Part shown: positions 1 through 64,000 of the stretch, in pieces | Numbering within the stretch: the stretch's first letter is position 1 | Layout of the letters: every line of letters starts with the position of its first letter | From: Candidatus Woesearchaeota archaeon | GTDB taxonomy: Archaea > Nanobdellota > Nanobdellia > Pacearchaeales > GW2011-AR1 | Assembly (NCBI GenBank): GCA_964509675.1 | Contig: CAZDXC010000001.1 | Coordinates: forward strand, 115,973 to 179,972 | Direction: 5' to 3' | Length of the DNA: 64,000 nt | The notes under the pieces: generated by a model | What the model was told of the DNA's origin: nothing | Databases searched by the model: none | What the model saw: only the letters and a program-made list of their open reading frames with translations | Translations under genes and position numbers: made by a program

Positions 1-1
1 T

Positions 2-331
2 GAGGGCGGAGTTAATATAATTGTTAAAACAGGGCATGGAAAATATTTTGATGTCAAGTCTCTTTCAGGAGGAGAACAGACTCTTATTGCTCTTTCTTTA
101 ATATTCGCAATACAGGAACTAAAGCCTTATTATTTTTATATATTTGATGAGATAGATGCTGCGCTTGACAAGAGAAACTCTGAAAGACTTGCAGAACTTT
201 TGAAAAAATACATGAAAAAGGGACAATATATTATCATAACACACAACGATGAAGTAATATCAAACTCAACTAATCTTTATGGTGTGAGCATGCATGACGG
301 CATTTCAAAAATTGTAAGCTTAAAGATATAA
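2..331 (+). CDS. smc: SMC chromosome segregation ATPase, C-terminal fragment (5' partial at window edge)
   Basis: The frame runs in from position 2 and stops at TAA 329-331. It carries the ABC signature LSGGEQT, Walker B/D-loop FYIFDEIDAALD and the H-loop IIITHN, which match the archaeal SMC C-terminal head. Confidence 0.8.
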   Translation, partial: EGGVNIIVKTGHGKYFDVKSLSGGEQTLIALSLIFAIQELKPYYFYIFDEIDAALDKRNSERLAELLKKYMKKGQYIIITHNDEVISNSTNLYGVSMHDGISKIVSLKI

Positions 332-389
332 TTTTATCTTATTTTCTCTTTCTAAAAAAATTTATATAACTTGTTTTGTATATTAATAA

Positions 390-1010
390 ATGGATAAATC
401 AGAACTTTTAAAGAAGTTGAAAATGCACAATTTTCCTGAAAAAATAATTAAGGCATTTTCAGATGTTAAGAGAGAAGATTTTCTTCCTGAGAAATTAAGG
501 AATTATGCTTATGAGGATGCTGCTTTGCCGATTGGTTTTGAACAAACAATTTCACAACCATATACAATCGCTATGATGCTTTCTCTTCTTGAATTAAAGA
601 AAGATAAAAATCAAAAAGTTTTGGAAATCGGTTCTGGAAGCGGTTATGTTCTTTCCCTCATTTCAAAAATTATAGGAAAAGGAGAAATCTATGGAATTGA
701 AAGAATAAAAAAACTTGCAGATATTTCAAAAAAACATCTGAAAGGATACAAAAATATCGGGATTTATAATGCAAATGGAATAGAGGGATTGCCTGAAAAG
801 GCTCCCTTTGACAGGATTATAATAAGCGCAGGATATAAAGAAATTCCTAAGAAATTAATTTCTCAGTTAAGAAATAGGGGGATTATTGTTGCCCCGCTTG
901 GAAGAGAGCATGAAAAATCCCTGATGCAGTTTGAGAAAGTAGAAGGAAAATTGGTTCTTAAAAAAGAGGTTCCTGGTTTTTCTTTTGTTCCACTGATAGA
1001 AAAAGAATAA
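390..1010 (+). CDS. pcm: protein-L-isoaspartate O-methyltransferase
   Basis: TISQPYTIAMML together with the SAM-binding VLEIGSGSGY are PIMT family hallmarks. The length of 206 aa is typical. Confidence 0.85.
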   Translation: MDKSELLKKLKMHNFPEKIIKAFSDVKREDFLPEKLRNYAYEDAALPIGFEQTISQPYTIAMMLSLLELKKDKNQKVLEIGSGSGYVLSLISKIIGKGEIYGIERIKKLADISKKHLKGYKNIGIYNANGIEGLPEKAPFDRIIISAGYKEIPKKLISQLRNRGIIVAPLGREHEKSLMQFEKVEGKLVLKKEVPGFSFVPLIEKE

Positions 1011-1011
1011 A

Positions 1012-1416
1012 TTACTTTTTCTTATTTTTTTTACTCTTTGCTCCTTCTGCCAAAAAACTCAAAATATTCCCTGCATAAACCATTGCAATATCTGAGATAG
1101 TGTCTATATTAAATAATTTTGAACTTTTGAATACATAAAAATTTTCAAAAGGTTCCCATAAAGCACTAAACATTGTTCCTGCCGCTAATCCTGCCAATGC
1201 TCCTTTAATTCCTCCCCCTGCTTTTCTATAAACAAATGTCCCAAGTCCAACTCCAATAGCAAAATGGTCTACAGAATTGTATTGATTTAAATCATAATGA
1301 AAAACTGCATTAGAAACAGTATTTGCTACCTTCCCAGCAAGCCATGCCACAGCCAAGTTAAATCCTGCTTTGTGCAGGTCTTCATCATTTGTGATCTTCT
1401 TCAAGAGATTTTTCAT
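1012..1416 (-). CDS. hypothetical Gly-rich small membrane protein
   Basis: A 134-aa ORF with a glycine-zipper-like hydrophobic stretch (GVGLGTFV..GGGIKGALAGLAAG). It ends with a Lys tail. Confidence 0.4.
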   Translation of the reverse strand: MKNLLKKITNDEDLHKAGFNLAVAWLAGKVANTVSNAVFHYDLNQYNSVDHFAIGVGLGTFVYRKAGGGIKGALAGLAAGTMFSALWEPFENFYVFKSSKLFNIDTISDIAMVYAGNILSFLAEGAKSKKNKKK

Positions 1417-1472
1417 TTTAATTGAAAATCAAATAAATATAAAATAAAAAAATAAAAAAAATAAAAAGGAAT

Positions 1473-2675
1473 TTAGTAATAACTTTCGCCGAATTCTTCA
1501 GTTTTTTGCGGTTTCTTTGTTATCAACACAATCAATACAACTAACAAAACAAGGAATACTACTGCCAAAATTATTGTTAGCACTAATACAGGGCTTGTCA
1601 ATTGAGTTGATTCTGCTGTTCCTGAAAACTTAACAGTGCTTAAAAGTTCATTTCCAGAGAAAACCAAAACATCGAAATTGTATTCTCCTGTTGTTGGAGT
1701 TTCTATTGTAACAGTTTTGCTTGAAGCAGCTGGTACAATAACACTGATTTCAGTGTCTTCGTATTTCAATGTATAAACTTTAAGCTGGTTTGTCGGATTT
1801 AACAAGGTCAAATCATTTCCGGATTTCATTGCAACATCAGGAACACCATTTGTTACAACAACATCCTTAGTCATTGTAGAACTTGTCTCGTCATTTCCAG
1901 CCTTGACACTAAGGGTATATGTTCCTGCTTTTACATTGTATGGAACTTCTAAGTAAAGTCTTCCGCTTACAGTATTATCATTGTCATCATCTTCATTAGC
2001 TACATTAACAATATCTCCGAAATAAGCTGTTTTTGACAACTTCAAATCAGTAATACTTGCAGTTACATACAAATCTGCTAAGTCATTGTAACCGACATTT
2101 TTCAAAACAACATCAACTGGGAACAATTGTCCAGCTTCAACTGAATTGCTTGTCATTACTGACTTAATCGCAACATCATATGAAGGTCTCTGAAGTTCTA
2201 AATCAGCACTTGCTTCAGTGCTATAATCTGAATTCCAAATTTTAACATCCAAAGGTAAAGATTCCTCTAAATTATCATTTTGAAAATCAGAAGGAACTTT
2301 CAACGTAAGTGTTTTGACATAGGTTACTCCACTTAAAACATCAAATTTTGAAGTAACAGCAATAACATCTGCTTTATTTCCTTCAAGTGTTGCTTTAACT
2401 TTTACATCAGAAGCACTAGTTATGTTTGTTGGAGTAGCTGTTTCTATAGGATCAGGTATTGTAAAATAAACTTTAACAGTTATAGTATCTCCAGCATCAA
2501 CTGCTACTGTTGTTCCATTAAGGGACATTCCATTTACTGTAATATCAGTAATTTCCGCTATGTCTCCTGTTACTGGTGTTGTAGTAACCATAGATGCTAA
2601 GAACAACACACTTGTAATTAACAAAAAAGAAACCAAAATTCTTTTTGTATTCATCTTTGCGTTCTTTTTAATCAT
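1473..2675 (-). CDS. secreted surface protein with a C-terminal TM anchor
   Basis: It has an N-terminal signal/TM segment, a long Thr/Val/Asp-rich beta-type extracellular region, and a C-terminal hydrophobic anchor (VLVLTIILAVVFLVLLVVLIVLI) followed by a basic tail. Confidence 0.5.
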   Translation of the reverse strand: MIKKNAKMNTKRILVSFLLITSVLFLASMVTTTPVTGDIAEITDITVNGMSLNGTTVAVDAGDTITVKVYFTIPDPIETATPTNITSASDVKVKATLEGNKADVIAVTSKFDVLSGVTYVKTLTLKVPSDFQNDNLEESLPLDVKIWNSDYSTEASADLELQRPSYDVAIKSVMTSNSVEAGQLFPVDVVLKNVGYNDLADLYVTASITDLKLSKTAYFGDIVNVANEDDDNDNTVSGRLYLEVPYNVKAGTYTLSVKAGNDETSSTMTKDVVVTNGVPDVAMKSGNDLTLLNPTNQLKVYTLKYEDTEISVIVPAASSKTVTIETPTTGEYNFDVLVFSGNELLSTVKFSGTAESTQLTSPVLVLTIILAVVFLVLLVVLIVLITKKPQKTEEFGESYY

Positions 2676-2835
2676 TTTTTAATTGCAGAAAAACATTGTT
2701 TTTCTGTATTTTTTGTATGCATGAATTTGTTTATAAACTTTATGGTGACAACAACAAAAATTCATTTGATAGTACTAAATGTTAATAACAAAAAGTGAAT
2801 TAAATTTTTTCAGTAATAAATTGGTTCTCTTTTAT

Positions 2836-3144
2836 TCACTTTATTACACAATCTGGAAATTCATATGAAAAAGCAGGAATGTCTGATTCACAATATTCAT
2901 ATTCTGTAAAAGATATTAATCCGACTTTTAAATGCGGAAACTGCTGCACAATTTTTGCAAGCATGCCCTGGTTGTTCAATCTAGGATGACAAATCATGAC
3001 AGGAAATTCTTTTAAGTCATTTTCTTTAAAGAATTCATCAAAAGAATAATAGGGTTTGAAATCTATTCCTTCCTGTTCTAATCTTTCTATGAATTTTCCT
3101 GCAAATTTTATTCTGTGGTCTATGTAAGCTAATTTGGGTTTCAT
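2836..3144 (-). CDS. hypothetical protein, translationally coupled to dnaG
   Basis: A 102-aa ORF whose ATG overlaps the dnaG stop (TAATG on the minus strand at 3142-3146). Confidence 0.45.
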   Translation of the reverse strand: MKPKLAYIDHRIKFAGKFIERLEQEGIDFKPYYSFDEFFKENDLKEFPVMICHPRLNNQGMLAKIVQQFPHLKVGLISFTEYEYCESDIPAFSYEFPDCVIK

Positions 3145-4277
3145 TACAAACTCAGCAATTTTACCTTTGTGTCTGTTGTTGCAAAATTCTTAGCAACTAT
3201 TACTCTGCATCCAATTTCTTCAGCAGAATTTATTATAGAATTTGTCGCTTTTCCGTCAATTACTATTGCTGTTGGTTTATTTCTTAATCTTTTTAATGCA
3301 TTTGCTAAGCTTTTTACTGAGACTCTTTTAATTTCATCCAATGAACTGTCAAGCAGTACTGCTTTTCCGCTCCCCTCATTTTCACCAGAAATTTTCTTCA
3401 TCTTTTTTCTGTCATCAGCATTTAACTCTAATTCTTTTTCTTCTTTTTTATAATTTCTTGGATTTGAAGAAAAAAACTCCTTTAAGGGGAGTTTTTTTCT
3501 CAGGCTCATTAAAATTTCTTTGCCGGTGAGTTCTTCCACTTCCTTTCCGTCTGGTGCAACAGCAACATATTTCACATTTGCATTATCAGCAACATTCTTG
3601 ACAATCAATTTCCCTCCTCTGTCGCCGTCAACAAATAAAATTATGTCTTTTTCTTTGCTCAATTCCTTGATTTCTTCAGGGAGTTTTGTTCCGTTCATTG
3701 CAATGACATTGTTGATTCCGTTTCTCATCAAATTCAAAACATCTGCTCTTCCTTCAACCACAATTATCTCTTTTCCTGTCAGGTCTCCTGCAGAAAGTTT
3801 GCTTTCTCCATATTCTTTGATATTCGCAGTCCTTGCAGAATCTTTGATTTCTGTAGAAATCTCTCTTGAATCTGTCTTGCCGTGAATGTCATGCATGAGT
3901 CTCTTTGCTCTTTCAACAATATAATCTCTCTTGCTTCCTCTCACATCTTCTATTTTTTCTACTTCAATCTGAGAATCACAAGGTCCGATTCTTTCTATTG
4001 TTTCAATAGCAGCAGCAATAAGACTAGTCTCACTCTGGTCAAGGGCAGTCGGAATTTTTATGGTTCCCACTGTATTCTTTCCTTCTTTGTGCAAATCAAC
4101 TTCAATTCTTCCTATTTTTCCTTCTTTTTGCAATTCTCTCATCTCTAATTCAGCTCCCAAAAGTCCTTCTGTCTGCCCGAATATAGCTCCGATTACATCA
4201 GGCTTTTCAAGAGCTCCTTCAACTGAAAAATTTGCATGTATCATATATTTGATTGATACTGGACTTATTTTTGCCAT
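3144..4277 (-). CDS. dnaG: archaeal DnaG primase (TOPRIM)
   Basis: The N-terminus ISPVSIKYMIHANFSVEGALEKPDVIGAIFGQTEGLLG is the characteristic archaeal DnaG start. A TOPRIM region follows (IIVVEGRADVLNL ... ILFVDGDRGG). Confidence 0.85.
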   Translation of the reverse strand: MAKISPVSIKYMIHANFSVEGALEKPDVIGAIFGQTEGLLGAELEMRELQKEGKIGRIEVDLHKEGKNTVGTIKIPTALDQSETSLIAAAIETIERIGPCDSQIEVEKIEDVRGSKRDYIVERAKRLMHDIHGKTDSREISTEIKDSARTANIKEYGESKLSAGDLTGKEIIVVEGRADVLNLMRNGINNVIAMNGTKLPEEIKELSKEKDIILFVDGDRGGKLIVKNVADNANVKYVAVAPDGKEVEELTGKEILMSLRKKLPLKEFFSSNPRNYKKEEKELELNADDRKKMKKISGENEGSGKAVLLDSSLDEIKRVSVKSLANALKRLRNKPTAIVIDGKATNSIINSAEEIGCRVIVAKNFATTDTKVKLLSL

Positions 4278-4587
4278 TTTAATTTATTCCGTTTAATTAA
4301 TCTGAAATCTATGATTTCTAGAAATATCTTTTAGATTTACGAATCTCTCTTTCTCGTTCTCTTTTCCCTTAAAAATGAATCAGGAAATGAATGTGATGTG
4401 ATACTATTAATCTGGTCTAATAGATATTCCTGAATATTGGGGGAAAAAATAGTTTTTAAATGTTGCCTAAGAAGTTCTAAAGATTTTTAAAATTCTTTTT
4501 TTTCTTAATTTTATAATTCCTCTTTTTATGTTTGTAAAATTATGAATTAATAAAAAAATTTATAACATAAGTACATATAATATTGTA

Positions 4588-5304
4588 ATGACTAACAAGG
4601 ATTTACTTGAGAAAATAGATAGTAATATTAGCGAATTGCATAGAGATTATTTTTTTGGAGGAAGAAAAAGGAGAGAAACACATAATTTCATAATAGGTAT
4701 CTTAATAGGTATTGGTATCTCACTTATGGTTGAAGCAGGGATACAACTTTATTTAGGTTATAGTTCTTTTAATCTATATTCATCTGTATTAAGCGAAAAT
4801 AATTTAACTATGCAGAATTTACCCCTTTTTGAACAGATAGACTATGGAAATTTATTAATTAACAATTTACATCTAATGTTTATAATTGCAATTGGATTTT
4901 TAATAACGATAAGTAGTTTTTTTTATTATGCTTCTGTGAACAGACATCTTTTTAACCACATGGTTAAATATTCTTATAAATTAGGAAGAGGGGAGACTTT
5001 GTATTATATACTAAAGAGAATTGAATGTATCTTTAAAGAAATAAAAAAAGATAATAAATTTAGGTGGGTTGGAGGAAAAATATATTATATAGATGAAAAA
5101 GTAGTCTTTTCATTTTATAATAAATTAAAAAAATTCTTAATGTTAGAATATGATAATAAACTTATAATAAAGAAAAATGAAATTATATTACTTTGTCAAA
5201 CTTCTAATTTTGGAGAAGATTTTGGATTATTAATAGAAGAATTTTTAGAGCAACTAAAAAAGAATAAAATAATAACTAATTTAAAAAGAGAAAAAAGAAC
5301 CTAA
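4588..5304 (+). CDS. hypothetical membrane protein
   Basis: A 238-aa ORF with two predicted TM segments, lying in a very AT-rich stretch with no recognisable motif. Confidence 0.4.
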   Translation: MTNKDLLEKIDSNISELHRDYFFGGRKRRETHNFIIGILIGIGISLMVEAGIQLYLGYSSFNLYSSVLSENNLTMQNLPLFEQIDYGNLLINNLHLMFIIAIGFLITISSFFYYASVNRHLFNHMVKYSYKLGRGETLYYILKRIECIFKEIKKDNKFRWVGGKIYYIDEKVVFSFYNKLKKFLMLEYDNKLIIKKNEIILLCQTSNFGEDFGLLIEEFLEQLKKNKIITNLKREKRT

Positions 5305-5495
5305 CAATATAGTTGGTATTATTTCAAAATATTAACTGAACAGGTAAAAATTTTTAAGTATGACTTCCCTTTAAATCTTATGAGGGTTAAAAGAGTGATA
5401 TGGTTGAGGATTAAACAGAGTTTTCTTAAGCAAAATTTAAAAAGTATGCCTTTTAATATTTGTTCTACTAAATTAAGTTACAGAGGTTTTTAAAA

Positions 5496-5717
5496 ATGTC
5501 AGAAGAAATAGAAGAAGTAAAAAAGATTACTGAAGAATATTTAAAAAATTTAGGAATAGATAATCTGAGAATAATTTATGCTAATAGAACTAATGGAAAC
5601 TGGAAGGTTATTGTTAAGTATCCAACACCAGATAATCCAGAAAATATGTCTATGCTTCTGATTGATTGGGCTACTAAAAAAGTTATTACATTTAGAGAAG
5701 GAATATTGCCTTATTAA
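5496..5717 (+). CDS. hypothetical small protein, upstream partner of the aspartic protease
   Basis: A 73-aa ORF whose stop lies 2 nt before the next ORF's start. Confidence 0.35.
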   Translation: MSEEIEEVKKITEEYLKNLGIDNLRIIYANRTNGNWKVIVKYPTPDNPENMSMLLIDWATKKVITFREGILPY

Positions 5718-5719
5718 AA

Positions 5720-6088
5720 ATGGGATTGATAATTAAAGAAGTTGGTATTCTAGGTTCAAAAAATAGATACAAAAAATTAAAAGCACTTTTTGATACAGGA
5801 GCGACACGTAATTATATAAGTGAGAGTTTTAATGATAAAGAGACTATTGATGATATTGGTATTGTTAGTTATCATGGACAAGATTTTGTTATTTTCCCAG
5901 ATGGATTTAAAAAAGAAGGAGAGATAATTAGTTTGAAATTGTTAAAGATCAATGGAGTAGAACCAATTAAACAACCCAAATTTTTTTTATTGGATATGAA
6001 AATGTATGATATAATAATCGGTGCAAAACTAATGCAACAATTAAGAATGGTCCTTAATCCATCTATTAAAGAAATAAATTTTAATTAA
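5720..6088 (+). CDS. clan AA (retropepsin-like) aspartic protease
   Basis: The active-site motif LFDTGATRNYI (DTGA) sits in a 122-aa protein followed by a hydrophobic flap region, which is typical of single-domain archaeal clan-AA peptidases. Confidence 0.6.
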   Translation: MGLIIKEVGILGSKNRYKKLKALFDTGATRNYISESFNDKETIDDIGIVSYHGQDFVIFPDGFKKEGEIISLKLLKINGVEPIKQPKFFLLDMKMYDIIIGAKLMQQLRMVLNPSIKEINFN

Positions 6089-6316
6089 CTAATCTAATCA
6101 AACTCCAATCATTTATTTTATTTATAACCCTCTAATTTCTTTTTCAGAATTCTTAATATGTCTTCAAGATCATCAAAATCAGAAAGATTATTTATCGGAA
6201 CTTCAAAATTAGTGTTGCTTCCTGTAATTGAAACAACATACCTGCTTTTTTTGTCCTCTTTGTCCATGATATAATCATAAGTCCGTAGTTTAAAAGTTTT
6301 TATTTAGAAAAATGTA

Positions 6317-6517
6317 TTATTCCATAACTTTGAAAACCAATCCGCTTTCTTTTAGTCTTCTGCTTAATTCCTGGCTCGCCTTTGTGCTTGCAGCAAATTC
6401 AATGCTCCCCTCTTTTTTATCATATTTGAAATTTCCAATATGGTAATGACTTATAATTCCCAATAAGATTCTGTAATCTTTTATTCTTCCAAGCTTGCTT
6501 ACTTTATATTTTATCAT
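6317..6517 (-). CDS. hypothetical small protein downstream of tuf, in the position where rps10 usually sits
   Basis: A 66-aa ORF on the same strand immediately after tuf. It has no similarity to S10. Confidence 0.35.
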   Translation of the reverse strand: MIKYKVSKLGRIKDYRILLGIISHYHIGNFKYDKKEGSIEFAASTKASQELSRRLKESGLVFKVME

Positions 6518-6560
6518 TTTAAAAATTTAAAAGAAAACTAACCTTATGTTTGTAAGAAAC

Positions 6561-7847
6561 TTACTGTTTCTTCTTAGTTATCTCAATGCAGACGCCTGCA
6601 GCAACTGTTTGTCCCGCATCCCTCACTGCAAATCTGCTCATGAATGGATTTTCTTTTTGAGTTTCCAAGCATAAGTTTCCTTGTGGTTTTATTCTTACTT
6701 TGGCAACATCCCCATTCTTTAAAAAATCAGGATTTTGTTTTACTACTTGCCCTGTTTTTGGGTCAATCTGCTCTATTAGTTCAATGAACTGGCACGGAAC
6801 CTGAGCTGTGTGAACATGGAACACAGGTGTGTAACCTTTAGCCAAAACAGTCGGATGATTTATTACTGCAATCTGAGCAATGAATTCTTCTACAACAGGA
6901 ATTGGCTTCTCTGCTTCACAAATAACATCTCCCCTTGCAATGTCTTTCTTTCCAACCCCTCTTACATTTACTCCGACATTATCTCCTGCCACTGCTTCTG
7001 GCATGCTTTCATAGTGCATTTCAATTGTTTTTATCTCTCCTGTTATTCCTTTTCCGGTTCTTCCCGGCAATACTATTACTTTCTGCCCTACTTTCATTGT
7101 TCCTGTTTCAATCTTTCCGACAGGTACAGTTCCTATTCCAGTAATTTCATAAGCATCCTGAACAGGCATTCTCATTGGCAATTCAGTAGGAAGTTCTGGT
7201 TGAGGGAATAAATCAAATTGTTCCATAACAGTAGGTCCATTGTACCAAGACATATTTTCTGATTTTTTAGTAACATTATCTCCTTTTAATCCAGAGCATG
7301 GAATAAAATTAACTTTCTCTAATTTGTACCCGACTGTCTTCAATAAGTTAGAAACATCTTCTTTTATTTTATTGAATTTTTCCTGATTATACTCTATAGC
7401 GTCCATTTTATTAACCAATACTGCAATATTCTGAACCCCCATAGTTCTCAAAAGCCACAAGTGCTCTTTTGTTTGAGGTTCTATTCCTGTTGTTCCTGCA
7501 ACAACCAAGAATGCGGCATCTGCCTGTGAAGCTCCTGTAATCATATTCTTGACAAAGTCCTTGTGCCCAGGAGCATCTATGATTGTAATCTGATATTTTT
7601 GAGTAACAATCTTTTTGTAAGCCAAGTCAATAGTAACTCCTCTTTCTCTTTCCTCTTTAATCTTGTCCATAATATATGCAAATTCAAAACCGGCTTTTCC
7701 GTGCTTTTCAGCTTCGTCCCTGAGTTTTTTCATTTCCTGCTCAGAAACTATTCCAGAATCAAATAATAGTCTTCCGACTGTTGTTGACTTTCCAGCATCT
7801 ACGTGTCCGACGAAGACAACGTTCATATTTGGTTTTTCTTTAGCCAT
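6561..7847 (-). CDS. tuf: translation elongation factor 1-alpha
   Basis: G1 motif GHVDAGKST plus DAPGH, NKMD and SGLKG; the 428-aa length is typical for archaeal aEF1A. Confidence 0.95.
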   Translation of the reverse strand: MAKEKPNMNVVFVGHVDAGKSTTVGRLLFDSGIVSEQEMKKLRDEAEKHGKAGFEFAYIMDKIKEERERGVTIDLAYKKIVTQKYQITIIDAPGHKDFVKNMITGASQADAAFLVVAGTTGIEPQTKEHLWLLRTMGVQNIAVLVNKMDAIEYNQEKFNKIKEDVSNLLKTVGYKLEKVNFIPCSGLKGDNVTKKSENMSWYNGPTVMEQFDLFPQPELPTELPMRMPVQDAYEITGIGTVPVGKIETGTMKVGQKVIVLPGRTGKGITGEIKTIEMHYESMPEAVAGDNVGVNVRGVGKKDIARGDVICEAEKPIPVVEEFIAQIAVINHPTVLAKGYTPVFHVHTAQVPCQFIELIEQIDPKTGQVVKQNPDFLKNGDVAKVRIKPQGNLCLETQKENPFMSRFAVRDAGQTVAAGVCIEITKKKQ

Positions 7848-8047
7848 TTTTATTTTTCCTTGTTTTGGTTATTTCTCTCTATGTATATTTATGTAAATTT
7901 TCGTAAAGAAAATTTGGTAAATATGTAAAAAAAATTTGGTTTATAAATTTTGTGGTTAGGCTTCTTTGTTACCTAAGCGGGACTTTAGACTCCTTGATTT
8001 TTTAGAAAGCAAAATTTTATAAGTTAGTAACTTCTCATTTATTTATT

Positions 8048-8629
8048 ATGGCTCAGACAAATAAACCTTGGTATAAAAAATGGTGGGCAATTACTCTTTT
8101 TGTTATAATTGGTTTGGCTATTATAGGTTCTTTATTGCTAGATTCAAATAATTCTCAAACAAATACAAATCAACCAAATTCTAATCAAGCAACACAAAAT
8201 GAAAATTCTCTATCAACTCAACCATTAACAAGAATTGAGCAAATTGTTAAGAATGTTGGAAATTATGAAGTAACAATCTGGGATACTGGAGGAAATTTTG
8301 CAACAGAAAGTTCTACGCCTTATGAGGTAATTGTTAATACTCAACCAAATACTTTTAGCAGTTGTTTTGATGCTAAAAATTCTTTATATGAAGTTATGAA
8401 AGGGTTATATTCTGATGCTCAACTAAACGGAAAAATAGCAAGAGTTCAATTTACTGCTTGGGGATATTTGAAGTCCAGCTTAGGTTATGATGATGCAAAA
8501 AATTTGAAATGGGATGTCGGACCTTCAAATTATTGGAAAGTAACTTTACAATACAAAGATTATGAAGATACTTCAAGTCCGTTGGCTCAGCAAACTTGGG
8601 GTGTAAAAATTGACGAAAGTTGTAATTAA
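8048..8629 (+). CDS. secreted/membrane-anchored hypothetical protein
   Basis: N-terminal TM segment (WWAITLFVIIGLAIIGSLLL) followed by a Gln/Asn/Thr-rich linker and a globular domain. Confidence 0.45.
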   Translation: MAQTNKPWYKKWWAITLFVIIGLAIIGSLLLDSNNSQTNTNQPNSNQATQNENSLSTQPLTRIEQIVKNVGNYEVTIWDTGGNFATESSTPYEVIVNTQPNTFSSCFDAKNSLYEVMKGLYSDAQLNGKIARVQFTAWGYLKSSLGYDDAKNLKWDVGPSNYWKVTLQYKDYEDTSSPLAQQTWGVKIDESCN

Positions 8630-8663
8630 TTTTCTACGATGATTAAAGGAACTATTAGACAAA

Positions 8664-8966
8664 TTACGTCTTTATCCTGCAATAAGATGCAGCGTAAAAA
8701 GCGTCAAGTCCAAAAGGATTATTCTCAGAAGATAAGGAAAGTTTCCCTCCGAGCAATAATGCATTTGCATCTCTTTTAACCATTTCTGGCTCATCTCTGA
8801 CATCAACACATGTTGAAGTCTGATTTTTTCCATAACTCACTAATATTGGAGGAACAGGCAATAAATGAAAATCATTGACAAGTTCTTTATTGTCCAATTT
8901 TCTATATATCCAATTTCCTTCTCTGTCTTTTTCACTTTCCACAAAAATTAAATTTTTTAAATTCAT
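8664..8966 (-). CDS. hypothetical protein
   Basis: A 100-aa ORF immediately downstream of fusA on the same strand. Confidence 0.4.
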   Translation of the reverse strand: MNLKNLIFVESEKDREGNWIYRKLDNKELVNDFHLLPVPPILVSYGKNQTSTCVDVRDEPEMVKRDANALLLGGKLSLSSENNPFGLDAFYAASYCRIKT

Positions 8967-8996
8967 AAGTCGAGAATTATATTTGCTTTTTTAAAA

Positions 8997-11186
8997 CTAT
9001 TGATTTTCTGCAAGTCCCTTCCTGTCCCTTATCTTTCTGATAACATCTGCCTGCAGTCCAAAAGGAACACGTTCAAATAACTGATCATATAACGAACTCA
9101 CCCCTCTTCCTTCTGTTGCGCTTCTTAAGTCATTGCTCCATCCAATCATTTCTGCCACAGGAATTTTTGCTTTTATTGACGTTTCCATTTCTTCCTGTTT
9201 TACTTCTAAAAGTTGTCCTCTCTTGCTTCCTACTAATCTCGTTATTGCGCTTAAAAATCTGTCAGGAATTTCAATTAAATGTATTTGAACAGGCTCTAAA
9301 AGGCATGCATCTGCATTTCTCATTGCTCCGGTTATTGCTTCCCTCACAGCAGGGTAAACCTGTGCCGGACCACGATGGATAGCATCCTCGTGAAGTTTAA
9401 TGTCATCCAATGAAATTTTCATCTTAGTGCATGGCTCTCTTGCCAAAGGTCCCTTGTTCATAACCATCTCAAAAGCATCTAATATCATTTCAATTACTTC
9501 TCCTATATGAACTTCTCCTTTTGTGTTGTCAAAGAAAATATTTCCTTTGTAAATATCCCTTATGTTTCTTACAACATCATTGCTCCAGTTAAATCTCGAG
9601 AATTTGGTTGCAAGTTCCTGGCTTTTTTTCTTGATTCTTCCTTCTGGAATTTCTCCGTTTTTTATTGCTTCATGGACATCATCTTCAAGCGGCTCAACAG
9701 AGATAAAGAAACTATTGTGCTTGTTCGGGCTTCTTCCTTCTACTTCATCCGATTTTTTATTTACAGTTTCTCTGTAGACGACAATAGGAGCAGAAGTTTT
9801 GACATCAAGTCCTTTTTCTGTCTTTATTCTGTTTTCGATAATTTCCAAATGCAATTCTCCCATTCCGCTTATCAGGGATTCTCCTGTCTGCTCGTTAATT
9901 TCCACTTTAATAGAAGGGTCTTCTTTTGCAACTTGTTTTAATATCTCAACAAGTTTGGGCAAGTCCATCATTTTTTTTACTTCAATGGATTTTGTAACAA
10001 CAGGCTCAAAAATATGCTTCAGTTCTTCAAAAGGTGTTTCTGGCTGGAGTGTTACAGTTTCTCCGGCTTCTCCTGTAACTCCTGAAATTGCAAGAACATT
10101 TCCTGCCCCGATTTCTTCAATTTGCTCTGGCCTTATTCCGTTGTATACAAATATCTGCTGAACTTTTTGTTCTTTATTTGCAAGATTGAGATGAACCTGC
10201 ATTCCGTTTTTTATCGTACCAGAAAAAAGTCTTCCTGCAGAAATTTCTTTTCCGCTTCTAGGATCGACAACAATTCTTGTTATTACAAATGCTATTTCTC
10301 CTTTTGAATTGCATTTCAGCAAATCTTTTCCAAGTTCGCTGTCCAATTCTCCGTGCCATATTTTTGGAATTCTGTATTTCTGAGAATCCAGAGGATTGGG
10401 AAGATGCTTGACTACCATGTCCAATAGAACCTCATACAACGGAGCATTTTTCCAAACCCATTCTTTTCTTTCCTGCTCTCCCATATCATAAAGAGCAAAA
10501 ATATCTTTGAAATTTATTCCTTTCTTTTTCATGAAAGGAACAGACAATGCCCAGTTCTCTCTTGCACTTCCGAATGCAACACTTCCGTCATTAATATTAA
10601 CAAGCCATTTTTCCTTGAATTCAGGTTCTGCAATTTTGGAGATGAGCTCATTGAATTCCCTGATTATTTTGACAAACCTCTGTTGCATGCTTTCAGGAGT
10701 CAGTTTCATCTCTTTTATCATCCTGTCAACTTTGTTTATGAACAAAACAGGCTGGACTCTTTCTCTTAGTGCCTGTTTAATGACTGTTTCTGTCTGAGGC
10801 ATTATTCCTTCCACGGCACAAACCAAGACAACAGTTCCGTCAATTGCTCTCATCGCCCTTGTAACATTTCCTGAGAAATCCACATGCCCTGGGGTATCAA
10901 TAAGATTAATCAGGTATTCTTCTCCGTGAAAATTATGAACCATTGAAACATTTGCAGCATCTACTGTCATCAATCTTTCCTGTTCATCTGTATGCTGCCA
11001 TGTTGCCATTCCTGCCTTTAAATCTCCTGCACTTTTTGCAGCCATGTATCCGGAAGCAGCCAAAAGATTATCAGTAAGAGCTGTTTTACCATGGTGAATA
11101 TGCGCGCTTGTTGCTATGTTTCTGATATTTTTTTGATTTTTGCTGATTCTCTGTATTTTTTCAAATTGTGATTCTTTCTCTGCCAT
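8997..11186 (-). CDS. fusA: translation elongation factor 2
   Basis: GTPase motifs AHIHHGKT and DTPGHVDF, and a diphthamide loop variant DAIHRGPAQ. The 729-aa length is typical of aEF2. Confidence 0.95.
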   Translation of the reverse strand: MAEKESQFEKIQRISKNQKNIRNIATSAHIHHGKTALTDNLLAASGYMAAKSAGDLKAGMATWQHTDEQERLMTVDAANVSMVHNFHGEEYLINLIDTPGHVDFSGNVTRAMRAIDGTVVLVCAVEGIMPQTETVIKQALRERVQPVLFINKVDRMIKEMKLTPESMQQRFVKIIREFNELISKIAEPEFKEKWLVNINDGSVAFGSARENWALSVPFMKKKGINFKDIFALYDMGEQERKEWVWKNAPLYEVLLDMVVKHLPNPLDSQKYRIPKIWHGELDSELGKDLLKCNSKGEIAFVITRIVVDPRSGKEISAGRLFSGTIKNGMQVHLNLANKEQKVQQIFVYNGIRPEQIEEIGAGNVLAISGVTGEAGETVTLQPETPFEELKHIFEPVVTKSIEVKKMMDLPKLVEILKQVAKEDPSIKVEINEQTGESLISGMGELHLEIIENRIKTEKGLDVKTSAPIVVYRETVNKKSDEVEGRSPNKHNSFFISVEPLEDDVHEAIKNGEIPEGRIKKKSQELATKFSRFNWSNDVVRNIRDIYKGNIFFDNTKGEVHIGEVIEMILDAFEMVMNKGPLAREPCTKMKISLDDIKLHEDAIHRGPAQVYPAVREAITGAMRNADACLLEPVQIHLIEIPDRFLSAITRLVGSKRGQLLEVKQEEMETSIKAKIPVAEMIGWSNDLRSATEGRGVSSLYDQLFERVPFGLQADVIRKIRDRKGLAENQ

Positions 11187-11458
11187 TATCTTAACTTAAT
11201 TGATTTAATCTGATTATAGTGCCTTGGAATTCCAAAACAACCGAAGAATATTCTGTCGCATATCCAGTCACTGACACAGGTAGTTGTTTTTTCATAACCA
11301 ATTTCAACCCATTTTCCTATGTAATTCGCTATGTCTTTTGGTATCTCCGTGCATGTTATTCTTCTAAAAAACTTTTCTTCATTAACTACCACTTCCAAGT
11401 CTCTAAATGCCCCGAATTTTCTCCTTGCACTTTGTAATACTCCTATTTTCTTTTCCAT
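11186..11458 (-). CDS. hypothetical protein, translationally coupled to fusA
   Basis: A 90-aa ORF whose stop overlaps the fusA ATG as TAATG (11184-11188). Confidence 0.45.
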   Translation of the reverse strand: MEKKIGVLQSARRKFGAFRDLEVVVNEEKFFRRITCTEIPKDIANYIGKWVEIGYEKTTTCVSDWICDRIFFGCFGIPRHYNQIKSIKLR

Positions 11459-11792
11459 TTTTAAGAATAATTAATCATAATAAATTTGATTTAAAAATCT
11501 TCGCCTTATTTTTTAGAGATTTATTCATTTTGTTAATAATTAAAATATTAATCAGAATCATCAATGGATGTCCTATATTCTTCAGACGGAAAAATATTTC
11601 TTGTAAGAGGAAAATCTGAAACCAATGTTTGAAGATTTTTTTGGACCTCTTCTGGAAGTCTTTTTAATTTTTTATAGATTTCCTCGGCACATCTTTCAGA
11701 TTTTTTCGATAAGTCAACTTTTATTGTATACATTCAACCCTCTTTAATATATAATTTTTTTTCTTTATAAAAATTTATGTTTTTAGAATAAG

Positions 11793-12119
11793 TTATAGTA
11801 TTCCATCCATTATTTTTTCTCTAATTCCAGAATACTCACAATATGTTTTTTCTAAATCGTTTTTAGTAAATCCTTCTTGTAACATTTCTGTCTCTGTTAC
11901 AAAAGATTCATATCTCATCTCTTTATTATTGCGGGTTACATCAATAACGTCAATATAATCTTCATCTACATTTATACTTTTTACAATAGCTGGATGATAA
12001 TCAAAATCTATTACTCTAGGAACTCGTTCCCAAACAAAATCTCCTTTGGAAATTTGTTCAAGACGTTTTTTCTCTCTTTCATATCTTTCTTTAATTTCTT
12101 CGAATTTCTTTTTCTTCAT
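11793..12119 (-). CDS. hypothetical protein inserted between rps7 and fusA
   Basis: A 108-aa charged ORF on the same strand as the operon. Confidence 0.4.
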   Translation of the reverse strand: MKKKKFEEIKERYEREKKRLEQISKGDFVWERVPRVIDFDYHPAIVKSINVDEDYIDVIDVTRNNKEMRYESFVTETEMLQEGFTKNDLEKTYCEYSGIREKIMDGIL

Positions 12120-12180
12120 ATAATTATGAAATAAAGTTATTTTTAAAGATTATTATAAATAAATGTATAGGATTAAAAGT

Positions 12181-12792
12181 TTATCTCGCAGAATCAGCCT
12201 GTTTCTCAGATTCATTTTTTTTCCGGATTGCAAAACTTTCTCCGTTATTTTCAGATGCAAGCATGATTTCTTCTGCCAATCCTTCTCTCAATGTTTTCTT
12301 TTTATTGAAAGCCCTGTCTGATGCTCCGTGAACAATCCATCTCAAGGCAAGATTAACTCTTCTCAATGGAGACACATCAACTGCCTGAGGATATCTTGCT
12401 CCCCCATATTCAATGACTGTTATTTCATCTCTGGGAGCAGAGTTTTCAATTGCTCTCACAAGAACTTCAACAGGATTTTTCCCTGTTCTTTTTTCTATTA
12501 ATTTTAATGTGTCAAGAACAATCATCATATTTTTTGAATACTTTCCTGTTGATAATCCTTTGATTATTCTGTGCTTTTTCCCCCTGTGTCCTGCAACTGC
12601 AATTCTGTTCATCAGCCTTTCAACAATGTTAACTTTTGTTTGCCCGAATTTGTTTGCATTTTTTCCGTGGCTTTTAAGAATTAACTTTGGCTGAAGATTT
12701 ATCACTAACTTCAATCCGAAGTCATTTACTTCAATTCCTGAGATGTCATACAAATCAAATATCTTGAACATTGGAATAGTTTTTTCTGTCAT
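12181..12792 (-). CDS. rps7: ribosomal protein uS7
   Basis: A 203-aa ORF at the conserved position after S12. Its conserved core RIAVAGHRGKK..NMMIVLDTL..AIENSAPRDE matches the archaeal S7 family. Confidence 0.9.
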   Translation of the reverse strand: MTEKTIPMFKIFDLYDISGIEVNDFGLKLVINLQPKLILKSHGKNANKFGQTKVNIVERLMNRIAVAGHRGKKHRIIKGLSTGKYSKNMMIVLDTLKLIEKRTGKNPVEVLVRAIENSAPRDEITVIEYGGARYPQAVDVSPLRRVNLALRWIVHGASDRAFNKKKTLREGLAEEIMLASENNGESFAIRKKNESEKQADSAR

Positions 12793-12793
12793 T

Positions 12794-13009
12794 TTAATAT
12801 CTTGATAATCCGTTATATACCTCCTCTGCTTTTTCTAAATCAACCATTTTTTCAAAATAAAAAGAATGTGCCTTGCTCCAGTCTATTTCTCTTGCATTCA
12901 CATCAACAGAATCTGAGATCTGTGCAACATTAAATCTTCTTAATGAATCATCAGATACTAATAACATAAGTTCATCAGTTATGAGTAATTTTTTTTCTAA
13001 TATTTTCAT
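12794..13009 (-). CDS. hypothetical small protein inserted between rps12 and rps7
   Basis: A 71-aa ORF whose stop lies 1 nt from the rps7 start. Confidence 0.4.
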   Translation of the reverse strand: MKILEKKLLITDELMLLVSDDSLRRFNVAQISDSVDVNAREIDWSKAHSFYFEKMVDLEKAEEVYNGLSRY

Positions 13010-13055
13010 TTTATCTTATTTGAATTTTTCCTGAAATTTAAATGTGATTTCATTT

Positions 13056-13478
13056 TTAACGCCTGCCTTTCTCTATCTTGCCTTTCACTAACAAATGCAG
13101 GGGCTGGTCATTTACTTGGACTACTTTGAATCTCACGCCCGGAATATCTCCCTTACTTCTTCCTTGTTTTCCTCCGATTCTTTCAATCATAACTTCATCA
13201 TGTTCATCAATGAATTTTTGTGCGAGATTTCCTGGAATGAATGCTAGCACTGTTTTACCGTTTTTTTTGAGCTGAACTTTGCAACATTTTCTCATTGCTG
13301 AATTTGGCTGTTTTGCTTCTTTCTGAACTTTTTGCAGGACAATTCCTTTTGCTTGGTTTGCTCCCTCAAGAGGATCTGCTTTTGCATAAAGATTAAGAGT
13401 TTTCACTTTGAATTTCCTGTCTTTCCACTGGAATTTTTTCCTGTTTTTCATTAATTTTTTCGCGTTTTTTAATCCCAT
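13056..13478 (-). CDS. rps12: ribosomal protein uS12
   Basis: [13 protein letters not shown] and the [13 protein letters not shown] region are universal S12 hallmarks. Confidence 0.95.
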
Positions 13479-13512
13479 TTTTCAATGTCTAGCGATGCGT
13501 ATGCGTAATCCC
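13479..13512 (-). promoter_or_regulatory. conserved GC-rich leader element (copy A) immediately 5' of the rps12 start codon
   Basis: Plus-strand TTTTTCAATGTCTAGCGATGCGTATGCGTAATCC contains the shared core ATGCGTATGCGTAAT. It abuts the ATG on the coding strand as ...CATTGAAAAATG. Confidence 0.5.
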
Positions 13513-13577
13513 TTTTTAGTCCCATGATTATTCATAAAGAAATTAGTTTTTAAATGTTTTCAGAAGAATCAGAGGAA

Positions 13578-13991
13578 TTACACAATTCTCAAATCTTTCC
13601 CAAAAAAATCCTTCACAATTTTTTTCAACTCTATTAATCGCCTTTTGTTTCTTCCGATTAATGCAGCCTTGTTTTGAATTCCTGCTGTGAGAATTATCTC
13701 ATCATCTTTTATTTCCAAATCTTTGAATGTAAGCGGACGAACAATATTTTCTATGAATTGTTTTGCATTATGAATTCCTTTAGGACTTGGAATGACTCTT
13801 ATTTTTTTCCCCAAAATCTCGCTGATTTTTTTTACGTTCTTTCCTCCCTCTCCTACAGCTCTTATGACAAACTCTTTTGGAACGCAAAATATTATTGTAT
13901 CATTGTATTTTATACAAAATCTCGTTCGTATCTTTGTAATCTGGTTAAAAAGATTCAGATGCCTCATATCCTGCATGTTTATCGTATTCAT
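13578..13991 (-). CDS. nusA: archaeal NusA-like KH-domain transcription termination factor
   Basis: A 137-aa two-KH-domain protein (VIRAVGEGGKNVKKI ... LIGRNKRRLIELKKI) in the conserved position between rpoA and rps12. Confidence 0.8.
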   Translation of the reverse strand: MNTINMQDMRHLNLFNQITKIRTRFCIKYNDTIIFCVPKEFVIRAVGEGGKNVKKISEILGKKIRVIPSPKGIHNAKQFIENIVRPLTFKDLEIKDDEIILTAGIQNKAALIGRNKRRLIELKKIVKDFFGKDLRIV

Positions 13992-14047
13992 CTTTTTTTA
14001 TAAGTGTTGTAGAATAATTTGTTTTATAAATTTAATTGTTTCAGAAA

Positions 14048-17000
14048 TTATTTATTCGTGTCTTCAACGATTTTTTTCTTTGCTATTTTCTTTTCTTCTT
14101 CTTTTTTTATTAATGGACCTACAACTTTAACCATCAAACCTGGAAGCCCGGTTCCAACAGGAACAGGCTGATTCAGCATTATGTTTTCTATGACACTGAC
14201 AAGTCTGTCTTTGCTTCCTTTTATTGTTGCATTGATAAATTGTTTTCCGGGAGTTTCAAATGTTGCCCTTGCCAAGATTGAAGATTTTTGTGCTATAATT
14301 CCCATTCTTGTAACTCCTTTTATTTCTCCTGTATTTGTCATGGCATCTGAAATGAGTTTTAGATGTCTCTCATTAATGTCCAATCCCTGCGTGTTTATTA
14401 CATTATAAATTTCATCCATTATTAATTGTCTTGCAACTTCTATTCCAAATGTGTCAGCAACTTCATACAAGTCATTTGAAATAACTCTGTCAGAATCAAC
14501 TTCTTTTAATTCGATTATTTTTTTCAAATTTGTTCCGAGAGTCATTATTATGTAATCTCTGTCTTTCTTAACTATAAGAATCTGCTTAATTCCCTTAATA
14601 CCAGAGATTATTGTTTTTTTTAGTTTTTCTTTAAGCTGATAAATTTCTTTAAAACTGAACTCAGAAGCGTTTAGAGTTATTGAATCTGATTTTTCCCTTG
14701 CTTTAAAGCCCAAATCATTCAGCCTCTCAACAACAGTCTTTATTGAACTGTGAGTTTGCCTTAATCCTGTTTTGTCAATTACTATTTCAATTGTCTTGTT
14801 GCTAAAATTGAGATTTATCTCAGAGGCAATTTCTCTTAATGTTACCTCTTTGATTTTCTCGGCAAAAACTTTGGCATTTTTTTCATTGTTGTATTCTTTT
14901 TTCAGGAAGATTTCCATTTTCGGAGAAGAAGGTTTTTTCCTTGCATCAAAAATTTCTATTAATCTTGGAAGTCCCATTGTAATCTGCATTTCCTGAACTC
15001 CTGCAAAATGGAATACATTCAATGCCATCTGAGTTGAAGGCTCTCCAAAAGACTGCGCTGTGACAATCCCTATCGCTTCTCCCGGATTAATTTGTTTTTT
15101 GAGATGCAGCTTTGAAACATCCATTCCATCATCCCCATATTTAAATTGTATCAGATTATTGTTGCTGTCTCTGACAGTTCCATCGTATTCTATTCTCAAA
15201 TCCTGCAAGGCATTTGCCAGTCTTCTGTACAAGTATCCTGACTTCGGCGTTCTTAATGCAGTATCCATGAGAGAATCTCTTCCTGTAATAGCTCCGAAAA
15301 AGAATTCATCTGGCCTTAATCCTTTTATAAAAGAACTTTTTATAAATCCCCTTGCAGCAGGAGTAAGGTCCCCCTGCCTGAAAAATGATAATGTTCTCCC
15401 ATTATATCCAATGTCAATTCTTTTTCCCCATAAAGCCTGTTGCCCCACACATGAAGCCATTTGAGTAATATTCAGAATATTTCCTCCTCCTCCGGATTTA
15501 ATCATGTGATTCACAGGATTTTCTTTGGGAAATTCTCTCTTGACAATTTCTCCTATCTTTGTTCTTACTTCATTCAGTGCCTGAAGTATCTTTATCTCTC
15601 TTGACTCTTCTTCTGTCTTTCCCGGAATTCTCTCAAGCTCGCCTTTATTGTAGCTTTCTATAATTTCTTCTGTTTTCTTCTCGGCTTTCTTTATTATTTC
15701 TTCTCCTGCATCAATCACGCTTTGATTCAAATCCAAATCTTCAACAGAAATTGTTATTCCCCTGTCTGACAGATATTTGACACCCAAATTAAACACTTTT
15801 CTTATTGTTTCAAATGTTTCATTTGTTCCGACTTTCTCATCAAGGACTTTTATAAATCCCCCGTCTTCGCTTCCGAATAATGTTTTGTCTATTTCTCCTT
15901 TAGTGACTTCTCCATTTCTTATGCTGACAGAATCATTAGAGAAATTTATTTTTGGAAGTATTAATGAAAACATTTCTTTTCCTGTTATGTTCTTTTTTGA
16001 TATTTCCTGATTAATGCCTGATTTGAAAAGGATTTGATTTGCATAATCATTTGAGAATTCCTCTTCTCCAAGAAGATAATTTCCTGTTATTGCGTCTCCT
16101 ATACATCCGATTAAATTTGTGTTATTCTTCGGAGAAATTAAATTTTTCTTTACATCCAAGAGAATTTTTGCTTCTGCCCTTGCTTCTTCTGTCTGCGGAG
16201 AATGTATGTTCATTTCATCCCCGTCAAAATCTGCATTATATGGAGTAACCACAGAAGGATGTAACCTGAAAGTTCTTCCTGGAAGCACCTTAACAAAATG
16301 GGCCATCAGGCTTCCTCTGTGCAAACTTGGATGCCTGTTGAATAAAACAACATCTCCGTCCTGAAGATGTCTCTCAACTTTATACCCCGAATCAAGTTCA
16401 TTGATTATTTCTTCTTTCAAGTCAGGAGTTATTTTTTTTCTCTTTCCGTCAGGTCTTATAATATAATTTGCTCCTGGATATTCTTCTCCCCTCTCAATTA
16501 ATTCTTTCAGTTTTTCAATATTCAAGTCAGTGACACTTTCTGCAACAGTAACTACCTTTGCAATTTCATAAGGAATTCCTACTTCATTGATTGATATGTA
16601 TGGGTCTGGAGAAATTACTGTTCTTCCCGAATAATTTACTCTTTTTCCAGCAAGATTTTTTCTTATTCTTCCTTCTTTTCCCTTTATTCTTTCCATAATT
16701 GTTTTTAATGGTTGTCCTGAACGGTGTCTTGCAGGAGGTATTTTTGCTACGCTATTGTCAAAAAATGTTGTGACATGAAATTGTAATAAATCCCACAAAT
16801 CTTCTATTATTACTTCAGGAGCTCCTGCATTCAGATTTTCCCAAAGTCTTTGGTTTGCTCTTATAATATCAGAAAGCTTATGAGTAAGGTCATCTTCGCT
16901 TCTCTCTCCTGATTCCAAGATAATGCTTGGTCTTACTGTTACGGGAGGGACAAGAAGCATAGTCAAAACAGCCCATTCTGGTCTGCATGTGGTTGGATTT

Positions 17001-17542
17001 ACACCAATTTTTTTCAATTCTTCGTTTGGAATATTAACGAGCATTTCTCTTATTTCAGTAGGAAAAAGTCTTGTCTTTCCAATGAAAAAACTTGTCGGCT
17101 TATCAAGTTTAATTCTTTCATGCACAGCACCACAATGCGGACATTTCTTTGAATCCTTTGCCTTTTTTGCTCTCTCGCTTGGAGTATATTTTTCCAAATC
17201 TTTGTCAGCAATCAAGAGTTTTCCACACTCTCTGCAAAAACATCTTAATGCCAGTTCAATTAAAGAGACATATTTCAAATGTATTATGGGTCTTGCCAAA
17301 TCAATGCTTCCAGGATGTCCCAAACATTCTTTCAGTCTTCCTCCGCATGTTCTGCATCTCACTCCCGGGTCTATCGCACCAAGACGTAAATCCATCAGTC
17401 CTCCGTCAACAGGATATCCATCTATATTATAAAGTTCAGGCGTGACTATCTTTGCAGCAGAGATTTTCTTGATGTCTTCTGGACTAAACAAGGCAAATCT
17501 TATTTCTTCTACTTTCTTCTTTATTGGTTTTTGTTCTATCAT
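14048..17542 (-). CDS. rpoA: DNA-directed RNA polymerase subunit A, a fused A'+A'' single ORF
   Basis: The N-terminal zinc clamp is CRTCGGRLKECLGHPG and the active site is YNADFDGDEMN. The bridge-helix region is GLRPDEFFFGAITGRDSLMDTALRTPKSGYLYRR and the A''-type trigger loop is GEAIGIVTAQSFGEPSTQMALNVFHFAG. All of these lie in one uninterrupted 1164-aa frame. Confidence 0.95.
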   Translation of the reverse strand: MIEQKPIKKKVEEIRFALFSPEDIKKISAAKIVTPELYNIDGYPVDGGLMDLRLGAIDPGVRCRTCGGRLKECLGHPGSIDLARPIIHLKYVSLIELALRCFCRECGKLLIADKDLEKYTPSERAKKAKDSKKCPHCGAVHERIKLDKPTSFFIGKTRLFPTEIREMLVNIPNEELKKIGVNPTTCRPEWAVLTMLLVPPVTVRPSIILESGERSEDDLTHKLSDIIRANQRLWENLNAGAPEVIIEDLWDLLQFHVTTFFDNSVAKIPPARHRSGQPLKTIMERIKGKEGRIRKNLAGKRVNYSGRTVISPDPYISINEVGIPYEIAKVVTVAESVTDLNIEKLKELIERGEEYPGANYIIRPDGKRKKITPDLKEEIINELDSGYKVERHLQDGDVVLFNRHPSLHRGSLMAHFVKVLPGRTFRLHPSVVTPYNADFDGDEMNIHSPQTEEARAEAKILLDVKKNLISPKNNTNLIGCIGDAITGNYLLGEEEFSNDYANQILFKSGINQEISKKNITGKEMFSLILPKINFSNDSVSIRNGEVTKGEIDKTLFGSEDGGFIKVLDEKVGTNETFETIRKVFNLGVKYLSDRGITISVEDLDLNQSVIDAGEEIIKKAEKKTEEIIESYNKGELERIPGKTEEESREIKILQALNEVRTKIGEIVKREFPKENPVNHMIKSGGGGNILNITQMASCVGQQALWGKRIDIGYNGRTLSFFRQGDLTPAARGFIKSSFIKGLRPDEFFFGAITGRDSLMDTALRTPKSGYLYRRLANALQDLRIEYDGTVRDSNNNLIQFKYGDDGMDVSKLHLKKQINPGEAIGIVTAQSFGEPSTQMALNVFHFAGVQEMQITMGLPRLIEIFDARKKPSSPKMEIFLKKEYNNEKNAKVFAEKIKEVTLREIASEINLNFSNKTIEIVIDKTGLRQTHSSIKTVVERLNDLGFKAREKSDSITLNASEFSFKEIYQLKEKLKKTIISGIKGIKQILIVKKDRDYIIMTLGTNLKKIIELKEVDSDRVISNDLYEVADTFGIEVARQLIMDEIYNVINTQGLDINERHLKLISDAMTNTGEIKGVTRMGIIAQKSSILARATFETPGKQFINATIKGSKDRLVSVIENIMLNQPVPVGTGLPGLMVKVVGPLIKKEEEKKIAKKKIVEDTNK

Positions 17543-17555
17543 TTTTATTTTTTAT

Positions 17556-17676
17556 TTCAGTGTTTCGCGAAGTTTTGTTTTGTCTCGCAATGCGTATGCG
17601 TAATGTGTTGTTTTGTCTCGCAATGCGTATGCGTAATGTGTTGTTTTGTCTCGCAATGCGTATGCGTAATCGCTAT
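17556..17676. repeat. three tandem 35-bp direct repeats (TTGTTTTGTCTCGCAATGCGTATGCGTAATGTG) filling the rpoB-rpoA spacer
   Basis: Copies lie at about 17573-17608, 17609-17643 and 17644-17676. The last copy ends in AATCGC and overlaps the rpoB stop codon. The TTTCAGTG leader module sits at 17556. Confidence 0.8.
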
Positions 17677-20600
17677 TCGTATTTGTTTTTCAGTCCGAAT
17701 GTTGTGTGGATGTGCAATCCCTGAAGCTCTTCAAGCAGAAGCTTGAATGCATAAGACATTTCTACTGGCTCTATGTCTTCGCTCCCGCACATAGGACAGA
17801 TTAATTTATTCCTTGCGTTATCATCAATTCCAATGCTTCCGCATTTCATACATATTGGAAGAACAACTTTGTCTGAATCATATCTTTCTTTCAGCAATAA
17901 AGAAGAGCCATGGGCAACTAATGCTTCCTGTTCCATTTCTCCTAATCTTAATGCTCCTCCTCTTGCCCTTCCTTCTATCGGCTGTCTTGTTAATAATGCG
18001 ACTTTTCCAGAAGCTCTTCCATGCATCTTGTTTCCTACCATGTATTTCAGTTTCAGGTAATACAAATTTCCGACAAATATTTTTGCAGACATCCTCTTTC
18101 CTGTTATCCCGTTATACATTGTTTCTTTCCCGTCATACCTAAAACCAAGATTCCTCAATTGCTCTTCCAACTGCTTTTTTCCTATTCCTGAAAAGCTTGT
18201 CCCGTCCATAATTTCTCCGTTAAGGCTCCCTACTTTTCCTGCAATTAATTCTAACAAGTATCCAACAGTCATTCTGCTCGGCAATCCATGAGGATTAAAA
18301 ATTACATCAGGCCTTACTCCCCTTGAAGTGAAAGGTATATCTTCTTCAGGAACAATCATTCCAATAACTCCTTTTTGTCCATGAGATGTTGCAAACTTGT
18401 CTCCAAGTTCAGGAACTCTTTGGTCACGAGTTCTTACCTGAACTATCTTGTTTCCTTCTGAATCTTCTGTTATAAAAACACCATCTACAATTCCTTTTTC
18501 TTCCTGTCTCATCGTAATGCTTGACTCTTTTTTTGTTTTAATGGAAATTTCTCTTGCTTCTGACAAGAATTTTGGGGGAGACATTTTCCCAATCATAACT
18601 TCTCCCTCATCTACTTCTGCTTCAGGATAAATGATTCCATCACTTTCCAAATGTTTGTAACTTGCTTCTGTTCTGTATCCAGAAGCGTCTTTTTCGGGAA
18701 TAGCAATCTCATCTTTTAGCCCTCCTGCATAATTCATTTCTATTGCACTATAAGGACGGAAATAGAAACTTCTTCCAACACCCCTGTCCAAACTTCCCTT
18801 ATTAAATACAAGGGCATCTTCCATGTTATATCCCTCATAAGTCATGATTGCTACAACCAAATTTTGTCCTGCAGGATATGTATTAAGAGTATCATAAACA
18901 AAGCTTCTCACAATCGGTTTTTGGGGATATTGTAAAATACTTACATCAGTATCTAATCTACAAAGATAATTTGCAGAATAAAGTCCAAGTGCCTGTTTTT
19001 GTGTTTTGCTTCCTCTGTTGAGTCTTGAACTTTGGTCATGATTTCCATATGGAACCAAACTTGTAACAACTCCAAGCAAATCCATATTATCAATTTCAAG
19101 ATGGGTGCTCTCTGAAGTTAGTTCCTCCTCGTACAAGGCAACTAATGTGTTTTCTTCTTCGGCAGCATCTATATACTCTATTATTCCTTTATTCAACAAA
19201 TCATTCCATTTTAATTCACCCTGCTCAATTTGTATCTTGTGCTCATTTTTTAATCTCGAGATTCCGTTTTCTGAAATTATCAAAGGACGCAATACCCTTC
19301 CTGATTCTGTGGAAATTAAAACTGTCTTAAATCCTACATCACTTCTAACACTCATTTGTATGGGGAAATTTCCTTCACGTCTTTTTTCTCTTATTTTTTT
19401 TACAAATTCCTCTGGTTCTTTTGCATTTCCTATAAATCTTCCGTTAAAGAACACTTCTGCTCCTTCAAATCCTTCCCTTTCCATTCCAAGAGATTTCAAA
19501 TCCTTGAAAAATTTCTCATTATCAAGTTCTACTCTTGTTGAAATTTTGCTTAATATTGCAAGGTTTTTTCTTAAACCAATTTCAGTTCCTTCTGGCGTCT
19601 CTATCGGACAGAACCTTCCATAATGAGTCGGATGAAGAGTTCTTGCCAGAAAGTTTTCCTGATCAGAAGGAAGCATGCTTGAAACTCTCTGTAATTGAGA
19701 AATCATTGCAAGATAATTTGTCTTATCCATGTTTTGGGTTACCCCGCTTCTTTCTCCTGTCCAGCTTCCTGTTGCGATTGCAGATTCAACCCTGTGGGAA
19801 AATAAAGTTGATTTTGCTATAACACGGATAGAAAAGAATTTTTTTCTTTTTGATGATTTTTGAATTGAATACTGAATATCTCTTATCAAAATTCCGAGAT
19901 TAACTCTGAAAAGATTTGCCAATAAATCGCCTGAAAGCCTGACTCTTTTATTTGAATAATGATCTTTGTCTGTTCTTAGTTCAGGATTTTCTTTTGCAAT
20001 TAAAAATTGTTTTATGAGTTTGCAGATTGTTATTGCCTTGTTTATCCTGTCCTCTTTTTTTTGTCCTATATGGGGAAGCAAATAAGAATCCATTCTTTGC
20101 TTTATTCTGTCAAGAATTTCTTTTTTTGTCCCTTGGAGCCCTGTTTTTTCAGCAATAAACATCATGGCATCTTCTTTTGTTGCAATATCAACAAATTCAT
20201 ACAAATTAACAATAACAGAATCGGTTTCTTTTCCAATATATTTTGCAATATCAGATTCTTTTATTAATCCAAGAGATTTCAAAATGACTATTGCAGGCAA
20301 ATCTTTGAATCTGCTGAATGACAGTTCAATAATTCCTTCCTTGCTTTCCGAAATTGTGATAGGAATTCTGTATGTTCCTTTTAATGAAAATAATCTAAGG
20401 TTTAAGTTTCCCTTGCTGTTCACTTCAATGAATGGCTGGTTTTCAGCAAGGTCTTCTGCCATGACCATTACTCTTTCATTTCCATTTATTATGAAATATC
20501 CTCCTGGGTCTAGAGGGTCAGAATAATTTTCAATCAATTCTTCATCGCTCATTCCATGGGTGTTGCATGCCTTGCTCTTTACCATTATCGGAATTTTCCC

Positions 20601-20927
20601 GACTTCAACAGTCTCAGAATCAACTATGTCTCCTTTTTTCACTGTTATCTCAAGGGTTACAGGAGCAGAGTAAGTAAGATTTCTCAATCTTGCTTCATAA
20701 GGCATTATCAGGGAAGAACTTCCGTCGGCTTCAACGACTTTTGGTTTTTCAATTTTTACTTTCCCCAAGCTGATTTCAAATTCTTCATTATTCATACTTT
20801 CAGAAATTTCATTGACAATCTCCTGCATTCTGTGCTCTAAGAATTCATTGAAGGAAGTAATGTTAGATTCCACTAAAGAATGTTCTTCAAGATATTTTTT
20901 TATTACAAGATGATTGTCTTTTTTCAT
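17673..20927 (-). CDS. rpoB: DNA-directed RNA polymerase subunit B (unsplit B'+B'')
   Basis: A single 1084-aa ORF with Rpb2-family N-terminal, hybrid-binding and C-terminal Zn (CPMCGS) regions. Confidence 0.95.
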   Translation of the reverse strand: MKKDNHLVIKKYLEEHSLVESNITSFNEFLEHRMQEIVNEISESMNNEEFEISLGKVKIEKPKVVEADGSSSLIMPYEARLRNLTYSAPVTLEITVKKGDIVDSETVEVGKIPIMVKSKACNTHGMSDEELIENYSDPLDPGGYFIINGNERVMVMAEDLAENQPFIEVNSKGNLNLRLFSLKGTYRIPITISESKEGIIELSFSRFKDLPAIVILKSLGLIKESDIAKYIGKETDSVIVNLYEFVDIATKEDAMMFIAEKTGLQGTKKEILDRIKQRMDSYLLPHIGQKKEDRINKAITICKLIKQFLIAKENPELRTDKDHYSNKRVRLSGDLLANLFRVNLGILIRDIQYSIQKSSKRKKFFSIRVIAKSTLFSHRVESAIATGSWTGERSGVTQNMDKTNYLAMISQLQRVSSMLPSDQENFLARTLHPTHYGRFCPIETPEGTEIGLRKNLAILSKISTRVELDNEKFFKDLKSLGMEREGFEGAEVFFNGRFIGNAKEPEEFVKKIREKRREGNFPIQMSVRSDVGFKTVLISTESGRVLRPLIISENGISRLKNEHKIQIEQGELKWNDLLNKGIIEYIDAAEEENTLVALYEEELTSESTHLEIDNMDLLGVVTSLVPYGNHDQSSRLNRGSKTQKQALGLYSANYLCRLDTDVSILQYPQKPIVRSFVYDTLNTYPAGQNLVVAIMTYEGYNMEDALVFNKGSLDRGVGRSFYFRPYSAIEMNYAGGLKDEIAIPEKDASGYRTEASYKHLESDGIIYPEAEVDEGEVMIGKMSPPKFLSEAREISIKTKKESSITMRQEEKGIVDGVFITEDSEGNKIVQVRTRDQRVPELGDKFATSHGQKGVIGMIVPEEDIPFTSRGVRPDVIFNPHGLPSRMTVGYLLELIAGKVGSLNGEIMDGTSFSGIGKKQLEEQLRNLGFRYDGKETMYNGITGKRMSAKIFVGNLYYLKLKYMVGNKMHGRASGKVALLTRQPIEGRARGGALRLGEMEQEALVAHGSSLLLKERYDSDKVVLPICMKCGSIGIDDNARNKLICPMCGSEDIEPVEMSYAFKLLLEELQGLHIHTTFGLKNKYE

Positions 20928-21121
20928 TATACCACCACTCTGAAATAAACTCCTGATTTTCTTTCAATTTTGATTATGTCTCCGACATCGCAGTCTTCTG
21001 GCAAAGCCACATCTGTGGAAAGAATTTTTGGCAATTGTGCCTTAGAAATATTTAATCTATTTAATAATTCTTCAACTTCTTTTTCATTGAGTTTTGTGTG
21101 TTTGGGTTGGAGAACGTGCAT
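20927..21121 (-). CDS. rpoH: DNA-directed RNA polymerase subunit H (Rpb5 homolog)
   Basis: A 64-aa ORF starting HVLQPKHTKLNEKEVEELL and ending DIIKIER.S...YFRVVV, which is the Rpb5 C-domain pattern. It sits immediately upstream of rpoB and its stop/start is shared with rpoB at 20927. Confidence 0.8.
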   Translation of the reverse strand: MHVLQPKHTKLNEKEVEELLNRLNISKAQLPKILSTDVALPEDCDVGDIIKIERKSGVYFRVVV

Positions 21122-21296
21122 CTTATAGAGGATAAATTATTTACAATAAATGTTAAAGGAAATACTAAACTTTAACAACTTTGGAATAATAAAAAATAGC
21201 AAAATTTAGTTTTTAAATCTTTGGGTGTCTTTGCTTTGCACAATAAGTCGTTCCTGCACAAAAAGTCTTTAAATAATCGTTTAATCAGTATAATTT

Positions 21297-21437
21297 ATGG
21301 GAAAAACATATAGATGTCCTGATTGTGGAGCCACAGCATTTCATATAGAAGTAGATGAGGAAAATAGGGACAGAATGGTTATAAAATGTTGGTCTCCAAA
21401 GAAATGCAGCAGGACAATAATTGTAAAAGAAATCTGA
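21297..21437 (+). CDS. small C4 zinc-ribbon protein (46 aa), not in the ORF track
   Basis: Hand translation gives MGKTYRCPDCGATAFHIEVDEENRDRMVIKCWSPKKCSRTIIVKEI. It lies divergent from rpoH. Confidence 0.35.
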   Translation: MGKTYRCPDCGATAFHIEVDEENRDRMVIKCWSPKKCSRTIIVKEI

Positions 21438-21460
21438 TTTTATGCAAATCTGATATGGTA

Positions 21461-21596
21461 TGGCCCCGATGGGATTTGAACCCACGACACCTGGATCTCT
21501 TTGCCTATTGTAGTTTCTTTGAGCGCCGAATCTTTCTTTTCTAAAGAAAGTTGGGCATAAAAGTCCAGTGCTCTAACCAGACTGAGCTACGGAGCC
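21461..21596 (-). tRNA. tRNA-Lys(UUU) with a 61-nt intron at the canonical 37/38 position
   Basis: The 5' exon is GGCTCCGTAGCTCAGTCTGGTTAGAGCACTGGACTTTTA and the 3' exon is ATCCAGGTGTCGTGGGTTCAAATCCCATCGGGGCCA. The acceptor has seven pairs (one G-U), the D-stem is GCTC/GAGC, the anticodon stem is CTGGA/TCCAG, and the T-arm is GTGGG-TTCAAAT-CCCAT. CCA is not encoded. Confidence 0.75.
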
Positions 21597-21648
21597 GTTT
21601 CACGTCTCCTCACTGCTATGAAACCTACCCTTAAATTGGAAATTCCAT

Positions 21649-21661
21649 AGAGCTACGGAGC
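21649..21661 (-). repeat. 13-nt direct duplication of the tRNA-Lys 5' end (GGCTCCGTAGCTC), 66 nt upstream of the tRNA
   Basis: An identical 13-mer lies upstream of the tRNA gene, followed by TTTAAGGGTAGG, a plausible TATA-like box about 39 nt from the tRNA 5' end. Confidence 0.5.
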
Positions 21662-21708
21662 CTTAATTCACTAAGTAAATTTGTATTTAAAAAATCTTTG
21701 TATAAGAA

Positions 21709-22035
21709 TTAAACAAACTTTTTCAGCCTGTTTTCAAGTTCGTCTCCAGACATAGCTCCCACAAATTGTTCAATAGGTTTTCCGTCTTTTAGCAAAACAA
21801 AATTAGGAATTGAACTGATATTGAACTTTCTTGCAAGCAACTGATTATCTTCTACATTAACTTTGCCGAATTTTATTTTTTTTCCTAATTTCTCACTTAA
21901 TTCATCAATTACAGGAGCCATCATCAGGCAGGGCATGCACCATTCTGCAAAAAAATCTATGAAAACCATTCCCTTTTTAATGAATTCTTCAAATTCTTTG
22001 TCTGTCAATTCAGGAACATTATCATTATTTGTCAT
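21709..22035 (-). CDS. trxA: thioredoxin (non-canonical CMPC active site)
   Basis: FFAEWCMPCLMMAPV sits in a 108-aa thioredoxin-fold protein. Confidence 0.85.
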   Translation of the reverse strand: MTNNDNVPELTDKEFEEFIKKGMVFIDFFAEWCMPCLMMAPVIDELSEKLGKKIKFGKVNVEDNQLLARKFNISSIPNFVLLKDGKPIEQFVGAMSGDELENRLKKFV

Positions 22036-22068
22036 TTTCAGTGCCTCGCGATGCGTATGCGTAATCGC
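22036..22068 (-). promoter_or_regulatory. conserved GC-rich leader element (copy D) abutting the trx start codon
   Basis: Plus-strand TTTCAGTGCCTCGCGATGCGTATGCGTAATCGC carries the GCGAT/ATCGC inverted flanks around the core. Confidence 0.5.
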
Positions 22069-22162
22069 TTTGTCATTCTAGATTATCATAAAAATGATTT
22101 ATAAAAGTTTTGTTACAATATAAAATAAGAAGATTTAAATAATATCTATTTGGTTTTTCCCC

Positions 22163-23215
22163 ATGCTCAAAATAATGACAGAGTATGAAGTAAGGGAAGA
22201 ATTAAGAAAAGTAAAACCAAGAAAGCTTTCTTATTCTCCTTTTATACGTGCCAGAAATAAAAAAGTATATCCTGAATTAGACGGAGCTATTGAACATTTC
22301 TTTTCTGATTCCAGCATAAATGTGCCTTACTTTAGGGGTATTACAAAACTGCACAATTCTTTGTCATTTTCAGAAGACCCGCTTTTTATCAATCTTGTAA
22401 AAGAAAAAAGAGAAATACTTGATGTAATGAAAGAGATTAAGCGATTATATTTGAATGAAATCGTTAAATTTGACCTTCCTTTATTTAAACTCATTGAAGA
22501 GCATATGCATCCTTTAATAAGAATATTAGATACAAGGCTTTCTGCAGAAGAGTTTTACAGGCGTGCTAAATTAATCAAAGAGAATTTGCAAGAGGAAAAA
22601 AGAACAAAACTTGAAGATAGTGTTCTAAGTCCTGAAATTTATAAAAAAGAAGCAAGAACTCAGAAAGAAAGAGAATTATACAGACAAATATTTGCTAAAA
22701 AAACAAAAAAGAAATTCAGAAAGGTAAATAAATTAAATACTCAGAAATTGTTGTCAAGATATAATCAGTCAATAATAAATCAAATAAGATTAACTCCAAC
22801 TTTAAAAGAATGTGTTGAAAATCCTGATGCTTCCATTTACATCCCATTTATAAAAATAGGTATTAAAGAAGCAGGAGAGAAAGAAAATTCAGAGAAACTT
22901 TCAGTTATTTTTAGAAACAAAGATTCAGTAGCTTACAGAAATTTTATCAGCAAAATAAAAAGGCATTCATTTGTTCAGCAGGCAGTTTTAGACAACATGA
23001 TAGACAATTATTCTTCAGGAACAAAAAAACCGATTAAATTTGAAATAATGAACCTTGACTCAGATACATTAAAGGAAATAATTTCTTATTATAATATGGA
23101 TTCAAGGGCAGGAGATTTCATTATCAGTTTGCATAAAAATTATTCCCGTTCTTTAATCAATTTGATAAATGACTCATATAAAGAATTAATGAACGATAGA
23201 AATAGATGGAATTAA
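22163..23215 (+). CDS. hypothetical Lys-rich protein
   Basis: A 350-aa ORF with no recognisable motif. Confidence 0.4.
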   Translation: MLKIMTEYEVREELRKVKPRKLSYSPFIRARNKKVYPELDGAIEHFFSDSSINVPYFRGITKLHNSLSFSEDPLFINLVKEKREILDVMKEIKRLYLNEIVKFDLPLFKLIEEHMHPLIRILDTRLSAEEFYRRAKLIKENLQEEKRTKLEDSVLSPEIYKKEARTQKERELYRQIFAKKTKKKFRKVNKLNTQKLLSRYNQSIINQIRLTPTLKECVENPDASIYIPFIKIGIKEAGEKENSEKLSVIFRNKDSVAYRNFISKIKRHSFVQQAVLDNMIDNYSSGTKKPIKFEIMNLDSDTLKEIISYYNMDSRAGDFIISLHKNYSRSLINLINDSYKELMNDRNRWN

Positions 23216-23220
23216 ATTCT

Positions 23221-24894
23221 CTATCTTGAATTTCCGAGCATTTCATACTTTGTCTGTTTGTGCAATTCATTGTTATATTCTCTTAAATCAGTTATGTGCT
23301 TGCAGAAATTTCCTTCTGTGCAGAATCCAATATTGCATTTTGGTTCAAGAAAATATTTTATTTCAGGAACAGCACTTGCAATTAACTCTCTTTTTTTCCA
23401 TGATGCTGCATATCTTTCAGGCTCGCATGCCTTGCACAATCTAAGAGGCAATTCCAAATCAATTAAATTCACTAAATCATAAGTTTCTGATGTTCTTAGT
23501 TTTATATTCTTGGGAACAATATACAACGCATCTCTTTTCTCAAAACCTTCTTCAACAAGCCTTCCATAAAACATCAATTGTTTTGCAGTATGATATAAAT
23601 AAGGAGTTAATAGTTCTGGTTGTTTTTTTAATCTTTCATCTATTGAAATTACTTTTTCTAATTCCTGAAGAGAGCTGGCAGGAATATTTCTAAATCCCAA
23701 TGTCGGGAGGTCTAATTCCTTAACTTTTTTGTAGGCTCTGTCAACAGCAGAATAAACCGACTCTACATTTTGTCTCAATGTAGCATGTCTTTTTTGTTCG
23801 CTCCAGACTCTCCATGAAAGAGAATCAGCAATTTTTATCCTGACTGCATCATTGTATTCTCCGACAAAATCCCTCAATGAAAGCATACATTTCATTGATT
23901 CTTCTGTAAGTTTTTTTGGATTGGTTATTTTTCTTGTTTCTTCAAAATATTTTTCTAATCTATTTAATCCATTAATAAAACCATTTCCTCCGTCTTCTTT
24001 AATATCATTAACAGAAACAACCCTTGGTTCAAAAGGCATTCCTATTTTTTCTGCTATCTCCAGTGCAGAATTCTGAACAGAAGGATCTTTGAAAACAGTA
24101 TAATGAAAATAAGTATCTCTTGGAACTCTTGTCCTTTGCGAATACATTATTCCCATTCCTGCTTTTTCTGTTAAGTTTTCAAGCCTGTCTGCTAAATAAT
24201 GCAATTCTCTCGGAACAAAATTTCCGTTTGGATTTGCCTTATCTTGCTCAACTTCAAATTTTAATGTTGCTAAGGTATCAAGAGGCATGACAATAAACAA
24301 GTCTGCAGGATTATTGTAAGGAATTACTTTGTTGAATGTCTCAACTCCTGCAAGTTTCCCGAATTTTTCCTTGAAATCTTTTGCAGCATTAAAAACATCC
24401 CTTGAAATTTTTAAATATTCATTCAATAAATCCTCTCTTTTAAACAAGACTTTTGGAACAACAATTTCCTCTGTTGTTGTTTCTCTTCTTCTTGAACTCG
24501 TTGCCAAACTTCTTGAAACAACAAATCCTGTCAACCCAGAATCAATCATTTTTGTTCCATTAAGCCCTAAAACAATTCCGGCCAGGCCTCCGAGCGAATG
24601 TCCTCTTCCTATTCCTGTTGCTGTTTTTTTGAAAATTGTTTTCTTTAGCCCATGTTCATTTTCTATATCTTGTAAAATATCATTTTCCAGAGTGTTGAAA
24701 TTCATTCCTCCTGAAACCAAGGACTGCGCATAAGAAACTAATTCATCTCCTCCAAGGAAATCACGATTGAAAACCTGATAAAAATATTCTTTAAGTTCAG
24801 GATTTTTTATGCTGACTTTGGGATATACTCCAAGAACATTTGTCTTTAAATCTTCATCAGTAAGAAATCTCTTTCCTCTATATTCCCCTGTCAT
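23221..24894 (-). CDS. hypothetical protein with a C-terminal Cys cluster, adjacent to the RNR operon
   Basis: A 557-aa ORF with a Gly-rich segment (TGIGRGHSLGGLAGIVLG). Its C-terminus reads CKACEPERY...PKCNIGFCTEGNFCKH. Confidence 0.5.
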   Translation of the reverse strand: MTGEYRGKRFLTDEDLKTNVLGVYPKVSIKNPELKEYFYQVFNRDFLGGDELVSYAQSLVSGGMNFNTLENDILQDIENEHGLKKTIFKKTATGIGRGHSLGGLAGIVLGLNGTKMIDSGLTGFVVSRSLATSSRRRETTTEEIVVPKVLFKREDLLNEYLKISRDVFNAAKDFKEKFGKLAGVETFNKVIPYNNPADLFIVMPLDTLATLKFEVEQDKANPNGNFVPRELHYLADRLENLTEKAGMGIMYSQRTRVPRDTYFHYTVFKDPSVQNSALEIAEKIGMPFEPRVVSVNDIKEDGGNGFINGLNRLEKYFEETRKITNPKKLTEESMKCMLSLRDFVGEYNDAVRIKIADSLSWRVWSEQKRHATLRQNVESVYSAVDRAYKKVKELDLPTLGFRNIPASSLQELEKVISIDERLKKQPELLTPYLYHTAKQLMFYGRLVEEGFEKRDALYIVPKNIKLRTSETYDLVNLIDLELPLRLCKACEPERYAASWKKRELIASAVPEIKYFLEPKCNIGFCTEGNFCKHITDLREYNNELHKQTKYEMLGNSR

Positions 24895-24957
24895 CTTAGA
24901 TAAAAATTTTTTTATTTTATAAATAAAATTATACTCTGGAATATATTTTGAATTTTA

Positions 24958-27789
24958 TTATTCTCCACAACCTTTTGGGCTTTCCCATCCGCATTCAGGA
25001 TTAGAGCACTTTTCAAGACAATGCCCTTTCTTAATCATTTTTGCTCCGCATACAGCACAAAATCCTCCAGCTTCTTCGACAATTTCTGCTTGAATATTTT
25101 TTTCAGGAACAAGGGAATCAATTATGATCTCTTCCTTTCCATTATCTTCATCATTTCCATTTTCTAAATTTAAAAATTGTTTTTGTAAGAAATGAAAGAT
25201 GTAATCTATAGGAGAATCTGCTTTGTGGATTTCAGGATGTCCCCTGACAAGCCCATATGGTTCAAACTTCTGATGTCTGAATTTTTTGACTAATGTTTCT
25301 AAAGGTACTCCATATTGCAAAGCCATTGAAGTTAAAATTCCGATAGTATCCATCAATCCTTTTACAGTAGTTCCCTCTTTACTCATATCAATAAATGTTT
25401 CTCCGGGAATTCCATCATCATACAATCCAACTCCCAGATAACCTTCATGTCCTCCGGCAATTTCAAATTTATGAATAATTCCCCTTCTCGTATTGGGAAG
25501 TTTTTTTCTTACTGGTTTGATTTTTCCTTCAAGACTTTTTTCTGAGAAATTCAATGGCTGAATTCTCTTGCTCTTGTCTCTGTAAATTGCAATTGCCTTC
25601 AATCCCATTTTCCATGCATCAATGTATGCCTTTTCTATTTCTTCGATAGTTGCTTCCTTAGGCATATTCACTGTCTTTGAAATTGCTCCTGACAGAAAAG
25701 GCTGAACAGCAGCCATCATTTTCAAATGTCCGTAGATAGAGATTGTTCTTTTTGCATGATTGGGTTTGTTTGAACAATCAAAAATAGCAAGATGTTCCTC
25801 TTTAATATAAGGGGCCCCTTCCATTGTTTCTTTTTCTAAAACATATTTTTTCATCTCATTAATCTGTGCTTCATTATAACCCAATTTTTTTAATGTTGGT
25901 TCTACTGTTGTATTCACTAATCTCAAATTTCCTCCCCCGACTAACTTTTTTGTCTGAACTAATCCGATTTCAGGTTCAATTCCCTTTGTATCACAATCCA
26001 TCATAAATCCAATTGTTCCTGTAGGTGCAAGAACAGTTGCTTGGGCATTCCTAAACCCATACTTCCCCCCAAGCTCAACAACTTCATTCCATCTTTCTTT
26101 TGCAGTATCAAGAATGGCTTCCAATCCTTTTGGCAGTTTTTCTTTTTGAACATTTTTTAATGCATCCCTATGCATTTTTATTACTTCCATCATCGAATTT
26201 TTGTTTTTTTCAAATTCCTCAAAGGTTCCGATTTTCTGCGCCATTTCAGCAGAAGTTTTATAAACATTTGCAGTGAGCAATGCAGTTATTGACGCTGCAA
26301 TTGCCCTTGCCTCATCAGAATCATATGGCAGGCCGAGAGACATAATTAATGCTCCAAGATTCGCATATCCCATTCCTAAAGGACGGAATTTGTGCGAATT
26401 CTCTGCAATTTCCCTTGTGGGATAAGAAGAATTGTCAATTTCCAAATCCTGTGCAATTGCAGTAACTCTTACAGAATTTTCAAGTGCAGAAATGTCAAAA
26501 GTATCATCTTCTTTTCTGAAAGCCATTAAATTTTGTGAAGCCAAGTTGCAGGAACTGTTGTCTATAAACATATATTCTGAACAAGGATTTGATGCTTTTA
26601 TCCCACCTGAATCTTTGCAGGTATGCCACTTGTTCATTGTGTCTCTAAATTGTAATCCTGGATCTCCACAAAAATGTGTTGCTTTTGCAATTGCTCTCAT
26701 CATTTGTTTTGCTTTATATTTGGGCATTTTATGTGCTATATCCTTGCTATGAACAGGAATTGTCTGCCATTCTTTGTCTTCTAAAACTGAATTCATGAAT
26801 TTATCACTTGCTCCTACAGAAATATTTGTATTTTGGTAATTCACACTCTCCTGGGCTCTTTGCCAAGGAACTCCATTATCAATTAAAATATGCAGTAACT
26901 TCTCTTCTTCCATTTTTGAATTGATGAATTCCATAATATCCGGATGGATGTCTTCTAGACTATTCATCTTAGAAGCCCTTCTTGTTTTTCCTCCAGATTT
27001 GACAATTCCTGCAACTTTATCCCAAAATGCCCAATATGCTAAAGGGCCAGAAGGCTTTCCACCAGAACTTAATTTTTCTCTAGAAGAACGCAATGAAGAG
27101 ATGTTGCTTCCTGTTCCAGAACCATATTTAAAAAGCAAGGCTTCTTTCTTGGCAAGTTCCATAATATCTTCCATAGTATCTCCAACGCTCTGAATAAAAC
27201 AAGCCGGTGTTTGTGGGTAAAAAATATCTTCTCCAATTTGAATAGGAATGGCGGTTCCTTTTTTTATATTAAATTTCACATCTCCAAAAGGAGTTGAATA
27301 AATAATTGATTGATTTTTTTCTGCTATTCTCCATGCCTCTTTTCTTTCTTTGCTTGGCTCTGCTCTTAAATGAGTTCCAACATTAAACCAAACAGGAGAA
27401 TTGAATGCCATTTTTTGGCTGTATGAAAGATACGCCAATTCCTCCCTAAATATTTCTGCCTTTTTTCTTGATGAAAAATAATGTTGCTTAATCCCCCAAT
27501 CAGCCATAGTAGAACTTACTCTTCCAATCAAATCTTTGATTGAATTTTCTCTTTGGGAAGTTCCATGCTCTCCAAAAAAATATTTTGAGGCAGTTATATC
27601 CCTTGCTAATTTGCTCCATTGTTTTGGAAATTCTGCATTTTTCTGAACCCATAATTTAACCCCATTATCATCCCTTATCTCAGCATCATTTTTTTCAAAT
27701 TCAAAATAATCTTCCGCAAGCTTATTCTTTTCTATGAAATATCTTTCAATAGTCAATCCCCTTTCTTCTTTTACCTCATATTTTCTCAT
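24958..27789 (-). CDS. nrdJ: class II (adenosylcobalamin-dependent) ribonucleotide reductase
   Basis: Active-site NPCSEYMF with the downstream SSCNLAS, at 943 aa. The C-terminal zinc ribbon is CAVCGAKMIKKGHCLEKCSNPECGW. Confidence 0.9.
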   Translation of the reverse strand: MRKYEVKEERGLTIERYFIEKNKLAEDYFEFEKNDAEIRDDNGVKLWVQKNAEFPKQWSKLARDITASKYFFGEHGTSQRENSIKDLIGRVSSTMADWGIKQHYFSSRKKAEIFREELAYLSYSQKMAFNSPVWFNVGTHLRAEPSKERKEAWRIAEKNQSIIYSTPFGDVKFNIKKGTAIPIQIGEDIFYPQTPACFIQSVGDTMEDIMELAKKEALLFKYGSGTGSNISSLRSSREKLSSGGKPSGPLAYWAFWDKVAGIVKSGGKTRRASKMNSLEDIHPDIMEFINSKMEEEKLLHILIDNGVPWQRAQESVNYQNTNISVGASDKFMNSVLEDKEWQTIPVHSKDIAHKMPKYKAKQMMRAIAKATHFCGDPGLQFRDTMNKWHTCKDSGGIKASNPCSEYMFIDNSSCNLASQNLMAFRKEDDTFDISALENSVRVTAIAQDLEIDNSSYPTREIAENSHKFRPLGMGYANLGALIMSLGLPYDSDEARAIAASITALLTANVYKTSAEMAQKIGTFEEFEKNKNSMMEVIKMHRDALKNVQKEKLPKGLEAILDTAKERWNEVVELGGKYGFRNAQATVLAPTGTIGFMMDCDTKGIEPEIGLVQTKKLVGGGNLRLVNTTVEPTLKKLGYNEAQINEMKKYVLEKETMEGAPYIKEEHLAIFDCSNKPNHAKRTISIYGHLKMMAAVQPFLSGAISKTVNMPKEATIEEIEKAYIDAWKMGLKAIAIYRDKSKRIQPLNFSEKSLEGKIKPVRKKLPNTRRGIIHKFEIAGGHEGYLGVGLYDDGIPGETFIDMSKEGTTVKGLMDTIGILTSMALQYGVPLETLVKKFRHQKFEPYGLVRGHPEIHKADSPIDYIFHFLQKQFLNLENGNDEDNGKEEIIIDSLVPEKNIQAEIVEEAGGFCAVCGAKMIKKGHCLEKCSNPECGWESPKGCGE

Positions 27790-28227
27790 TTACAATCCCT
27801 TCATCTCTCGTTTAAAATCATCTATGTCCTGAAATTCCCTATATACAGATGCAAATCTTATATACGCGACATTGTCAATTTTTTTTATTTTTTTCATGAC
27901 TAATTCCCCAATCTCAGAACTTTTAATTTCCTTTTTTCCCTTTCTTCTTATCTGTTCTTCTATTTCATTTATCATTTTGTCTATTTTTTCTTTTGCGACA
28001 GGGCGTTTTTCAAATGCCCTGTAAATTCCTGCTTCGAGTTTTTCCTTGCTGAACTTTTCTCTCCTGTTATCTTTTTTTATTACATATATGTCTTCCACAG
28101 AAGCTTTTTCATATGTGGTAAATCTCTTTTTGCATTTCAGACACTCTCTTCTCCTTCTTATCCCTTCAGGAGACTCTCTTTTGTCTGTTACTCTTGATTC
28201 TTTGTGTAAGCAATATGGACAATCCAT
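27790..28227 (-). CDS. nrdR: NrdR transcriptional repressor
   Basis: An N-terminal Zn ribbon (MDCPYCLHKESRVTDKRES...RRRECLKCKKRFTTYE) is followed by an ATP-cone, and the gene abuts nrdJ. Confidence 0.85.
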   Translation of the reverse strand: MDCPYCLHKESRVTDKRESPEGIRRRRECLKCKKRFTTYEKASVEDIYVIKKDNRREKFSKEKLEAGIYRAFEKRPVAKEKIDKMINEIEEQIRRKGKKEIKSSEIGELVMKKIKKIDNVAYIRFASVYREFQDIDDFKREMKGL

Positions 28228-28257
28228 TTTTATTTAATCTTTTTAACAAATAATAGG

Positions 28258-28304
28258 ATACAATATATTGTATATCAAATAACCTTTATTGCTACCTATT
28301 GTAT
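28258..28304. promoter_or_regulatory. NrdR-box operator: a perfect 16-bp palindrome ATACAATATATTGTAT plus a degenerate second box 31 bp downstream
   Basis: The first box (28258-28273) matches the NrdR-box consensus acaCaATATATtGtgt. The second box (28289-28304) has its TATTGTAT half exactly one 31-bp spacing away. Both lie 30-80 bp upstream of the nrdR start. Confidence 0.55.
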
Positions 28305-28410
28305 AAGCAAGAAAATAATGAAAGAAGAACTATTTAAACATTTATTTTCACTTGGATAGAGCAACATGAATATACGAATACAGAAATGTGCAGAAATATA
28401 CAAGAAAAAA

Positions 28411-28923
28411 TCAGAAATAATCAATCCATGTATTGCTTTCATCCAATTCTCTACCATGGTGTCTTATCACGTCAAAGAAATTTCTTCCATCCTTAAGCCA
28501 TTCGTATATTTTAACATCACCTGAATTTTTCGGAAGTTGTAAAATTTCTTGTTTTAGGATCCATAAAGGTTTTTCTCTTTCATCTCCTTTACTTATTAGT
28601 TTACCGCTATATTGTTTGGCAGCAAATATGTAGACTAAATAATCAGGAGCATTCTGCCAATTATTAAAAATTCTTCCTTCATTATCAAATAGAATAATAC
28701 CTCTAAATTGTATAGGATTAATTAAAGTTAAACCAGTCTCTTGAGTAGTTTCTCTTATTGCTGCCTCTAATCTACCTTGTAAGTTTGTTCCTTTTTCATT
28801 TTTTTCTAATTTCCCTCCTGGCAAGGTATAAAAGTTTGAGTTGGGGTCACCTTTCTTTTTAGATTTCTTTACCATCAAAACATGGTCTTTTACACATAAA
28901 TAAGATAGAACACCATACATCAT
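28411..28923 (-). CDS. NUDIX hydrolase
   Basis: Nudix box GGKLEKNEKGTNLQGRLEAAIRETTQETGL (Gx5Ex7REUxEExGU). Confidence 0.8.
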   Translation of the reverse strand: MMYGVLSYLCVKDHVLMVKKSKKKGDPNSNFYTLPGGKLEKNEKGTNLQGRLEAAIRETTQETGLTLINPIQFRGIILFDNEGRIFNNWQNAPDYLVYIFAAKQYSGKLISKGDEREKPLWILKQEILQLPKNSGDVKIYEWLKDGRNFFDVIRHHGRELDESNTWIDYF

Positions 28924-29552
28924 ATCAAAAACAAAAATAGAAACTTAATAAAAATTTGTATACTTTATTACTTTTTATGAGAAAAAATCAAATCTTTTTA
29001 AACTCAAAAGCATTTATTAAAATATTAAAAAGAGGATAGAAAAATGGCAAATTATTTGATGTTAGTTTCAGAACAACTGGGAATTTCTCTTTACTTATTG
29101 GTAATTTTGTTTGTATGGAGATATGGAAGGGTTTGGCATTATGGAAATCTGCACGAAAGAAATCTGTTGCATGGTTTGTAGTATTATTTTTGATAAATAC
29201 AGTAGGAATATTGGAAATTCTCTATATTTTTGTATTCTCTGAATGCTGCAAGCCAAGAAAAGCAGCAAGGCATAGAACGAAAAGAAAACGAAGAAGGTGA
29301 ATTAGTGATAATAATCTTTATAAATCATATTTCTATGAGTTATTAATGAAAAAATTAGGTAATGTCATTGCAAAGATACAGACTATTATTCTTATTGAGT
29401 ATAAAAAAGAAAAGCCAAATATGACAAGAATTGAAGACTATGTAAATATGATAAAGATAATTAATAATGAATTTAGCACCCATTATTCAATAGGTTTACC
29501 TCCCAAAATACCACCCTTTCATTCAAAGAGTTGGAGACTCTATGGAAGATAT

Positions 29553-30374
29553 TTATCTAACCTTTAGTAATTCACACATCTTACAAATATTGTTCCTGCT
29601 TGGCTCTCCGCAGATTTTGCAGTATTTTAATTGCTCCTGAGTTTTGAGTTTCTGGATCAAAGGAGACAGATTGTCAAAATTTTTAATGATATTTTCTTTT
29701 TGCTTTGTTGTTAACTTGTTAGTGAATTGCCTGATTTGAATTCTGTAAGAATCAAGAGCACATGGGCAATGCTCATAAACAACAGGAAGTTTTTTCGCTT
29801 TTGAATAATCCCTTATATCTCTCTCTGCTATGTAAAATAAAGGCTTGATTCTTGTTATGAATTTCTTATCTTCTATATTTTTTGTTATTGCTCCTGAATT
29901 TGCACTCAACTGGGGAGAGCCTTTCATAACATTCATTAAAAAAGTCTGAACTTCATCATCAAGATTGTGTCCTGTGGCAATCTTTTCTGCTTTTAATTCC
30001 CTTGCTTCCTTGTTCATAATCCACTTTTTTATAACACCGCAGATAGCACAATTCTTCAATCCTTTTTTCTGCTGAATTCCTGCCCTTATATAACACATTC
30101 CTGAACCCATCTCTCTTTTTATGTCATAGAGATGCAATTTTATATTCAGTTCTTTGCATAATTTTTTTACTGCTTCAAGACATCTTTTGCTGTAATCCCC
30201 CATCCCCAAATCAATGTGAAATCCTTCAATATTATATCCGAATTTTTTTAATAGATAAGCAGTTACAGAAGAATCTTTTCCTCCAGACAGAGCCACGAGT
30301 ATTTTATCCTTTTTAGACAATTTTATTTTTTCAAGAGTTTTCTTAACATGAGATTCAATGTTCATAAGAACCAA
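29553..30374 (-). CDS. PP-loop ATPase tRNA thiolase (TtuA/TtcA/Ncs6 family)
   Basis: PP-loop SGGKDS, an internal CAICG, and C-terminal CxxC pairs (CKICGEPSRNNICKMC). Confidence 0.7.
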   Translation of the reverse strand: MVLMNIESHVKKTLEKIKLSKKDKILVALSGGKDSSVTAYLLKKFGYNIEGFHIDLGMGDYSKRCLEAVKKLCKELNIKLHLYDIKREMGSGMCYIRAGIQQKKGLKNCAICGVIKKWIMNKEARELKAEKIATGHNLDDEVQTFLMNVMKGSPQLSANSGAITKNIEDKKFITRIKPLFYIAERDIRDYSKAKKLPVVYEHCPCALDSYRIQIRQFTNKLTTKQKENIIKNFDNLSPLIQKLKTQEQLKYCKICGEPSRNNICKMCELLKVR

Positions 30375-30399
30375 TAAGAAAAAGAGATTTTAAATTATT

Positions 30400-30750
30400 C
30401 TATAATTCTTCAGGATAACTATTCACAATTCTGATTTTATCTGAACCATTATATCTTGTTCCAAATTCTCCTCTCTCTCCAATAAAACTATATGCACGAT
30501 TATTTAATCTTATTCTAACTTCTTCAATTGCTTCCCAGTTATCAGCATTTTCTGGTATGTATTTCAGTTCTATTCCATCAATTTCAGTATTTTCTTTTAG
30601 TTCAAGAGTTGCAATCTTGTCCAAATCCCCTCCTCCCCAAGGTCTTGTTAATTTTGCTGTAAGTTTATTTCCTTGTTTTAATTGTAGAAGTTCTTGGTTT
30701 TCTCTTTGTAGCATCAAAATATAATCCTGTCCATCAAATAATGCTTTCAT
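30400..30750 (-). CDS. hypothetical protein
   Basis: A 116-aa ORF with no recognisable motif. Confidence 0.4.
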   Translation of the reverse strand: MKALFDGQDYILMLQRENQELLQLKQGNKLTAKLTRPWGGGDLDKIATLELKENTEIDGIELKYIPENADNWEAIEEVRIRLNNRAYSFIGERGEFGTRYNGSDKIRIVNSYPEEL

Positions 30751-30858
30751 TTGAAATTCCTATTTCGAATGAATGGAAATCGAAGATTTGCTTTCATAAA
30801 AAAACTAATAATATTGAAATTTATAAGTTTATAATAAACTGAAAAATATATAATATTT

Positions 30859-33075
30859 TTATATTCTCTTTCTTCTGAGCAGATTTGCATTGCTTACAAC
30901 AGTCACAGAAGATGTAGCCATTGCTATTTCTGCTATTACAGGGTGCAATAAGCCTGCAATTGCAACAGGGATTGCTATGATATTGTAAAAGAAAGCCCAA
31001 AATAAATTTTGTTTTATTTTTCCAAAAGTTGCTTTTGAAAGATTAATTGCCTGAACAACCCCCTTTAAATTTCCTGTCGCCAAAACAATATCTCCTGCTT
31101 CAATTGCGATGTCTGTTCCTGTTCCTATTGCTATTCCAACGTTGCTCTCTTTCAATGCAGGAGCATCATTCACGCCATCTCCGACAAAAGCCACCATGCC
31201 ATGTTGTTTCATCTCCTTGGTTATTTTCACTTTATCTTCTGGAAGAACATTTGCAACAATTTCCCTGATTCCGACTTTATTCGCTATGGCTCTCGCAGTT
31301 TTTTCATTATCTCCTGTAATCATCACTGTTTTGTATCCAGCCTTGTTCAGATGTCTTATAGACTCGATAGAATCTTCTTTAATTGCATCAGCAACTGCTA
31401 TCACCCCCAAAACCTTTTTATTTTCAGAAACTATCATTGTTGTCCATCCCTTTCTTTCAAATTCCTCTACCTCGCTTTCAAATCCTTCTACAGATATCCC
31501 CTTTTCTTTTAACAAATTCCTGCTTCCAATAATCACGTTCTTTGTTCCGATTTTTCCTTCAATTCCTCTTCCTCTTAAAATCCTGAATTGGGAAACTTTC
31601 CTGTATCTCTTTAAATTTGCTTTTTCTACAATCGCCCTTGCAATAGGATGCTCGCTCAGCTTTTCCAGGCTTGCGGCTATGTCCAAGAGATAACTCTCCT
31701 TGATTTTAGTGTAGATTTCAGCAACTTCTGGTTTTCCTTTTGTTATTGTTCCTGTCTTGTCAAATATAATTGTCTTAATATTTCTCATGGTTTGAATTGC
31801 TTCTCCTTTTCTGATTAATATCCCTCTTTTTGCTCCCATCCCTGTTCCAACCATGATTGCAGTAGGAGTTGCCAATCCCAATGCACACGGACATGCAATT
31901 ACAAGGACAGAAACCATTACAGAAATTGCTCTGCTTAAGTCTTTTTGAAAATACCACCATCCTGCAAGAGTCAGAACTGAAATCAATAAAACAACAGGGA
32001 CAAAAACATTGGTTATCCTATCTGCGAGTTTCTGTATCGGAATTTTTGTTCCCTGCGCTTCTTCTACTAATTTTATTATATGAGACAAGAATGTGTCTTT
32101 TCCTATTTTTGTTGCCTTGACATACAAAATTCCATCCTGATTTATTGTTGCCCCTATAACATTGCTTCCCTTTCTTTTCTCGACAGGCATACTCTCTCCT
32201 GAAATCATGGATTCATCAACAGCACTCTCTCCTCTTATTACTATCCCGTCAGTAGGGATTTTTTCTCCTGGCTTGACAATCATGATATCTCCTGTTTCTA
32301 TTTCAGAAATTTCAACTTCAATTTCCTTTTTTCCTCTCAGCACAACAGCTTTTTTTGCTCCCAGTTCCAGAAGTTTTTTTATCTCCTGGCTTGCCTGTCC
32401 TCTCGCTTTCATCTCAACATATTTTCCTGTCAGAAAAAAAGCCATTATCATTGCAGAAACTCCTGAATAATCCAGAGTTACTCCAGTTAAACTCAAAATA
32501 CCTGTGATATATGCCACTACTGTTCCGAGAGCAATAAGAGAATCCATATTAAAATAAAAATTAAAAAATCCTCTAAAGCCTCCTCTCAAGGTATTAAAAC
32601 CAAAAATAAAAATAACAGGAAAAGCAATAATCATAAGGACAATCGTCATAACATTTTCTTCAAAAAATCTCAGGCCAAAAAGCCTTTCAGAAAACATAAT
32701 TAATGCAATAGGAATAGTCAAGAGCCATGCCCAAATCATTTTTCTTCTCCAGATTTTTATCTCTGGCTCTCCCACGGGCTGTTCATGATGGTGTTCGCCA
32801 TTTTCAGTAAGATGCTGTGCATGTTCATCATGGCTTTGAATCTCTTCAGAATTTTCAAATTCAATTTTTGTTGCCTTGTATCCCCCGACTCTTGAAACCG
32901 CTTTTTTCAATTCTTCTTCAGAAACCCTTTCACCATTATCAAATTCAACAAATCCTCTTTTGGCGATTAAATTAACATGAGCACTTTTAACTCCGTGTAT
33001 TTTTTTCAAGCTTCTTTCTATGTTCGCTGCACAGCTCGCGCAATGCATACCTTCAATTTCTATTCTTGCTTTCAT
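30859..33075 (-). CDS. copA: copper-translocating P1B-type ATPase
   Basis: N-terminal [11 protein letters not shown], the TM CPC motif [12 protein letters not shown], phosphorylation site DKTGTIT, and GDGVNDAP. Confidence 0.95.
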
Positions 33076-33261
33076 TTCTTTATTATATCAAATTTATTTG
33101 ACTATTTAATAGCATGTTTGGTTATTTCAAGATTACAACTTTTATATTTTTTGCACCAATCTTCACATTTATTAGCCCAATTTATATCATCATAAATCAA
33201 TTTACAGTCTACACACTGGTAATAGGACTTATTATTTTTATTAATTTTTTTTACCATTCTG

Positions 33262-33441
33262 CTAACAGCACCCTCCACAATTTGATTTTTTAGTAGTTTC
33301 TTTTTCATAATTATCTGCATGTTCTGAACAGCAAAATGTTTTTTCTCTTGTTCCAATAAATACAGGGTCTTTCACATCCCTGAATACTTCTTTGCCCCTT
33401 TCAATTTTCTTTTTGCAGTATTCGCACTTTTTTCTGAACAT
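33262..33441 (-). CDS. TRASH/zf-FCS-like small metal-binding protein (59 aa), not in the ORF track
   Basis: Hand translation gives MFRKKCEYCKKKIERGKEVF...TFCCSEHADNY...NCGGCC (Cx2C...FCxSxH). It sits just upstream of copA on the same strand and overlaps the ORF-track frame 33102..33356. Confidence 0.5.
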   Translation of the reverse strand: MFRKKCEYCKKKIERGKEVFRDVKDPVFIGTREKTFCCSEHADNYEKETTKKSNCGGCC

Positions 33442-33445
33442 TTTA

Positions 33446-33664
33446 TCATTTCTGGATTTGTTTAACCAACCACACTATAAAAAGTATCAGAGCAACTAAA
33501 GCCAATATTCCGAAAATCCATCCGAAAAACATCATTCCAGAACCATAGCTTCCATACATCATATTCATCATTCCGAACCCTGCTCCGCCAAATCCAAAAC
33601 TCGCTAAAAGTAACAATGCAACTACTGCTACTACCGCCCATACGAGTGAATTATTGTCTTTCAT
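33446..33664 (-). CDS. small Gly/Met-rich membrane protein
   Basis: A 72-aa ORF with two TM helices flanking a GFGGAGFGMMNMMYGSYGSGMM segment. It ends 4 nt before the TRASH ORF start. Confidence 0.4.
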   Translation of the reverse strand: MKDNNSLVWAVVAVVALLLLASFGFGGAGFGMMNMMYGSYGSGMMFFGWIFGILALVALILFIVWLVKQIQK

Positions 33665-33712
33665 TTATGCCTCCTTTCAACAATTTATTTATCATTCATA
33701 TTTAAGTTTTCT

Positions 33713-33955
33713 TTATTTGTAATACTCTAAACAATATAAAGTATTTGTATGATGACTCAGATGTTGTTTCCACCAATTCAAATCATCTTCATATTCAGGA
33801 AGCCTGCATTGTTCAGGAATGCTTTCAGAGCGATATTTCTCTAATTCTGCATTGTCATTTATAGCATTTCCTGTAAGTTTGTATCTGTACACAAAAATTC
33901 CTGCAATTAACAAAATCAGAAAAATTCCAATCATAATAAAAATTTTTTTATTCAT
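33713..33955 (-). CDS. small membrane-anchored hypothetical protein (start taken at the internal MNKKIF)
   Basis: One TM helix followed by a soluble domain. The upstream part of the longer ORF overlaps the neighbouring gene. Confidence 0.35.
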   Translation of the reverse strand: MNKKIFIMIGIFLILLIAGIFVYRYKLTGNAINDNAELEKYRSESIPEQCRLPEYEDDLNWWKQHLSHHTNTLYCLEYYK

Positions 33956-34397
33956 TTTTCTTTCCTTTTTTTGATTGATACAGCATAATTCCCGTTCCAA
34001 ACAAATTTGAAACTATTCCCAATATTAAAAAATAAACCGTATATTTAGAAAGACTGGCTAATGCAGAAACTCCTATTAATGCTCCCAAGAATGGAAGTAC
34101 ATTCAGCAGATAGTGGCTGCAGCAGAGTATCATGCTTACAGAGGATATCCCTCCTGAAGCAATCGTGGTAGAACATCCTATTGCATTCTTTCCTCTTAAA
34201 TATGTGAATAAACCAACCTGAAAGCCAAAACCTCCTACGAGCAGGACAAGTAAAATCCAATACTTTCCTATTATCTCTGTCGCCATACTCGGAAATTTCA
34301 GGAGATATAAAACAATTAAATTCACAGATAATACAATTAATACAGCGATTATACCGTTTCTTATAGCTCTTTTTTTTATATTCATTCTCTGCAGCAA
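33948..34397 (-). CDS. hypothetical integral membrane protein
   Basis: A 149-aa ORF with four predicted TM helices. Confidence 0.45.
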   Translation of the reverse strand: MLQRMNIKKRAIRNGIIAVLIVLSVNLIVLYLLKFPSMATEIIGKYWILLVLLVGGFGFQVGLFTYLRGKNAIGCSTTIASGGISSVSMILCCSHYLLNVLPFLGALIGVSALASLSKYTVYFLILGIVSNLFGTGIMLYQSKKGKKNE

Positions 34398-34858
34398 TCT
34401 AAAAGTTTTTTTAATTTTTCAGAAAATTTGGATTTTCTGTCATTATCATTAAGAAAATTCATTTTTGTATCTGCGAGATTTATCTGCCAAAACATTGAAT
34501 AGAGTTCAAAGGCGTCCTTGTACAAATGTTCAGCTTCTTTTTTCTTTTTTTCCTTTAGAAATTTATTTCCTGTTTCTATCAGACGCATGCTTGAAGCAAG
34601 AAGATGCTTGCTCATGCACCATTTCTCGCTTTCGTCTTCATTGACCAATTTCTTTAAATGCTCTTTTCTGATTTCTCTTATCTTATCCAATAATTCCAAA
34701 AATTTCTCGTCTTCTGTTTTTACATAACTGAAATATGCATGTTCTTCCAGACTTACAAGGTTCATTAATGCTATTGAAAGATCCTCTCCGCTGGACAAAT
34801 CCATTTTGTTTTCTCTGTTAAATTCTATAACTTTTTTCACAAATTTTTCAGTATTCAT
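34382..34858 (-). CDS. hypothetical soluble protein
   Basis: A 158-aa helical, charged ORF. Confidence 0.4.
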   Translation of the reverse strand: MNTEKFVKKVIEFNRENKMDLSSGEDLSIALMNLVSLEEHAYFSYVKTEDEKFLELLDKIREIRKEHLKKLVNEDESEKWCMSKHLLASSMRLIETGNKFLKEKKKKEAEHLYKDAFELYSMFWQINLADTKMNFLNDNDRKSKFSEKLKKLLDCCRE

Positions 34859-34863
34859 TTTAA

Positions 34864-35412
34864 TTATTTAGTAATAAGCCAGAATGTTAATGACAAAACT
34901 ACCAATATGATAAACATGAAAGACAATCCTTGATAAGGGTAGAGAACTTTTCCTTTTTTCTTTTTTAGATAATCGCTGAAGCTGAAAGCTCCCCAAACGA
35001 ACAGAGTTCCTGTAATCATTCCGAATAAAAGTTTGTCTATTCCGTAAATTCCCATTCCGAGCATAGAATGATGTTCTGGCATTGATTTCACCATCTCAAA
35101 ATTTGTTATTATCCCTGCAGTGTAAAGAGGAACTGCAAGCAAAGCGAATGACAATAAAACCAAGACAACTTCCTGAAAAGGAATTTTTACCTTTTTCTTC
35201 ACAAGCCATTTGTTGAACCATAATGCTGTGGAGACTATAAAAGCCCCTAAAAATAACCCGACAATTGAATCATCAACTCCGAGATATCTTGCAGTCCCTA
35301 TTCCTGCAACTGCACCGGCAGTGCATAGCGGACAATGAGCAGAAACTAACTGTGAGGTTATAACTACAATGAATGGAATTAACATTGCTGAAATTAATAT
35401 TGCTTTTTTCAT
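34864..35412 (-). CDS. integral membrane protein with a CPLC motif
   Basis: AHCPLCTAGAVAGIG near the N-terminus, a SMPEHHSMLGMG loop, and about five TM helices. Confidence 0.45.
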   Translation of the reverse strand: MKKAILISAMLIPFIVVITSQLVSAHCPLCTAGAVAGIGTARYLGVDDSIVGLFLGAFIVSTALWFNKWLVKKKVKIPFQEVVLVLLSFALLAVPLYTAGIITNFEMVKSMPEHHSMLGMGIYGIDKLLFGMITGTLFVWGAFSFSDYLKKKKGKVLYPYQGLSFMFIILVVLSLTFWLITK

Positions 35413-35662
35413 CTTTGTTTTTAAATAAATAAAAAATAAAAAAAATAAAAAAAATTAACAACCTCCGACCATTGTGTCGTAACCGCTTCTGACAACCTGT
35501 CCTGTTCCGCTTCCTCTCAGAAAAAAGACATAAATGACAACAAGAGCGAGCACTCCTATAACAATCCAGGGTAGTATCTTTTTCCAATCCATTCTGGATT
35601 CTCCTCCTTTATCAGTTTTTTCTTGGTGGCTTTTGCTTGGACTACAACAATCTTCCATTTTC

Positions 35663-36307
35663 TTAACATTCACCTACCATGTTTCCGTTTGTTTGTCCTT
35701 TTTCAATTCCACGGTATTTGTTACTTGCAAGGTTAATGTAGTTAAGTTCTATTCCTTGGTTTTTTAACACAGCTGCTTTTTGCTGATGAATCCCTGGAAA
35801 AAACAAAACTTTCCATTTTCCAAGTTCCTCTAAAATCTGTTCATCGCTGAACTCTGTTCCGTGGTATTTTATCAGATATTTTGCAAGTCCTCTCATAGCA
35901 TAACTATGAGCGCAACCGCATGCAGGGCTTCCGTCACTAAAGATTATTGATGCTGCACCGCAACAATATTCGCATGAAATGCTTCCTGCTATTTTTATAT
36001 ATCTCTGCAGTTGTTCTCCCTGGAGCGTCTCACTCACATCAATCTGTCCGAGCCTTTGAATCGTAGCATCTGCCAATTCTGGATTGTTCACAGAAATGTC
36101 ATTATACCTAACGTTCAACTCTTCTCCATAAATTCTTGGAGTTCCTGTGGGAAGAACTTCTGAAGCAGAAACAGTTCCAAGTCCTGTTCCGATACTGGAG
36201 TTTTTTCCTGTTGTCTTTCCGATTCCATACATTAATAGTCCTGCTAAAACTACAATTACAATCATCTGAAAAACAAACCTGGAATTGTTCTTTTTTTCTT
36301 CTGACAT
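35663..36307 (-). CDS. membrane-anchored Cys-rich protein
   Basis: N-terminal TM segment, then CEYCCGAASIIFSDGSPACGCAHS. Confidence 0.45.
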   Translation of the reverse strand: MSEEKKNNSRFVFQMIVIVVLAGLLMYGIGKTTGKNSSIGTGLGTVSASEVLPTGTPRIYGEELNVRYNDISVNNPELADATIQRLGQIDVSETLQGEQLQRYIKIAGSISCEYCCGAASIIFSDGSPACGCAHSYAMRGLAKYLIKYHGTEFSDEQILEELGKWKVLFFPGIHQQKAAVLKNQGIELNYINLASNKYRGIEKGQTNGNMVGEC

Positions 36308-36396
36308 TTTGAAACCTTGTTATTTAATTAACTTTTTCAAGGAATAGCTTTTTATATCTGCTTTGGAGAAACTAGTTTCATTAAAAAATGAGAAAA

Positions 36397-36870
36397 TTAA
36401 TTCTTCAACACAACAATATTATTCATTCCACGCCTTTTTCTCTCAATTAATTGCTTTGCTTCAAGCTTATCAAGGAGCCTTGTAATTCCGACTTTTCCTA
36501 TTCCCAACTTTTCCATCAATGTATTTTGGAATATAGCGCCATTTTCATCTTGCAGAATGTCAATGGTTTTCTTTTCTTTTTCATCCAATCCGTCAAGATT
36601 CAGTTTCTTTTTTCTTTCTTTTTTTGTTTTGATAATTATCCTTTCTTTTGGTTTTGAAAACATCATCACTAACCCTGAAATAAAAATAACCCCTGTTATG
36701 CTCAGACTGAGCCATGTTTGTGTTCTTATTGTGTTATACATTGTGCAGGAAGGTCCATGAGTGCAGGTTTGCTCAACAATGCTTCCCAATGCAGAATTAA
36801 AAATCCAGACAATAATTGCTATTATAATAGAAATCCCTATAATCAAAATTCCTACATGCTTGTTTTCCAT
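36397..36870 (-). CDS. membrane-tethered winged-HTH transcriptional regulator
   Basis: Two N-terminal TM helices, then a C-terminal wHTH (IDILQDENGAIFQNTLMEKLGIGKVGITRLLDKLEAKQLIER). Confidence 0.5.
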   Translation of the reverse strand: MENKHVGILIIGISIIIAIIVWIFNSALGSIVEQTCTHGPSCTMYNTIRTQTWLSLSITGVIFISGLVMMFSKPKERIIIKTKKERKKKLNLDGLDEKEKKTIDILQDENGAIFQNTLMEKLGIGKVGITRLLDKLEAKQLIERKRRGMNNIVVLKN

Positions 36871-36909
36871 TTTTATTCTATTTTTAAGTCCTATATAAAA
36901 CTTATGAAG

Positions 36910-37305
36910 TTATTTTTTCTTTTTCCTCTCATAGTCTTTAATTGCTGCTTTTAATGCATCGCTTGCTAAATTTGAACAATGCATTTTTATCGGAGGCAGT
37001 CCTTTAAGAGAATCAGCCACGTCTCTTCTCGTTATTTTCTCTGCTTCTCTAAGTGTTTTTCTTTTTGCAAGCTGAGTTATCATTGATGAGGTTGCTATTG
37101 CAGCAGCACATCCGAATGTTTTGAATTTTATGTCCTTGATTATATCTTTTCCTTTTTTGTTTTTTCCTACTTTAATGTAGAGCCACATAATATCCCCGCA
37201 TACAGGATTTCCCACTTTCCCTATTCCATCTGGGTTTTTTATCTCCCCCAAATTTTTTGGATTCATGAAATTTTTCATAACTTCTTTTGAATATTGTATT
37301 GTCAT
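36910..37305 (-). CDS. iscU: Fe-S cluster scaffold protein IscU/NifU
   Basis: GNPVCGD, FKTFGCAAAIAT and KMHCSNLA are the three conserved Cys motifs. Confidence 0.9.
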   Translation of the reverse strand: MTIQYSKEVMKNFMNPKNLGEIKNPDGIGKVGNPVCGDIMWLYIKVGKNKKGKDIIKDIKFKTFGCAAAIATSSMITQLAKRKTLREAEKITRRDVADSLKGLPPIKMHCSNLASDALKAAIKDYERKKKK

Positions 37306-37505
37306 TTTATTTCCTCTATTTCTAATAATTCCTTCTCAGTTTCAGGAACTTTTTTCCATTTGATTTTCTTTTTGATATTGCATTTATGTATAGTTCCATC
37401 GCTATCTTTTACATCTTCAGATACATAGATGCCTGCTTCTATACATGCTTTACAATCTGTAGTTATTATCTTCCCACATTCTGGACATTTGGCATAAGCT
37501 TTCAT
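37302..37505 (-). CDS. small zinc-ribbon protein
   Basis: CPECGKIITTDCKAC...HKC in a 67-aa ORF that overlaps the iscU start by 4 nt. Confidence 0.45.
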   Translation of the reverse strand: MKAYAKCPECGKIITTDCKACIEAGIYVSEDVKDSDGTIHKCNIKKKIKWKKVPETEKELLEIEEIK

Positions 37506-37506
37506 T

Positions 37507-37746
37507 TTATTTTTCTTTTTTACTTTTGTTTAGTTTTTGGATTAATTCATCAATCTGTTTTTTGTTCATTCCGTGTGCTCTGCACCCGTCTTCTAGGGTT
37601 TCATACATTGCCATACCGCATCCAATGCAATGCAGTCCTCTCCCAAACAAAACATTTGCAGAGTTTGGATTTTTTTCCAGGATTTCTGCAAAAGTCATTT
37701 TTTTTGTTATAGTTTCTTTTTTATTTTTCATTTTATTATCAGACAT
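37507..37746 (-). CDS. DUF1858-type redox disulfide protein
   Basis: MTFAEILEKNPNSANVLFGRGLHCIGCGMAMYETLEDGCRAHGM. Confidence 0.6.
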   Translation of the reverse strand: MSDNKMKNKKETITKKMTFAEILEKNPNSANVLFGRGLHCIGCGMAMYETLEDGCRAHGMNKKQIDELIQKLNKSKKEK

Positions 37747-38038
37747 GACTCCAAATTTAGAGGATAGATTGATAAAGAAAAACAGGGGTTTTCTTTATTC
37801 TCCGAATTCATCTCCTTCTATTTCTTCAAAATTTAATCCTTCTTCTTCCAATTCTTCCTCGCATGCTGCCTCATTTTTCAAATCACAATTATATTCCTCA
37901 AATGTTTTTTTATTCTTCATCTTTATCTTTTATTTTAATTGATTCTTCAAAACTGCATGATTCGCAAGTCATCTTTTCCTCATCACAGCATGCATATTGC
38001 TTTTTTCTTTTTTTTGTTTTTTTCATTTTCTCTTTTTA

Positions 38039-39184
38039 TTATCTTGCTATTGGGCTTATCTTCCTTAATTTCATGACTATTTTAGGAAGAACTTCCAAAA
38101 AATAACGTATTTCTTCTTCTGTTGTATATTTACTTATACTTATTCTTATTGAACTGTTTGCCTGAAGAGGAGTTAATCCTATAGCCTTTAATACATGACT
38201 TGTTTCAAGGGTATGTGAAGCACATGCGCTTCCTGTTGAAGTGCAGATTCCAAAATTTTCCAAATATCCTCCAACTGACTCTCCCTCAACATTGTTAAAG
38301 GAGATATTTACGTTATTACAGAGTCTTTTTTCTTTCGATCCATTAAGCCTTATATTTGGAATTTCTAAAATTCCTTCTATCAATTTATCTCTCAGTTCAG
38401 TCATTTTTTCAATATCTTTTTTCTTTGCAACCTCAACTGCTTTTGCAAACCCGACAATTCCAGAAACGTTTTCTGTTCCGCTTCTTATGTTTCTTTCATG
38501 TCCTCCCCCATGCATTATCGGAACTATTTTTATTCCGTCTCTGATATATAATGCACCAACTCCTTTTGGCCCGTAAATTTTATGCGAATTGAGAGTCAAC
38601 AAATCAATGTTCTGCTTTTTTACATTTATCGGAATTTTTGTGAAACTTTGGCATGCATCTGTATGAAATAAAACTCCTTTTTTTCTGCATATTCTTCCAA
38701 TTGCTTCCAGGTTTTGAATTGTTCCTATCTCGTTATTTCCATGAATTACAGAAACAAGAATCGTCTTGTCTGTTATTGAATCTTCCAGTTCTTTCAGGTC
38801 AATAAATCCTTCTGCATCAACATCAAGATACTTGACATCTGCTCCCTGACTTTCAAGCCATTTGCATGCATTCAGCACGCAATCATGTTCAATTCTCGTT
38901 GTTATTATCTGATTTTTTTCAGGATAATTTGCAAAAAATAATCCTTTCAATGCAAGATTATTGCTCTCAGTTCCCCCTGAAGTAAAAATAATCTCAGAAG
39001 TTCTTGCACCTATTGCCCTTGCAATAATGTTTCTGCTTTTTTCAAGCGCATTCTTTGCTTCCTGCCCCATAAAATGAATAGAAGATGCATTCGCATACTT
39101 TTCACTAAAATAAGGAAGCATTGTCTTCAAAACTTCGTCATCTACTTTTGTTGTCGCTGCATTATCAAAGTATATTCGTCTCAT
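38039..39184 (-). CDS. iscS: cysteine desulfurase
   Basis: A class V aminotransferase fold with the PLP-Lys region SHKIYGPKGVGALY and the catalytic Cys loop STGSACAS. Confidence 0.95.
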   Translation of the reverse strand: MRRIYFDNAATTKVDDEVLKTMLPYFSEKYANASSIHFMGQEAKNALEKSRNIIARAIGARTSEIIFTSGGTESNNLALKGLFFANYPEKNQIITTRIEHDCVLNACKWLESQGADVKYLDVDAEGFIDLKELEDSITDKTILVSVIHGNNEIGTIQNLEAIGRICRKKGVLFHTDACQSFTKIPINVKKQNIDLLTLNSHKIYGPKGVGALYIRDGIKIVPIMHGGGHERNIRSGTENVSGIVGFAKAVEVAKKKDIEKMTELRDKLIEGILEIPNIRLNGSKEKRLCNNVNISFNNVEGESVGGYLENFGICTSTGSACASHTLETSHVLKAIGLTPLQANSSIRISISKYTTEEEIRYFLEVLPKIVMKLRKISPIAR

Positions 39185-39204
39185 TATGCAAAATCTCCTT
39201 TCCT

Positions 39205-39238
39205 TTTTCAGTGTTTTGCGATGCGTATGCGTAATCGC
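39205..39238 (-). promoter_or_regulatory. conserved GC-rich leader element (copy E), 20 nt upstream of the iscS start
   Basis: Plus-strand TTTTCAGTGTTTTGCGATGCGTATGCGTAATCGC. A GGAGAT Shine-Dalgarno-like sequence lies between the element and the ATG. Confidence 0.5.
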
Positions 39239-39295
39239 ATTTTGTATCCGCAGGCTTCCTGCCGAGGACTTTGAAAAATTTCCTGTTTTTCATTT

Positions 39296-39595
39296 TCAGT
39301 ATCCTGCAATTATTGTCTCAATTTTGCTTCTTATTTCTGGCTTTACTTCTCTTGTCAGTTCTATGACTCTTTTTGAACTTCTCGTTCTGGCAATCTGCCT
39401 TTCATCTTTATCCAAGATATAATTTGTTTTTATTTCCGAAATATCTCTTTCATCAATTACTGTCTTTATTGCTATATTTTCCAGATAAGAAACTACTTTA
39501 TTATAAGAAAGTATATCAGTCATTAATATCCTTATTCCAAAATAACGGCTGTTAGATAATTTTCCGTTTCCGTTGTTTCTTACCATCATTATCAT
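39296..39595 (-). CDS. hypothetical protein
   Basis: A 99-aa ORF between the ArsR-like gene and iscS. Confidence 0.35.
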   Translation of the reverse strand: MIMMVRNNGNGKLSNSRYFGIRILMTDILSYNKVVSYLENIAIKTVIDERDISEIKTNYILDKDERQIARTRSSKRVIELTREVKPEIRSKIETIIAGY

Positions 39596-39942
39596 TTGTG
39601 ATTATTCATACAGCATTTTCCTTTGCAGTGAACAAGAGCATGCTTGTCAATCAAATTCAAAATAGGAAGTATAGTATCTTTGTTTAATGAATAAATTCTC
39701 TCTTTTCCTTTTTGTTTTACATCAACTATATTGCAGTTTTTTAGTATCTTTAATGCATGAGATATTTTGCTTTGCTCAACTCCCAGTTCTTTTGTAATTT
39801 CTGTGACATTTTTTCCCTTTTTTCTCAGGCTTAAAATAATTCCGATTCTTAACGGATTAGAAAGATTGGTAAAAAAAACATGATATCCACGATGGTTCAT
39901 GTAAGGATTATACATCTTCACCTCATATGTTTTTTTATTCAT
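39592..39942 (-). CDS. ArsR/SmtB-family HTH regulator with a C-terminal Cys cluster
   Basis: HTH LRIGIILSL..VTEITKELGVEQSKISHALKILK, and a C-terminal HCKGKCC. Confidence 0.75.
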   Translation of the reverse strand: MNKKTYEVKMYNPYMNHRGYHVFFTNLSNPLRIGIILSLRKKGKNVTEITKELGVEQSKISHALKILKNCNIVDVKQKGKERIYSLNKDTILPILNLIDKHALVHCKGKCCMNNHK

Positions 39943-40009
39943 ATGAATGTATTTTCATATAGATTTATAAATGTTTAGTATCACTCCTACATTAAGAACA
40001 TAATAAGAA

Positions 40010-40537
40010 TTATCTCCACAAATCTCTAACAGCATCTTTCTGTTTTTTAGGAAGATTGGAGTTTATTATAAGTTCATTTAAATGTTTTCCGACAGTTGGC
40101 TTTACTCCTTTAAAATACTCTGTTAAGTATTTTCTAAATGCTTCTGGGTTTTCAATCTGCTTTCCATAACTGTCATAAGCTTCTTTCATTTCTCCGTTAA
40201 GGAAATAAGCAAATGCTCTTGATTCAGTATCCAACCAACCAACATATCTCACAAAAAATTCTGCATCTATGTTCCCTTTATAGTCACTCAAAAAAATCTT
40301 CTTTGATGTAACTGTTTCTTCATCTTCTGAAATTTTTTCAGTTCTATATGGTCTGTTATAAGGTTTTGGATCAAAGGCAGTTATCTCAAATTCATGGGTA
40401 GCTATAGTTCCTTGTGAATTTAAAAGAGGTAATTTTTCTTTTTTTCCTTCAAATAAAGTTAGGGTATAAACTTCTTCTCCATGTTTTTTGCAGTAATCAT
40501 TTGTCCTGTTTCTCCACTCATATTTGCTTTTTACCAT
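40010..40537 (-). CDS. hypothetical protein
   Basis: A 175-aa ORF with no recognisable motif. Confidence 0.4.
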   Translation of the reverse strand: MVKSKYEWRNRTNDYCKKHGEEVYTLTLFEGKKEKLPLLNSQGTIATHEFEITAFDPKPYNRPYRTEKISEDEETVTSKKIFLSDYKGNIDAEFFVRYVGWLDTESRAFAYFLNGEMKEAYDSYGKQIENPEAFRKYLTEYFKGVKPTVGKHLNELIINSNLPKKQKDAVRDLWR

Positions 40538-40737
40538 TCACTACTCTGAAATATTACACTTTTTAAAGATTATTGCATTCCAAAATATAATATAGAATAT
40601 TTTAAAAGAAATTTTTATTTTGAGTACTCGTCAAATTGCTCTTTTGGGATGCCTTCTTATCATAAGGAACTTTTTTAAAGATTTATATAATAAAGTTATG
40701 TGCATAGGTTCTTAAGATTTATTCAATATATCTGATA

Positions 40738-43314
40738 ATGACACAGATTTTTAATGCAAAAGCAAGAGAAGATGCAGAGACAAAAAAAATATTGCATCCT
40801 TTGGTTAGCGAATGGTTTTTTACAAAATTCAGAGTTTTTTCTCCGACTCAAAAATACGGGGTTTTAAATATTTGGGAAAGAAAAAACATTCTTATCTCTG
40901 CCCCAACAGGAGGAACAAAAACACTTACTGCATTTCTTTCTATAATAAATTATCTTGTAATGCTTGCTGAAAAAAATCAACTTGAGGACAGGATTTACGC
41001 TGTTTACACTTCTCCATTGAAAGCGTTGAGCAATGACATTCACAAAAATCTCATTGAACCTTTGGAAGAAATTTATGATCTTGCTGAAAAAAAGAAAATA
41101 AAACTTCAGAAAATTCGTGTTGGTTTAAGAACAGGAGATACAACAGCGGCAGAAAGAGCAAAAATGGCAAAAAATGCTCCGCACATACTTGTAACTACTC
41201 CTGAAAGCCTTGCAATTCTCTTAACAACGAGCAAATTTATCAACTATCTAAAAGCAGTGGAATTCTGCATTGTTGATGAAATTCATGCTCTTGACAATAA
41301 AAGAGGAGCATATCTTAGCATAACCCTTGAAAGACTGAATGAAGTTAGTATTATTTTTCCTGTGAAAATAGGATTAAGTGCAACTGTTGCACCTTTAGAA
41401 GAAGTTGCTAAATTTCTTGTTGGGATAGACAATGAAAGGGAAGTTTTTATTGCAGACGTGAGATTAAATAAAAAAATAGATATAAAAGTTCTGAGTGTTG
41501 GTGATTTGATTTATGAAGAAAATTTCGGAACAAGCATGTATAATTTAATTGACTCTCTAATCAGGCAACATAAAACAACCTTGGTTTTTACAAACACGCG
41601 TTCTGCCACTGAAAGAGTAGTCAGCCACTTAAAAGAAAAATTCCCTACAGAATATGGAGATGATACAATTGCCGCACACCATTCTTCTCTCTCAAAAAGC
41701 CACAGATTTGACATAGAAGACAGACTAAGAAAAGGAAAGCTTAAAGTGGTTGTTTGTTCAACTTCCCTTGAACTTGGAATTGACATTGGATATATTGATT
41801 TGGTAATAATGCTCGGAAGTCCAAAAAGTTCATCAAGGGCGCTTCAGAGATTAGGAAGAGCAGGACACAAGCTTCATGAAACTGCGAAAGGAAGGTTCAT
41901 TATTCTTGACAGAGACGATTTGGTTGAATGCAGTGTTATTGGAAAAGAAATGTTAGAACACAAGATAAACAAAATATATTTTCCGAAAAATTGTCTTGAT
42001 GTTTTAAGCCAGCAAATTTTTGGAATGGCTATTTACAAGATTTGGGATGTGAATGAAATTTTTGCATTAATAAAGAAAAGCTACTGCTATTTTCAACTGC
42101 CAAGAAACGATTTTTTTGATGTTATCTCTTACCTTGCAGGAGATTATGCACTGGAAAAAAGCAATGTCTATGGAAAAATCTGGTATGATTCAAAGAGCAA
42201 TCAGATAGGAAAAAGAGGAAAAATGGCACGTGTTCTCTATCTTACAAACATAGGAACAATTCCCGAAGAATCTTTCATAACCGTGAAATTGTCTCCAAGC
42301 AATGAACCAATAGGGGCAATAGACGAAGGATTTTTAGAGAGAATGAAAAAGGGGGATGTATTCGTGCTTGGAGGAAAAAAATACCTTTATCTCTATACAA
42401 GGGGGATGAATGTTTATGTTAAATCTGCAATAGAAAGACAGCCTACAATTCCTTCATGGTTTTCTGAAATGCTTCCCCTTAGTTTTGATTCTGCCATGGA
42501 GATAAACAAATTTAGAACTTTAATGAATGAAAAATTCAGAAAAAAAACAAAAAAAACTGAAATTATTAATTTAATCAAAGAATATCTCTATCTAAATACT
42601 GCAACAGCAGAATCTGTATACAACTATTTTAATGAGCAGAATAATTATCTTGAAATCCCCGATTCAAAAACACTGTTAGTTGAGAGATACAATTCCCAAA
42701 AGCATTATCTGATTTTTCATTCCATGTATGGCAGAAGGGTAAATGATGCATTATCAAGAGCAATAGGTTTTCTCTTGGGAAGAGCAGGAGGAAGGGATAT
42801 TGAGCTTGGAATAAATGACAACAGTTTTTATATTGCCGGAGAAAAAATGAACATAGAAAAAGTTATGAATTTTCTCAAGCCTGAAAATCTTGAAGAAGTT
42901 CTGAAGGAAGCAATAGAAAAAACAGATGTTCTGGCAAGAAGATTCAGGCATTGCGCAACAAGAAGTTTAATGATTTTGAGAAGTTACAAGGGAAATAAAA
43001 AAAGTGTTGGAAAACAGCAGATGAAGAGTCATTTTTTGCTCTCTGCTGTGAAAAAAATTTCCTCTGAATTTCCGATTTTGAGAGAAGCAAGAAGAGAAGT
43101 TCTTGAAGATTTAATGGATATAGAAAACTGTGAAAAAGTTGTCACATGGATAGAAGAAGGAAAAATTAAGATAAAAATTCGTAACACGCCTCTACCAAGT
43201 CCCTTTGCTTTGGGAATCATACTGCAAGGACAAAGTGACATAATAAGGATAGAAGATAAGCAAGCTTTTCTCAAGAGAATGCATGAGCTTCATATTAAGG
43301 GTATGAAAAATTAA
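40738..43314 (+). CDS. lhr: Lhr-core superfamily-2 ATP-dependent helicase
   Basis: Walker A SAPTGGTKT and DEIH (CIVDEIHAL), then helicase C motifs (VFTNTRSATE, QRLGRAGH). The 858-aa length and domain order match Lhr-core. Confidence 0.85.
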   Translation: MTQIFNAKAREDAETKKILHPLVSEWFFTKFRVFSPTQKYGVLNIWERKNILISAPTGGTKTLTAFLSIINYLVMLAEKNQLEDRIYAVYTSPLKALSNDIHKNLIEPLEEIYDLAEKKKIKLQKIRVGLRTGDTTAAERAKMAKNAPHILVTTPESLAILLTTSKFINYLKAVEFCIVDEIHALDNKRGAYLSITLERLNEVSIIFPVKIGLSATVAPLEEVAKFLVGIDNEREVFIADVRLNKKIDIKVLSVGDLIYEENFGTSMYNLIDSLIRQHKTTLVFTNTRSATERVVSHLKEKFPTEYGDDTIAAHHSSLSKSHRFDIEDRLRKGKLKVVVCSTSLELGIDIGYIDLVIMLGSPKSSSRALQRLGRAGHKLHETAKGRFIILDRDDLVECSVIGKEMLEHKINKIYFPKNCLDVLSQQIFGMAIYKIWDVNEIFALIKKSYCYFQLPRNDFFDVISYLAGDYALEKSNVYGKIWYDSKSNQIGKRGKMARVLYLTNIGTIPEESFITVKLSPSNEPIGAIDEGFLERMKKGDVFVLGGKKYLYLYTRGMNVYVKSAIERQPTIPSWFSEMLPLSFDSAMEINKFRTLMNEKFRKKTKKTEIINLIKEYLYLNTATAESVYNYFNEQNNYLEIPDSKTLLVERYNSQKHYLIFHSMYGRRVNDALSRAIGFLLGRAGGRDIELGINDNSFYIAGEKMNIEKVMNFLKPENLEEVLKEAIEKTDVLARRFRHCATRSLMILRSYKGNKKSVGKQQMKSHFLLSAVKKISSEFPILREARREVLEDLMDIENCEKVVTWIEEGKIKIKIRNTPLPSPFALGIILQGQSDIIRIEDKQAFLKRMHELHIKGMKN

Positions 43315-43778
43315 CTGTGTTTTTCTAAATGTTTCCATTCCATCCATGTAAGAATTATGACTGCCATATCCAAATCAGTAAGAAACAAAAGAACCAAAGA
43401 AGGATGCAGAATATATCTGTAAATCTGATAAATTATAAACAAGCCAAATACAATCATGGCAATTGGGTATACTTTTAATTTTTTAAACCACAAAGCGATT
43501 ATCAGTCCTACTTTTATAGTTCCATGAATTATAAGGTACAAAGCAAAGAATAATTTAAGAGATGACGAAAAATTTCCTGTTAAATTTATCAAAAAATTCG
43601 CGATAATATCATGGGGGTCCTGTAAAAGTTCATGTCGGAATAAATCTTTAACAAAATTAGAAATTTCAGAAGAAGACACTAACAACAAAGCGATTCCTGC
43701 TATGAATTCAAAAAAACTGTAGATTCCCTTAAGAAAAATAGTTATTCTGAAAAATTTATGCTCCAAAGAATATTTCAT
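43311..43778 (-). CDS. DUF2127-like four-TM membrane protein
   Basis: Hydrophobic profile plus the conserved LIIHG.IK segment. Confidence 0.45.
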   Translation of the reverse strand: MKYSLEHKFFRITIFLKGIYSFFEFIAGIALLLVSSSEISNFVKDLFRHELLQDPHDIIANFLINLTGNFSSSLKLFFALYLIIHGTIKVGLIIALWFKKLKVYPIAMIVFGLFIIYQIYRYILHPSLVLLFLTDLDMAVIILTWMEWKHLEKHS

Positions 43779-43825
43779 GAATATTGGGTTATTATTTCCC
43801 TATAAATTCTTTTATATGATAAATT

Positions 43826-44128
43826 TTAATTCATAATTTCAGCAAATTGTATTGCATCTTCCAAGGAAGAAATATAGTTTTTAAAAAGAGTTAAAATAAG
43901 CATATATTGATACTCTGCAAGGGTTTGAATATTATTATTTTTTTCAAGAACTTCTGATCTTGGCATTTCTTTCCTGAATCTATCTATGAATTCGTCCATA
44001 ATTTGCCCATCAGGATATATAAGTCCTTGTTCTGTTACACTGAAATATTTTAACAATTCATGATGTGGAGACAACTTTTTCAGAAATTCATAATCTATTT
44101 TTGTTTTCTGAATTAGTTCTCTGATCAT
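43826..44128 (-). CDS. hypothetical protein
   Basis: A 100-aa ORF. Confidence 0.35.
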   Translation of the reverse strand: MIRELIQKTKIDYEFLKKLSPHHELLKYFSVTEQGLIYPDGQIMDEFIDRFRKEMPRSEVLEKNNNIQTLAEYQYMLILTLFKNYISSLEDAIQFAEIMN

Positions 44129-44178
44129 ATTACTTAAAAATATGAAAAGTATTTAAATTTAGCACTTTATTCAAATTT

Positions 44179-44913
44179 ATGGCAAACAAAAGTTATGTTT
44201 TCATAAATAAAACTCTGTTTTTCCCGGAGAAAGGAATTCTTGCAATCGGAGATTTGCATCTTGGATATGAATATCAACTACAACAAAGCGGAATTTTGAT
44301 TCCTGAACAGCAAGTAAAAGAAGTAATTCAGGAATTGAAATCAATTTTTAGTGAAATAAAAGAAAAAAAATTCAAAATTAAAAAAATTGTTTTTATCGGA
44401 GACATAAAACACTCTTTTTCTTATGAATGGAAAGAAAAAAATTATTTCAATGAAATCATTAATTTTCTTAAGGATTACATAAAAGACAAAGATATTATCC
44501 TGATAAAAGGAAACCATGACACAATTGATTATTCTTTCAGCGACAGATTAAAGGATTATTACATTGTTGATGACTTGGCCTTCTGTCACGGGCATGAATT
44601 ATTTGAAGAAGTATTTGACAAAAAAATAAAAACAATTGTCATTGGACATTTGCACCCCTCAATTATCCTTTCAGACAAGCAGAATATTAAGAGAGAGAAA
44701 TACAAGTGTTTTTTGGTTGGAAAATTCAGAAACAAGAAAATAATCATAATGCCCTCCTTCCTATCAACAATAGAAGGAACAACAATCAATTCTCTTGAAT
44801 ATGAATACGAAGATTATTTTTCAATCATCCCGAAAAAAACCCTGATGAATTTTGAAGTTTATGTTGTAGGAGACAAAGAAGTCTATGATTTTGGAAATAT
44901 AAAAAAATTATAG
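44179..44913 (+). CDS. calcineurin-like metallophosphoesterase
   Basis: GDLHLGYE, GDIKH, GNHD and GHLHP are the conserved metal-ligand motifs. Confidence 0.75.
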   Translation: MANKSYVFINKTLFFPEKGILAIGDLHLGYEYQLQQSGILIPEQQVKEVIQELKSIFSEIKEKKFKIKKIVFIGDIKHSFSYEWKEKNYFNEIINFLKDYIKDKDIILIKGNHDTIDYSFSDRLKDYYIVDDLAFCHGHELFEEVFDKKIKTIVIGHLHPSIILSDKQNIKREKYKCFLVGKFRNKKIIIMPSFLSTIEGTTINSLEYEYEDYFSIIPKKTLMNFEVYVVGDKEVYDFGNIKKL

Positions 44914-46359
44914 ATGCTTATTTACTCCGAATGCAGAACTATGGTTGTGGTGATGCCTGATAAATCTGAACGGAGAAGGCAGTAACATTTTTTTAACTTC
45001 TTTTTCAAATTCCCCTTCTTTATATGTTTCCACTTCTCTGACCTCTCTGACTTTCGGAGCCATTAACATATAAGCAAAGAATCTCATAATTCCACTTAAA
45101 AGAAATACAAATAATATCGGACTTAATCCGAAAAAATTAATGCTTGATGAAGCCAAGATTCCTCCAAGAGTGGCTCCTATAAATACAGCCACCCCGTTGA
45201 AAACATTATAATAAGCAATACATAATGCAAGTTTTTCTCTTGTGACAGCATCATATATAAAATTAATCGCGCAAAGATTGAATCCTGACCAAATAAATCC
45301 CGAGAAAAGTTCCAAGACAATTAAATAACCAATTACCAAAGGAATATTTATCTTTACCAACAAAATTGTCAATAACCACAGAATTGGAATCGGAGATACA
45401 AGGATGCCTGTCCAGCGAAGAACTCTGAGATTGCCGAACCTGTCTGCAAATTTTCCCCATATTGGCATGGACACAAAAGCGCTTAATGAATTGGAGATTA
45501 TGACAACAGTCCATACAATATAACTAAAATTAAGATTCTTCAGCATATAAACAGAGAAAAAAGGAGATGCTATTGCTGCTCCAAAGGTTATCAAAGAAAT
45601 AAAAACAGCAAATTTTCCGAAATTGCTTTTGGGTATTCTTTTGATGAATGAAACGAGAGTGAAATAATAACTCTTCTGCAATTTTAATTTTGGATCATAA
45701 TGTTTTGACAGAAGATACCCTGAAACTAATCTCGCTATAAATGCAATTCCAAACAAGGCAAGAAAACCAAAAAACAATAAATTTAATTTCTTGAAATAAT
45801 TCAATACTAAACCGCAAGCCAGCATTACTACAAGTGCTACTGCAGTCATTATTCTGTTTCTTTTTGCAAAATAACTTCCTCTTCCCTTGAGAACAATATC
45901 TTTCATCATGGAATTCCATGCAGGAGACAAAAAAGCTCCGAAGATAATAAATAATGTATAAAAAACAATTACAAGCGTGGCACTGATGCCATGGTCAAGT
46001 CCCTTGTAAAAAAAGAAATAGCCAACCAGAATTATGGGTATCCATATTAATGCCTGAATAAATGCACTTATTACAATTATTTTTTTTCTGGAATATTTTT
46101 CTATTGCTTTTGAGGTAAATAACTGGGAAAAATTCCCCAACAATATAGGAATAGAAGTCAGCAGTCCAATTTGAGTATTATTAGCGCCGACAGCAAGAGC
46201 ATAAGGAGTCATGTATCTCAGCCCTGCACCATCCATAACGCTCACAGAAATACCTTCTTTTATGGATGTTTTTTGGGTATCTTCTCTGCGCAAAGCCTCT
46301 TTTGTGCTCTTAATTATTTTTTCCCGCTCTTTAGCATCTATTCCCTCTTTTTGTTCCAT
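44908..46359 (-). CDS. MFS-type transporter
   Basis: A 483-aa ORF with about 12 TM helices. Confidence 0.75.
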   Translation of the reverse strand: MEQKEGIDAKEREKIIKSTKEALRREDTQKTSIKEGISVSVMDGAGLRYMTPYALAVGANNTQIGLLTSIPILLGNFSQLFTSKAIEKYSRKKIIVISAFIQALIWIPIILVGYFFFYKGLDHGISATLVIVFYTLFIIFGAFLSPAWNSMMKDIVLKGRGSYFAKRNRIMTAVALVVMLACGLVLNYFKKLNLLFFGFLALFGIAFIARLVSGYLLSKHYDPKLKLQKSYYFTLVSFIKRIPKSNFGKFAVFISLITFGAAIASPFFSVYMLKNLNFSYIVWTVVIISNSLSAFVSMPIWGKFADRFGNLRVLRWTGILVSPIPILWLLTILLVKINIPLVIGYLIVLELFSGFIWSGFNLCAINFIYDAVTREKLALCIAYYNVFNGVAVFIGATLGGILASSSINFFGLSPILFVFLLSGIMRFFAYMLMAPKVREVREVETYKEGEFEKEVKKMLLPSPFRFIRHHHNHSSAFGVNKHL

Positions 46360-46443
46360 TTATTACCAAGTAAATTTTTTTAAAATGGGCACTAAGGCTA
46401 AAATTCCACGAATTTTGCTAACCATGCCTCTTTAATAGTTGAA

Positions 46444-46514
46444 TGGGCACGGAGGGAATCGAACCCCCATCTTCTGGTCTGGAGCCAGATAGTCTTCCAC
46501 TAGCCTACGCACCC
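46444..46514 (-). tRNA. tRNA-Trp(CCA)
   Basis: GGGTGCGTAGGCTAGTGGAAGACTATCTGGCTCCAGACCAGAAGATGGGGGTTCGATTCCCTCCGTGCCCA. The acceptor is GGGTGCG/CGTGCCC, the anticodon stem TCTGG/CCAGA carries the loop CTCCAGA, and the T-arm is GGGGG-TTCGATT-CCCTC. The D-stem is imperfect. Confidence 0.7.
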
Positions 46515-46564
46515 TAAACAGTATTAAAAGAAATAACTTATTTTTAATTGTTTTTATTCAAAAA

Positions 46565-48736
46565 TCATCTCTGCCGCATTGATAGTTTTTCATTCCCTTT
46601 CTTTTTCTTGAATAGTCTTCTCAAACCAAGATAGAGGGTTATTAATATTCCAACACTAACAACAGCAATTATACTCGTATAAAAAATAGTTGAAATTGAA
46701 AAAATGCCCATACATTCTCCTTCTTTGCACCCATAACCACATTTTTTTGTTATCAGCCATGTTGAATTTCCGACACACATTTGTATTTGGTCATTAAAGC
46801 ATCTTTTGCTCCCGATTTCACATTCATATTTCCCGAAGAAAACAAGGAATGTTGAAAACCCAGGAGACAATGCACTAAAATAATAATATTGATTATCTTC
46901 ACTTGTATAAGTTGTTGAAAGAATATTCCATTGGCTTTCTAAATCCTGCTTTCTGTAGAGTGCAATATCTCCTACTGTTCCGTTTTGTTCTGCAAGCCAA
47001 GCCTTATTTACCTTAAAGTCAATTGTTGCATTATCAATTTTTTCCTCATTTATTCCTCTTGTGTTTATTTCAAATATTTGGTAAGAAGTTCCAACAGGGA
47101 ACCCCAATTTTAAATCTTTTGGTAAAATATTTATTTTTGAGATTGTTAATGAAGCATTTTGAATTAATTCTGTTACACTAACAGTTATCTTTGTTAAGTC
47201 TATCTCCTTACTGTCTATTATAATTTCTGTCGGCTGATTTGGAGAGATTGAAGACAGAGACTGACTTGTTATTGGCACATTTTGTATTATTTCCCCGCCA
47301 GGCGCATTAACAGTATAAGTTGCTGTTGCAGAGCCAGTATTTCCTACAATATCTGCAAAAGTGCATGTTGTTGTAAATGTTCCTACTTGCGATGTTGAGG
47401 GATTTGGTGTATATAGTGTTAAACTGCTATTAATCCCTGAAAAAACATCACTCGGAGTACAAGAACATGTAATGGTTCCCCCAACAGTAACAGAAGCAGG
47501 AGAACAGGTAAATACTGCTGTCGGGTTTATAGTGTCTACTGAGAATTTGGCTAAATAAATATTTTCATCTTTAGTTCCAGTAACATAAATGTCTCCCAAA
47601 GAAGACTCAATTGCAATCCCATAACCAAGATCTGCCACTATAGCTGAACCTTTGATAGTTGCGTTCCATAAATTGCTTCCTGATGAATTGAATTTTCCTA
47701 TATAGATATCATCATATAAATCAGAACTCCAACGAGAAAATCCTGTAATATAAATGTTAGAACTATTATCCAATGCAATTCCATAGCTGAAATCATTATC
47801 ATTTTGGGGGCCATTAAGAGTGGCATTCCATAAATTGCTTCCTGATGAATTAAATTTTCCCAAATAAATATCTGTAGTTGAAGCATTACTCCAGTAAGAA
47901 TATCCAACAATATAGATAGAATTATTATCTACTGCAATTCCATAACCTAAATCATTCTTATTTTTAGGGCCATCTATAGTTGCGTTCCATAAATTGCTCC
48001 CAGAAGAATTGAACTTTCCCAAATAAATATCTGTAGTTGAAGCATTACTCCAACGAGAAAATCCGGTAATATAAATAGAATTATTGCTTATTGCAATTCC
48101 ATGTCCTTCATCATCTTTTCTTTGAGGACCATCTATAGTTGCATTCCACAAATTGCTTCCAGAAGAGTTGAACTTTCCTACATAGATATCTCCGCTTGTG
48201 GCATTGCTCCAAAGAGATTTCCCAATTACATAAATAGAACCATTACTTACTGCAATCCCATAGCCAAAATCACTTTTATTTTGAAAACCATCTATTGTAG
48301 CATTCCAAATATTTGCTCCGTTTGTTGAGTTGAATTTTCCAATATAAATGTCATAATAAGTAGCAGAGTTCCAAAGAGAAGAGCCTACAACATAGATATT
48401 TGATTCATTATCAACTGCTATTCCATAACCAACGTCGTCATTATTTTGGGGGCCATTAAGAGTGGCATTCCATAAATTGCTTCCTGATGAATTGAATTTT
48501 CCTACATAGATATCTCCGCTTGTAGCGTTACTCCAATAAGATTGCCCCACAACATAGACATTTGAATTATTATCTATTGCAACCCCATAACCATAATCAT
48601 AACTATTTTGGGGTCCATCCATTGTAACATTCCACAAAACAGTTGCAGGATTTTCTGCAATAACAAAAAGATATAAAAATATGGCAATTACAAAAAACAA
48701 AGAAAAAAATATTATCAACCTCTTCTTTTTAATCAT
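46565..48736 (-). CDS. large cell-surface protein with about eight tandem repeats of about 48 aa and a C-terminal TM anchor
   Basis: Repeat unit S(G/N)(D/T)IYxGKFNSSGSNLWNATxxGPQN...GYGIAxDN. A Cys-rich module (CEIGSKRCFNDQIQMCVGNSTW..CGYGCKEGEC) is followed by a TM helix and an RRLFKKKK tail. Confidence 0.6.
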   Translation of the reverse strand: MIKKKRLIIFFSLFFVIAIFLYLFVIAENPATVLWNVTMDGPQNSYDYGYGVAIDNNSNVYVVGQSYWSNATSGDIYVGKFNSSGSNLWNATLNGPQNNDDVGYGIAVDNESNIYVVGSSLWNSATYYDIYIGKFNSTNGANIWNATIDGFQNKSDFGYGIAVSNGSIYVIGKSLWSNATSGDIYVGKFNSSGSNLWNATIDGPQRKDDEGHGIAISNNSIYITGFSRWSNASTTDIYLGKFNSSGSNLWNATIDGPKNKNDLGYGIAVDNNSIYIVGYSYWSNASTTDIYLGKFNSSGSNLWNATLNGPQNDNDFSYGIALDNSSNIYITGFSRWSSDLYDDIYIGKFNSSGSNLWNATIKGSAIVADLGYGIAIESSLGDIYVTGTKDENIYLAKFSVDTINPTAVFTCSPASVTVGGTITCSCTPSDVFSGINSSLTLYTPNPSTSQVGTFTTTCTFADIVGNTGSATATYTVNAPGGEIIQNVPITSQSLSSISPNQPTEIIIDSKEIDLTKITVSVTELIQNASLTISKINILPKDLKLGFPVGTSYQIFEINTRGINEEKIDNATIDFKVNKAWLAEQNGTVGDIALYRKQDLESQWNILSTTYTSEDNQYYYFSALSPGFSTFLVFFGKYECEIGSKRCFNDQIQMCVGNSTWLITKKCGYGCKEGECMGIFSISTIFYTSIIAVVSVGILITLYLGLRRLFKKKKGNEKLSMRQR

Positions 48737-48775
48737 AATTATTATAACAGGGAGAACTATAAAAATATTTCTTAT

Positions 48776-49453
48776 TTATCTTAATTTTTCCATTTCTTTT
48801 ATCTCGCCATCAGAGATAGAAGCTCCATTAAATTTTAATGCATAGAGAAGAGCATCAAGAATGTTGTGATTTTTCAGTTTTATAATTCCCTTTTTGTAAG
48901 CAATATAGATTAACTCAGTTGAACGTATAAACTTGAAATTCTCAAACATTTTTAGGTTTTCTTTTTGGGTTCTTATGGGTGTATGAAGTTTTTTCTCCAA
49001 TAAAATTAATAAATTTTCGGGTTTTTCCCCCAAAAGTCTTGTTGTCCTTTCATCAACAGACAAAACATTTTCTGTTCCTTTCTCACTTAGAAGTTTGCTT
49101 AACACCAAACATGAAGTCTCTCCTGAATCAATCAGGTGTATTGCACTCTTTTTTCCAAAAAAAGTATTATTCGCAAGTTTCATCATCTCAGAGGTCATTT
49201 TTGATAATTTATTTTCATCAATTCCCAAAGAAGAAGGCATTTCAAGAACTTTGTCTGTAATTAATTCCTTGAGTTTTAATGCTTCAAGTTCAAATCTTTT
49301 TATTTTCATTGGCTTGTCAACAATTTCATTCACAACTTCTCTTGTCACCAAAAATTTGCCATTAAATGATTTTTTCAATTCTCTAAATTCCCTCAGCAAG
49401 CCATTCATTGTAAAATTTATCAGGGTGCTTGAATCAAAAATTATTGCTTTCAT
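48776..49453 (-). CDS. PIN-domain-like protein with a C-terminal extension
   Basis: IIFDSSTLINF (D1), TREVVNE, HLIDSGETSCL and VLSVDERT give the acidic-residue spacing of a PIN nuclease. Confidence 0.45.
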   Translation of the reverse strand: MKAIIFDSSTLINFTMNGLLREFRELKKSFNGKFLVTREVVNEIVDKPMKIKRFELEALKLKELITDKVLEMPSSLGIDENKLSKMTSEMMKLANNTFFGKKSAIHLIDSGETSCLVLSKLLSEKGTENVLSVDERTTRLLGEKPENLLILLEKKLHTPIRTQKENLKMFENFKFIRSTELIYIAYKKGIIKLKNHNILDALLYALKFNGASISDGEIKEMEKLR

Positions 49454-49487
49454 TTAAAATCTTCTTTGCATTTAATTTCCTTTTTAC

Positions 49488-50048
49488 TCATCTGAACATG
49501 TCCATCGCAGTTTTAATCCTTGATTTGACATCAATGGTTTTTGTAAGAGAAATATTTGCATCTGGTTTTTGTCCTGCATAGCCCGCGAGTTCAAACATTG
49601 TAATTCCCAAAAGAGCTGCAGTTTTTTCCATAGAAATACCATGTTCATAAATCTTTGATGCTTTGTTTATTTGCGCTTTCCTAAAAACATCCTTGATATA
49701 AGTCTTAAGTTTCCCTGAAAGTTTTGAGACAGCTTTTCTGATAGATATCAAGCTATTTTTGAGTTTCTGCGTGTTATCTTTTTTTATAGCATCTATGGAA
49801 TTATCAATTGCAGAAATAATCACTTTGTAAAAATCTTTCCATCCTGCAAGACTTCTGTATTCTGTTCTTTCAATTATCTTACTTATTGAATAAACAGCCA
49901 CTGCAACTGCGATATTATCCGGATCTTGTGTAAGCGAAGCCGTATTATTTGTCTGATTGCTCAATTCTTTCAGCTTAGCAGAATCATTGTCTTTTATATC
50001 TTCCCTTGTCTCCTTAAGAATTCTCAAAATATTCTCTTTCTCTTGCAT
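49488..50048 (-). CDS. hypothetical protein with a C-terminal HTH-like segment, upstream of the PIN gene
   Basis: A 186-aa ORF with ISMEKTAALLGITMFELAGYAG near the C-terminus. Confidence 0.4.
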   Translation of the reverse strand: MQEKENILRILKETREDIKDNDSAKLKELSNQTNNTASLTQDPDNIAVAVAVYSISKIIERTEYRSLAGWKDFYKVIISAIDNSIDAIKKDNTQKLKNSLISIRKAVSKLSGKLKTYIKDVFRKAQINKASKIYEHGISMEKTAALLGITMFELAGYAGQKPDANISLTKTIDVKSRIKTAMDMFR

Positions 50049-50155
50049 TTGAATAACCTCATTAAGTTCAAGTGCAAGTTAAAGATTTCCAAATTCAAAT
50101 GGAGAGTCTTTGACCTGCATAATAAAAAATAGAAAAGAACATTAATAAATGTTTT

Positions 50156-50515
50156 TTATTTGTCAAAAAATTTTACATAAGAATCTTTTATTTCTTTATG
50201 CAGCTTTTTTGTTAAGCATCTCCTATTTTTAAACGGAGTATCTGTGCTAAGGAACATACTAACAAAATTTTCCTTTTCCTCTTTAGAATCCCAGTAATCA
50301 ACAAAATTAACAAAAGCTATCTGAGTGTAAGCAATTCCTTCCTTATATCTTTTAAACATAAAAGCAGGCCAATCTTCATCACCCATATCAACCTCTGCCT
50401 TTATCTTTTCTCCTATAAACCTGACAAGATTTCTTGCTTCTCCTGCATTTAATGGTTTCATAAGGCGATAATATTCCCAACAGATTTTTGGTTCCACATT
50501 AAAAAGATTAACCAC
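50156..50515 (-). CDS. hypothetical protein
   Basis: A 119-aa ORF. Confidence 0.4.
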   Translation of the reverse strand: MVNLFNVEPKICWEYYRLMKPLNAGEARNLVRFIGEKIKAEVDMGDEDWPAFMFKRYKEGIAYTQIAFVNFVDYWDSKEEKENFVSMFLSTDTPFKNRRCLTKKLHKEIKDSYVKFFDK

Positions 50516-50577
50516 TAATTTTTAAAGATTCTTGCAATAAAAGATGCATTTTTAAAAGAATATGTATTATTATTAAA

Positions 50578-50946
50578 ATGAAATATACAGTCCTTGATGC
50601 CAACTTTATACTTTCATGCATAAGAAAGAAAATAGATTTTTTTGAAAAAATTCCACTAATGGGAATGAAAATTTTAATCCCTTTGCAGGTTTTGGATGAA
50701 ATAAAAAAAATTTCATTTTCGGGCAAGGGAAAATTCAAGGAAGAAGCCAAGCTTGCATTAACACTTTTAAGAAATCAGAAGTTCAAAAGAGTGGATTTAT
50801 ACACAAAAAATGTTGACAATGGATTAATAAAACTTGCAAATGAAAATGAGAATTACATTATTGCTACATTAGACAAAAAAATAAAAAACAAAACCCAAAA
50901 TCATAATTTAGTGATAAGGGGGGAGAAAAATTTAGAAATTATCTAA
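50578..50946 (+). CDS. PIN-domain nuclease (VapC/Fcf1-like)
   Basis: YTVLDANFIL at the N-terminus, a Q.LDEIK motif, and YIIATLDK near the C-terminus. Confidence 0.55.
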   Translation: MKYTVLDANFILSCIRKKIDFFEKIPLMGMKILIPLQVLDEIKKISFSGKGKFKEEAKLALTLLRNQKFKRVDLYTKNVDNGLIKLANENENYIIATLDKKIKNKTQNHNLVIRGEKNLEII

Positions 50947-51005
50947 CTTTCAAAGCTTTCAAAGATAACCTTTAAAAAGCATTTTTTATTATAATTTTTG
51001 ATAAA

Positions 51006-51608
51006 ATGTTCTATTTAACTGAAGTAGAGGACTATATTCGGGTAGAACCAAAATTATTCGGTTTGCCTACTATAGAGTCTGTTGAGCAACAGCTTAAAGA
51101 AAGTTATACAGATTATTATGACAAGGAAATCGGAAGCGTCATAGCAATAATTGAAGTTCTTGAGGTTGGAGAGGGAGTTATAATTCCTGGAGATGGCGCT
51201 GCTTATTATCGTTCGACATTCAAATTGCTTGTATGGAAACCTGAATTGCAGGAATTGGTTTATGGGGTGGTCTCAGAGATAACAAATTTCGGGGCATTTA
51301 TGGATTTGGGAGTAATGAAAGGAATGATTCATATTTCACAGACAATGGACGATTATGTGAGTTTCAGCAAGACAAATTCCCTTGTTGGAAAGGCTTCCAA
51401 GAGAACATTAAAAACAGGAGACTTGTGCCTGGCAAGAATTGTTGCAATAAGCCACAAAGGAGGAGAATTAAAAGTAGGATTAACAATGCGGCAGCCGGGT
51501 TTAGGGAAACTAGACTGGATTAAGGAAGATGAAATTAAAAAGACAAAAGCAGAACAAAAAGCACTGAAGGAAGAAAAAGCAGCGAAGGGAGGAAAAAAGA
51601 AAAAATGA
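51006..51608 (+). CDS. rpoE: RNA polymerase subunit E' (Rpb7 homolog)
   Basis: MFYLTEVEDYIRVEPKLFG...GSVIAIIEV..GEGVIIPGDGAAYY...FGAFMDLGVMKGMIHISQTMDDYVSF matches Rpb7/E' closely. Confidence 0.9.
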   Translation: MFYLTEVEDYIRVEPKLFGLPTIESVEQQLKESYTDYYDKEIGSVIAIIEVLEVGEGVIIPGDGAAYYRSTFKLLVWKPELQELVYGVVSEITNFGAFMDLGVMKGMIHISQTMDDYVSFSKTNSLVGKASKRTLKTGDLCLARIVAISHKGGELKVGLTMRQPGLGKLDWIKEDEIKKTKAEQKALKEEKAAKGGKKKK

Positions 51609-51868
51609 TAGAAATGCACACATTCATACCAAAAGAAAATATTGATTTTAAGAATTTATTTGCTAAAAAAATCGGTTATTCAAAAGATGTTTTTTATTTC
51701 GGGGAAACAAAAGAAGATAAAAGCCTTTATTATGTAGCAAACACAACAGCAATAGTTAATGAGTATAGCATATTAATAATTGGTGAATTAAGAGACATAG
51801 AAAAATCACGTGCACTTTTGGAAGATAAATTAAAAATGAAATTAACAGAATCTATTTTAAAAAACTAA
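51605..51868 (+). CDS. hypothetical protein inserted between rpoE' and spt4
   Basis: An 87-aa ORF coupled on both sides (4-nt overlap upstream, 1-nt gap downstream). Confidence 0.4.
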   Translation: MIEMHTFIPKENIDFKNLFAKKIGYSKDVFYFGETKEDKSLYYVANTTAIVNEYSILIIGELRDIEKSRALLEDKLKMKLTESILKN

Positions 51869-51869
51869 A

Positions 51870-52052
51870 ATGAAACAAAAAGCATGCAAAATTTGCAAGA
51901 CAATATATGAAGGAGAAAAATGTCCTAGATGCGAATCCAAGGAATCTACTGAAAGTTTTAAGGGAAGAATAGTATTATTAAATCCCGAAAAGTCAGAAAT
52001 TGCTCAAAAGTTAAAATTAAAAGAAAAAGGAAATTTTGCAATTAAAATATAA
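51870..52052 (+). CDS. spt4: transcription elongation factor Spt4 (RpoE'')
   Basis: A 60-aa ORF with the zinc ribbon ACKICKTIYEGEKCPRCES and the C-terminal GRIVLLNPEKSEIAQKL...KGNFAIKI. Confidence 0.8.
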   Translation: MKQKACKICKTIYEGEKCPRCESKESTESFKGRIVLLNPEKSEIAQKLKLKEKGNFAIKI

Positions 52053-52060
52053 TTTCTAAA

Positions 52061-52378
52061 ATGAAAAATTTGAAAATTTTAGAACAAAAAGAAAATCCTC
52101 TCTTTAACAGAAAGGAAATAGAGATAATCATAGAAACAAGTATAGCTCCGAAGATTCAGGAAGCAAAAGAATTTATCGCAAAAGAATTTTCATCTGATGC
52201 AGAAAATATAAAAGTCAAAAAAATAAAAGGAAGATTCGGTTCAAATAATTTTATAATAACTGCAAACATATATGGTTCAAGGGAAGACAAGGAAAAAACA
52301 GAACCCAAATCAAAAAAAGAAAAAAAGTTTGAAGAACAAAAAGCAGCTGAAAATAAAACAGAGGAAAAGAAAGAATGA
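52061..52378 (+). CDS. rps24e: ribosomal protein S24e
   Basis: NPLFNRKEIEIIIE...KGRFGSNNFIITANIYGS, with a Lys/Glu-rich tail. Confidence 0.85.
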   Translation: MKNLKILEQKENPLFNRKEIEIIIETSIAPKIQEAKEFIAKEFSSDAENIKVKKIKGRFGSNNFIITANIYGSREDKEKTEPKSKKEKKFEEQKAAENKTEEKKE

Positions 52379-52635
52379 TGTATGGCAAATTATACCACAC
52401 AATAATTGATTTCCCTGCATACATAAATATACCTTTCCATTCATCTTTAGATAAATTGTATGGAAGAACAATTGCAGCAACAACCCAATTATTAGTAGGA
52501 AGTATAGATTTATTATTGACAAAAGATAAAAAAAGATATATACATGTTAGAAATTTTAGAAATATGGCCAAGAATAAATTGTTGGGAGATAAAGATTACA
52601 CATTAAAATGGATGAAGGAAATAGTTAAAGAATAA
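52375..52635 (+). CDS. hypothetical protein inserted between S24e and S27ae
   Basis: An 86-aa ORF overlapping its neighbours by 4 and 1 nt. Confidence 0.35.
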   Translation: MMYGKLYHTIIDFPAYINIPFHSSLDKLYGRTIAATTQLLVGSIDLLLTKDKKRYIHVRNFRNMAKNKLLGDKDYTLKWMKEIVKE

Positions 52636-52850
52636 TGGCAAAAAAATCAGCAGTAAAAAAAGGAAAAAAACCGCACAAGAACAAACCCACAAGCAAGAAA
52701 TATACCAAATATAAAATAGAATCTGGTTCGAATACAATTGTGCGAGAAAAAACCTGTCCGAGATGCGGTCCAGGAGTTTTTTTAATGCAGGCAAAAGACA
52801 GGGTTTATTGTGGCAAGTGCCATTACTCTGAGTTTGAAAGCAAGAAATAA
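52635..52850 (+). CDS. rps27ae: ribosomal protein S27ae (eS31)
   Basis: A basic N-terminus followed by the zinc ribbon CPRCGPGVFLMQAKDRVYCGKCHY. Confidence 0.85.
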   Translation: MAKKSAVKKGKKPHKNKPTSKKYTKYKIESGSNTIVREKTCPRCGPGVFLMQAKDRVYCGKCHYSEFESKK

Positions 52851-52951
52851 TCACAATAAACAGTGCCAGATTTTAGACTGGATTATTTTTAATAATTATT
52901 TCTTAAGGTTGATAATTAATTTCAAGAAATTATTTCAAACCCTGGGAGATT

Positions 52952-53002
52952 CTTCAGATTGATCAAAAAGATAATCTGAAGCCTCTCCTGGGGAAAAAGA
53001 GG
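52952..53002 (+). terminator. tandem hairpins downstream of the rpoE-spt4-S24e-S27ae operon
   Basis: A perfect 9-bp stem CTTCAGATT/AATCTGAAG (loop 12 nt) is followed by a CCTCT...AGAGG stem and a T-rich run. Confidence 0.45.
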
Positions 53003-53205
53003 TGATAAGAATTATAATATCATTTACTATATAAATCTTTCTATTTTGTTACTTTTCTAAAATGACAACCCATAGTAAACATAAAGTAGTGAATTTATTT
53101 TTTGAAAAAGACTTTATTAGGCACTACAAATAAATTTATTAACCACTACATTCTATATTATTAGGCACTACAAAACAATTTTAAATACAATTTCATTATA
53201 TAATT

Positions 53206-54027
53206 ATGGAAAAATCAGAAAAAGAGATAAAATCAAGTGTAAAACAAGAGCAAATTCATGACTTGTTATTTAACAGAGAACTCGGATGGCAGGAAATAAT
53301 CTATGATTTGATAAATACAGAACAATTAGATCCCTGGGACATAGACATAACTATTCTCTCTAACAAGTATTTAGAGAAGATAAAAGAAATTGAAGAAGCA
53401 GATTTTTTTGTTTCAAGCAAGGTTCTTCTTGCTGCTTCTCTGCTTTTAAGAATAAAATCAGAAATTCTCCTGAATAGGTACATAAAAAGCATTGATGAAA
53501 TACTATTTGGAAAAAAAGAACAGCCAAAATACTCTTTGGAGAGAATTGAATTAGATGAAGATATTCCTGAACTCATACCAAGAAGCCCTCTTCCAAGATT
53601 TAAGAAAGTAACATTGCAGGAATTAATGGAATCACTAAACAAGGCAATAATAACAGAAAACAGAAGAATAAAAAGAGAAATAGTAACAAAAGACACTTTC
53701 AGAGAGGCTGCAATTGCTCTCCCAAAAAGAAAATTCAGCATAAAAAACAAGATAATAGAAGTTTACAGGAATCTCAAGGAAAAATTCAAAAAAGACAAAG
53801 AAAAAAATAAAATTTCCTACAATGAATTTGTAAATAATAACAGAGAAGAAAAAATATTCTCTTTTCTTCCATTGCTGTATTTGGAAGAGCAAAAAAAAGT
53901 CTGGCTTGAACAGGAAAAGCCATTTGAAGAAGTTTATATCTGGCTAAAAGATGTTTTTCTGAAACACAATCCAGATCCTTTTACTGATTTGAAAGAAACA
54001 GATGAGGAAATTGAGAAGAAAGATTAA
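53206..54027 (+). CDS. scpA: segregation and condensation protein A (kleisin)
   Basis: N-terminal ELGWQEIIYDLINTEQLDPWDIDITILSNKYLEKI (the kleisin N-domain) and a C-terminal winged-helix region. Confidence 0.75.
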   Translation: MEKSEKEIKSSVKQEQIHDLLFNRELGWQEIIYDLINTEQLDPWDIDITILSNKYLEKIKEIEEADFFVSSKVLLAASLLLRIKSEILLNRYIKSIDEILFGKKEQPKYSLERIELDEDIPELIPRSPLPRFKKVTLQELMESLNKAIITENRRIKREIVTKDTFREAAIALPKRKFSIKNKIIEVYRNLKEKFKKDKEKNKISYNEFVNNNREEKIFSFLPLLYLEEQKKVWLEQEKPFEEVYIWLKDVFLKHNPDPFTDLKETDEEIEKKD

Positions 54028-54348
54028 TCAAAAGTCTCTTGCAACAATTTCTCTGTCTAAATAATAATCTTTACCTTTTTTGACTAATTTTACCTTATCA
54101 CCAACATCGTATCTAAAATCTGCACTATTAGCAGAATCTTTGAATTTTCTAATATAAATGATTTTGCCAGAAGAAAGTTTTATTTCTGCATCCCATTGAC
54201 TAGAATCTGCAAAAAAACCACCACCAGTCGCAGGAGTGTATTTTTCTTTTATAACATTTCCTTCTACCGTTAACTTTTCTACACATGAAGAAAGTCCACC
54301 AATAGTTAAAATCCCTGCCAATATCGGAGCAATTAAATTTCTTTTCAT
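54028..54348 (-). CDS. small lipoprotein-like secreted protein
   Basis: Signal peptide with a lipobox-like LSSC, in a 106-aa ORF. Confidence 0.45.
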   Translation of the reverse strand: MKRNLIAPILAGILTIGGLSSCVEKLTVEGNVIKEKYTPATGGGFFADSSQWDAEIKLSSGKIIYIRKFKDSANSADFRYDVGDKVKLVKKGKDYYLDREIVARDF

Positions 54349-54432
54349 ATTTCAAGCATGAAATAGCTATTTTTAAAGATTTATATAATAAATTATATAT
54401 TTGAACACATAAATCCTTAAATATTAATTTTA

Positions 54433-54798
54433 ATGAATTTTTTAATGCCAGAATTAGATATTAAAAATCTAGAATTTTATGTAAATGCAGAGTGGCTAAT
54501 CTATTTAAAAGAACATCCTTGGATGACTTTTGTTGCTGAAGAAGCTACAGATTCTAATGGTGTAACATATTTGAGAAATCATAAGAAAAAAGATTCCTTA
54601 ATTTATAGAAAGACTGAGGAGGGGTATGTTTGCACAAATTGTGACTCAGAGATACAACAAGCAACAATTATACATTCTATTTGGGATGGTCCTTTCTCTT
54701 GTTCTGGTTCAGGTAAAACTGCAAAAGAGTTTGTTCCTTATTGCCCAAAATGTGAAGAAAAACCGAGTTCTAATGGAACACCAATAAGCGTGAAATAA
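54433..54798 (+). CDS. hypothetical protein with Zn-ribbon cysteines
   Basis: CTNCDSE ... CPKCEE in a 121-aa ORF. Confidence 0.4.
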   Translation: MNFLMPELDIKNLEFYVNAEWLIYLKEHPWMTFVAEEATDSNGVTYLRNHKKKDSLIYRKTEEGYVCTNCDSEIQQATIIHSIWDGPFSCSGSGKTAKEFVPYCPKCEEKPSSNGTPISVK

Positions 54799-54827
54799 TT
54801 TTTAAACTTTCAATCTTTTCTTTTCTT

Positions 54828-55502
54828 ATGAGCAAAGCAGCAGTTTTATTCTCAGGAGGAAAAGATTCAACTTATGCGGCATACTTGGCAAGAGAAGCAG
54901 GAGCAGAAATAAAGTGTCTGTTATCTCTTTTTTCAGAAAACAAGGCTAGTTACATGTTTCACACCCCGAATATAAAATTAGTAAAAGTCCAGGCAAAAGT
55001 AATGAAAACGCCATTGCTAACAGACAAAACAAAAGGAATAAAAGAGGAAGAATTAAAAGATTTGACAGAAATAATAAAAAAGGCAAAGAAAAAATACAAG
55101 ATAGACACAATTGTGACAGGAGCTCTTCATTCTAAATATCAGGCAAGCAGAATTCAGAATATTTGCAATAAACTAAATCTAAAGTGCTTCAATCCTTTAT
55201 GGCATAAAGATGAAATATCTTATTTGAATGAATTGGTTGACAATGAATTCAAGGTAATGATTATAGGAGTGTTTGCATATCCTCTTGACAAAACCTGGCT
55301 TGGAAGAATTATAGATAATGAATTCATCAAAGAAGTTGAAGAACTCAAGGAGCAATACAAGATTCATGCTGCAGGCGAAGGCGGAGAGTTTGAGACGTTT
55401 GTTCTTAATTGCCCTCTTTTCAGCAGCGAGATAAAAATCAAATCCTTCAAGGATTTCCAGGAAGGGGAGAATGCTTGGAGAAGAGAGATAAGAGTTAGTT
55501 AA
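54828..55502 (+). CDS. dph6: diphthine-ammonia ligase (Dph6, MJ0570-family PP-loop ATPase)
   Basis: AVLFSGGKDSTYA PP-loop, the GEGGEFETFVL signature and a 224-aa length. Confidence 0.8.
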   Translation: MSKAAVLFSGGKDSTYAAYLAREAGAEIKCLLSLFSENKASYMFHTPNIKLVKVQAKVMKTPLLTDKTKGIKEEELKDLTEIIKKAKKKYKIDTIVTGALHSKYQASRIQNICNKLNLKCFNPLWHKDEISYLNELVDNEFKVMIIGVFAYPLDKTWLGRIIDNEFIKEVEELKEQYKIHAAGEGGEFETFVLNCPLFSSEIKIKSFKDFQEGENAWRREIRVS

Positions 55503-55503
55503 G

Positions 55504-55965
55504 ATGAAAAGAGAAGAATTTGATTATTATATCTTCATGGATTACTCTGAAAATTTAATTGGATATATAATTATTGATAAACAAAAATTGAATGAACTTT
55601 TACCTAAAATTACCAAATTAAAACATTATAAAGGACTAAAAAATAAAGTGCAATACTTAAATGCCGCAAAAAAATTATTTAAGAAAAATAGAATTTTAGA
55701 TATAGTATCCAAACATAAGATAGCAGAATTGAGGCAAAATGTTGAGCTCTGTTCAGAAATTTTAGATTTTTGCAGAAAAGAGTCTGAATCCAAGATGTTT
55801 ATCTCTGTTGATGACAGACAACATAGGGGCTTCATGAAAATTCTCTCTTTAATTGATGGAAAAAGGTTTAAGATTATAAAAGAGGGGCAGTTAAAGGTAA
55901 ATTCTCCAGAATATCAAATGAACTTAATAATAGATACTTTGTTAAATCTAAAAAGAACAAGATAA
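55504..55965 (+). CDS. hypothetical protein coupled to dph6, with a possible RNase H-like fold
   Basis: It starts 2 nt after the dph6 stop. Its N-terminus YYIFMDYSENLIGYIIID resembles the first two beta-strands of RuvC/YqgF-type folds; this is weak. Confidence 0.35.
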   Translation: MKREEFDYYIFMDYSENLIGYIIIDKQKLNELLPKITKLKHYKGLKNKVQYLNAAKKLFKKNRILDIVSKHKIAELRQNVELCSEILDFCRKESESKMFISVDDRQHRGFMKILSLIDGKRFKIIKEGQLKVNSPEYQMNLIIDTLLNLKRTR

Positions 55966-56213
55966 AATTAATAGAGTAGTAGGTCCGTCAATCCTACTAA
56001 CCGCCTCTAAGGACGGGATTCGTCAGGACCTGTTTCCCTATGATTTATATAGATATCCAAAATTTAAATATCTTTCTGTTTTCATTTCATATCAACAGAT
56101 ATAAAATAAGTTAAAAAGTTCAAGGATGTCCAAGAAAGGAATATGGTTGGAGAAGAGAAATTGAGGTTTTGTGATATATAAATTCTTAAAAGCAATATTT
56201 TCTTTTTGAAAAA

Positions 56214-56610
56214 ATGAATAAAGATTACAAAATTTGGACACCAGTTAAAAAAAACATAAACAATAATAGATCTCATCCTATAGGATATAAAGCAAGAGAT
56301 ATTTGGATTTGCAATATTGGTGAGAATATCGGATTTGAAGAAGATGGGAAAGGGAAATGAATTTATTCGTCCTATATTAATTTTGAAAGTTTTTAACAGA
56401 CAATTTTGTCACGTTGTTCCTCTTTCTAAAACAAATAAAGGCGGAAAGTTTTATTATTCTTTTGATGGAAAAACCGGGAAAACAAGTGTGGCTTTGTTGA
56501 GTCAATCAAGGGCAATTGATTCAGCAAGATTACTTCGTAAAATTGGCATGGCAAACAAGAAAGATTTTGATGAAATAAGGAATAAATTAAAAGAAGTTTT
56601 ATCTTTATAA
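56214..56610 (+). pseudogene. MazF/PemK/Kid-family endoribonuclease toxin gene interrupted by a +1 frameshift
   Basis: Frame A from ATG 56214 encodes ...ARDIWICNIGENIGFEEDGKGK and stops at TGA 56358-56360. The +1 frame (ORF-track 56317..56610) continues with NEFIRPILILKVFNRQFCHVVPLSKTNKGG...SVALLSQSRAIDSARL. Together these align along the full length of Kid/MazF, which has a D(L)IW block and HRP, NR, VP.T, QxR.ID and RL motifs. Confidence 0.55.
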
Positions 56611-56745
56611 TTGTTCATCTCTGCCCTTGCGAGCAGAGGACATCCCGAAGGAATTTGTAATATTATGAGGATTTCAAGGTTTAAATAATTTTTGATGGTG
56701 TTTCAGTAATGGGAGTTAGGAAGGGAAGGTTTAGGAAGGAGGAGA

Positions 56746-57213
56746 TTGGGGGGAGTTGGGAATGGGGGGAGATTTTTTAAAGATAAAGAGAACTTAATTA
56801 GTATGGGTAAATTGGAATTTGATTCTGAAGGAAGAGTAAAAGTTCCTGAAATTAAAAAAGAACCTAAAAGAAAAATTCTTTTTTCAGAGAAAAAAATAAT
56901 TTTGAAATATTGTGGAGTAGAACAGGATAAATTAATTGAATGTGAATGGGAAATAAAATTACCAAAAGAGGCAAAAGCAAAAGAAGTTTTTGAGATTAAA
57001 AATTGGGTAGATAAAGTAGTTGATTTGCATAAGCCTGCTTGGATTTATATCAAAAAGATAAATGATTCTCCATTGGAATATTCATTGATAATTAAAGGAC
57101 GGGGACAAGATGAAAGATGCACTTGGTGTCAATCATTTCGTACCTCATTAAAGACACATTTTAAAAAATTAGGAATTGAATTAAAGGAAATTGGGGGATG
57201 TAGGTTTGTATAA
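56746..57213 (+). CDS. hypothetical protein
   Basis: A 155-aa ORF whose likely true start is MGKLEF at 56803. Confidence 0.35.
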   Translation: MGGVGNGGRFFKDKENLISMGKLEFDSEGRVKVPEIKKEPKRKILFSEKKIILKYCGVEQDKLIECEWEIKLPKEAKAKEVFEIKNWVDKVVDLHKPAWIYIKKINDSPLEYSLIIKGRGQDERCTWCQSFRTSLKTHFKKLGIELKEIGGCRFV

Positions 57214-57270
57214 ATAAATTATATTTTAAGATATAGATATTTTTTTATATACTCATCCGATTCATTTATT

Positions 57271-57735
57271 ATGGATAATATTGCTGAAGAAAGATTTAAA
57301 GAATGGTTAGATAAAAATAAAATTCCTTATTGGTATTTAGATCAATCACTAGAAAGTTTTTCACCTGCATTAAAAGAATATCTAAAAATAAAAAGACCTG
57401 ATTTTATAATACTACTACCAAACTTTGGTTTTATTTTTGTTGATATCAAAGAAAAGAAACCCGCAAAAGATTATGACAAGTTTTTTGTAGATGGTGAAGA
57501 AGTTGAGAAATATTTGAATATTCAAAGAACATTTAATATACTTACATGGTTTGTTATTTCTAATGAAGAATACCATTATAAAACATGGTTTTGGGTACCT
57601 GTAACAGATATAATGAAAACAGGATTTCTTTTAAAAGAAAAGAATGCTTATGCAGTTCCTATAAATGAATTTATCCAAGTTTCAGATAATGATAATTTAG
57701 GAAGAGTTTTTAGTAAACTTCTTAAGATGGGTTAA
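57271..57735 (+). CDS. PD-(D/E)xK nuclease-fold protein (Hjc-like?)
   Basis: N-terminal AEERFKEWL, then RPDFIILLPNFGFIFVDIKEKK (PD ... D-x-K spacing as in Hjc PDIIA...IEMK). Confidence 0.4.
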   Translation: MDNIAEERFKEWLDKNKIPYWYLDQSLESFSPALKEYLKIKRPDFIILLPNFGFIFVDIKEKKPAKDYDKFFVDGEEVEKYLNIQRTFNILTWFVISNEEYHYKTWFWVPVTDIMKTGFLLKEKNAYAVPINEFIQVSDNDNLGRVFSKLLKMG

Positions 57736-58769
57736 TTTATTATTCTTTTATTTACCAGTAAATTCCTAAATACTCTTTGTTTATTATACAATGAATTTAA
57801 ATATTTCTTATCATATTTCCTATTTAATATGTTTAGGAAAATCTTTTCTAAGTCAGACTTATTTATATCCTCAAAAAAATGTTCAATATCCAAATCAGAT
57901 TTGATTTTATTTTGTTGTTCAGTTAAGACCTTTTTTATTTCCCTAGGAATTGTATTTGTAAAAAATAATGAAATATCAAAAAATTTAAAGTTCTCTCTCA
58001 ATGATTCTAAATTTTTCTTACTAACAACTAAATCTTCCAATTTTAAAAAATGAGTAATTAAGAAGCTATTTTCATCCTGAACAAAAATATTTTCTTTACT
58101 GAAATTGATATAATTCAAATAGAATGAAATATTATATAATTGGTTAAATCCCTTTTCTTTAACTTTTTTAACATATTCTATAATCTTCTTATTTTTGCTC
58201 TCATTTAATAATTTTATAACTAAATCCCATTCTTTTTTTTGTTGTAATAGTAGATTTTTTTCTAGATGCCTTCTTAAATTTTTAATTTTCCTTAAATCCT
58301 TTTGTAAATCTTCCACCTTTATAAAAAAACTAGTTGAAGACTGATAACCCAACTTTTTAAATTTCAATTCTTCTGTAAGGAATATTGTATAGTTTCTTCT
58401 ATTTGTTTTCTCCTTATCTTCTAATTTTTTCCTTAGAAATTTATCAACAACTTTTTGATCCTCTTCACTAAATCCAACTTTAGGAAGTCTTGGAAAAGCA
58501 AAAATAATTAATAATAAATAATCCCCTTTAATAGTTTCCAGTAATCTTTTTTTATCAAATATTTTCTTATCTAAAATTTGCCTTAATAAAATTGCTTCAT
58601 CTTTTTCTTTTTTGGCATTATTTAATTTTCCTTTTATTGATTTTAGTTCTTCATTTACTTTTCTATCTCTTCTAAGATCTCTATATCCCTTTACCCATGG
58701 AATTTTATTTGTTAGCAGAATCCACAAGTCTTTAATAAATCTCCAAATTACATTTTCTTTTTTTAACAT
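57732..58769 (-). CDS. hypothetical Lys-rich protein
   Basis: A 345-aa ORF with no recognisable motif. Confidence 0.4.
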   Translation of the reverse strand: MLKKENVIWRFIKDLWILLTNKIPWVKGYRDLRRDRKVNEELKSIKGKLNNAKKEKDEAILLRQILDKKIFDKKRLLETIKGDYLLLIIFAFPRLPKVGFSEEDQKVVDKFLRKKLEDKEKTNRRNYTIFLTEELKFKKLGYQSSTSFFIKVEDLQKDLRKIKNLRRHLEKNLLLQQKKEWDLVIKLLNESKNKKIIEYVKKVKEKGFNQLYNISFYLNYINFSKENIFVQDENSFLITHFLKLEDLVVSKKNLESLRENFKFFDISLFFTNTIPREIKKVLTEQQNKIKSDLDIEHFFEDINKSDLEKIFLNILNRKYDKKYLNSLYNKQRVFRNLLVNKRIIN

Positions 58770-58910
58770 TTTAATTCCTTTAGAAGCAATCAGAGAGATG
58801 AATCTCTGACCACCTCTCTTTTTAATACAAAAACAAGATTGTTAAAGTATTTATAATTTTCTATTCTTTCGGCTTAAAATACTTTTCAGCAAATTCTCTT
58901 ACAAATTTAT

Positions 58911-60044
58911 CTATTTCTTAAAAACAGATTCCTTCCCACTCTTCATATCCTTAACCTTGTATCTCTTTGCCCTGACTTCTTTTTCTCCGACAAAGATAAC
59001 ATTTCCGTAGTCATAGCTGTTTGCAAATTCCAATGCTTTTGTTGGCTTTCCATAGAATATTGAAGCATTTTTTCCCTGTTTTCTTAAAATTCTTACAACT
59101 TTAATTGCTTCTTCATCCTGCTCAAGGCTTACAACAAGAAACTTTTCTCTTTGGAGTTTTATTTGGGCAAGTTGTGAAATCCTGTCCAAACCAAAAGAAA
59201 TTCCTGTTGCCTTTTTTCCATTAATTTCATAACTTCCTCCTGCGCAGATTGTTTCCTTCATGTTTTTTGCTTTTATTTCAAAAACACTTCCTGTATAATA
59301 ACTCAGTCCTCTGACAATTGTGGGAGAAAACAAAACATTAACCCCATACAATTTGCAATATTCTTTTAGGCTGATTATGTCTCTGTAAGAATCAAACTTA
59401 ACCAAATATTCTTCTCCCTGACTGACTGCCTCAAGCAATTTTCCTGCTCCTAATCTCCGAAGAGCGAATTGGGTTTTCTGAAGCCCCTGCTTGTCTAGTT
59501 TATCCAACTCCCTCAATATCTGCTTCCTGTTTTTTCTGATTTTCAAATCATCCAAAACCTCATCCAATAATTTTCTGTTATTAATCAATATATCAATCTT
59601 AATCCCAAGCTTGTCAAAAATTTCTTTTGTCAGTGTAAGAATTTCTGCCTCGTCTTTTATTGTTGAGCCGATTGTGTCAATATCACACTGAGTAAACTGG
59701 CGAAATCTGTTTGAGCTTGTTGGTTCGTCTCTAAAAACTTCTCCTATTTGATATCTCTTGTAAGGAAGTTTTTTGTTTTTTGCAATTCTCTTCAGTTGGA
59801 AAGTGAATTCATATCTCAAAGCCAGTTTTCTTCTTCCTTTATCTCTCAGTTTGTAAATATCACTAACTGCTTCATCATTTGCATTCTGTCCTTTGACAAA
59901 CTCCTCGCTTTCTATAATAGGAGTTTCTGCAAGTTCAAATCCATATCTCTTGAAAGTCTCAGCTAAGATTCCTTTTATTCTCTGCCTTTTCCCTGCTTCT
60001 TCCCCTGTATAATCTCTGAATCCTTTAACTGCTTCTGTTTTCAT
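58911..60044 (-). CDS. hisS: histidyl-tRNA synthetase (compact, 377 aa)
   Basis: Class II motifs GFRDY (motif 1 region), YQIGEVFRDE (motif 2) and GGSYE...GISFGLDR (motif 3/His-A), plus a C-terminal anticodon-binding domain. Confidence 0.9.
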   Translation of the reverse strand: MKTEAVKGFRDYTGEEAGKRQRIKGILAETFKRYGFELAETPIIESEEFVKGQNANDEAVSDIYKLRDKGRRKLALRYEFTFQLKRIAKNKKLPYKRYQIGEVFRDEPTSSNRFRQFTQCDIDTIGSTIKDEAEILTLTKEIFDKLGIKIDILINNRKLLDEVLDDLKIRKNRKQILRELDKLDKQGLQKTQFALRRLGAGKLLEAVSQGEEYLVKFDSYRDIISLKEYCKLYGVNVLFSPTIVRGLSYYTGSVFEIKAKNMKETICAGGSYEINGKKATGISFGLDRISQLAQIKLQREKFLVVSLEQDEEAIKVVRILRKQGKNASIFYGKPTKALEFANSYDYGNVIFVGEKEVRAKRYKVKDMKSGKESVFKK

Positions 60045-60613
60045 TTTTCCTTGTCTTCTTCTTCCTTTTCTAATTGTTTAAGATTTAGTAAAGCATCTAA
60101 TTTATTATCTATTTTAACAAGAGTTTTAGTAAGTTCATCTTTTTTCTTAAGCTCTTTTCTTTGAATATCCAATAATTCTATAACTGCTCCATAAAATTTT
60201 GAATTAGCAACATTTGCTCTCCTTTCACTTTCTTTTTTCGTATTTTTTAATTCCTTATCAATTTTATCTATCTTCTTTATTTCTTCTTGAAATGAACTTC
60301 TCATTTTAATCTCTCCTTTTACTCCATATAAAATATTTTTAAGTGCAATTGATTTTTTCTTCAAAAGTTCTTTTGACCAATCCTCTTTAGGTATTCCTAA
60401 ACGAAATACTTGAATATTTTTAATATTATCAATTTCTTTCACTCTTTCATTATCTTTTAAGACTATTTTAACAAAATTTCTTAAATCTAATCTCATTTTC
60501 TCTAAAACTGAAGATTTTTTTAATAAATCGGGTTCATTAATAACATTATTTCTTTTCTCCATTAATTCAGTAATGAATTTTATTTTTTCTTCTTCTAACT
60601 TTTCAGTGTTCAT
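60041..60613 (-). CDS. coiled-coil hypothetical protein coupled to hisS
   Basis: A 190-aa Lys/Glu-rich ORF with 4-nt overlaps at both ends. Confidence 0.4.
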   Translation of the reverse strand: MNTEKLEEEKIKFITELMEKRNNVINEPDLLKKSSVLEKMRLDLRNFVKIVLKDNERVKEIDNIKNIQVFRLGIPKEDWSKELLKKKSIALKNILYGVKGEIKMRSSFQEEIKKIDKIDKELKNTKKESERRANVANSKFYGAVIELLDIQRKELKKKDELTKTLVKIDNKLDALLNLKQLEKEEEDKEK

Positions 60614-61029
60614 TTCCCCTCCATTTTCTTATTTAATTCATCAACTCTTCTTTTAATTTCCAATACAATCCTCTTAATATTCTTTTTGTTCATTCTTTGC
60701 TCATCTCTTATTCTCCATATTGCAACTTTCCTTTTAAGAGGAACTAGTTTGTAATCAAAAATTACCATTGGAACGTCATTTGCAACAACTATGATTTTGT
60801 CTGCTTTAATCATTTCTTGTAAACTCAATGGAAGAGGTTTTCTTTTTGCGAGATTTACTCCAAGAAGCTGTTTTGCTATTTTTCTCTGTTCTCTGTCAGA
60901 ATCTCCTCCCATGATAAATCCTCTGCTTCCCATGATTTTAACATTCTTGTTTCTGTTAACTTTTCTGAAATATTCTTCAGCAATCCTGCTTCTAAATGCA
61001 TTATATTTGCAAACAAATAATATTTTCAT
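60610..61029 (-). CDS. low-molecular-weight phosphotyrosine phosphatase / ArsC-family protein
   Basis: The P-loop ILFVCKYNAFRS (C-x5-R) lies near the N-terminus. The start is taken at the internal MKILFV, because the ORF-track N-terminal extension runs through the tRNA-His gene. Confidence 0.7.
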   Translation of the reverse strand: MKILFVCKYNAFRSRIAEEYFRKVNRNKNVKIMGSRGFIMGGDSDREQRKIAKQLLGVNLAKRKPLPLSLQEMIKADKIIVVANDVPMVIFDYKLVPLKRKVAIWRIRDEQRMNKKNIKRIVLEIKRRVDELNKKMEGK

Positions 61030-61098
61030 TTTCACCTTCTTTTTTGTCCTCGCTTCGCTGCGGATGAAACATTCCTTTGAAGCGGAAATTTCATAAAG

Positions 61099-61170
61099 GG
61101 CGGAAGGAGAGAATCGAACTCTCGTCTTACGGACCACAACCGCATGTTCTGCCACTGAACTACAACCGCC
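61099..61170 (-). tRNA. tRNA-His(GUG) with a genome-encoded G(-1)
   Basis: G-GCGGTTG-TA-GTTC-AGTGGCA-GAAC-A-TGCGG-TTGTGGT-CCGTA-AGAC-GAGAG-TTCGATT-CTCTC-CTTCCGC-C. The anticodon is GTG and the extra 5' G opposite C73 is the His identity element. There are two U-U mismatches in the acceptor stem. Confidence 0.7.
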
Positions 61171-61365
61171 ATTGAAAACCTCCAGCGGGTTTTTCACAAT
61201 TCCAGCACCCAACAGGAAGTTGATATTTAATTCAGTTAAAAATAGTATAAAAATATTCGCCTGACTAAAAAAATCATTTCTAATGATGCCGGCAATAAGA
61301 CATTTTTGATGTCATAAAAATCTGAAATAAGAAGGCTTTTTAAATTTAATCTTATAGAAATTAAT

Positions 61366-62601
61366 ATGAAACAATCAGCCATAAGTCAAATCCAAAGGAA
61401 GATTAAGCGAAGGAAACCATTGGTGTCCTCGCAATATGAACTCCTTGCTCCCGCAGGAGATTTTTCTATGCTGAATGCAGCAATAAATGCAGGAGCAGAT
61501 GCAGTGTATTTTGGATTAAAAGAGTTTAGCATGAGAGCAAATGCAAAGAATTTCACAATAAAAGATTTGGACAAAATTGAAAAAATATGCAAGAAAAAGA
61601 AAATAAAAAGATATCTCACACTAAACACAATAATCTACAATTCAGAATTAAAGCAGATAGAAAAGGTAATCAAAAAAGTCAAAGGAAAAATAGACGCAAT
61701 TATCTGCTGGGACTTAGCAGTTGTTGAATTTTGTAGAAAATACAAAATACCTTTTTTCATTTCCACACAGGCAAGTGTTGCAAACATTGAAGCTGCAAAA
61801 TTCTATAAAAAACTTGGAGCAAAAAGAATTATTTTGGCAAGAGAATTAAATCTAAAGCAGATAAAAGAAATCTCAAAGATAATTGATGTAGAATGTTTTA
61901 TTCATGGCGCGCTATGTGTTGCAGTTTCAGGAAGATGCTTTACAAGCCAGTTTCTTTTTAACAAATCTGCCAACAGAGGAGAATGCCTGCATCCTTGCAG
62001 AAGAAGTTATATTGTAAAAGATGAAGAAGGAAATGAATTGAAAATAGAAAACTCAAAAATTCTCTCTGCAAAAGACCTCTGTGCTTTGCCATTCATAGAA
62101 AAAATGAAACAGGCAGGAATAAAAGCATTCAAGATAGAAGGAAGAAACAGGGATGCGAGATATGTGGATGCTGTTGTAAGAGTTTACAGAAAAGCCCTCG
62201 ACAAAAAACTAACAAAAAAAGAAATAGATTCAGGAATAAAAGAATCAGAAAGAATTTACAATAAAGGATATTCTTCTGGCTTCTATCTGAAACTTCCAAC
62301 TGCTGATGATTTTGCAAAGATAGAACACAATGCATCAAGAGAAAAAAAGCATTTCATAGGAAAAGTCATGCATTATTTTTCAAATATAAAAATTGCAGCA
62401 GTAAAACTCGTCCATGAATTAGAACTTGAAGATGAAATTGTGATAATAGGCAAGACAACAGGCATTGTAAAAGGAAAAATCAGTTCTATTGAAATAAACA
62501 ATAAACCAGTAAAAAAAGCAAGAAAAGGGGATGAAATTGGAATACCTGTATCTGAAATAGTTAGAAAAAATGATGAAGTCTACTTAATTAAGAAAAATTA
62601 G
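61366..62601 (+). CDS. peptidase U32 family protein
   Basis: YELLAPAGDF at the N-terminus and ECFIHGALCVAVSGRCFTSQ are U32 signatures. Confidence 0.85.
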   Translation: MKQSAISQIQRKIKRRKPLVSSQYELLAPAGDFSMLNAAINAGADAVYFGLKEFSMRANAKNFTIKDLDKIEKICKKKKIKRYLTLNTIIYNSELKQIEKVIKKVKGKIDAIICWDLAVVEFCRKYKIPFFISTQASVANIEAAKFYKKLGAKRIILARELNLKQIKEISKIIDVECFIHGALCVAVSGRCFTSQFLFNKSANRGECLHPCRRSYIVKDEEGNELKIENSKILSAKDLCALPFIEKMKQAGIKAFKIEGRNRDARYVDAVVRVYRKALDKKLTKKEIDSGIKESERIYNKGYSSGFYLKLPTADDFAKIEHNASREKKHFIGKVMHYFSNIKIAAVKLVHELELEDEIVIIGKTTGIVKGKISSIEINNKPVKKARKGDEIGIPVSEIVRKNDEVYLIKKN

Positions 62602-63109
62602 TGAAAGTATTTGTCTGAGAGCAAAATCTCTCCTTCCCTGCTGAGTCCTTGAAAAATACAGTAACATCCAATCTGTCTACTGAAGCAAGAGTAGTATCTA
62701 TCCCTGTCTGCTTCTTTCCAACAAGAACTTCTATGTTTCCGTCAACACTTATCAGATTAGAGCTTTCTCCTGCTACTGAATCCCTGAATACTAACTTGAC
62801 TCCCTCAATCTCACTGGCTTCTGTCCCGCTTCTCATTAATTGAACATCGCATACCTGATTTCCTCCTACGCTCGTGCAATTTGCTGATGTGGCTTCAACA
62901 ACAGTACTCAGACATTTATTGTTAATTTCAATGCCTTCTGTCCCTCCGCTGAGTATTCCTCTTACTACAACCCAAACAATTCCGACTGCAACAAGAGAAA
63001 TAAGAATTATAATTAAAGTTACAACAACAGTAGATAAACCCTTACGATTTTTTGTAAAAAAATTGTAGTGGAAAAATCTTTGACTTTTATCTCTTTTATC
63101 ACCAAACAT
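62588..63109 (-). CDS. archaeal type IV pilin-like protein (class III signal peptide)
   Basis: KNRKGLSTVVVTLIIILISLVAVGIVWVV is a prepilin peptidase site (K/R)G(L)(S) followed by a hydrophobic helix. The start codon may be downstream of the annotated one. Confidence 0.55.
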   Translation of the reverse strand: MFGDKRDKSQRFFHYNFFTKNRKGLSTVVVTLIIILISLVAVGIVWVVVRGILSGGTEGIEINNKCLSTVVEATSANCTSVGGNQVCDVQLMRSGTEASEIEGVKLVFRDSVAGESSNLISVDGNIEVLVGKKQTGIDTTLASVDRLDVTVFFKDSAGKERFCSQTNTFTNFS

Positions 63110-63152
63110 TTTAACTTATTAATCTTTAGTAATTATAGTTTAAAAAGATTTC

Positions 63153-64000
63153 TTAACATCTCCTGTTAAAATTATCCAGCATTCTGAAAAATTCTTCCCT
63201 GTCCATAACCTTGTCGTTCTCTGAAAGCCCGATTTGCTCTGCAAATTTCCAGAATGCCTGTGGCTTATAACCCTGCTTTTTTAGTGATGCAATCGTAGGC
63301 AGTCTTTTGTCATCCCAACCAGAGTATTTTCCCTGCTCAATTCCCTTTCTCATTTTTGTGCTTGAAAATTCCATATTTTTGAAATGAAACTTTCCTAAAA
63401 AAGCTGTCCATGGAAACTTTCTTTTTAAGACATCAAAAATCATCTTCTGCCTTTCAGCATTATCTCTATGGTCCTTTGCTCTGATTATATGTGTCATTTT
63501 CATCTCAATATCATCTGCAGAAACAGCAAGATTCATCAAAGGCCAAACACGGTATTTAACTCCTTGCAAAGGATGTCTTGTTAAATTTATTCTTGCCAAA
63601 GGAAAATCCCTCATTGCAGGATTTTTATGTTTCATTGAAGATTTGAACCTGACAACTGCCTCTTCTTCCTTGTAACCTTTTTTATCGAGCATTTTTTTCC
63701 ATTTCATAATATTTTCCTTAACGCTATTATTTCTGCATGGACAGTTTTTCTTTTTCTCTACAAATCCTTTAAATTTTTCAGGAGAACATTCGCAAATATA
63801 AGCTGCTTTTTTATTAATCAGTTTCTCAATATATTTGTAATAAATTTCCATTCTTTCTGACTGAATAACAATCTTGGCAATTTTATCAAAAAGCCAGTCA
63901 GATTCTTTTTTAATCATCTTATAAGCAGGAACATAGATGTTTTCGGGGTTGGTATCTTCTATCCTTACATAAAACTTTCCCCCGTATTTTTTCACATACA
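63153..64000 (-). CDS. gltX: glutamyl-tRNA synthetase (class I), C-terminal part; the 5' end lies beyond the window edge
   Basis: FYVRIEDTNPE (the class I Glu/Gln-RS catalytic-domain signature) and a KMSKS-like KMRKG. The frame stays open to position 64000. Confidence 0.8.
   Translation of the reverse strand, partial: YVKKYGGKFYVRIEDTNPENIYVPAYKMIKKESDWLFDKIAKIVIQSERMEIYYKYIEKLINKKAAYICECSPEKFKGFVEKKKNCPCRNNSVKENIMKWKKMLDKKGYKEEEAVVRFKSSMKHKNPAMRDFPLARINLTRHPLQGVKYRVWPLMNLAVSADDIEMKMTHIIRAKDHRDNAERQKMIFDVLKRKFPWTAFLGKFHFKNMEFSSTKMRKGIEQGKYSGWDDKRLPTIASLKKQGYKPQAFWKFAEQIGLSENDKVMDREEFFRMLDNFNRRC

Follow-up and report, generated by a model that had tools for sequence, protein, structure and literature searches.

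The 64,000-nt stretch of DNA analyzed here (the window) comes from a Pacearchaeota-type DPANN archaeon, and its minus strand carries genes for ribosomal protein S12, RpoA, RpoB, a thioredoxin (trx) and an IscS/NifS-like aminotransferase (iscS); Pfam confirmed the gene names given in a first-pass annotation (Table 1). The second gene upstream of iscS belongs to the ArsR family. The 15-mer ATGCGTATGCGTAAT occurs in the window six times without mismatch (at 13495, 17590, 17623, 17656, 22051 and 39221), always on the plus strand and at four sites, against a chance expectation of 0.03; none of 100 shuffles reached six, and a search of the window allowing up to 2 mismatches returned the same six copies and no more. 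The non-random motif first noticed at these four sites is thus real, as is its co-orientation with the genes, since the element is sense to every host gene in the window, all of them on the minus strand. Local GC content is 30-37%, and the whole window, with all six copies, falls within one GC-skew arm.

Table 1. Features at the four element-bearing sites of the window
Feature	Position	Strand	Basis
S12	13056-13478	-	Pfam
Putative insertion-made uORF at S12, 18 codons	13469..13525	-	sequence
Element copy 1, GGGATTACGCATACGCATCGC-TAGA-CATTGAAAA, 3' end at S12 ATG (13478)	13479..13512	-	CM match, 52 bits
Putative S12 start remnant ATGGGACTAAAAA (true start ATGGGATTAAAAA)	13513..13525	-	sequence, orthologue comparison
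S12 promoter TATA box (predicted), TTTAAAAA	13547..13554	-	sequence, orthologue comparison
RpoA, unsplit	14048-17542	-	Pfam
Array of three 33-nt units (cores 17656, 17623, 17590) and terminal half-unit	17555..17673	-	sequence
RpoB	17673-20927	-	Pfam
Thioredoxin (trx)	21709-22035	-	Pfam
Element copy GCGATTACGCATACGCATCGC-GAGG-CACTGAAA, 3' end at trx ATG (22035)	22036..22068	-	CM match, 60.5 bits
trx uORF MTKRLRIRIARH and stop, 12 codons	22038..22076	-	sequence
Putative trx start remnant ATGACAAA	22069..22076	-	sequence, orthologue comparison
Class-V aminotransferase, IscS/NifS-like (iscS)	38039-39184	-	Pfam
Whole 111-nt spacer, 99-aa ORF to iscS	39185..39295	-	orthologue comparison
Element copy upstream of iscS, followed by AAGGAAAGGAGATTTTGCATA and ATG (39184)	39205..39238	-	CM match, 57.9 bits

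Some details of the initial description need adjustment. The inverted 5-mers GCGAT/ATCGC are perfect at trx and iscS and imperfect elsewhere in the window (GGGAT..ATCGC at S12; GCGAT/CACAT..ATTGC in the tandem units between rpoB and rpoA), and the CAYTGAAA tail follows the S12, trx and iscS copies and closes the rpoA array, whose internal units lack it; CAYTGAAAA by itself is not enriched (5 found, 6.9 expected). The copy assigned to an rpoA leader does precede rpoA, but it belongs to an array in the rpoB-rpoA spacer. This array begins with the final G of TAG, the rpoB stop codon (17673-17675), and its terminal 3' half-unit, CTTCGCGAAACACTGAAA, is of a variant type. The proposed 5-bp hairpin can form, but at -6.3 kcal/mol it does not improve on shuffled sequences (z = -0.3).

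Judged by comparison across genomes, the 15-mer is the center of an interspersed repeat of ~33 nt, made up of a 23-nt near-invariant core (GCGAUUACGCAUACGCAUCGCGA) and a variable A-rich tail, often RRCACUGAAA. The repeat is present in 16 Pacearchaeota/Woesearchaeota-type MAGs; an exact 19-mer retrieves 32 loci in these 16 DPANN MAGs versus 2 bacterial matches (~9 expected by chance), and 6 of the 34 matches lie at contig ends, as expected of multi-copy repeats. Across the 16 MAGs the 23-nt core, loop included, is identical, while their S12 genes share only ~80% of their DNA sequence; a purely neutral passenger should have drifted, so either a copying machinery or some function reads the sequence. 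Searching Rfam with the element gave no matching family, and the literature search found no paper containing its sequence.

Occupancy is polymorphic at all four window sites, with most orthologous junctions in relatives empty, and filled and empty sites form a mosaic within one clade of 85-91% S12 nucleotide identity, in which closely related genomes each retain a different single site. About 76 of 80 S12 orthologues lack the element, the junction being filled only in L044 and L052, and in the modal empty orthologue the ATG stands 30-31 nt from the TATA box. The TATA region is kept in orthologues (TTTAWAAAyyAATTT), and the start remnant in the window lies 29 nt downstream of the box's first T, where leaderless orthologues have their ATG. 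Likewise, the trx remnant is found 29 nt downstream of the first T in TTTATAAA (22098-22105), and empty orthologous trx sites have a single ATGACAAATAATG at that same distance; the element is missing from three of the four distinct related loci compared (7 of 8 contigs), L121-L127 being empty and L118/L120 filled at the identical junction. Relatives lack it at 22 of 24 rpoB-rpoA junctions (L038 has the empty spacer GAAtaaataaaataataaaaATG, and L051 a single copy) and at all three iscS junctions. There the whole 111-nt spacer is missing in L128, whose genes overlap, and L129, which has a 2-nt spacer, suggesting that the spacer is insertion-derived and composite.

Contexts outside the window are varied. 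Host genes in other genomes include rpL1, rpL5, gyrB, the PolD small subunit and the CCA-adding enzyme, as well as a SufC-like ABC ATPase, arginase, AspRS and pilin-like proteins, with the element before or inside the gene; other copies adjoin stop codons, lie in 5' UTRs, form short arrays or sit in the loops of other copies. Such nested copies always follow ATTACGCATA, which places them at one constant point in the loop of the host copy's hairpin. No sense frame of the element contains a stop codon, so that in-frame copies (in arginase, AspRS and membrane proteins) would simply be translated; the arginase copy aligns as translated sequence, adding only ~6 residues relative to solved arginases. 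Rfam placement puts the element within tRNA-Arg(UCU) in two other genomes, where by sequence and predicted folding it is the whole bulge-helix-bulge (BHB) intron: L006 has a canonical hBHBh' motif with the 5' splice site at the first G of GCGATTACGC and a predicted 35-nt intron, and L021 a relaxed motif with a predicted intron of 36 nt. A tRNA-Thr intron of 74 nt, whose central helix is 4/4, encloses the core in L018.

Orientation is sense at 29 of 31 informative sites (classified by hand). In three non-tandem cases the flanks repeat exactly over 9 nt or more, against 0.55 expected, and the start duplications are specific to the element (a 12-mer scan gave only the two S12 cases, generic duplications being at background). 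Most copies have no flank duplication, so no single insertion chemistry can be described. The element has neither terminal inverted repeats nor a fixed target duplication, and copies carry flanking sequence along with them. No reverse transcriptase or transposase was seen among 20 scanned window proteins, and no mobilizing enzyme was identified.

Given this distribution, the motif is probably the core of an inserted, copy-propagated short DPANN repeat rather than a regulon signal. The first proposal, that genes for translation, oxidative stress and Fe-S share one cis-regulatory unit, is not supported, given mostly empty orthologous junctions, unrelated host genes and tRNA introns. The first-pass annotation had itself regarded origin from a mobile element, or random scatter without strand bias, as counting against that proposal; a mobile or repeated element is what we find, together with a strong strand bias. 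The element would be retained only where it is harmless, which would explain its apparent specificity for leaders, and it adjoins stop and start codons in spacers because spacers are tiny in these genomes. In a tRNA anticodon loop, the element ends would complete a BHB motif and the copy would be spliced out as an ordinary intron. At leaderless genes, the element could survive if the first nucleotides of the gene were repeated behind the insertion. Sequence comparison indicates that S12 and trx were formerly leaderless in this lineage, with insertion having occurred after the first 13 nt of S12 and the first 8 nt of trx and those nucleotides, repeated after the element, regenerating the ORF. 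The old 5'-terminal AUG would stay at the promoter and open a uORF of 18 (S12) or 12 (trx) codons that crosses the element and terminates at or just over the regenerated AUG. At S12 the uORF stop overlaps codons 2-4, and at trx the UGA is followed by AA and the trx AUG (UGAAAAUG). We infer that both genes are still expressed by termination-reinitiation, with help, in the case of trx, from the GAGG that the element supplies 8 nt ahead of the AUG. With transcription starting upstream of them, as inferred, the copies at S12 and trx would be in leader RNA and so must affect translation start; to this extent a leader-RNA reading holds, though not as shared regulation of a gene set. At the remaining sites, an old rpoB-rpoA copy may have been overwritten and then expanded into the 33-nt array, and the iscS copy may be nested within another inserted leader.

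For the mode of spread, hairpin- or homology-guided copying on RNA or single-stranded DNA, linked to tRNA introns, is favored over a cut-and-paste transposon, given the missing terminal inverted repeats and fixed target duplication, the sense bias, the nesting in loops and the carried flanks. The sense bias need not reflect the mechanism; selection or replication-strand bias could also produce it.

Other readings account for parts of this evidence. It is unlikely that the element is a functional RNA hairpin whose invariant loop, AUUACGCAUA, is offered to a partner RNA or a conserved RNA-binding protein, recruited at 5' UTRs and tRNA introns for translation, stability or processing, with spread as a repeat as its mere origin. 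The identity of core and loop in 16 MAGs would fit, as would the sense bias, the many copies 20-60 nt upstream of a Shine-Dalgarno sequence or ATG, and the tRNA-Arg intron core kept between two species whose tRNA exons differ. In the variant lineage the hairpin persists with the same loop but another stem (AAGCC..GGCUU), including one compensatory pair, G-C to C-G (covariation score 0.057 versus 0.020 when shuffled, reached by 5 of 500 shuffles). In this second lineage the S12, rpoB-rpoA and trx sites are also occupied, and all copies share three substitutions (GCCATTACGCATAGGCTTCGC), two of which (G3C/C14G) compensate each other in a small stem; these shared sites and substitutions require homogenization, hot-spot reinsertion or co-evolution with a partner. 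Extreme conservation of the core and a lineage-specific variant with one compensatory change make a functional hairpin possible. Against this, the only covarying pair goes back to a single evolutionary event, no compensatory change was found in the 5-bp stem, the folding energy is unremarkable, the host genes have no common theme, copies are translated in ORFs or follow stop codons, and most orthologous genes are without the element, which close relatives each retain at one, different site. A DNA operator (a GCGAT-N11-ATCGC inverted repeat or an ACGCAT direct dimer) repressing just downstream of the transcription start is highly improbable: promoter distance is not constant, with copies after stops, in operons, in a tRNA anticodon loop and in ORFs, and the element is missing from orthologous promoters. 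Its inverted and direct symmetry, its location at S12 and trx (roughly +9 to +45 relative to the inferred start) and the ArsR-family gene near iscS speak for such an operator, but a palindrome needs no strand bias, the half-sites are less conserved than the center, and they change from C to T, breaking the DNA palindrome while keeping G-U pairing in RNA (pair 8-24 has five G-U).

Two further readings would give the element a different mode of mobility or removal. Excision of the S12, trx and other copies from mRNA, by a broad-specificity DPANN splicing endonuclease or another system, would restore a leaderless mRNA; the tRNA-Arg intron lends this some appeal, at S12 and trx the copies stand between direct repeats, which would allow seamless excision, and DPANN EndA enzymes with an L3 loop are associated with extensive tRNA gene disruption (PMC5829648). 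It is nonetheless very doubtful, because a BHB requires complementarity and these flanks are direct repeats, no BHB, even relaxed, has splice sites at the borders of any window copy, BHB-like matches elsewhere occur at background rate (44% strict, 97% relaxed), and the arginase copy aligns as translated sequence. A single-stranded DNA element copied by an HUH-type (IS200/IS605 TnpA, RAYT-like) or similar enzyme, whose strand bias would follow replication rather than transcription, is quite unlikely. Insertion at a fixed loop position, the absence of terminal repeats and fixed target duplications, and the placement of all six window copies in one GC-skew arm would suit it, yet no HUH/RAYT-like enzyme was seen among the scanned window proteins, and a precise BHB intron in an anticodon loop and duplications starting at transcript +1 are foreign to REP elements.

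REP/REPIN sequences are very short palindromic interspersed repeats of bacteria, and the DPANN repeat resembles them in length (~30-40 nt; here ~33), imperfect hairpin, mostly extragenic position, proximity to stop codons, tens of copies, short arrays, strandedness, lack of coding capacity and association with assembly breaks. Unlike them, it is archaeal, has no known RAYT partner, keeps an invariant core where REPs normally differ between species, is strongly sense-biased, favors the 5' ends of genes and can also serve as a tRNA intron. The palindromic elements of Rickettsia and the coding palindromic repeats of Methanocaldococcus jannaschii are likewise tolerated in frame in protein and RNA genes and have stop-free sense frames, but are 100-150 bp long; here in-ORF copies are a minority. 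Yeast mitochondrial byp elements (GC clusters) and T4 gene 60 also provide short GC-rich coding inserts in AT-rich genomes, flanked by matching codons. Translational bypassing was rejected for the present element: the duplication includes the start codon, so bypass is not needed, and no stop follows a take-off codon.

Archaeal tRNA introns offer a further comparison. In Thermoproteales, transposed BHB introns (Fujishima et al. 2010; summarized in PMC4090602) are tolerated through BHB splicing, as the tRNA copies here would be, and their mechanism of gain is given there as unknown. In that account the copies are confined to tRNA genes, whereas the present element also occupies mRNA 5' ends, spacers and ORFs where a BHB cannot form, is common to many species, forms arrays and nests in itself. 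In Caldiarchaeum, a displaced 5' fragment of tRNA-Thr remained after mobile-element integration (Sugahara et al. 2012, PMC3293823), leaving the order of tRNA 5' fragment, foreign DNA and intact intron-bearing gene; the tRNA layouts of L004, L024 and the window likewise have a 5' fragment upstream of an intact intron-bearing tRNA gene. The Caldiarchaeum insert is a 1.8-kb element with a recombinase (PMC3293823), whereas inserts here are 50-180 nt without a gene, and the same fragment pattern extends to protein-gene starts.

If co-evolution with a partner in the second lineage proves true, the element has a function. As a copy-propagated repeat, it would be one of the few cases in which the spread of archaeal introns or mini-elements has left a visible trace.

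Six perfect matches to the 15-mer ATGCGTATGCGTAAT lie in the 64-kb window (at 13495, 17590, 17623, 17656, 22051 and 39221), always on the + strand and against 0.03 copies expected by chance; looser searches of the window for this 15-mer returned no further copies. The recurrent GC-rich motif that the first-pass annotation had placed at four leader or spacer sites is thus borne out. On the coding strand the element reads GCGATTACGCATACGCATCGC-N4-CAYTGAAA, and its 3' end immediately adjoins the ATG at both S12 and trx. The copy described as lying in the rpoA leader is present, but its site is the rpoB-rpoA spacer, where an array of three exact 33-nt units, ending in a half-unit, has as its first base the G of the TAG that stops rpoB. 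An alternative stop (TGA in GGACTGAAAAAC, with a flank repeat) was rejected, as the translated RpoB ends GLKNKYE-TAG and the repeat is coding sequence. The inverted 5-mers GCGAT/ATCGC are perfect at trx and iscS but imperfect at the remaining copies. None of the six window copies interrupts a gene, and no transposase was found among the 20 window proteins scanned.

Coordinates of genes in the window that neighbor or bear on the element
Feature	Position (nt)	Strand	Source and remarks
S12	13056-13478	-	Pfam
NusA-like KH protein		-	Pfam; neighbor gene
RpoA, unsplit	14048-17542	-	Pfam
RpoB	17673-20927	-	Pfam
Intron-containing tRNA, 136 nt	21461-21596	-	Rfam match; missed by ARAGORN
Thioredoxin (trx)	21709-22035	-	Pfam
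IscS/NifS-like cysteine desulfurase	38039-39184	-	Pfam; behind an ArsR-family gene and a 99-aa ORF

The RpoA reading frame encodes 1164 aa with Rpb1 domains 1-5. Archaeal A' and A'' are usually separate genes, and a single unsplit rpoA is unusual. The unsplit rpoA and 33% GC at first pointed to Thaumarchaeota; this was rejected for a Pacearchaeota-type DPANN archaeon on the strength of the genome scan and of protein names, the window proteins having 100% identical counterparts in NCBI and Logan sources and relatives named Ca. Pacearchaeota.

By comparison with orthologous loci, all four window sites are insertion polymorphisms. For S12, 80 orthologous loci (82-90% protein identity) were compared; here and below, L001 to L130 denote loci and contigs from other genomes. 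Most S12 orthologues have a TATA box (TTTAWAAAyyAATTT) and then the ATG, with no element; the ATG lies at a modal distance of 30-31 nt from the first T of the TATA box (24 of 72), so that these genes should be leaderless or nearly so. A covariance model built from element copies found copies within only three of the 80 loci (L044, L051, and L052). In the window, ATGGGACTAAAAA comes after the promoter of S12, at position 30 exactly; the element is next, and the real gene (ATGGGATTAAAAAACG...) follows it. This arrangement recurs in L052, whose element is of a variant form. At trx, empty sites (L121-L127) run directly from TTTATAAATCGTTCTTCTAATTATTTATC into ATGACAAATAATG, the window has ATGACAAA, the element and ATGACAAATAATG at this junction, and L118/L120 show the identical junction filled by a variant copy with a 63-nt insert nested in it. 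Between rpoB and rpoA, L038 has the empty spacer GAAtaaataaaataataaaaATG, L051 has one variant copy beginning in the stop codon, and 22 other junctions lack the element. Ahead of iscS, the genes overlap in L128, a 2-nt spacer separates them in L129, and a different 85-nt insert is held in L130.

Judged by S12 nucleotide identity, L044, L051, L052, L060, L053, and L062 form one clade (85-91%), with the window at ~80% to all of them. Within this clade the rpoB-rpoA site is filled and S12 is empty in L051, S12 is filled in L052, and trx is filled with both S12 and rpoB-rpoA empty in L060/L118. Such mosaic presence is not the behavior expected of a regulon signal, and the shared cis-regulatory unit once proposed for these leaders fails on the same comparison: upstream of S12, trx, rpoA, and iscS, most orthologues lack the element, and its contexts vary.

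Relatives also carry other sequences in these spacers. The rpoB-rpoA spacer is a hotspot of unrelated 150-1475-nt inserts with small ORFs (L040, L048, L049, L054, L057, L060, L065, L067, L068, L079, L081, L084, L092, L107, and L113), and the 1475-nt insert of L107 has longer open reading frames. At S12, L038 (4170-4275) has a different 32-nt insert (AAAATTCAGCCAATGATATTCAGGAGAAAATC, with a Shine-Dalgarno sequence) between the start duplicates ATGGGACTGAATCAG and ATGGGATTAAAATCAG, and the orthologues L050, L059, L069, L078, and L079 have unrelated leaders containing hairpins. The spacer upstream of iscS in the window is composite (39185-39295, - strand), combining the element with another inserted module, ATGAAAAACAGGAAATTT..., whose relative ATGAGCAAACAGGAAATTTGCC occurs in L130 (615-700) and L015 (~5290-5420); it also contains the imperfect repeat TGCAGGATAC(TG)AAAATG / TGCGGATACAAAATG. 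L130 likewise has the start of iscS, ATGAG(A)CAAA, in duplicate. A nearly fixed cassette of Shine-Dalgarno sequence, spacer and start, GGAGnTTTTGCATAATG (window 39185-39205, L001, L015, L026, L027, and L030), has unrelated genes downstream and looks like a portable ribosome-binding site.

Truncated copies of the gene start accompany the element at S12 (13 nt) and trx (8 nt), and one of 13 nt belongs to the tRNA at 21596. The S12 and trx copies each begin 29 nt, no more and no less, downstream of the first T of the TATA box (13554 to 13525 and 22105 to 22076, respectively), which is the position of the first nucleotide in undisturbed orthologues; we infer that transcription still begins there and that the element is transcribed. 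From the remnant AUG, the trx uORF would encode MTKRLRIRIARH and end at a UGA followed by AA-AUG, and the S12 uORF would encode 18 residues, its UAA overlapping S12 codons 2-4. The real S12 and trx ORFs might then be expressed by termination-reinitiation, assisted at trx by a GAGG 8 nt before the AUG. The best-supported reading of these leaders is that the element turned leaderless S12 and trx into uORF-led genes in the window. Translational bypass of the byp or gene 60 type need not be invoked here, since the duplication takes in the start codon. All three sense frames of the core are open (AITHTHR, RLRIRIA, and DYAYAS), and the uORFs use each of them, which led us to reject a conserved leader peptide.

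Across copies, flank duplication is absent at most sites, so a universal target-site duplication was rejected; where present it spans 8-15 nt, and up to ~56 nt in L004. Exact flank repeats of at least 9 nt number three non-tandem cases against 0.55 expected. The duplications at S12, trx, L032, and the tRNA leaders of L004 and L024 all begin at gene nucleotide +1. A general habit of gene-start duplication was also rejected, since a 12-mer scan of 1347 starts yielded only two S12 cases versus 4.6 in the control, and an apparent duplication in L001 (AAAATGAAAA) is not counted, being of low complexity with a third occurrence at the real L5 start. The 180-aa "thioredoxin" call in L127 (601-1143) is an artefactual 5' extension of a gene whose true start, with a TATA box, is at ATGACAAATAATG, 216 nt downstream; it exemplifies how start calling goes wrong in such leaderless genomes.

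An exact search with GATTACGCATACGCATYGC, covering one genome per species, matched 34 loci. Thirty-two fall in 16 MAGs that carry Pacearchaeota, Woesearchaeota, or Nanoarchaeota labels, the richest MAG having 8 loci; the two bacterial matches compare with ~9 expected from chance alone by our own arithmetic. Six of the 34 lie at contig ends, the pattern of multi-copy repeats. Aligned copies have in common the 23-nt core GCGATTACGCATACGCATCGCGA, and their tail is variable, RRCACTGAA(A) in about half and running into a GGAG-type Shine-Dalgarno cassette in others. No Rfam family matched at the element sites at gathering or relaxed thresholds, viral contigs held no copy, and our literature search found no paper with the sequence or a description of the element. 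Host contexts are varied: copies lie upstream of, or within the opening codons of, rpL5, rpL1, gyrB, and the genes for the PolD small subunit, CCA-adding enzyme, a SufC-like ATPase, and several pilin-like membrane proteins. The element also occurs in frame at the 3' end of AspRS and inside an arginase, where it aligns to solved arginases as translated sequence with ~6 extra residues. It is sense to the host transcript at 29 of 31 informative sites, in our own classification from gene maps (exceptions, L013 and L022). Nested or tandem arrangements place extra copies or foreign sequence in the loop directly after ATTACGCATA (L008, L014, L017, L044, and L118). Tolerance may be explained if the element is spliced, translated through, or offset by duplication of the gene start. 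As separate observations, the nested trx insert of L118/L120 (520-582, GCTATAACCCTGAAAGCAACAG...GGACATTGCGGAC) is unrelated to the element, and L013, L014, and L017, from the same MAG (JACOYL01), have in common TTCACTCGCAA...CGTTCGCATT, a sequence with hairpin potential 20-60 nt 3' of the element and a possible small RNA or further repeat module.

In three tRNA genes the copies are, or lie within, predicted BHB introns. By the Rfam tRNA model, the tRNA-Arg(UCU) genes of L006 and L021 have the element in the anticodon loop and are interrupted at 37/38, and the tRNA-Thr(GGU) of L018 is likewise interrupted, with the core inside a 74-nt intron. The L006 flanks form a canonical hBHBh' (ACTGC-CTTC-TA/G ... 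GAAG-AT/A-GCAGT; helix CTTC/GAAG, h = 5, h' = 2) in which the first G of GCGATTACGC is precisely the 5' splice site and the predicted intron measures 35 nt; L021 has a relaxed equivalent (helix 3/4; predicted intron, 36 nt), and the L018 intron has a perfect TTGG/CCAA helix. Elsewhere the element sits in tRNA leaders: in L003/L004 and L024 it is preceded by a 16-nt duplicate of the tRNA 5' end, with the intact tRNA 120-180 nt beyond. The first 13 nt of the window tRNA (GGCTCCGTAGCTC) are similarly repeated 66 nt upstream (21650-21662, - strand), which puts the repeat exactly 29 nt past a TATA box, counted from its first T (21691 to 21662). This layout of partial copy then full tRNA is found also in L004 and twice in L024, with the element in between or absent.

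The element is probably a short interspersed repeat that propagates by copying and is either a relative of a BHB tRNA intron or such an intron itself. That it is a functional RNA hairpin module is a minor possibility. Across 16 MAGs the core shows no variation, even in the loop, which is a point in favor of something beyond passive carriage. The 5-bp hairpin described earlier can indeed form, but at -6.3 kcal/mol (z = -0.3) it is no stabler than shuffled sequence and so gains no thermodynamic support; no compensatory change was seen in the 5-bp stem. A second lineage has GCCATTACGCATAGGCTTCGC at all three sites it shares with the window, and its three changes abolish the GCGAT/ATCGC stem and form AAGCC/GGCUU around the same loop; one changed pair (G-C to C-G) is compensatory in a 3-4-bp stem common to both forms, in this one lineage. 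Invariant core and variant sites might reflect homogenised copies, old copies attracting new ones, or a co-evolving trans-acting partner. The window rpoB-rpoA array ends with the variant-type half-unit CTTCGCGAAACACTGAAA, as in L051, so the site looks ancestral and overwritten later by canonical units. A C/D box sRNA or K-turn (AUGA...CUGA) was rejected: a CUGA in the tail is all that can be read, the C box is absent, the 28-nt interval is too short, the spacing does not fit, and Rfam reports no such feature.

Readings at the DNA or mRNA level fare worse. A REP-like single-stranded DNA element is quite improbable; six copies in 64 kb, 8 loci in one MAG, and an imperfect palindrome would suit it, but several copies lie within ORFs and tRNAs. 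Derivation from a MITE or DNA transposon is opposed by the lack of terminal inverted repeats (the sole inverted repeat, GCGAT/ATCGC, lies inside the 5' two-thirds, leaving the 3' tail unpaired) and of a fixed-length target-site duplication. Removal from mRNAs by splicing, as predicted for the tRNA copies, is very improbable: no BHB with splice sites at the element borders was found at the window copies, where such introns were rejected, and matches elsewhere are at the background rate (44% strict). A DNA operator, suggested by the promoter-proximal copies, is extremely unlikely, as the site is not conserved at a fixed promoter distance upstream of most orthologous genes and contexts are variable. 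It is rather unlikely that excised tRNA-intron RNA (or a hairpin) is copied back into the genome via the 5' ends of other transcripts, one conceivable route being reverse-transcriptase template switching at RNA 5' ends followed by recombination. Copying back would explain why duplicated segments start at +1 of leaderless mRNAs and tRNAs, the sense orientation, and the carried-along 5' flanks of earlier host transcripts; if true, it would be the first direct footprint of archaeal BHB intron movement and of RNA-mediated insertion in DPANN.

To our knowledge, the only trace so far of how archaeal BHB introns are gained has been similar introns in different Thermoproteales tRNA genes. The closest described phenomenon is intron transposition among those tRNA genes (PMC4090602); unlike those introns, the DPANN element leaves tRNA genes and colonises mRNA starts, spacers, and ORFs in many species. 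L3-loop DPANN splicing endonucleases were linked earlier to unusually disrupted tRNA genes (PMC5829648). Repeats of this kind break assemblies and mislead start-codon calling, and GC-rich motifs common to a few housekeeping leaders in a MAG may reflect repeats and not regulons. In the present case, one 23-35-nt sequence is at once a predicted spliced tRNA intron and a dispersed insertion at mRNA starts, in spacers, and in ORFs, and its filled and empty orthologous sites, nested copies, and lineage variants offer a system for reconstructing and testing gain, loss, and tolerance. In compact genomes of this kind, leaderless genes can gain a leader, a uORF, and a Shine-Dalgarno sequence in one step.

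Follow-up and report, generated by a model that had tools for sequence, protein, structure and literature searches.

Short repeats dispersed through bacterial genomes include the REP/BIME sequences, MITEs of the Correia/NEMIS type and the Rickettsia palindromic elements. These are short, multi-copy sequences that are co-transcribed, lie after stop codons or in operon spacers, and are often found in clusters. Bacterial short dispersed repeats form hairpins in which sequence changes preserve the stem, and the Rickettsia palindromic elements also occur in frame within coding sequences and in RNA genes. In archaea, transposition has been proposed for the bulge-helix-bulge (BHB) introns of tRNA genes in the Thermoproteales, the reported cases being transfers from one tRNA gene to another only (Fujishima et al., 2010, summarised in PMC4090602). 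Disruption of tRNA genes by integrating mobile elements leaves scars (Sugahara et al., 2012, PMC3293823).

The sequence considered here is a tandem array in the spacer between rpoB and rpoA of a Candidatus Woesearchaeota archaeon, on the minus strand of a 64,000-nt stretch of contig CAZDXC010000001.1 (the window). On balance, we favor the view that it is a recently amplified array of a mobile element related to the intron of tRNA-Arg, and that it is co-transcribed and serves as neither promoter nor attenuator. The neighbors of the array, and the other copies of the element in the window, are collected in Table 1. Beyond rpoA, the minus strand carries a gene for a NusA-like KH protein, followed by rps12 (13478..13056) and rps7. 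Subunit A of RNA polymerase is split in most archaea; a single fused A'+A'' rpoA gene is found here and in all relatives retrieved. Many genes of the clade share a strikingly conserved translation-start context, GGAG(N)TTTTGCATAATG (for example at 39185-39205 on the minus strand, and in L022, L059, and L065), and a Shine-Dalgarno sequence is entirely missing from other genes of the clade. An imperfect 159-nt tandem repeat at 47600-48640, with about six copies and 72% matches, is probably a repeat-domain protein encoded on the minus strand.

Table 1. Coordinates of the array, of the other element copies in the window, and of neighboring genes.
Feature	Position	Strand	Basis or remark
Single copy 5' of the cysteine desulfurase (iscS-like) start	39211..39238	-	31 nt from the start, ahead of a GGAG ribosome-binding site
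9-nt duplication at trx, AATGACAAA	22077-22069 and 22036-22028	-	Start codon included
Single copy, thioredoxin leader	22037..22068	-	Covariance model; flanked by the 9-nt direct duplication
Thioredoxin gene (trx)	22035..21709	-	
Intron-containing tRNA gene, tRNA-Lys(UUU)	21596..21461	-	Intron ~61 nt
rpoH	21121..20927	-	
rpoB, 1084 aa, upstream neighbor of the array	17673..20927, stop TAG 17675..17673	-	Pfam Rpb2 domains 1-7
Unit 1, rpoB-proximal, GCGATTACGCATACGCATTGCGAGACAAAACAACA	17641..17673	-	Covariance-model hit 17646-17673, 45.1 bits
Unit 2, CACATTACGCATACGCATTGCGAGACAAAACAACA	17608..17640	-	Covariance-model hit 17613-17640, 32.7 bits
Unit 3, rpoA-proximal, CACATTACGCATACGCATTGCGAGACAAAACAA	17575..17607	-	Covariance-model hit 17580-17607, 32.7 bits
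Tail, AAC-TTCGCGAAACACTGAAA	17555..17574	-	Direct reading; equals the 3' "outer half" of the composite copies of the family
A-rich stretch, TAAAAAATAAAA, directly 5' of the rpoA ATG	17543..17554	-	Direct reading
rpoA, fused A'+A'', 1164 aa, downstream neighbor of the array	14048..17542	-	Pfam Rpb1 domains 1-5, one ORF
13-nt duplication of the rps12 gene start	ATGGGAcTAAAAA at 13525-13513, ATGGGATTAAAAA at 13478-13466	-	
Single copy, rps12 leader	13479..13512	-	Covariance model; flanked by the 13-nt duplication of the gene start

The initial annotation described three perfect 35-bp repeats filling a 130-nt spacer. The length of the spacer, from the rpoB stop codon to the rpoA start, is as described, and the repeats are indeed perfect and tandem, but the period is 33 nt and not 35: Tandem Repeats Finder places the array at 17575-17670 with 2.9 copies of a 33-nt period, 100% matches and a score of 192, and the unit quoted in that annotation is itself 33 nt long. 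A search with the unit finds three adjacent copies at the array, with no match in 100 shuffles. The sense-strand sequence of the spacer is TA[G CGATTACGCATACGCATTGCGAGACAAAACAACA][CATTACGCATACGCATTGCGAGACAAAACAACA][CATTACGCATACGCATTGCGAGACAAAACAA]AACTTCGCGAAACACTGAAATAAAAAATAAAAATG. Parsed as ATTACGCATACGCATTGCGAGACAAAACAA[C/A]AC, it comprises three full 33-nt units, with one mismatch in the last, and then TTCGCGAAACACTGAAA. The rpoB-proximal unit starts with GCGATT and the other two with CACATT. An overlap of the end copy with the rpoB stop codon had also been reported and amounts to 1 nt, the first G of unit 1 (by the family consensus, in the covariance-model hit) being the G of the TAG. The units abut with no spacers between them, and the array was rightly called not CRISPR-like; unique spacers of similar length between repeats, as in a CRISPR, are lacking. 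The family has a common composite, or nested, form of copy, (GC)CATTACGCATA / GCGATTACGCATACGCATTGCGAGACAAAACAACAC / TTCGCGAAACACTGAAA, and the array and its tail correspond to the inner and 3' parts of this composite in triplicated form. The same tail recurs in the composite copies of L063, L085, L100, L119, L121, and L128.

The unit is one member of a dispersed family whose core, GCGAUUACGCAUACGCAUYGCGA (ATTACGCATACGCATYGC in the window), precedes a variable A-rich tail, for which RRCACUGAAA and RRCAAAACAAC are frequent. A link between the array and a "leader motif" had been proposed from the sequence and holds up well: the core is found also at 13485-13512, 22041-22068, and 39211-39238, all on the minus strand, and a covariance model run without filters returns exactly six copies in the window and nothing else below E = 1. 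The exact 18-mer is present at 46 loci when one genome is taken per species, with 32 of the 46 in 16 MAGs labelled Pacearchaeota, Woesearchaeota or Nanoarchaeota (up to eight per MAG); the remaining 14, bacterial singletons in unrelated taxa, are attributed to chance. A partly degenerate 23-mer recovers at least 120 metagenome stretches, and a scan of viral contigs for the element gave no matches. At the Rfam gathering threshold only tRNAs match in the window, with nothing in 17400-17800 at E <= 10, and a literature search for the element sequence found no description of it. The element is a short dispersed family of about 23-35 nt in a clade of Pacearchaeota/Woesearchaeota-type DPANN archaea, apparently undescribed so far.

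Outside tRNA genes, copies are located in 5' leaders, just after stop codons, in frame within coding regions, nested in the loop of another copy, and in head-to-tail arrays, with at least 11 distinct arrays having periods of 33, 39-42, or 46-54 nt. The genes downstream are unrelated, including rpl5, rpl1, sufC, gyrB, the small subunit of DNA polymerase II, membrane proteins, trx, iscS, rps12, and rpoA. Among the matches listed, the genes flanking 115 unique copies lie on the same strand in 117 cases versus 20 on the opposite strand, 28 of the 115 copies fall within ORFs (26 on the same strand, two on the opposite), and overall orientation is ~87% sense.

Within tRNA genes, the element constitutes the whole 35-36-nt anticodon-loop intron of tRNA-Arg(UCU) in seven of the matches listed (L010, L029, L072, L095, L141, L165, and L170), as recognized with the Rfam tRNA model and ARAGORN. 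The boundaries of these copies read ACUGC/CUUC/UA^G-CG ... CG/GAAG/AU^A/GCAGU, an arrangement in which the exon CUUC pairs with the intron GAAG and UA^G and AU^A form the 3-nt bulges. Folding the L010 pre-tRNA to minimum free energy gives the anticodon stem, the CUUC/GAAG central helix, a 2-bp helix, and the 3-bp helix 8-10/20-22. These copies are predicted to be canonical BHB introns. A BHB in the spacer or the leaders, both drawn by hand and folded, was rejected, with no complementary exon segment to be found. The upstream complement to the GAAA/UGAA segment is absent by direct reading at the rpoB-rpoA, trx, and rps12 copies, and the fold of the spacer lacks the BHB helices. Because the motif is absent at their boundaries, the copies in mRNAs are not classed as introns.

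Other tRNA introns carry related sequence. In L070 (34-146) and L156 (2985-3097), the intron of tRNA-Lys(UUU) starts with ACGCATTGTGAAATCG, a sequence equal to the 3' half of the A9/U21-type variant of the element and an indication that other introns contain partial copies of it. A second short element family, GCGAGGACACC(A/T)A(T/C)GGTTTCCTTCGCTTAATCTTCC(C/T)TT, occurs once in the window at 61394-61433 on the minus strand. This family makes up the rpoB-rpoA spacer of L049 (13258-13295) and is found in L018 at 3750-3800, and modules similar to it lie inside tRNA introns, including those of L085 and L034. Dispersed elements may be linked to tRNA introns generally in these genomes. The tRNA-Lys(UUU) gene of the window has its own first 13 nt, GGCTCCGTAGCTC, duplicated upstream at 21662..21650, with a 53-nt spacer between. 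The same order of a tRNA 5' fragment, an insert of 60-140 nt, and a full tRNA gene is seen at tRNA-Lys, tRNA-Ile, and tRNA-Glu in relatives (L007 3565-3840, L034 1-860, L094/L112), where the inserts often hold one or two copies of the element.

Seven syntenic 23-kb regions were retrieved from relatives with RpoB identity of 87-92%. The covariance model finds six copies in the window versus zero or one in each of these regions; by this comparison, copies were probably gained recently in the window lineage. The rps12 site is empty in L048, L049, and L050, where ATGGGATTAAA comes immediately after the TATA box; in the window this place is taken by ATGGGAcTAAAAA, a 34-nt element, and ATGGGATTAAAAA. 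The trx site is empty in L049 and L050, with ATGACAAAT present once, and in the window a 32-nt element stands between two copies of AATGACAAA. The trx insertion is common to L048 and L172, there with a 65-nt insert in the loop of the element. Insertion with target duplication accounts for at least two of the window copies, at rps12 and trx. L003, L044, L059, and L110 have clean, abutting duplications of 9-11 nt, and clean target duplications vary overall from 8 to 13 nt; duplication length is not fixed, and no terminal inverted repeats were found on the element. Among the matches listed, target duplications are detectable at 10 of 131 copies, compared with 13 of 393 in a control with shifted boundaries, and are proven for some copies, not all. 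Longer duplications of tRNA gene 5' ends, of 16 and 38 nt, flank the element-bearing inserts in L034 and L007. A rule by which target duplications always start at the 5' end of a transcript was considered and rejected; it fits the trx, rps12, and tRNA cases and fails at L003, where the insertion lies inside an operon. Copy number differs at one locus between L079 and L089 (two copies versus one). Insertions within coding sequences add nucleotides in multiples of three (in L003 and L044, for instance, 28 + 11 = 39 nt), and out-of-frame insertions persist where the duplicated segment restores a start codon, a pattern that would be expected from selection on unspliced insertions.

The rpoB-rpoA junction itself varies considerably. 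When unmodified, the two genes are tightly adjacent, as the initial annotation had expected, with a 1-nt gap in L174. The same annotation treated the array as a feature of a conserved operon and proposed comparing the junction among related genomes; in that comparison the array is absent from the seven relatives with 87-92% RpoB identity, and it is not a conserved operon feature. Unrelated small ORFs, each abutting the rpoA start, occupy the junction in several genomes. These encode 61 aa, Cys-rich (L048/L172, 13257-13442), 80 aa (L050, 13248-13490), 90 aa (L171, 13257-13529), and 117 aa (L173, 13257-13610), the last of them with a signal-peptide-like N-terminus. In L049 the junction holds a different hairpin element, GCGAGGACACCTACGGTTTCCTTCGCTTAATCTTCCCTT, resembling modules of other tRNA introns. 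For small insertions in this clade, the junction appears to act as a hot spot. In L070, whose RpoB is 74.9% identical, the TAG is followed by three tandem copies with a 40-nt period and then by the rpoA start, reflecting either a preferred target site or an array that is favored there. The end of rpoB, TACGAATA/GCGA, resembles the nesting site TACGCATA/GCGA inside the element.

The regulatory reading of the array is for the most part not borne out. An internal promoter had been suggested; direct reading shows no TATA/BRE-like sequence suitably spaced from the rpoA ATG, with CGCGAAA at -27, and a promoter scan of the spacer, using a tool that covers the bacterial sigma-70 type only, gave no matches. 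The suggested attenuation point fares similarly, with no U-tract (no run of T) on the sense strand of the spacer and no sites in a terminator scan. Nor are the envisaged hairpins strong, each unit having a 4-bp stem only (-4.2 kcal/mol) and the spacer not standing above shuffles (z = -1.6). The only moderately stable hairpin of the spacer, in the minimum-free-energy fold, is a 7-bp stem of TTGCGAG in unit 3 (17590-17584) with TTCGCGA (17571-17565), just upstream of the A-rich leader. The A-rich stretch before rpoA is without a Shine-Dalgarno-like sequence on direct reading, and the sense strand of the spacer contains no ATG before the rpoA start. The array is probably a co-transcribed passenger with little regulatory consequence and should not be read as a conserved regulatory device of the rpoB-rpoA operon. 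Clear TATA boxes stand upstream of the element at trx and rps12, with a good one ~30 nt further upstream in the case of the trx-leader copy, and the element is therefore transcribed there. These two insertions (22028-22077 and 13466-13525) add a short upstream ORF to apparently leaderless mRNAs, MTKRLRIRIARH and a stop codon for trx and 18 codons for rps12. Both upstream ORFs terminate at, or immediately ahead of, the genuine start codon, a placement suggestive of reinitiation at the trx and rps12 starts.

As an RNA, the core contains a helix of 3-4 bp, C8 G9 C10 (A11) / (U19) G20 C21 G22, with compensatory changes. In a set of 87 distinct 28-mers among the matches listed, 21 cells of helix 8-11/19-22 are changed on both sides, compared with 2.3 +/- 1.4 in shuffles and with none of 500 shuffles reaching 21, counts to be read with the proviso that the search patterns fixed most positions and that subfamilies inflate the number of cells. 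At least four compensatory types in the helix are independent. Pair 8-22 is CG in 70, GC in 9, and UG in 2; pair 9-21 is GC in 72, CG in 8, and AU in 4; and a common C19-to-U variant, present in the window units, adds an A11-U19 pair. Judged from these substitutions, the helix appears to be maintained by compensatory changes. At orthologous sites the 23-nt core is identical at 21-23 of 23 positions and the flanks at only 72-80%, and the cores of L058 and L068 differ solely by G9A plus C21T. A core conserved between diverged flanks is better explained by selection on the RNA or by gene conversion than as neutral junk.

Several more specific assignments of the core were tried and rejected. The hairpin GCGAU/AUCGC (positions 1-5 with 17-21), into which the isolated canonical unit folds at minimum free energy, shows no covariation, and changes at position 21 disrupt it. 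A box C/D sRNA or K-turn has no UGAUGA, and the CUGA of the tail is missing from many copies, including the tRNA-Arg intron (CGGA). Complements that would make a riboswitch-like pseudoknot, an anti-Shine-Dalgarno sequence, or a pairing with tRNA exons are absent by eye, and the downstream genes are incoherent. A leader peptide was considered as all three sense frames are open (AITHTHR, RLRIRIA, DYAYASR), and was rejected because the frame varies between loci and copies in tRNA introns cannot code. A motif of the uptake-signal or replication-oriented kind is ruled out by the sense orientation and the RNA-type covariation.

Less likely than the mobile element, but a serious alternative, is that the element is a cis-acting RNA module in which the hairpin and its conserved flanks are bound by a trans factor with a second role on pre-tRNA-Arg. 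Candidates would be a processing enzyme, a ligase, a chaperone, or a regulator of translation, setting the processing, stability, or translation of the mRNA, and the three copies of the array would amount to a strong site for processing or binding, through which the rpoA-distal part of the operon would be expressed separately. The covarying helix, the core kept while its flanks diverge, with a compensatory change at an orthologous site in a coding sequence, and the mostly sense orientation (~87%) are consistent with such a module, as are the frequent position of the element immediately 5' of start codons or ribosome-binding sites and the independent three-copy arrays at rpoB-rpoA in genomes with 75% RpoB identity. 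Against this, the downstream genes have no common theme, seven close relatives lack the element at rpoA and rps12, and some copies lie in frame within coding sequences and others inside copies. A stem of 3-4 bp at -4.2 kcal/mol is a weak structure, direct reading of the mRNA copies yields no BHB, and no Rfam family matches.

A recently amplified mobile element is the reading we prefer. The dispersed family would be mobile and related to the excised tRNA-Arg intron, from which it may derive; the opposite direction, from dispersed copies to intron, is possible. The element would have entered the rpoB-rpoA junction at the stop codon, its first G making the TAG stop, and local amplification to three identical copies would then have occurred through unequal recombination or slippage, or through repeated insertion next to itself. 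Simple slippage from the present flanks was rejected, as it does not account for the CAC trinucleotide that links the units. The array would ride in the rpoH-rpoB-rpoA mRNA as three weak hairpins plus one 7-bp hairpin. With the intercistronic gap taken from ~1 nt to 130 nt, tight translational coupling was probably replaced by initiation on the A-rich leader. Counting against a mobile element, no transposase, reverse transcriptase, or other mobility function was identified, and the three-copy array of L070 at the same junction could reflect selection for the array.

A retroposon-like route, to which we assign a low probability, would start from the tRNA-Arg(UCU) intron after its excision: the RNA, in linear or circular form, would be converted back to DNA, which would insert at transcribed A-rich sites. 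Such copying would leave target duplications and a constant 5' end at the 5' splice site of the intron. Arrays would result from copying around a circular intron or from repeat insertion beside resident copies, and the second intron-like family (the L049 spacer and window positions 61394-61433) would behave similarly. If true, this would be the first retroposon-like behavior of archaeal BHB introns, together with a concrete mechanism for intron gain.

An assembly artefact, in which the true locus has one or two or many more copies and the repeat was mis-resolved, is quite unlikely. The copies are perfectly identical, as a mis-resolved repeat might be. In the independent Logan assembly of SRR14802574, with an identical rpoB, the contig stops exactly where unit 1 ends, and L070 and several other contigs end in or beside arrays. 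A stop at unit 1 is the behavior expected of a short-k assembler at a repeat. The break corresponds to two different continuations after unit 1, a branch in the assembly graph, and there are therefore at least two copies, the exact number not being given by the break. The 99-nt array is short enough for single 150-nt reads to span, and arrays of two or three copies occur in many independent assemblies. The unit-to-unit junction of the window array had no matches in the metagenome scan, and no further assembly of this locus contains the array. Least credible of all is a DNA-level site, an internal promoter or transcription-factor array that starts or represses rpoA-nusA-rps12 transcription: three identical direct repeats would suit it, as would a motif that at trx and rps12 lies just 3' of the TATA boxes, a typical position for archaeal repressor sites, but neither the array nor the sequence after it has a TATA/BRE properly spaced from the rpoA ATG, compensatory changes speak for single-strand pairing and not double-stranded recognition, the element also lies inside tRNA genes as an intron and in frame in coding sequences, and its orientation tracks transcription with no coherent regulon.

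The family offers a tractable case for the spread of archaeal BHB introns, with a ~30-nt sequence that is also a bona fide tRNA intron and with fresh insertions versus empty sites, nested copies, arrays, and a testable structure constraint. For annotation, the elements create apparent small and upstream ORFs and extend proteins in frame. They also break short-read assemblies and, in very small genomes, change how essential operons are spaced. The conserved, structured core may serve the cell or the element alone.

Of the described systems, the introns of the Thermoproteales are alike in being canonical BHB introns with near-identical intron sequence at different places in the genome; as far as the summary describes them they are unlike the present family, in which most copies lie outside tRNA genes and without a BHB, some with target duplications, and in which head-to-tail arrays occur (PMC4090602). 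The scars of tRNA gene integration share the order of a tRNA 5' fragment, an insert, and a full tRNA gene, seen here at tRNA-Lys (window 21662-21461) and others, but the inserts here are 53-140 nt long, have no recombinase gene, and are filled with element copies in relatives (PMC3293823). Minisatellites or VNTRs resemble the array in its perfect head-to-tail copies, and the family in a copy number that differs between related populations at another locus (L079 vs L089); unlike theirs, the unit here is not locus-specific and belongs to a lineage-wide family with conserved sequence and structure. SINE-like retroposons are similar as small, structured, tRNA-linked RNAs with an A-rich 3' end and A-rich targets, duplications of variable length, and many near-identical young copies, the latter consistent with a master copy. 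They differ in that the present family is ~30 nt long, is without a linked reverse transcriptase, and has a constant 5' end and a variable 3' end, the opposite of 5' truncation; we know of no retroposition of the SINE-like kind in archaea.

With respect to the bacterial short repeats, the present family is much shorter, has no terminal inverted repeats and only a very small stem, is mostly sense-oriented (~87%), leaves variable duplications, doubles as a tRNA intron, and is archaeal, and no partner of the RAYT or transposase kind was identified for it. REP-like sequences are intergenic only and in both orientations, and the family departs from them through its copies in ORFs (28/115), its sense bias (~87%), and its copies in tRNA genes, while sharing with them a hairpin with compensatory substitutions, here on a stem of 3-4 bp. 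Presence or absence of the element together with target duplication, as for a transposable element or MITE, is seen at rps12 (13 nt) and trx (9 nt). The family resembles the bacterial repeats further in being multi-copy and co-transcribed, in its sites at stop codons and in spacers, in its clustering and covarying hairpin, and in its copies in frame and in RNA genes.

Follow-up and report, generated by a model that had tools for sequence, protein, structure and literature searches.

NrdR, a repressor of ribonucleotide reductase (RNR) genes, has been reported for 77% of the genomes of bacteria and 22% of those of archaea (PMC13584703, 2026). Its operator, placed ahead of RNR operons, consists of two 16-bp partial palindromes carrying C4, A6, A8, T9, T11 and G13 and separated by a linker of 15-16 bp, the middle positions of each box tolerating change (PMC13584703). 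In the nrdRJ operon of Streptomyces coelicolor (PDB 7p37, 7p3f and 7p3q; PMC9110341), nrdR is followed by a class II nrdJ and preceded by two boxes of 16 bp, 15 bp apart, that lie over sigma-factor -35/-10 elements, and the protein contacts DNA through R12, D15, R17, R26-29 (the RRRR motif) and R37. The E. coli NrdR (PDB 9fvr, 9fzf, 9gex and 9fxk), which shares the two-domain architecture as well as the box consensus and 15-16 bp spacing (PMC13584703, PMC12176259), is encoded away from the RNR genes and controls three RNR operons. In haloarchaea, nrdR is the first gene of nrdR-nrdAB operons, where it controls a class I RNR, and these operons have been reported as recent bacterial transfers, often plasmid-borne (Lundin et al. 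2010, PMC3019208). They display a TATA-like element followed by two NrdR boxes; in Halogeometricum borinquense, the order is TTTATCA, 12 nt, ACACGATATATTGCGG, 14 nt, CCACAACATGTGGAAT. A 2014 review states that NrdR boxes are absent from archaea (PMC4009431).

In the open-access literature, we found no paper on NrdR in DPANN archaea or Nanoarchaeota, or on NrdR at archaeal promoters. To our knowledge, NrdR has been studied in bacteria only, where it is discussed as an antibacterial target. Archaeal repressors such as MDR1, LrpA and Phr bind at or just after the transcription start site, and are expected to block the recruitment of RNA polymerase rather than the binding of TBP and TFB.

An nrdR-nrdJ Operon in a DPANN Archaeon

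We analyzed a 64-kb stretch of DNA, hereafter the window, in which the initial annotation had noted a bacterial-type NrdR in an archaeon. The archaeal nature of the host is borne out by an Rpb1/Rpb2-type RNA polymerase, aEF-2, aEF-1alpha and an intron-containing tRNA, and the window belongs to DPANN (Pacearchaeota/Woesearchaeota/Nanoarchaeota). The features of the locus are listed in Table 1.

Table 1. Features of the nrdR-nrdJ locus (positions in the window)
Feature	Position	Strand	Remarks
nrdJ, class II (B12-dependent) ribonucleotide reductase	24958..27789	minus	943 aa
nrdR	27790..28227	minus	145 aa; Zn ribbon and ATP-cone
Rest of the predicted 82-nt 5' leader	28228..28257	minus	length variable in relatives
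Proximal NrdR box, perfect palindrome ATACAATATATTGTAT	28258..28273	minus	6/6 key positions; predicted +37..+52
Inter-box linker	28274..28288	minus	15 bp; sequence not conserved
Distal NrdR box ATACAATAGGTAGCAA	28289..28304	minus	gene orientation 28304..28289; predicted +6..+21
Predicted transcription start, ~28309	28306..28311	minus	inferred from the TATA-to-ATG distance at leaderless genes
Putative archaeal TATA box TTTAAATA, predicted nrdR-nrdJ promoter	28331..28338	minus	kept in relatives
Purine/A-rich AAATAAATG, candidate BRE-like element	28339..28347	minus	directly upstream of the TATA box
NUDIX hydrolase gene	28411-28923	minus	transcriptionally upstream of nrdR

The nrdR product matches the NCBIfam equivalog model TIGR00244 with 188.1 bits (cutoff 124.65), residues 1-144 aligning with profile positions 1-146 of 147, and contains the Pfam domains Zn_ribbon_NrdR (PF22811, 60.4 bits) and ATP-cone (PF03477, 82.9 bits). 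The cysteines of the Zn ribbon, which is N-terminal to the ATP-cone, form two CxxC motifs (C3-x2-C6 and C29-x2-C32). Over its full length the protein is 49% identical to E. coli NrdR (E=2.4e-41 with 9fvr), and phmmer scores it at 145 bits against E. coli and 107 bits against S. coelicolor NrdR, which is longer (195 aa) and has a C-terminal tail that the window protein lacks. In the alignment, counterparts of all the S. coelicolor DNA contacts are present (R12, D15, R17, R24-27 and R35). We also compared the residues of the inner and outer nucleotide sites (V48, K50, R51, E56, F58, K62, K69, Q72, F124, V127 and Y128): V49, K51, E57, F59, K63, F125, V128 and Y129 of the window protein are identities, while K52, R70 and E73 are conservative replacements, the last two being residues that E. 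coli NrdR also has at these positions. Judged from these matches, the protein is a genuine NrdR, in which the known DNA-contact and nucleotide residues are kept or conservatively replaced.

The ATG of nrdJ immediately follows the nrdR stop codon, with zero gap. Its product exceeds the cutoffs of two curated models, NF005122 (1124.1 bits, cutoff 859), the family of the similarly sized S. coelicolor NrdJ, and TIGR02504 (539 bits, cutoff 399.95), and displays the Ribonuc_red_2_N (PF08471), RNR barrel (PF02867) and TSCPD domains. Nearly all relatives with room for it have a large RNR gene behind nrdR, in agreement with the view that the two genes are co-operonic, and the nrdR-nrdJ annotation is sound. 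The Pfam search found no PF03477 match in NrdJ; without an ATP-cone of its own in this enzyme, NrdR would be the sole ATP-cone-based dATP/ATP sensor acting on the window RNR.

The NUDIX hydrolase gene had been placed downstream and proposed as a possible part of the same dNTP-homeostasis module. It is in fact located upstream, with the predicted nrdR promoter in between, and no homolog was found in 80 related loci, even at E<=0.01, so that this idea should be dropped.

A Conserved Two-Box Operator Precedes nrdR

The initial annotation described a perfect 16-bp palindrome fitting the NrdR-box consensus, and this description holds: the proximal box carries all six key positions and is the only exact copy of its sequence in the window. 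The nonamer TATTGTATA is found again at 28297-28305, an offset of exactly 31 bp, overlapping a second box. The offset is canonical, as had been said, and so is the 15-bp linker; the distal box is less degenerate than claimed, since five of its six key positions are present (C4, A6, A8, T11 and G13) and position 9 has G for T, giving 11/12 over both boxes. With this G, the distal box would fail the strict regular expression of the bacterial surveys in PMC13584703. As in S. coelicolor, the boxes stand ahead of nrdR; the E. coli system serves several operons, whereas the window has one visible box pair, directly upstream of nrdR.

An AT-rich palindrome that arose by chance in a low-GC genome, beside a relic nrdR, might in principle explain these matches. 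The window has 33% GC, and near-matches to the palindrome alone (up to 3 mismatches) are not significantly enriched, with 3 found against 0.84 expected, a count attained by 6 of 100 shuffles; matches to a loose 14-mer consensus likewise tell little in such an AT-rich window (47 matches, 34 expected). In place of both tests, we therefore used a weight matrix of the two boxes, built from 69 other loci and without the window. The box pair scores 41.2 bits, and the same site read on the opposite strand 17.8 bits; all other scores in the 64-kb window, both strands included, stay below 12 bits, and those of 20 shuffled sequences below 8 bits. A scan of the genome for further NrdR boxes had been suggested with the initial annotation; within the window, this matrix yielded no other pair. 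Moreover, when both strands of the related loci (562,569 bp) were scanned at a threshold of 15 bits, 77 of 80 species-level relatives proved to have a box pair in the 400 nt ahead of nrdR; elsewhere the scan gave none. NrdR itself is strongly conserved (72-89% identity across species), which speaks against a relic. Pair score and conservation refute the chance palindrome, to which we give practically no credence; by these measures the two-box operator in front of nrdR is real.

Among the 77 relatives, the linker measures 15 bp in 36 and 16 bp in 41, and the bacterial linker rule is likewise 15-16 bp (PMC13584703). The proximal box is invariant at A3/T14, C4/G13 and A6/T11 in all 77 loci, while in the distal box C4 is kept in 77/77, and T11 and G13 each in 74/77. 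The positions conserved in these archaea are those that are important in bacteria (PMC13584703). The locus is thus a real and largely ordinary instance of the known NrdR system, with a layout kept in dozens of related archaeal species.

A Putative TATA Box Precedes the NrdR Boxes

We searched for promoters as a TTTAWATA-type octamer centered ~26 nt before the start, with a purine-rich BRE ahead. Upstream of the boxes, 72 of 76 loci have a perfect TTTAAATA, whose first base lies 31-36 nt before the distal box, placing the boxes 24-28 nt after the TATA box. In the 76 aligned loci, A reaches ~80% at two positions 3-4 nt ahead of the octamer. At least 15 other genes of the window also have a TATA-like octamer ahead of their ATG, at a distance of 24-35 nt (mode 29), so that leaderless mRNAs appear usual in this genome and the predicted 82-nt nrdR leader would be unusual. 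Assuming that the TATA-to-start distance of nrdR equals the TATA-to-ATG distance of leaderless genes (29 nt), transcription would start ~22 nt after TTTAAATA, near 28309, and both boxes would be transcribed within the leader. Support for a leadered mRNA from Shine-Dalgarno sequences is weak: the window leader displays no clear one, and an SD-like 4-mer occurs in 15 of 79 relatives, compared with 6 in a control window.

This arrangement differs from that of S. coelicolor, since transcription relies on archaeal components, with a putative TATA box and presumably with TBP, TFB and a Pol II-like polymerase, and the boxes follow the predicted start. In haloarchaea, the boxes are also downstream of the TATA-like element, but nearer to it (12 vs. 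~26 nt). The predicted position, downstream of the TATA box and overlapping the initiation region, resembles that of the MDR1, LrpA and Phr operators. Those repressors belong to unrelated metal-dependent or helix-turn-helix families, whereas NrdR is a Zn-ribbon/ATP-cone protein that responds to ATP and dATP and requires a pair of boxes spaced by about three turns of the helix.

Based on these features, nrdR and nrdJ probably form an autoregulated operon in this DPANN archaeon (Pacearchaeota/Woesearchaeota, GTDB Nanoarchaeota), and NrdR would block the polymerase at the start site; the two boxes upstream of nrdR itself imply the autoregulation. By analogy with S. coelicolor and E. coli NrdR, we infer nucleotide-dependent binding and repression as follows. 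ATP-loaded NrdR would form oligomers unable to bind DNA. As dATP rises, it would displace ATP from the outer site of the ATP-cone, and a NrdR tetramer would then hold both boxes through its Zn ribbons, kinking the DNA. Loaded with dATP and ATP and bound at the start site, NrdR would prevent the association of archaeal RNA polymerase with the TBP/TFB complex, or its escape from the promoter, and the expression of nrdR and of the RNR would be lowered.

NrdR could also act otherwise on the same boxes, either as an elongation roadblock in the leader, given that the boxes are downstream of the predicted start, or by interfering with a secondary promoter. In this second version, a weak TATA-like TATTATTT, at leaderless distance from the nrdR ATG (-28..-21), could serve as the TATA element, the proximal box covering its BRE position. 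Among relatives with a correctly paired box, however, between 0 and ~130 nt separate the proximal box from the ATG, indicating that a promoter in this segment is not conserved, whereas the upstream TATA box stands at a fixed distance from the boxes in 72/76 loci. In addition, an initiating archaeal RNA polymerase covers a region that would include a distal box at +6, which also counts against these modes. We regard such modes of action as unlikely and retain repression at the start site as the preferred reading.

Transcribed boxes also bring in an RNA-based alternative, in which the palindrome would be a hairpin of the 5' leader, affecting stability or translation, rather than a protein operator. 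Both boxes would be part of the RNA under the predicted start, and a perfect 16-nt palindrome can fold. Yet the leader folds no better than expected (z = 0.0), with 102 of 200 shuffles folding at least as well, and no Rfam family was found in the window except tRNAs. Box positions 7/10 vary in a non-compensatory manner (C-A in 20 loci, C-C in 8 and T-C in 6); there is no covariation at the variable positions, and the paired positions are merely invariant. The distal box is not self-complementary, with a Watson-Crick pair at positions 1-16 in 1/77 loci and at 5-12 in 11/77, and the bases that are conserved coincide exactly with those of NrdR boxes in bacteria. For the window, we rejected a leader hairpin or riboswitch, which these data make highly improbable.

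The Operator Is Conserved While the Class of RNR Behind It Differs

The description of NrdR as overwhelmingly bacterial does not fit its presence in 22% of archaeal genomes (PMC13584703), nor the composition of the nearest relatives: the best 120 protein matches are 79-100% identical to the window NrdR, all 10 named ones being archaeal, and 78 of the best 80 GTDB species matches are labeled archaeal (DPANN), the other 2 being short contigs with bacterial bin labels. The window NrdR thus falls in a large clade made up of archaea only; outside this DPANN clade, identity does not exceed 59%. The window protein shares 48-51% identity with labeled Firmicutes and Gammaproteobacteria NrdRs and only 41-44% with haloarchaeal ones, indicating that the haloarchaeal proteins are a separate lineage.

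The initial annotation further proposed that the regulon was acquired by horizontal transfer together with the RNR. A recent acquisition of the whole nrdR-box-nrdJ unit from a bacterium would be in line with the greater frequency of NrdR in bacteria (77% vs. 22% of genomes; PMC13584703), the existence of nrdRJ operons in Streptomyces, the known frequent transfer of RNR genes (PMC3019208), and the fact that labeled bacterial NrdRs are nearer to the window protein than haloarchaeal ones. Against it stand the archaeal labels and high identity of the nearest matches, the drop in identity beyond the clade, and an operator kept behind a putative archaeal TATA box across the clade. The GC content of the RNR region (0.34-0.35) is unremarkable, lying inside the range of the window. 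Finally, the RNR behind nrdR changes class even where the NrdRs are 84-92% identical, with class III nrdDG in three loci (L002, L004 and L085) and other class II types elsewhere. Such differences among close NrdR relatives argue that nrdR was not recently acquired together with the window nrdJ; on these comparisons, together with the conservation of nrdR, its operator and the putative TATA box in 77 of 80 related species, a recent joint transfer is contradicted, and the reading of the whole unit as a recent bacterial import, which we consider very unlikely, should be dropped.

An ancient bacterial origin of the window NrdR is plausible, because the labeled bacterial NrdRs are closer than the haloarchaeal ones. 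A phylogeny had been suggested as a check of bacterial ancestry. A neighbor-joining tree of 230 sequences (E. coli NrdR, the window, 76 related loci and 50%-identity representatives) recovers the DPANN clade as monophyletic; the midpoint root adjoins this clade, so that the tree is silent on its source. The two named among the 10 nearest representative clusters are one Nanoarchaeota and one Chloroflexota, and one NrdR representative is bacterial by gene context.

We somewhat favor the view that, in a large radiation of DPANN archaea, the unit made of a TATA box, two NrdR boxes and nrdR is a stable regulatory dock, behind which RNR classes (several class II types and class III nrdDG) have been exchanged repeatedly, a bacterial-type repressor having been wired into the basal transcription machinery of archaea through an operator placed at the start site. 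If so, the statement on archaeal NrdR boxes in PMC4009431 would be corrected, and RNRs that lack an ATP-cone, such as the window NrdJ, would depend on NrdR alone for ATP-cone-based sensing of dATP and ATP. The window locus and its ~80 relatives, in which the operator keeps a constant distance from the TATA box, one operon is the target and genomes are small, offer a clean and strongly conserved test case for NrdR facing a eukaryote-like archaeal polymerase, and the apparent swaps of RNR class behind an unchanged regulator and operator bear on how essential enzymes that are often transferred keep their regulation. Within nrdR itself, 28 nt before the nrdJ ATG, a weak TATA-like TTTTAAAC (27810-27817) could, if active, supply some NrdR-independent transcription of nrdJ.

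The nrdR–nrdJ operon is preceded by a paired NrdR operator

The nrdR product matches the NCBIfam NrdR equivalog TIGR00244 well above its cutoff (188.1 bits; cutoff, 124.65), and E. coli NrdR (PDB 9fvr) is 49% identical to it over the full length (E = 2.4e-41). In the S. coelicolor NrdR–DNA structure, R12, R26–R29, and R37 touch the DNA backbone, while D15 and R17 read bases (PMC9110341); at the aligned positions, the window NrdR carries R12, D15, R17, R24–R27, and R35. The reference nucleotide-site residues V48, K50, R51, E56, F58, K62, K69, Q72, F124, V127, and Y128 have V49, K51, K52, E57, F59, K63, R70, E73, F125, V128, and Y129 as counterparts. The nrdJ ATG directly follows the nrdR stop codon. 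NrdJ consists of Ribonuc_red_2_N, barrel, and TSCPD domains, and a domain search found no ATP-cone in it, so that NrdR would provide the only ATP-cone through which the dATP/ATP ratio could act on this ribonucleotide reductase (RNR).

Features of the nrdR–nrdJ region and other elements of the window
Feature	Position	Strand	Description
nrdR	27790..28227	minus	145 aa; Zn_ribbon_NrdR 60.4 bits, ATP-cone 82.9 bits
nrdJ (class II RNR)	24958..27789	minus	943 aa; class II RNR model NF005122, 1124 bits (cutoff, 859)
TATA box	28338..28331	minus	TTTAAATA-type octamer, 111 nt from nrdR ATG
Predicted transcription start	near 28309	minus	+1, from the 29-nt TATA distance
Distal box	28304..28289	minus	ATACAATAGGTAGCAA in gene orientation; predicted +6..+21
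Proximal box	28273..28258	minus	ATACAATATATTGTAT, perfect palindrome; predicted +37..+52
nrdR ATG	28227	minus	Predicted +83 (82-nt leader)
TTTTAAAC	27810-27817	minus	Inside nrdR 3′ end; first base 28 nt before nrdJ ATG
NUDIX gene	28411-28923	minus	Upstream of nrdR; ends 72 nt before nrdR TATA box
557-aa gene	23221-24894	minus	Directly after nrdJ; own TATA-like TTTATAAA at −29
tRNA	21461-21596	minus	Rfam match over 136 nt
RNA polymerase subunit A	14048-17542	minus	1164 aa; Rpb1 domains 1–5

A 2026 mutational study defines C4, A6, A8, T9, T11, and G13 as the highly conserved NrdR-box positions, with a usual linker of 15–16 bp (PMC13584703). The proximal box, whose sequence occurs as a single exact copy in the 64-kb window, keeps all six, and the distal box five, position 9 being G; the linker is 15 bp, and the nonamer TATTGTATA is repeated exactly 31 bp away, upstream of nrdR. 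The initial annotation had placed nrdR and a box pair here, as is borne out by the equivalog match, the key positions, and the linker; it was also right on the spacing of the second box, but “degenerate” does not describe a box that keeps 5/6 key positions. Near-matches to the palindrome alone were not significant in DNA of 33% GC (3 vs. 0.84 expected; 6 of 100 shuffles gave at least 3), and we therefore built a two-box weight matrix on 69 related loci that did not include the window. The window site scores 41.2 bits, or 17.8 bits when read on the opposite strand; no other two-box site reaches 12 bits on either strand of the 64 kb, and none of 20 window shuffles reaches 8 bits. On sequence grounds, the nrdR–nrdJ locus is a real, well-conserved NrdR regulon of known type.

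One promoter–operator architecture among related loci

By scanning one genome per GTDB species, we obtained 401 related loci, and compared the upstream regions of the best 80, whose NrdR is 72–89% identical to that of the window. These 80 share one common architecture. In 77, a box pair scoring at least 15 bits is found on the gene strand no more than 400 nt ahead of nrdR, and none was found elsewhere in 562,569 bp of related loci on both strands; of the other three loci, one is a truncated contig, and in two the distal box diverges further. Linkers measure 15 bp in 36 loci and 16 bp in 41. The proximal consensus is ATACAAyATATTGTAT, with A3/T14, C4/G13, and A6/T11 invariant (77/77), and the distal consensus ATACAAynnrTAGTAA, with a varying center but conserved C4 (77/77), T11 (74/77), and G13 (74/77). 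A perfect TTTAAATA, with A-rich positions just ahead of it, precedes the distal box in 72 of 76 loci, its first base 31–36 nt ahead (modes 33 and 34).

Labels place 78 of the 80 in Pacearchaeota, Woesearchaeota, Nanoarchaeota, Nanoarchaeia, Iainarchaeum, or simply as archaeon. The remaining two (L050, MFUP01000011.1, from a Nomurabacteria bin; L056, DATJPO010000022.1, from an Omnitrophota bin) are contigs of 5.3 and 6.3 kb that carry a DPANN-type nrdR, 74–77% identical, behind a TTTAAATA-plus-two-box promoter; they are probably mis-binned archaeal contigs.

The boxes are predicted to lie just downstream of the transcription start

At least 15 window genes have a TATA-like octamer (TTTAAATA, TTTATATA, TTTATAAA, or similar) whose first base lies 24–35 nt, most commonly 29 nt, before the ATG. 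Genes at window positions 390, 22163, 23221, 36397, 39592, 46565, and 53206 are examples. Such spacing is characteristic of leaderless transcripts whose TATA box is centered about 26 nt before the start; it implies that mRNAs of this genome are typically leaderless, which makes the predicted 82-nt nrdR leader an exception. We predicted the nrdR start by applying the 29-nt distance to its own TATA box. Across relatives, between 0 and about 130 nt separate the proximal box from the ATG, making a conserved promoter there unlikely.

Given its place in the predicted leader, the palindrome might be thought to act as an RNA structure. A protein operator is the better reading: the predicted leader fold (−9.5 kcal/mol, z = 0.0) is no better than shuffles, palindrome positions 7/10 vary without compensation (C-A in 20 loci, C-C in 8, T-C in 6), the distal box lacks self-complementarity at its outer and inner positions, and the conserved box bases are exactly those important for bacterial NrdR binding. 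If the operator works as in bacteria (PMC9110341), ATP-loaded NrdR would form an oligomer unable to bind DNA, and dATP in the outer site would place a NrdR tetramer on both boxes. NrdR at predicted +6..+52 would cover the region that the initiating archaeal polymerase needs and would block polymerase recruitment or promoter clearance, the TATA box staying accessible. This mode of action is known for several archaeal repressors. Because nrdR comes first in the operon, the circuit would be autoregulatory, as is likewise the S. coelicolor nrdRJ operon, in which nrdR is also the first gene.

The distance of TTTTAAAC from the nrdJ ATG is typical of leaderless promoters in the window; it falls in the codons of the conserved DDFKR motif of NrdR, so coincidence is possible. 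Should it function as a promoter, nrdJ could be transcribed to some extent independently of NrdR. In eight relatives (L005, L010, L025, L039, L055, L080, L062, and L011), 45–130 nt of extra sequence, absent from the window, separates proximal box and ATG. This segment contains a recurring hairpin-like GGACACC...GGTTTCC, with apparently compensatory variants (GGAAACC/GGTTTCC, GAACC/GGTTC), followed by CTTCCCTTTAAG and often GGGTCAYGCCTGATAA; it matches no Rfam family, and candidate explanations are a small structured RNA, a mobile insertion, and a second regulatory element.

A conserved regulator with apparently exchanged reductases

In the window, RNA polymerase subunits of Rpb2 and Rpb1 type, ribosomal protein S7, aEF-2, and aEF-1alpha are encoded in the order usual for archaea. 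Among 5.8 billion proteins, the 120 best matches to its NrdR share 79–100% identity with it, and the 10 that come with an organism name are all labelled Pacearchaeota, Nanoarchaeota, or “uncultured archaeon.” The host belongs to the DPANN archaea.

The initial annotation had proposed that nrdR was probably acquired by horizontal transfer together with the RNR. Recent transfer of the nrdR–box–RNR unit is contradicted by the unremarkable composition of the RNR region (GC 0.34–0.35, within about 0.26–0.37 throughout the window), by the large size of the clade and the archaeal labels of 78 of the 80 nearest species, by the fall in NrdR identity to at most 59% outside this DPANN-type clade, and by the archaeal promoter conserved before the operator. 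An ancient bacterial origin of DPANN NrdR is plausible. Labelled Firmicutes and Gammaproteobacteria NrdRs are 48–51% identical to that of the window and haloarchaeal ones 41–44%, below the bacterial values, which indicates that archaeal NrdRs are not one lineage. On a metagenome contig encoding a 58% identical NrdR (L082, 2285-2345), TTTAAATA lies 4 nt before the first of two boxes (ACACAACATCTTGTGT, 15 nt, ACACAACCTATTGAGG), a TATA-to-operator geometry different from that of the DPANN clade.

RNR type was assigned from the first large ORF after nrdR in 74 sequences (the window and 73 related loci), 2 of the 74 assignments resting on no similarity to any exemplar. Window-type NrdJ was found in 10, window included, other class II-like types in 46 (four groups), and class III NrdD, often with an activase gene behind it, in 18. 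On the NrdR tree, these types are intermixed: L001 (88% NrdR identity) has window-type NrdJ, L002, L004, and L085 (84–92%) have nrdDG, and L003 has yet another type, while L085 keeps the TATA–operator layout in a sequence very similar to the window's. Such intermixing behind a constant nrdR suggests that nrdR and its operator are the stable part and that the RNR has been replaced repeatedly, in line with the mobility already known for RNR genes (PMC3019208). In L085, dCMP deaminase, DHFR, and ThyA genes follow nrdDG. Several of the downstream RNRs are 1000–1100 aa long, and a LAGLIDADG domain in that of L067 suggests an intein.

[quoted passage not shown] Large NrdR-box surveys cover bacterial genomes only, according to a 2014 review archaea lack the box (PMC4009431), and a 2025 preprint still describes NrdR as lacking archaeal orthologues; our search of open-access literature found no paper linking NrdR with DPANN or Nanoarchaeota, or treating NrdR at archaeal promoters. 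The nrdR-nrdA operon of Halogeometricum borinquense plasmid pHBOR02 (NC_014731.1; L084, 2385-2470) has two boxes, both keeping 6/6 key positions, that are separated by a 14-bp linker; the first begins 12 nt past a TTTATCA element. NrdR boxes thus occur in two unrelated archaeal lineages, which contradicts the 2014 review. The comparison with relatives adds two points, the predicted promoter geometry in an archaeal setting and the apparent swapping of RNRs behind a regulator that stays constant.

Neighboring genes

The NUDIX gene, initially described as downstream of nrdR and possibly part of the same module, lies upstream and has no homolog in the 80 related loci even at E ≤ 0.01, which argues against its belonging to a conserved module; the upstream neighbor in relatives is usually a PP-loop gene, found beyond NUDIX in the window. 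The 557-aa protein has a sub-threshold Thy1 (ThyX) match confined to its C-terminal part (20.5 bits; cutoff, 24.8) and no match among NCBIfam models and PDB sequences; its gene also follows nrdJ in L001 (73% identity), L006, and L019. It may be a divergent thymidylate-synthase-like enzyme tied to dNTP metabolism.

The tRNA, which ARAGORN did not report, has an insertion of about 65 nt that we read as an intron. Archaea usually have RNA polymerase A split into A′ and A″ genes; in the window, subunit A is a single ORF.
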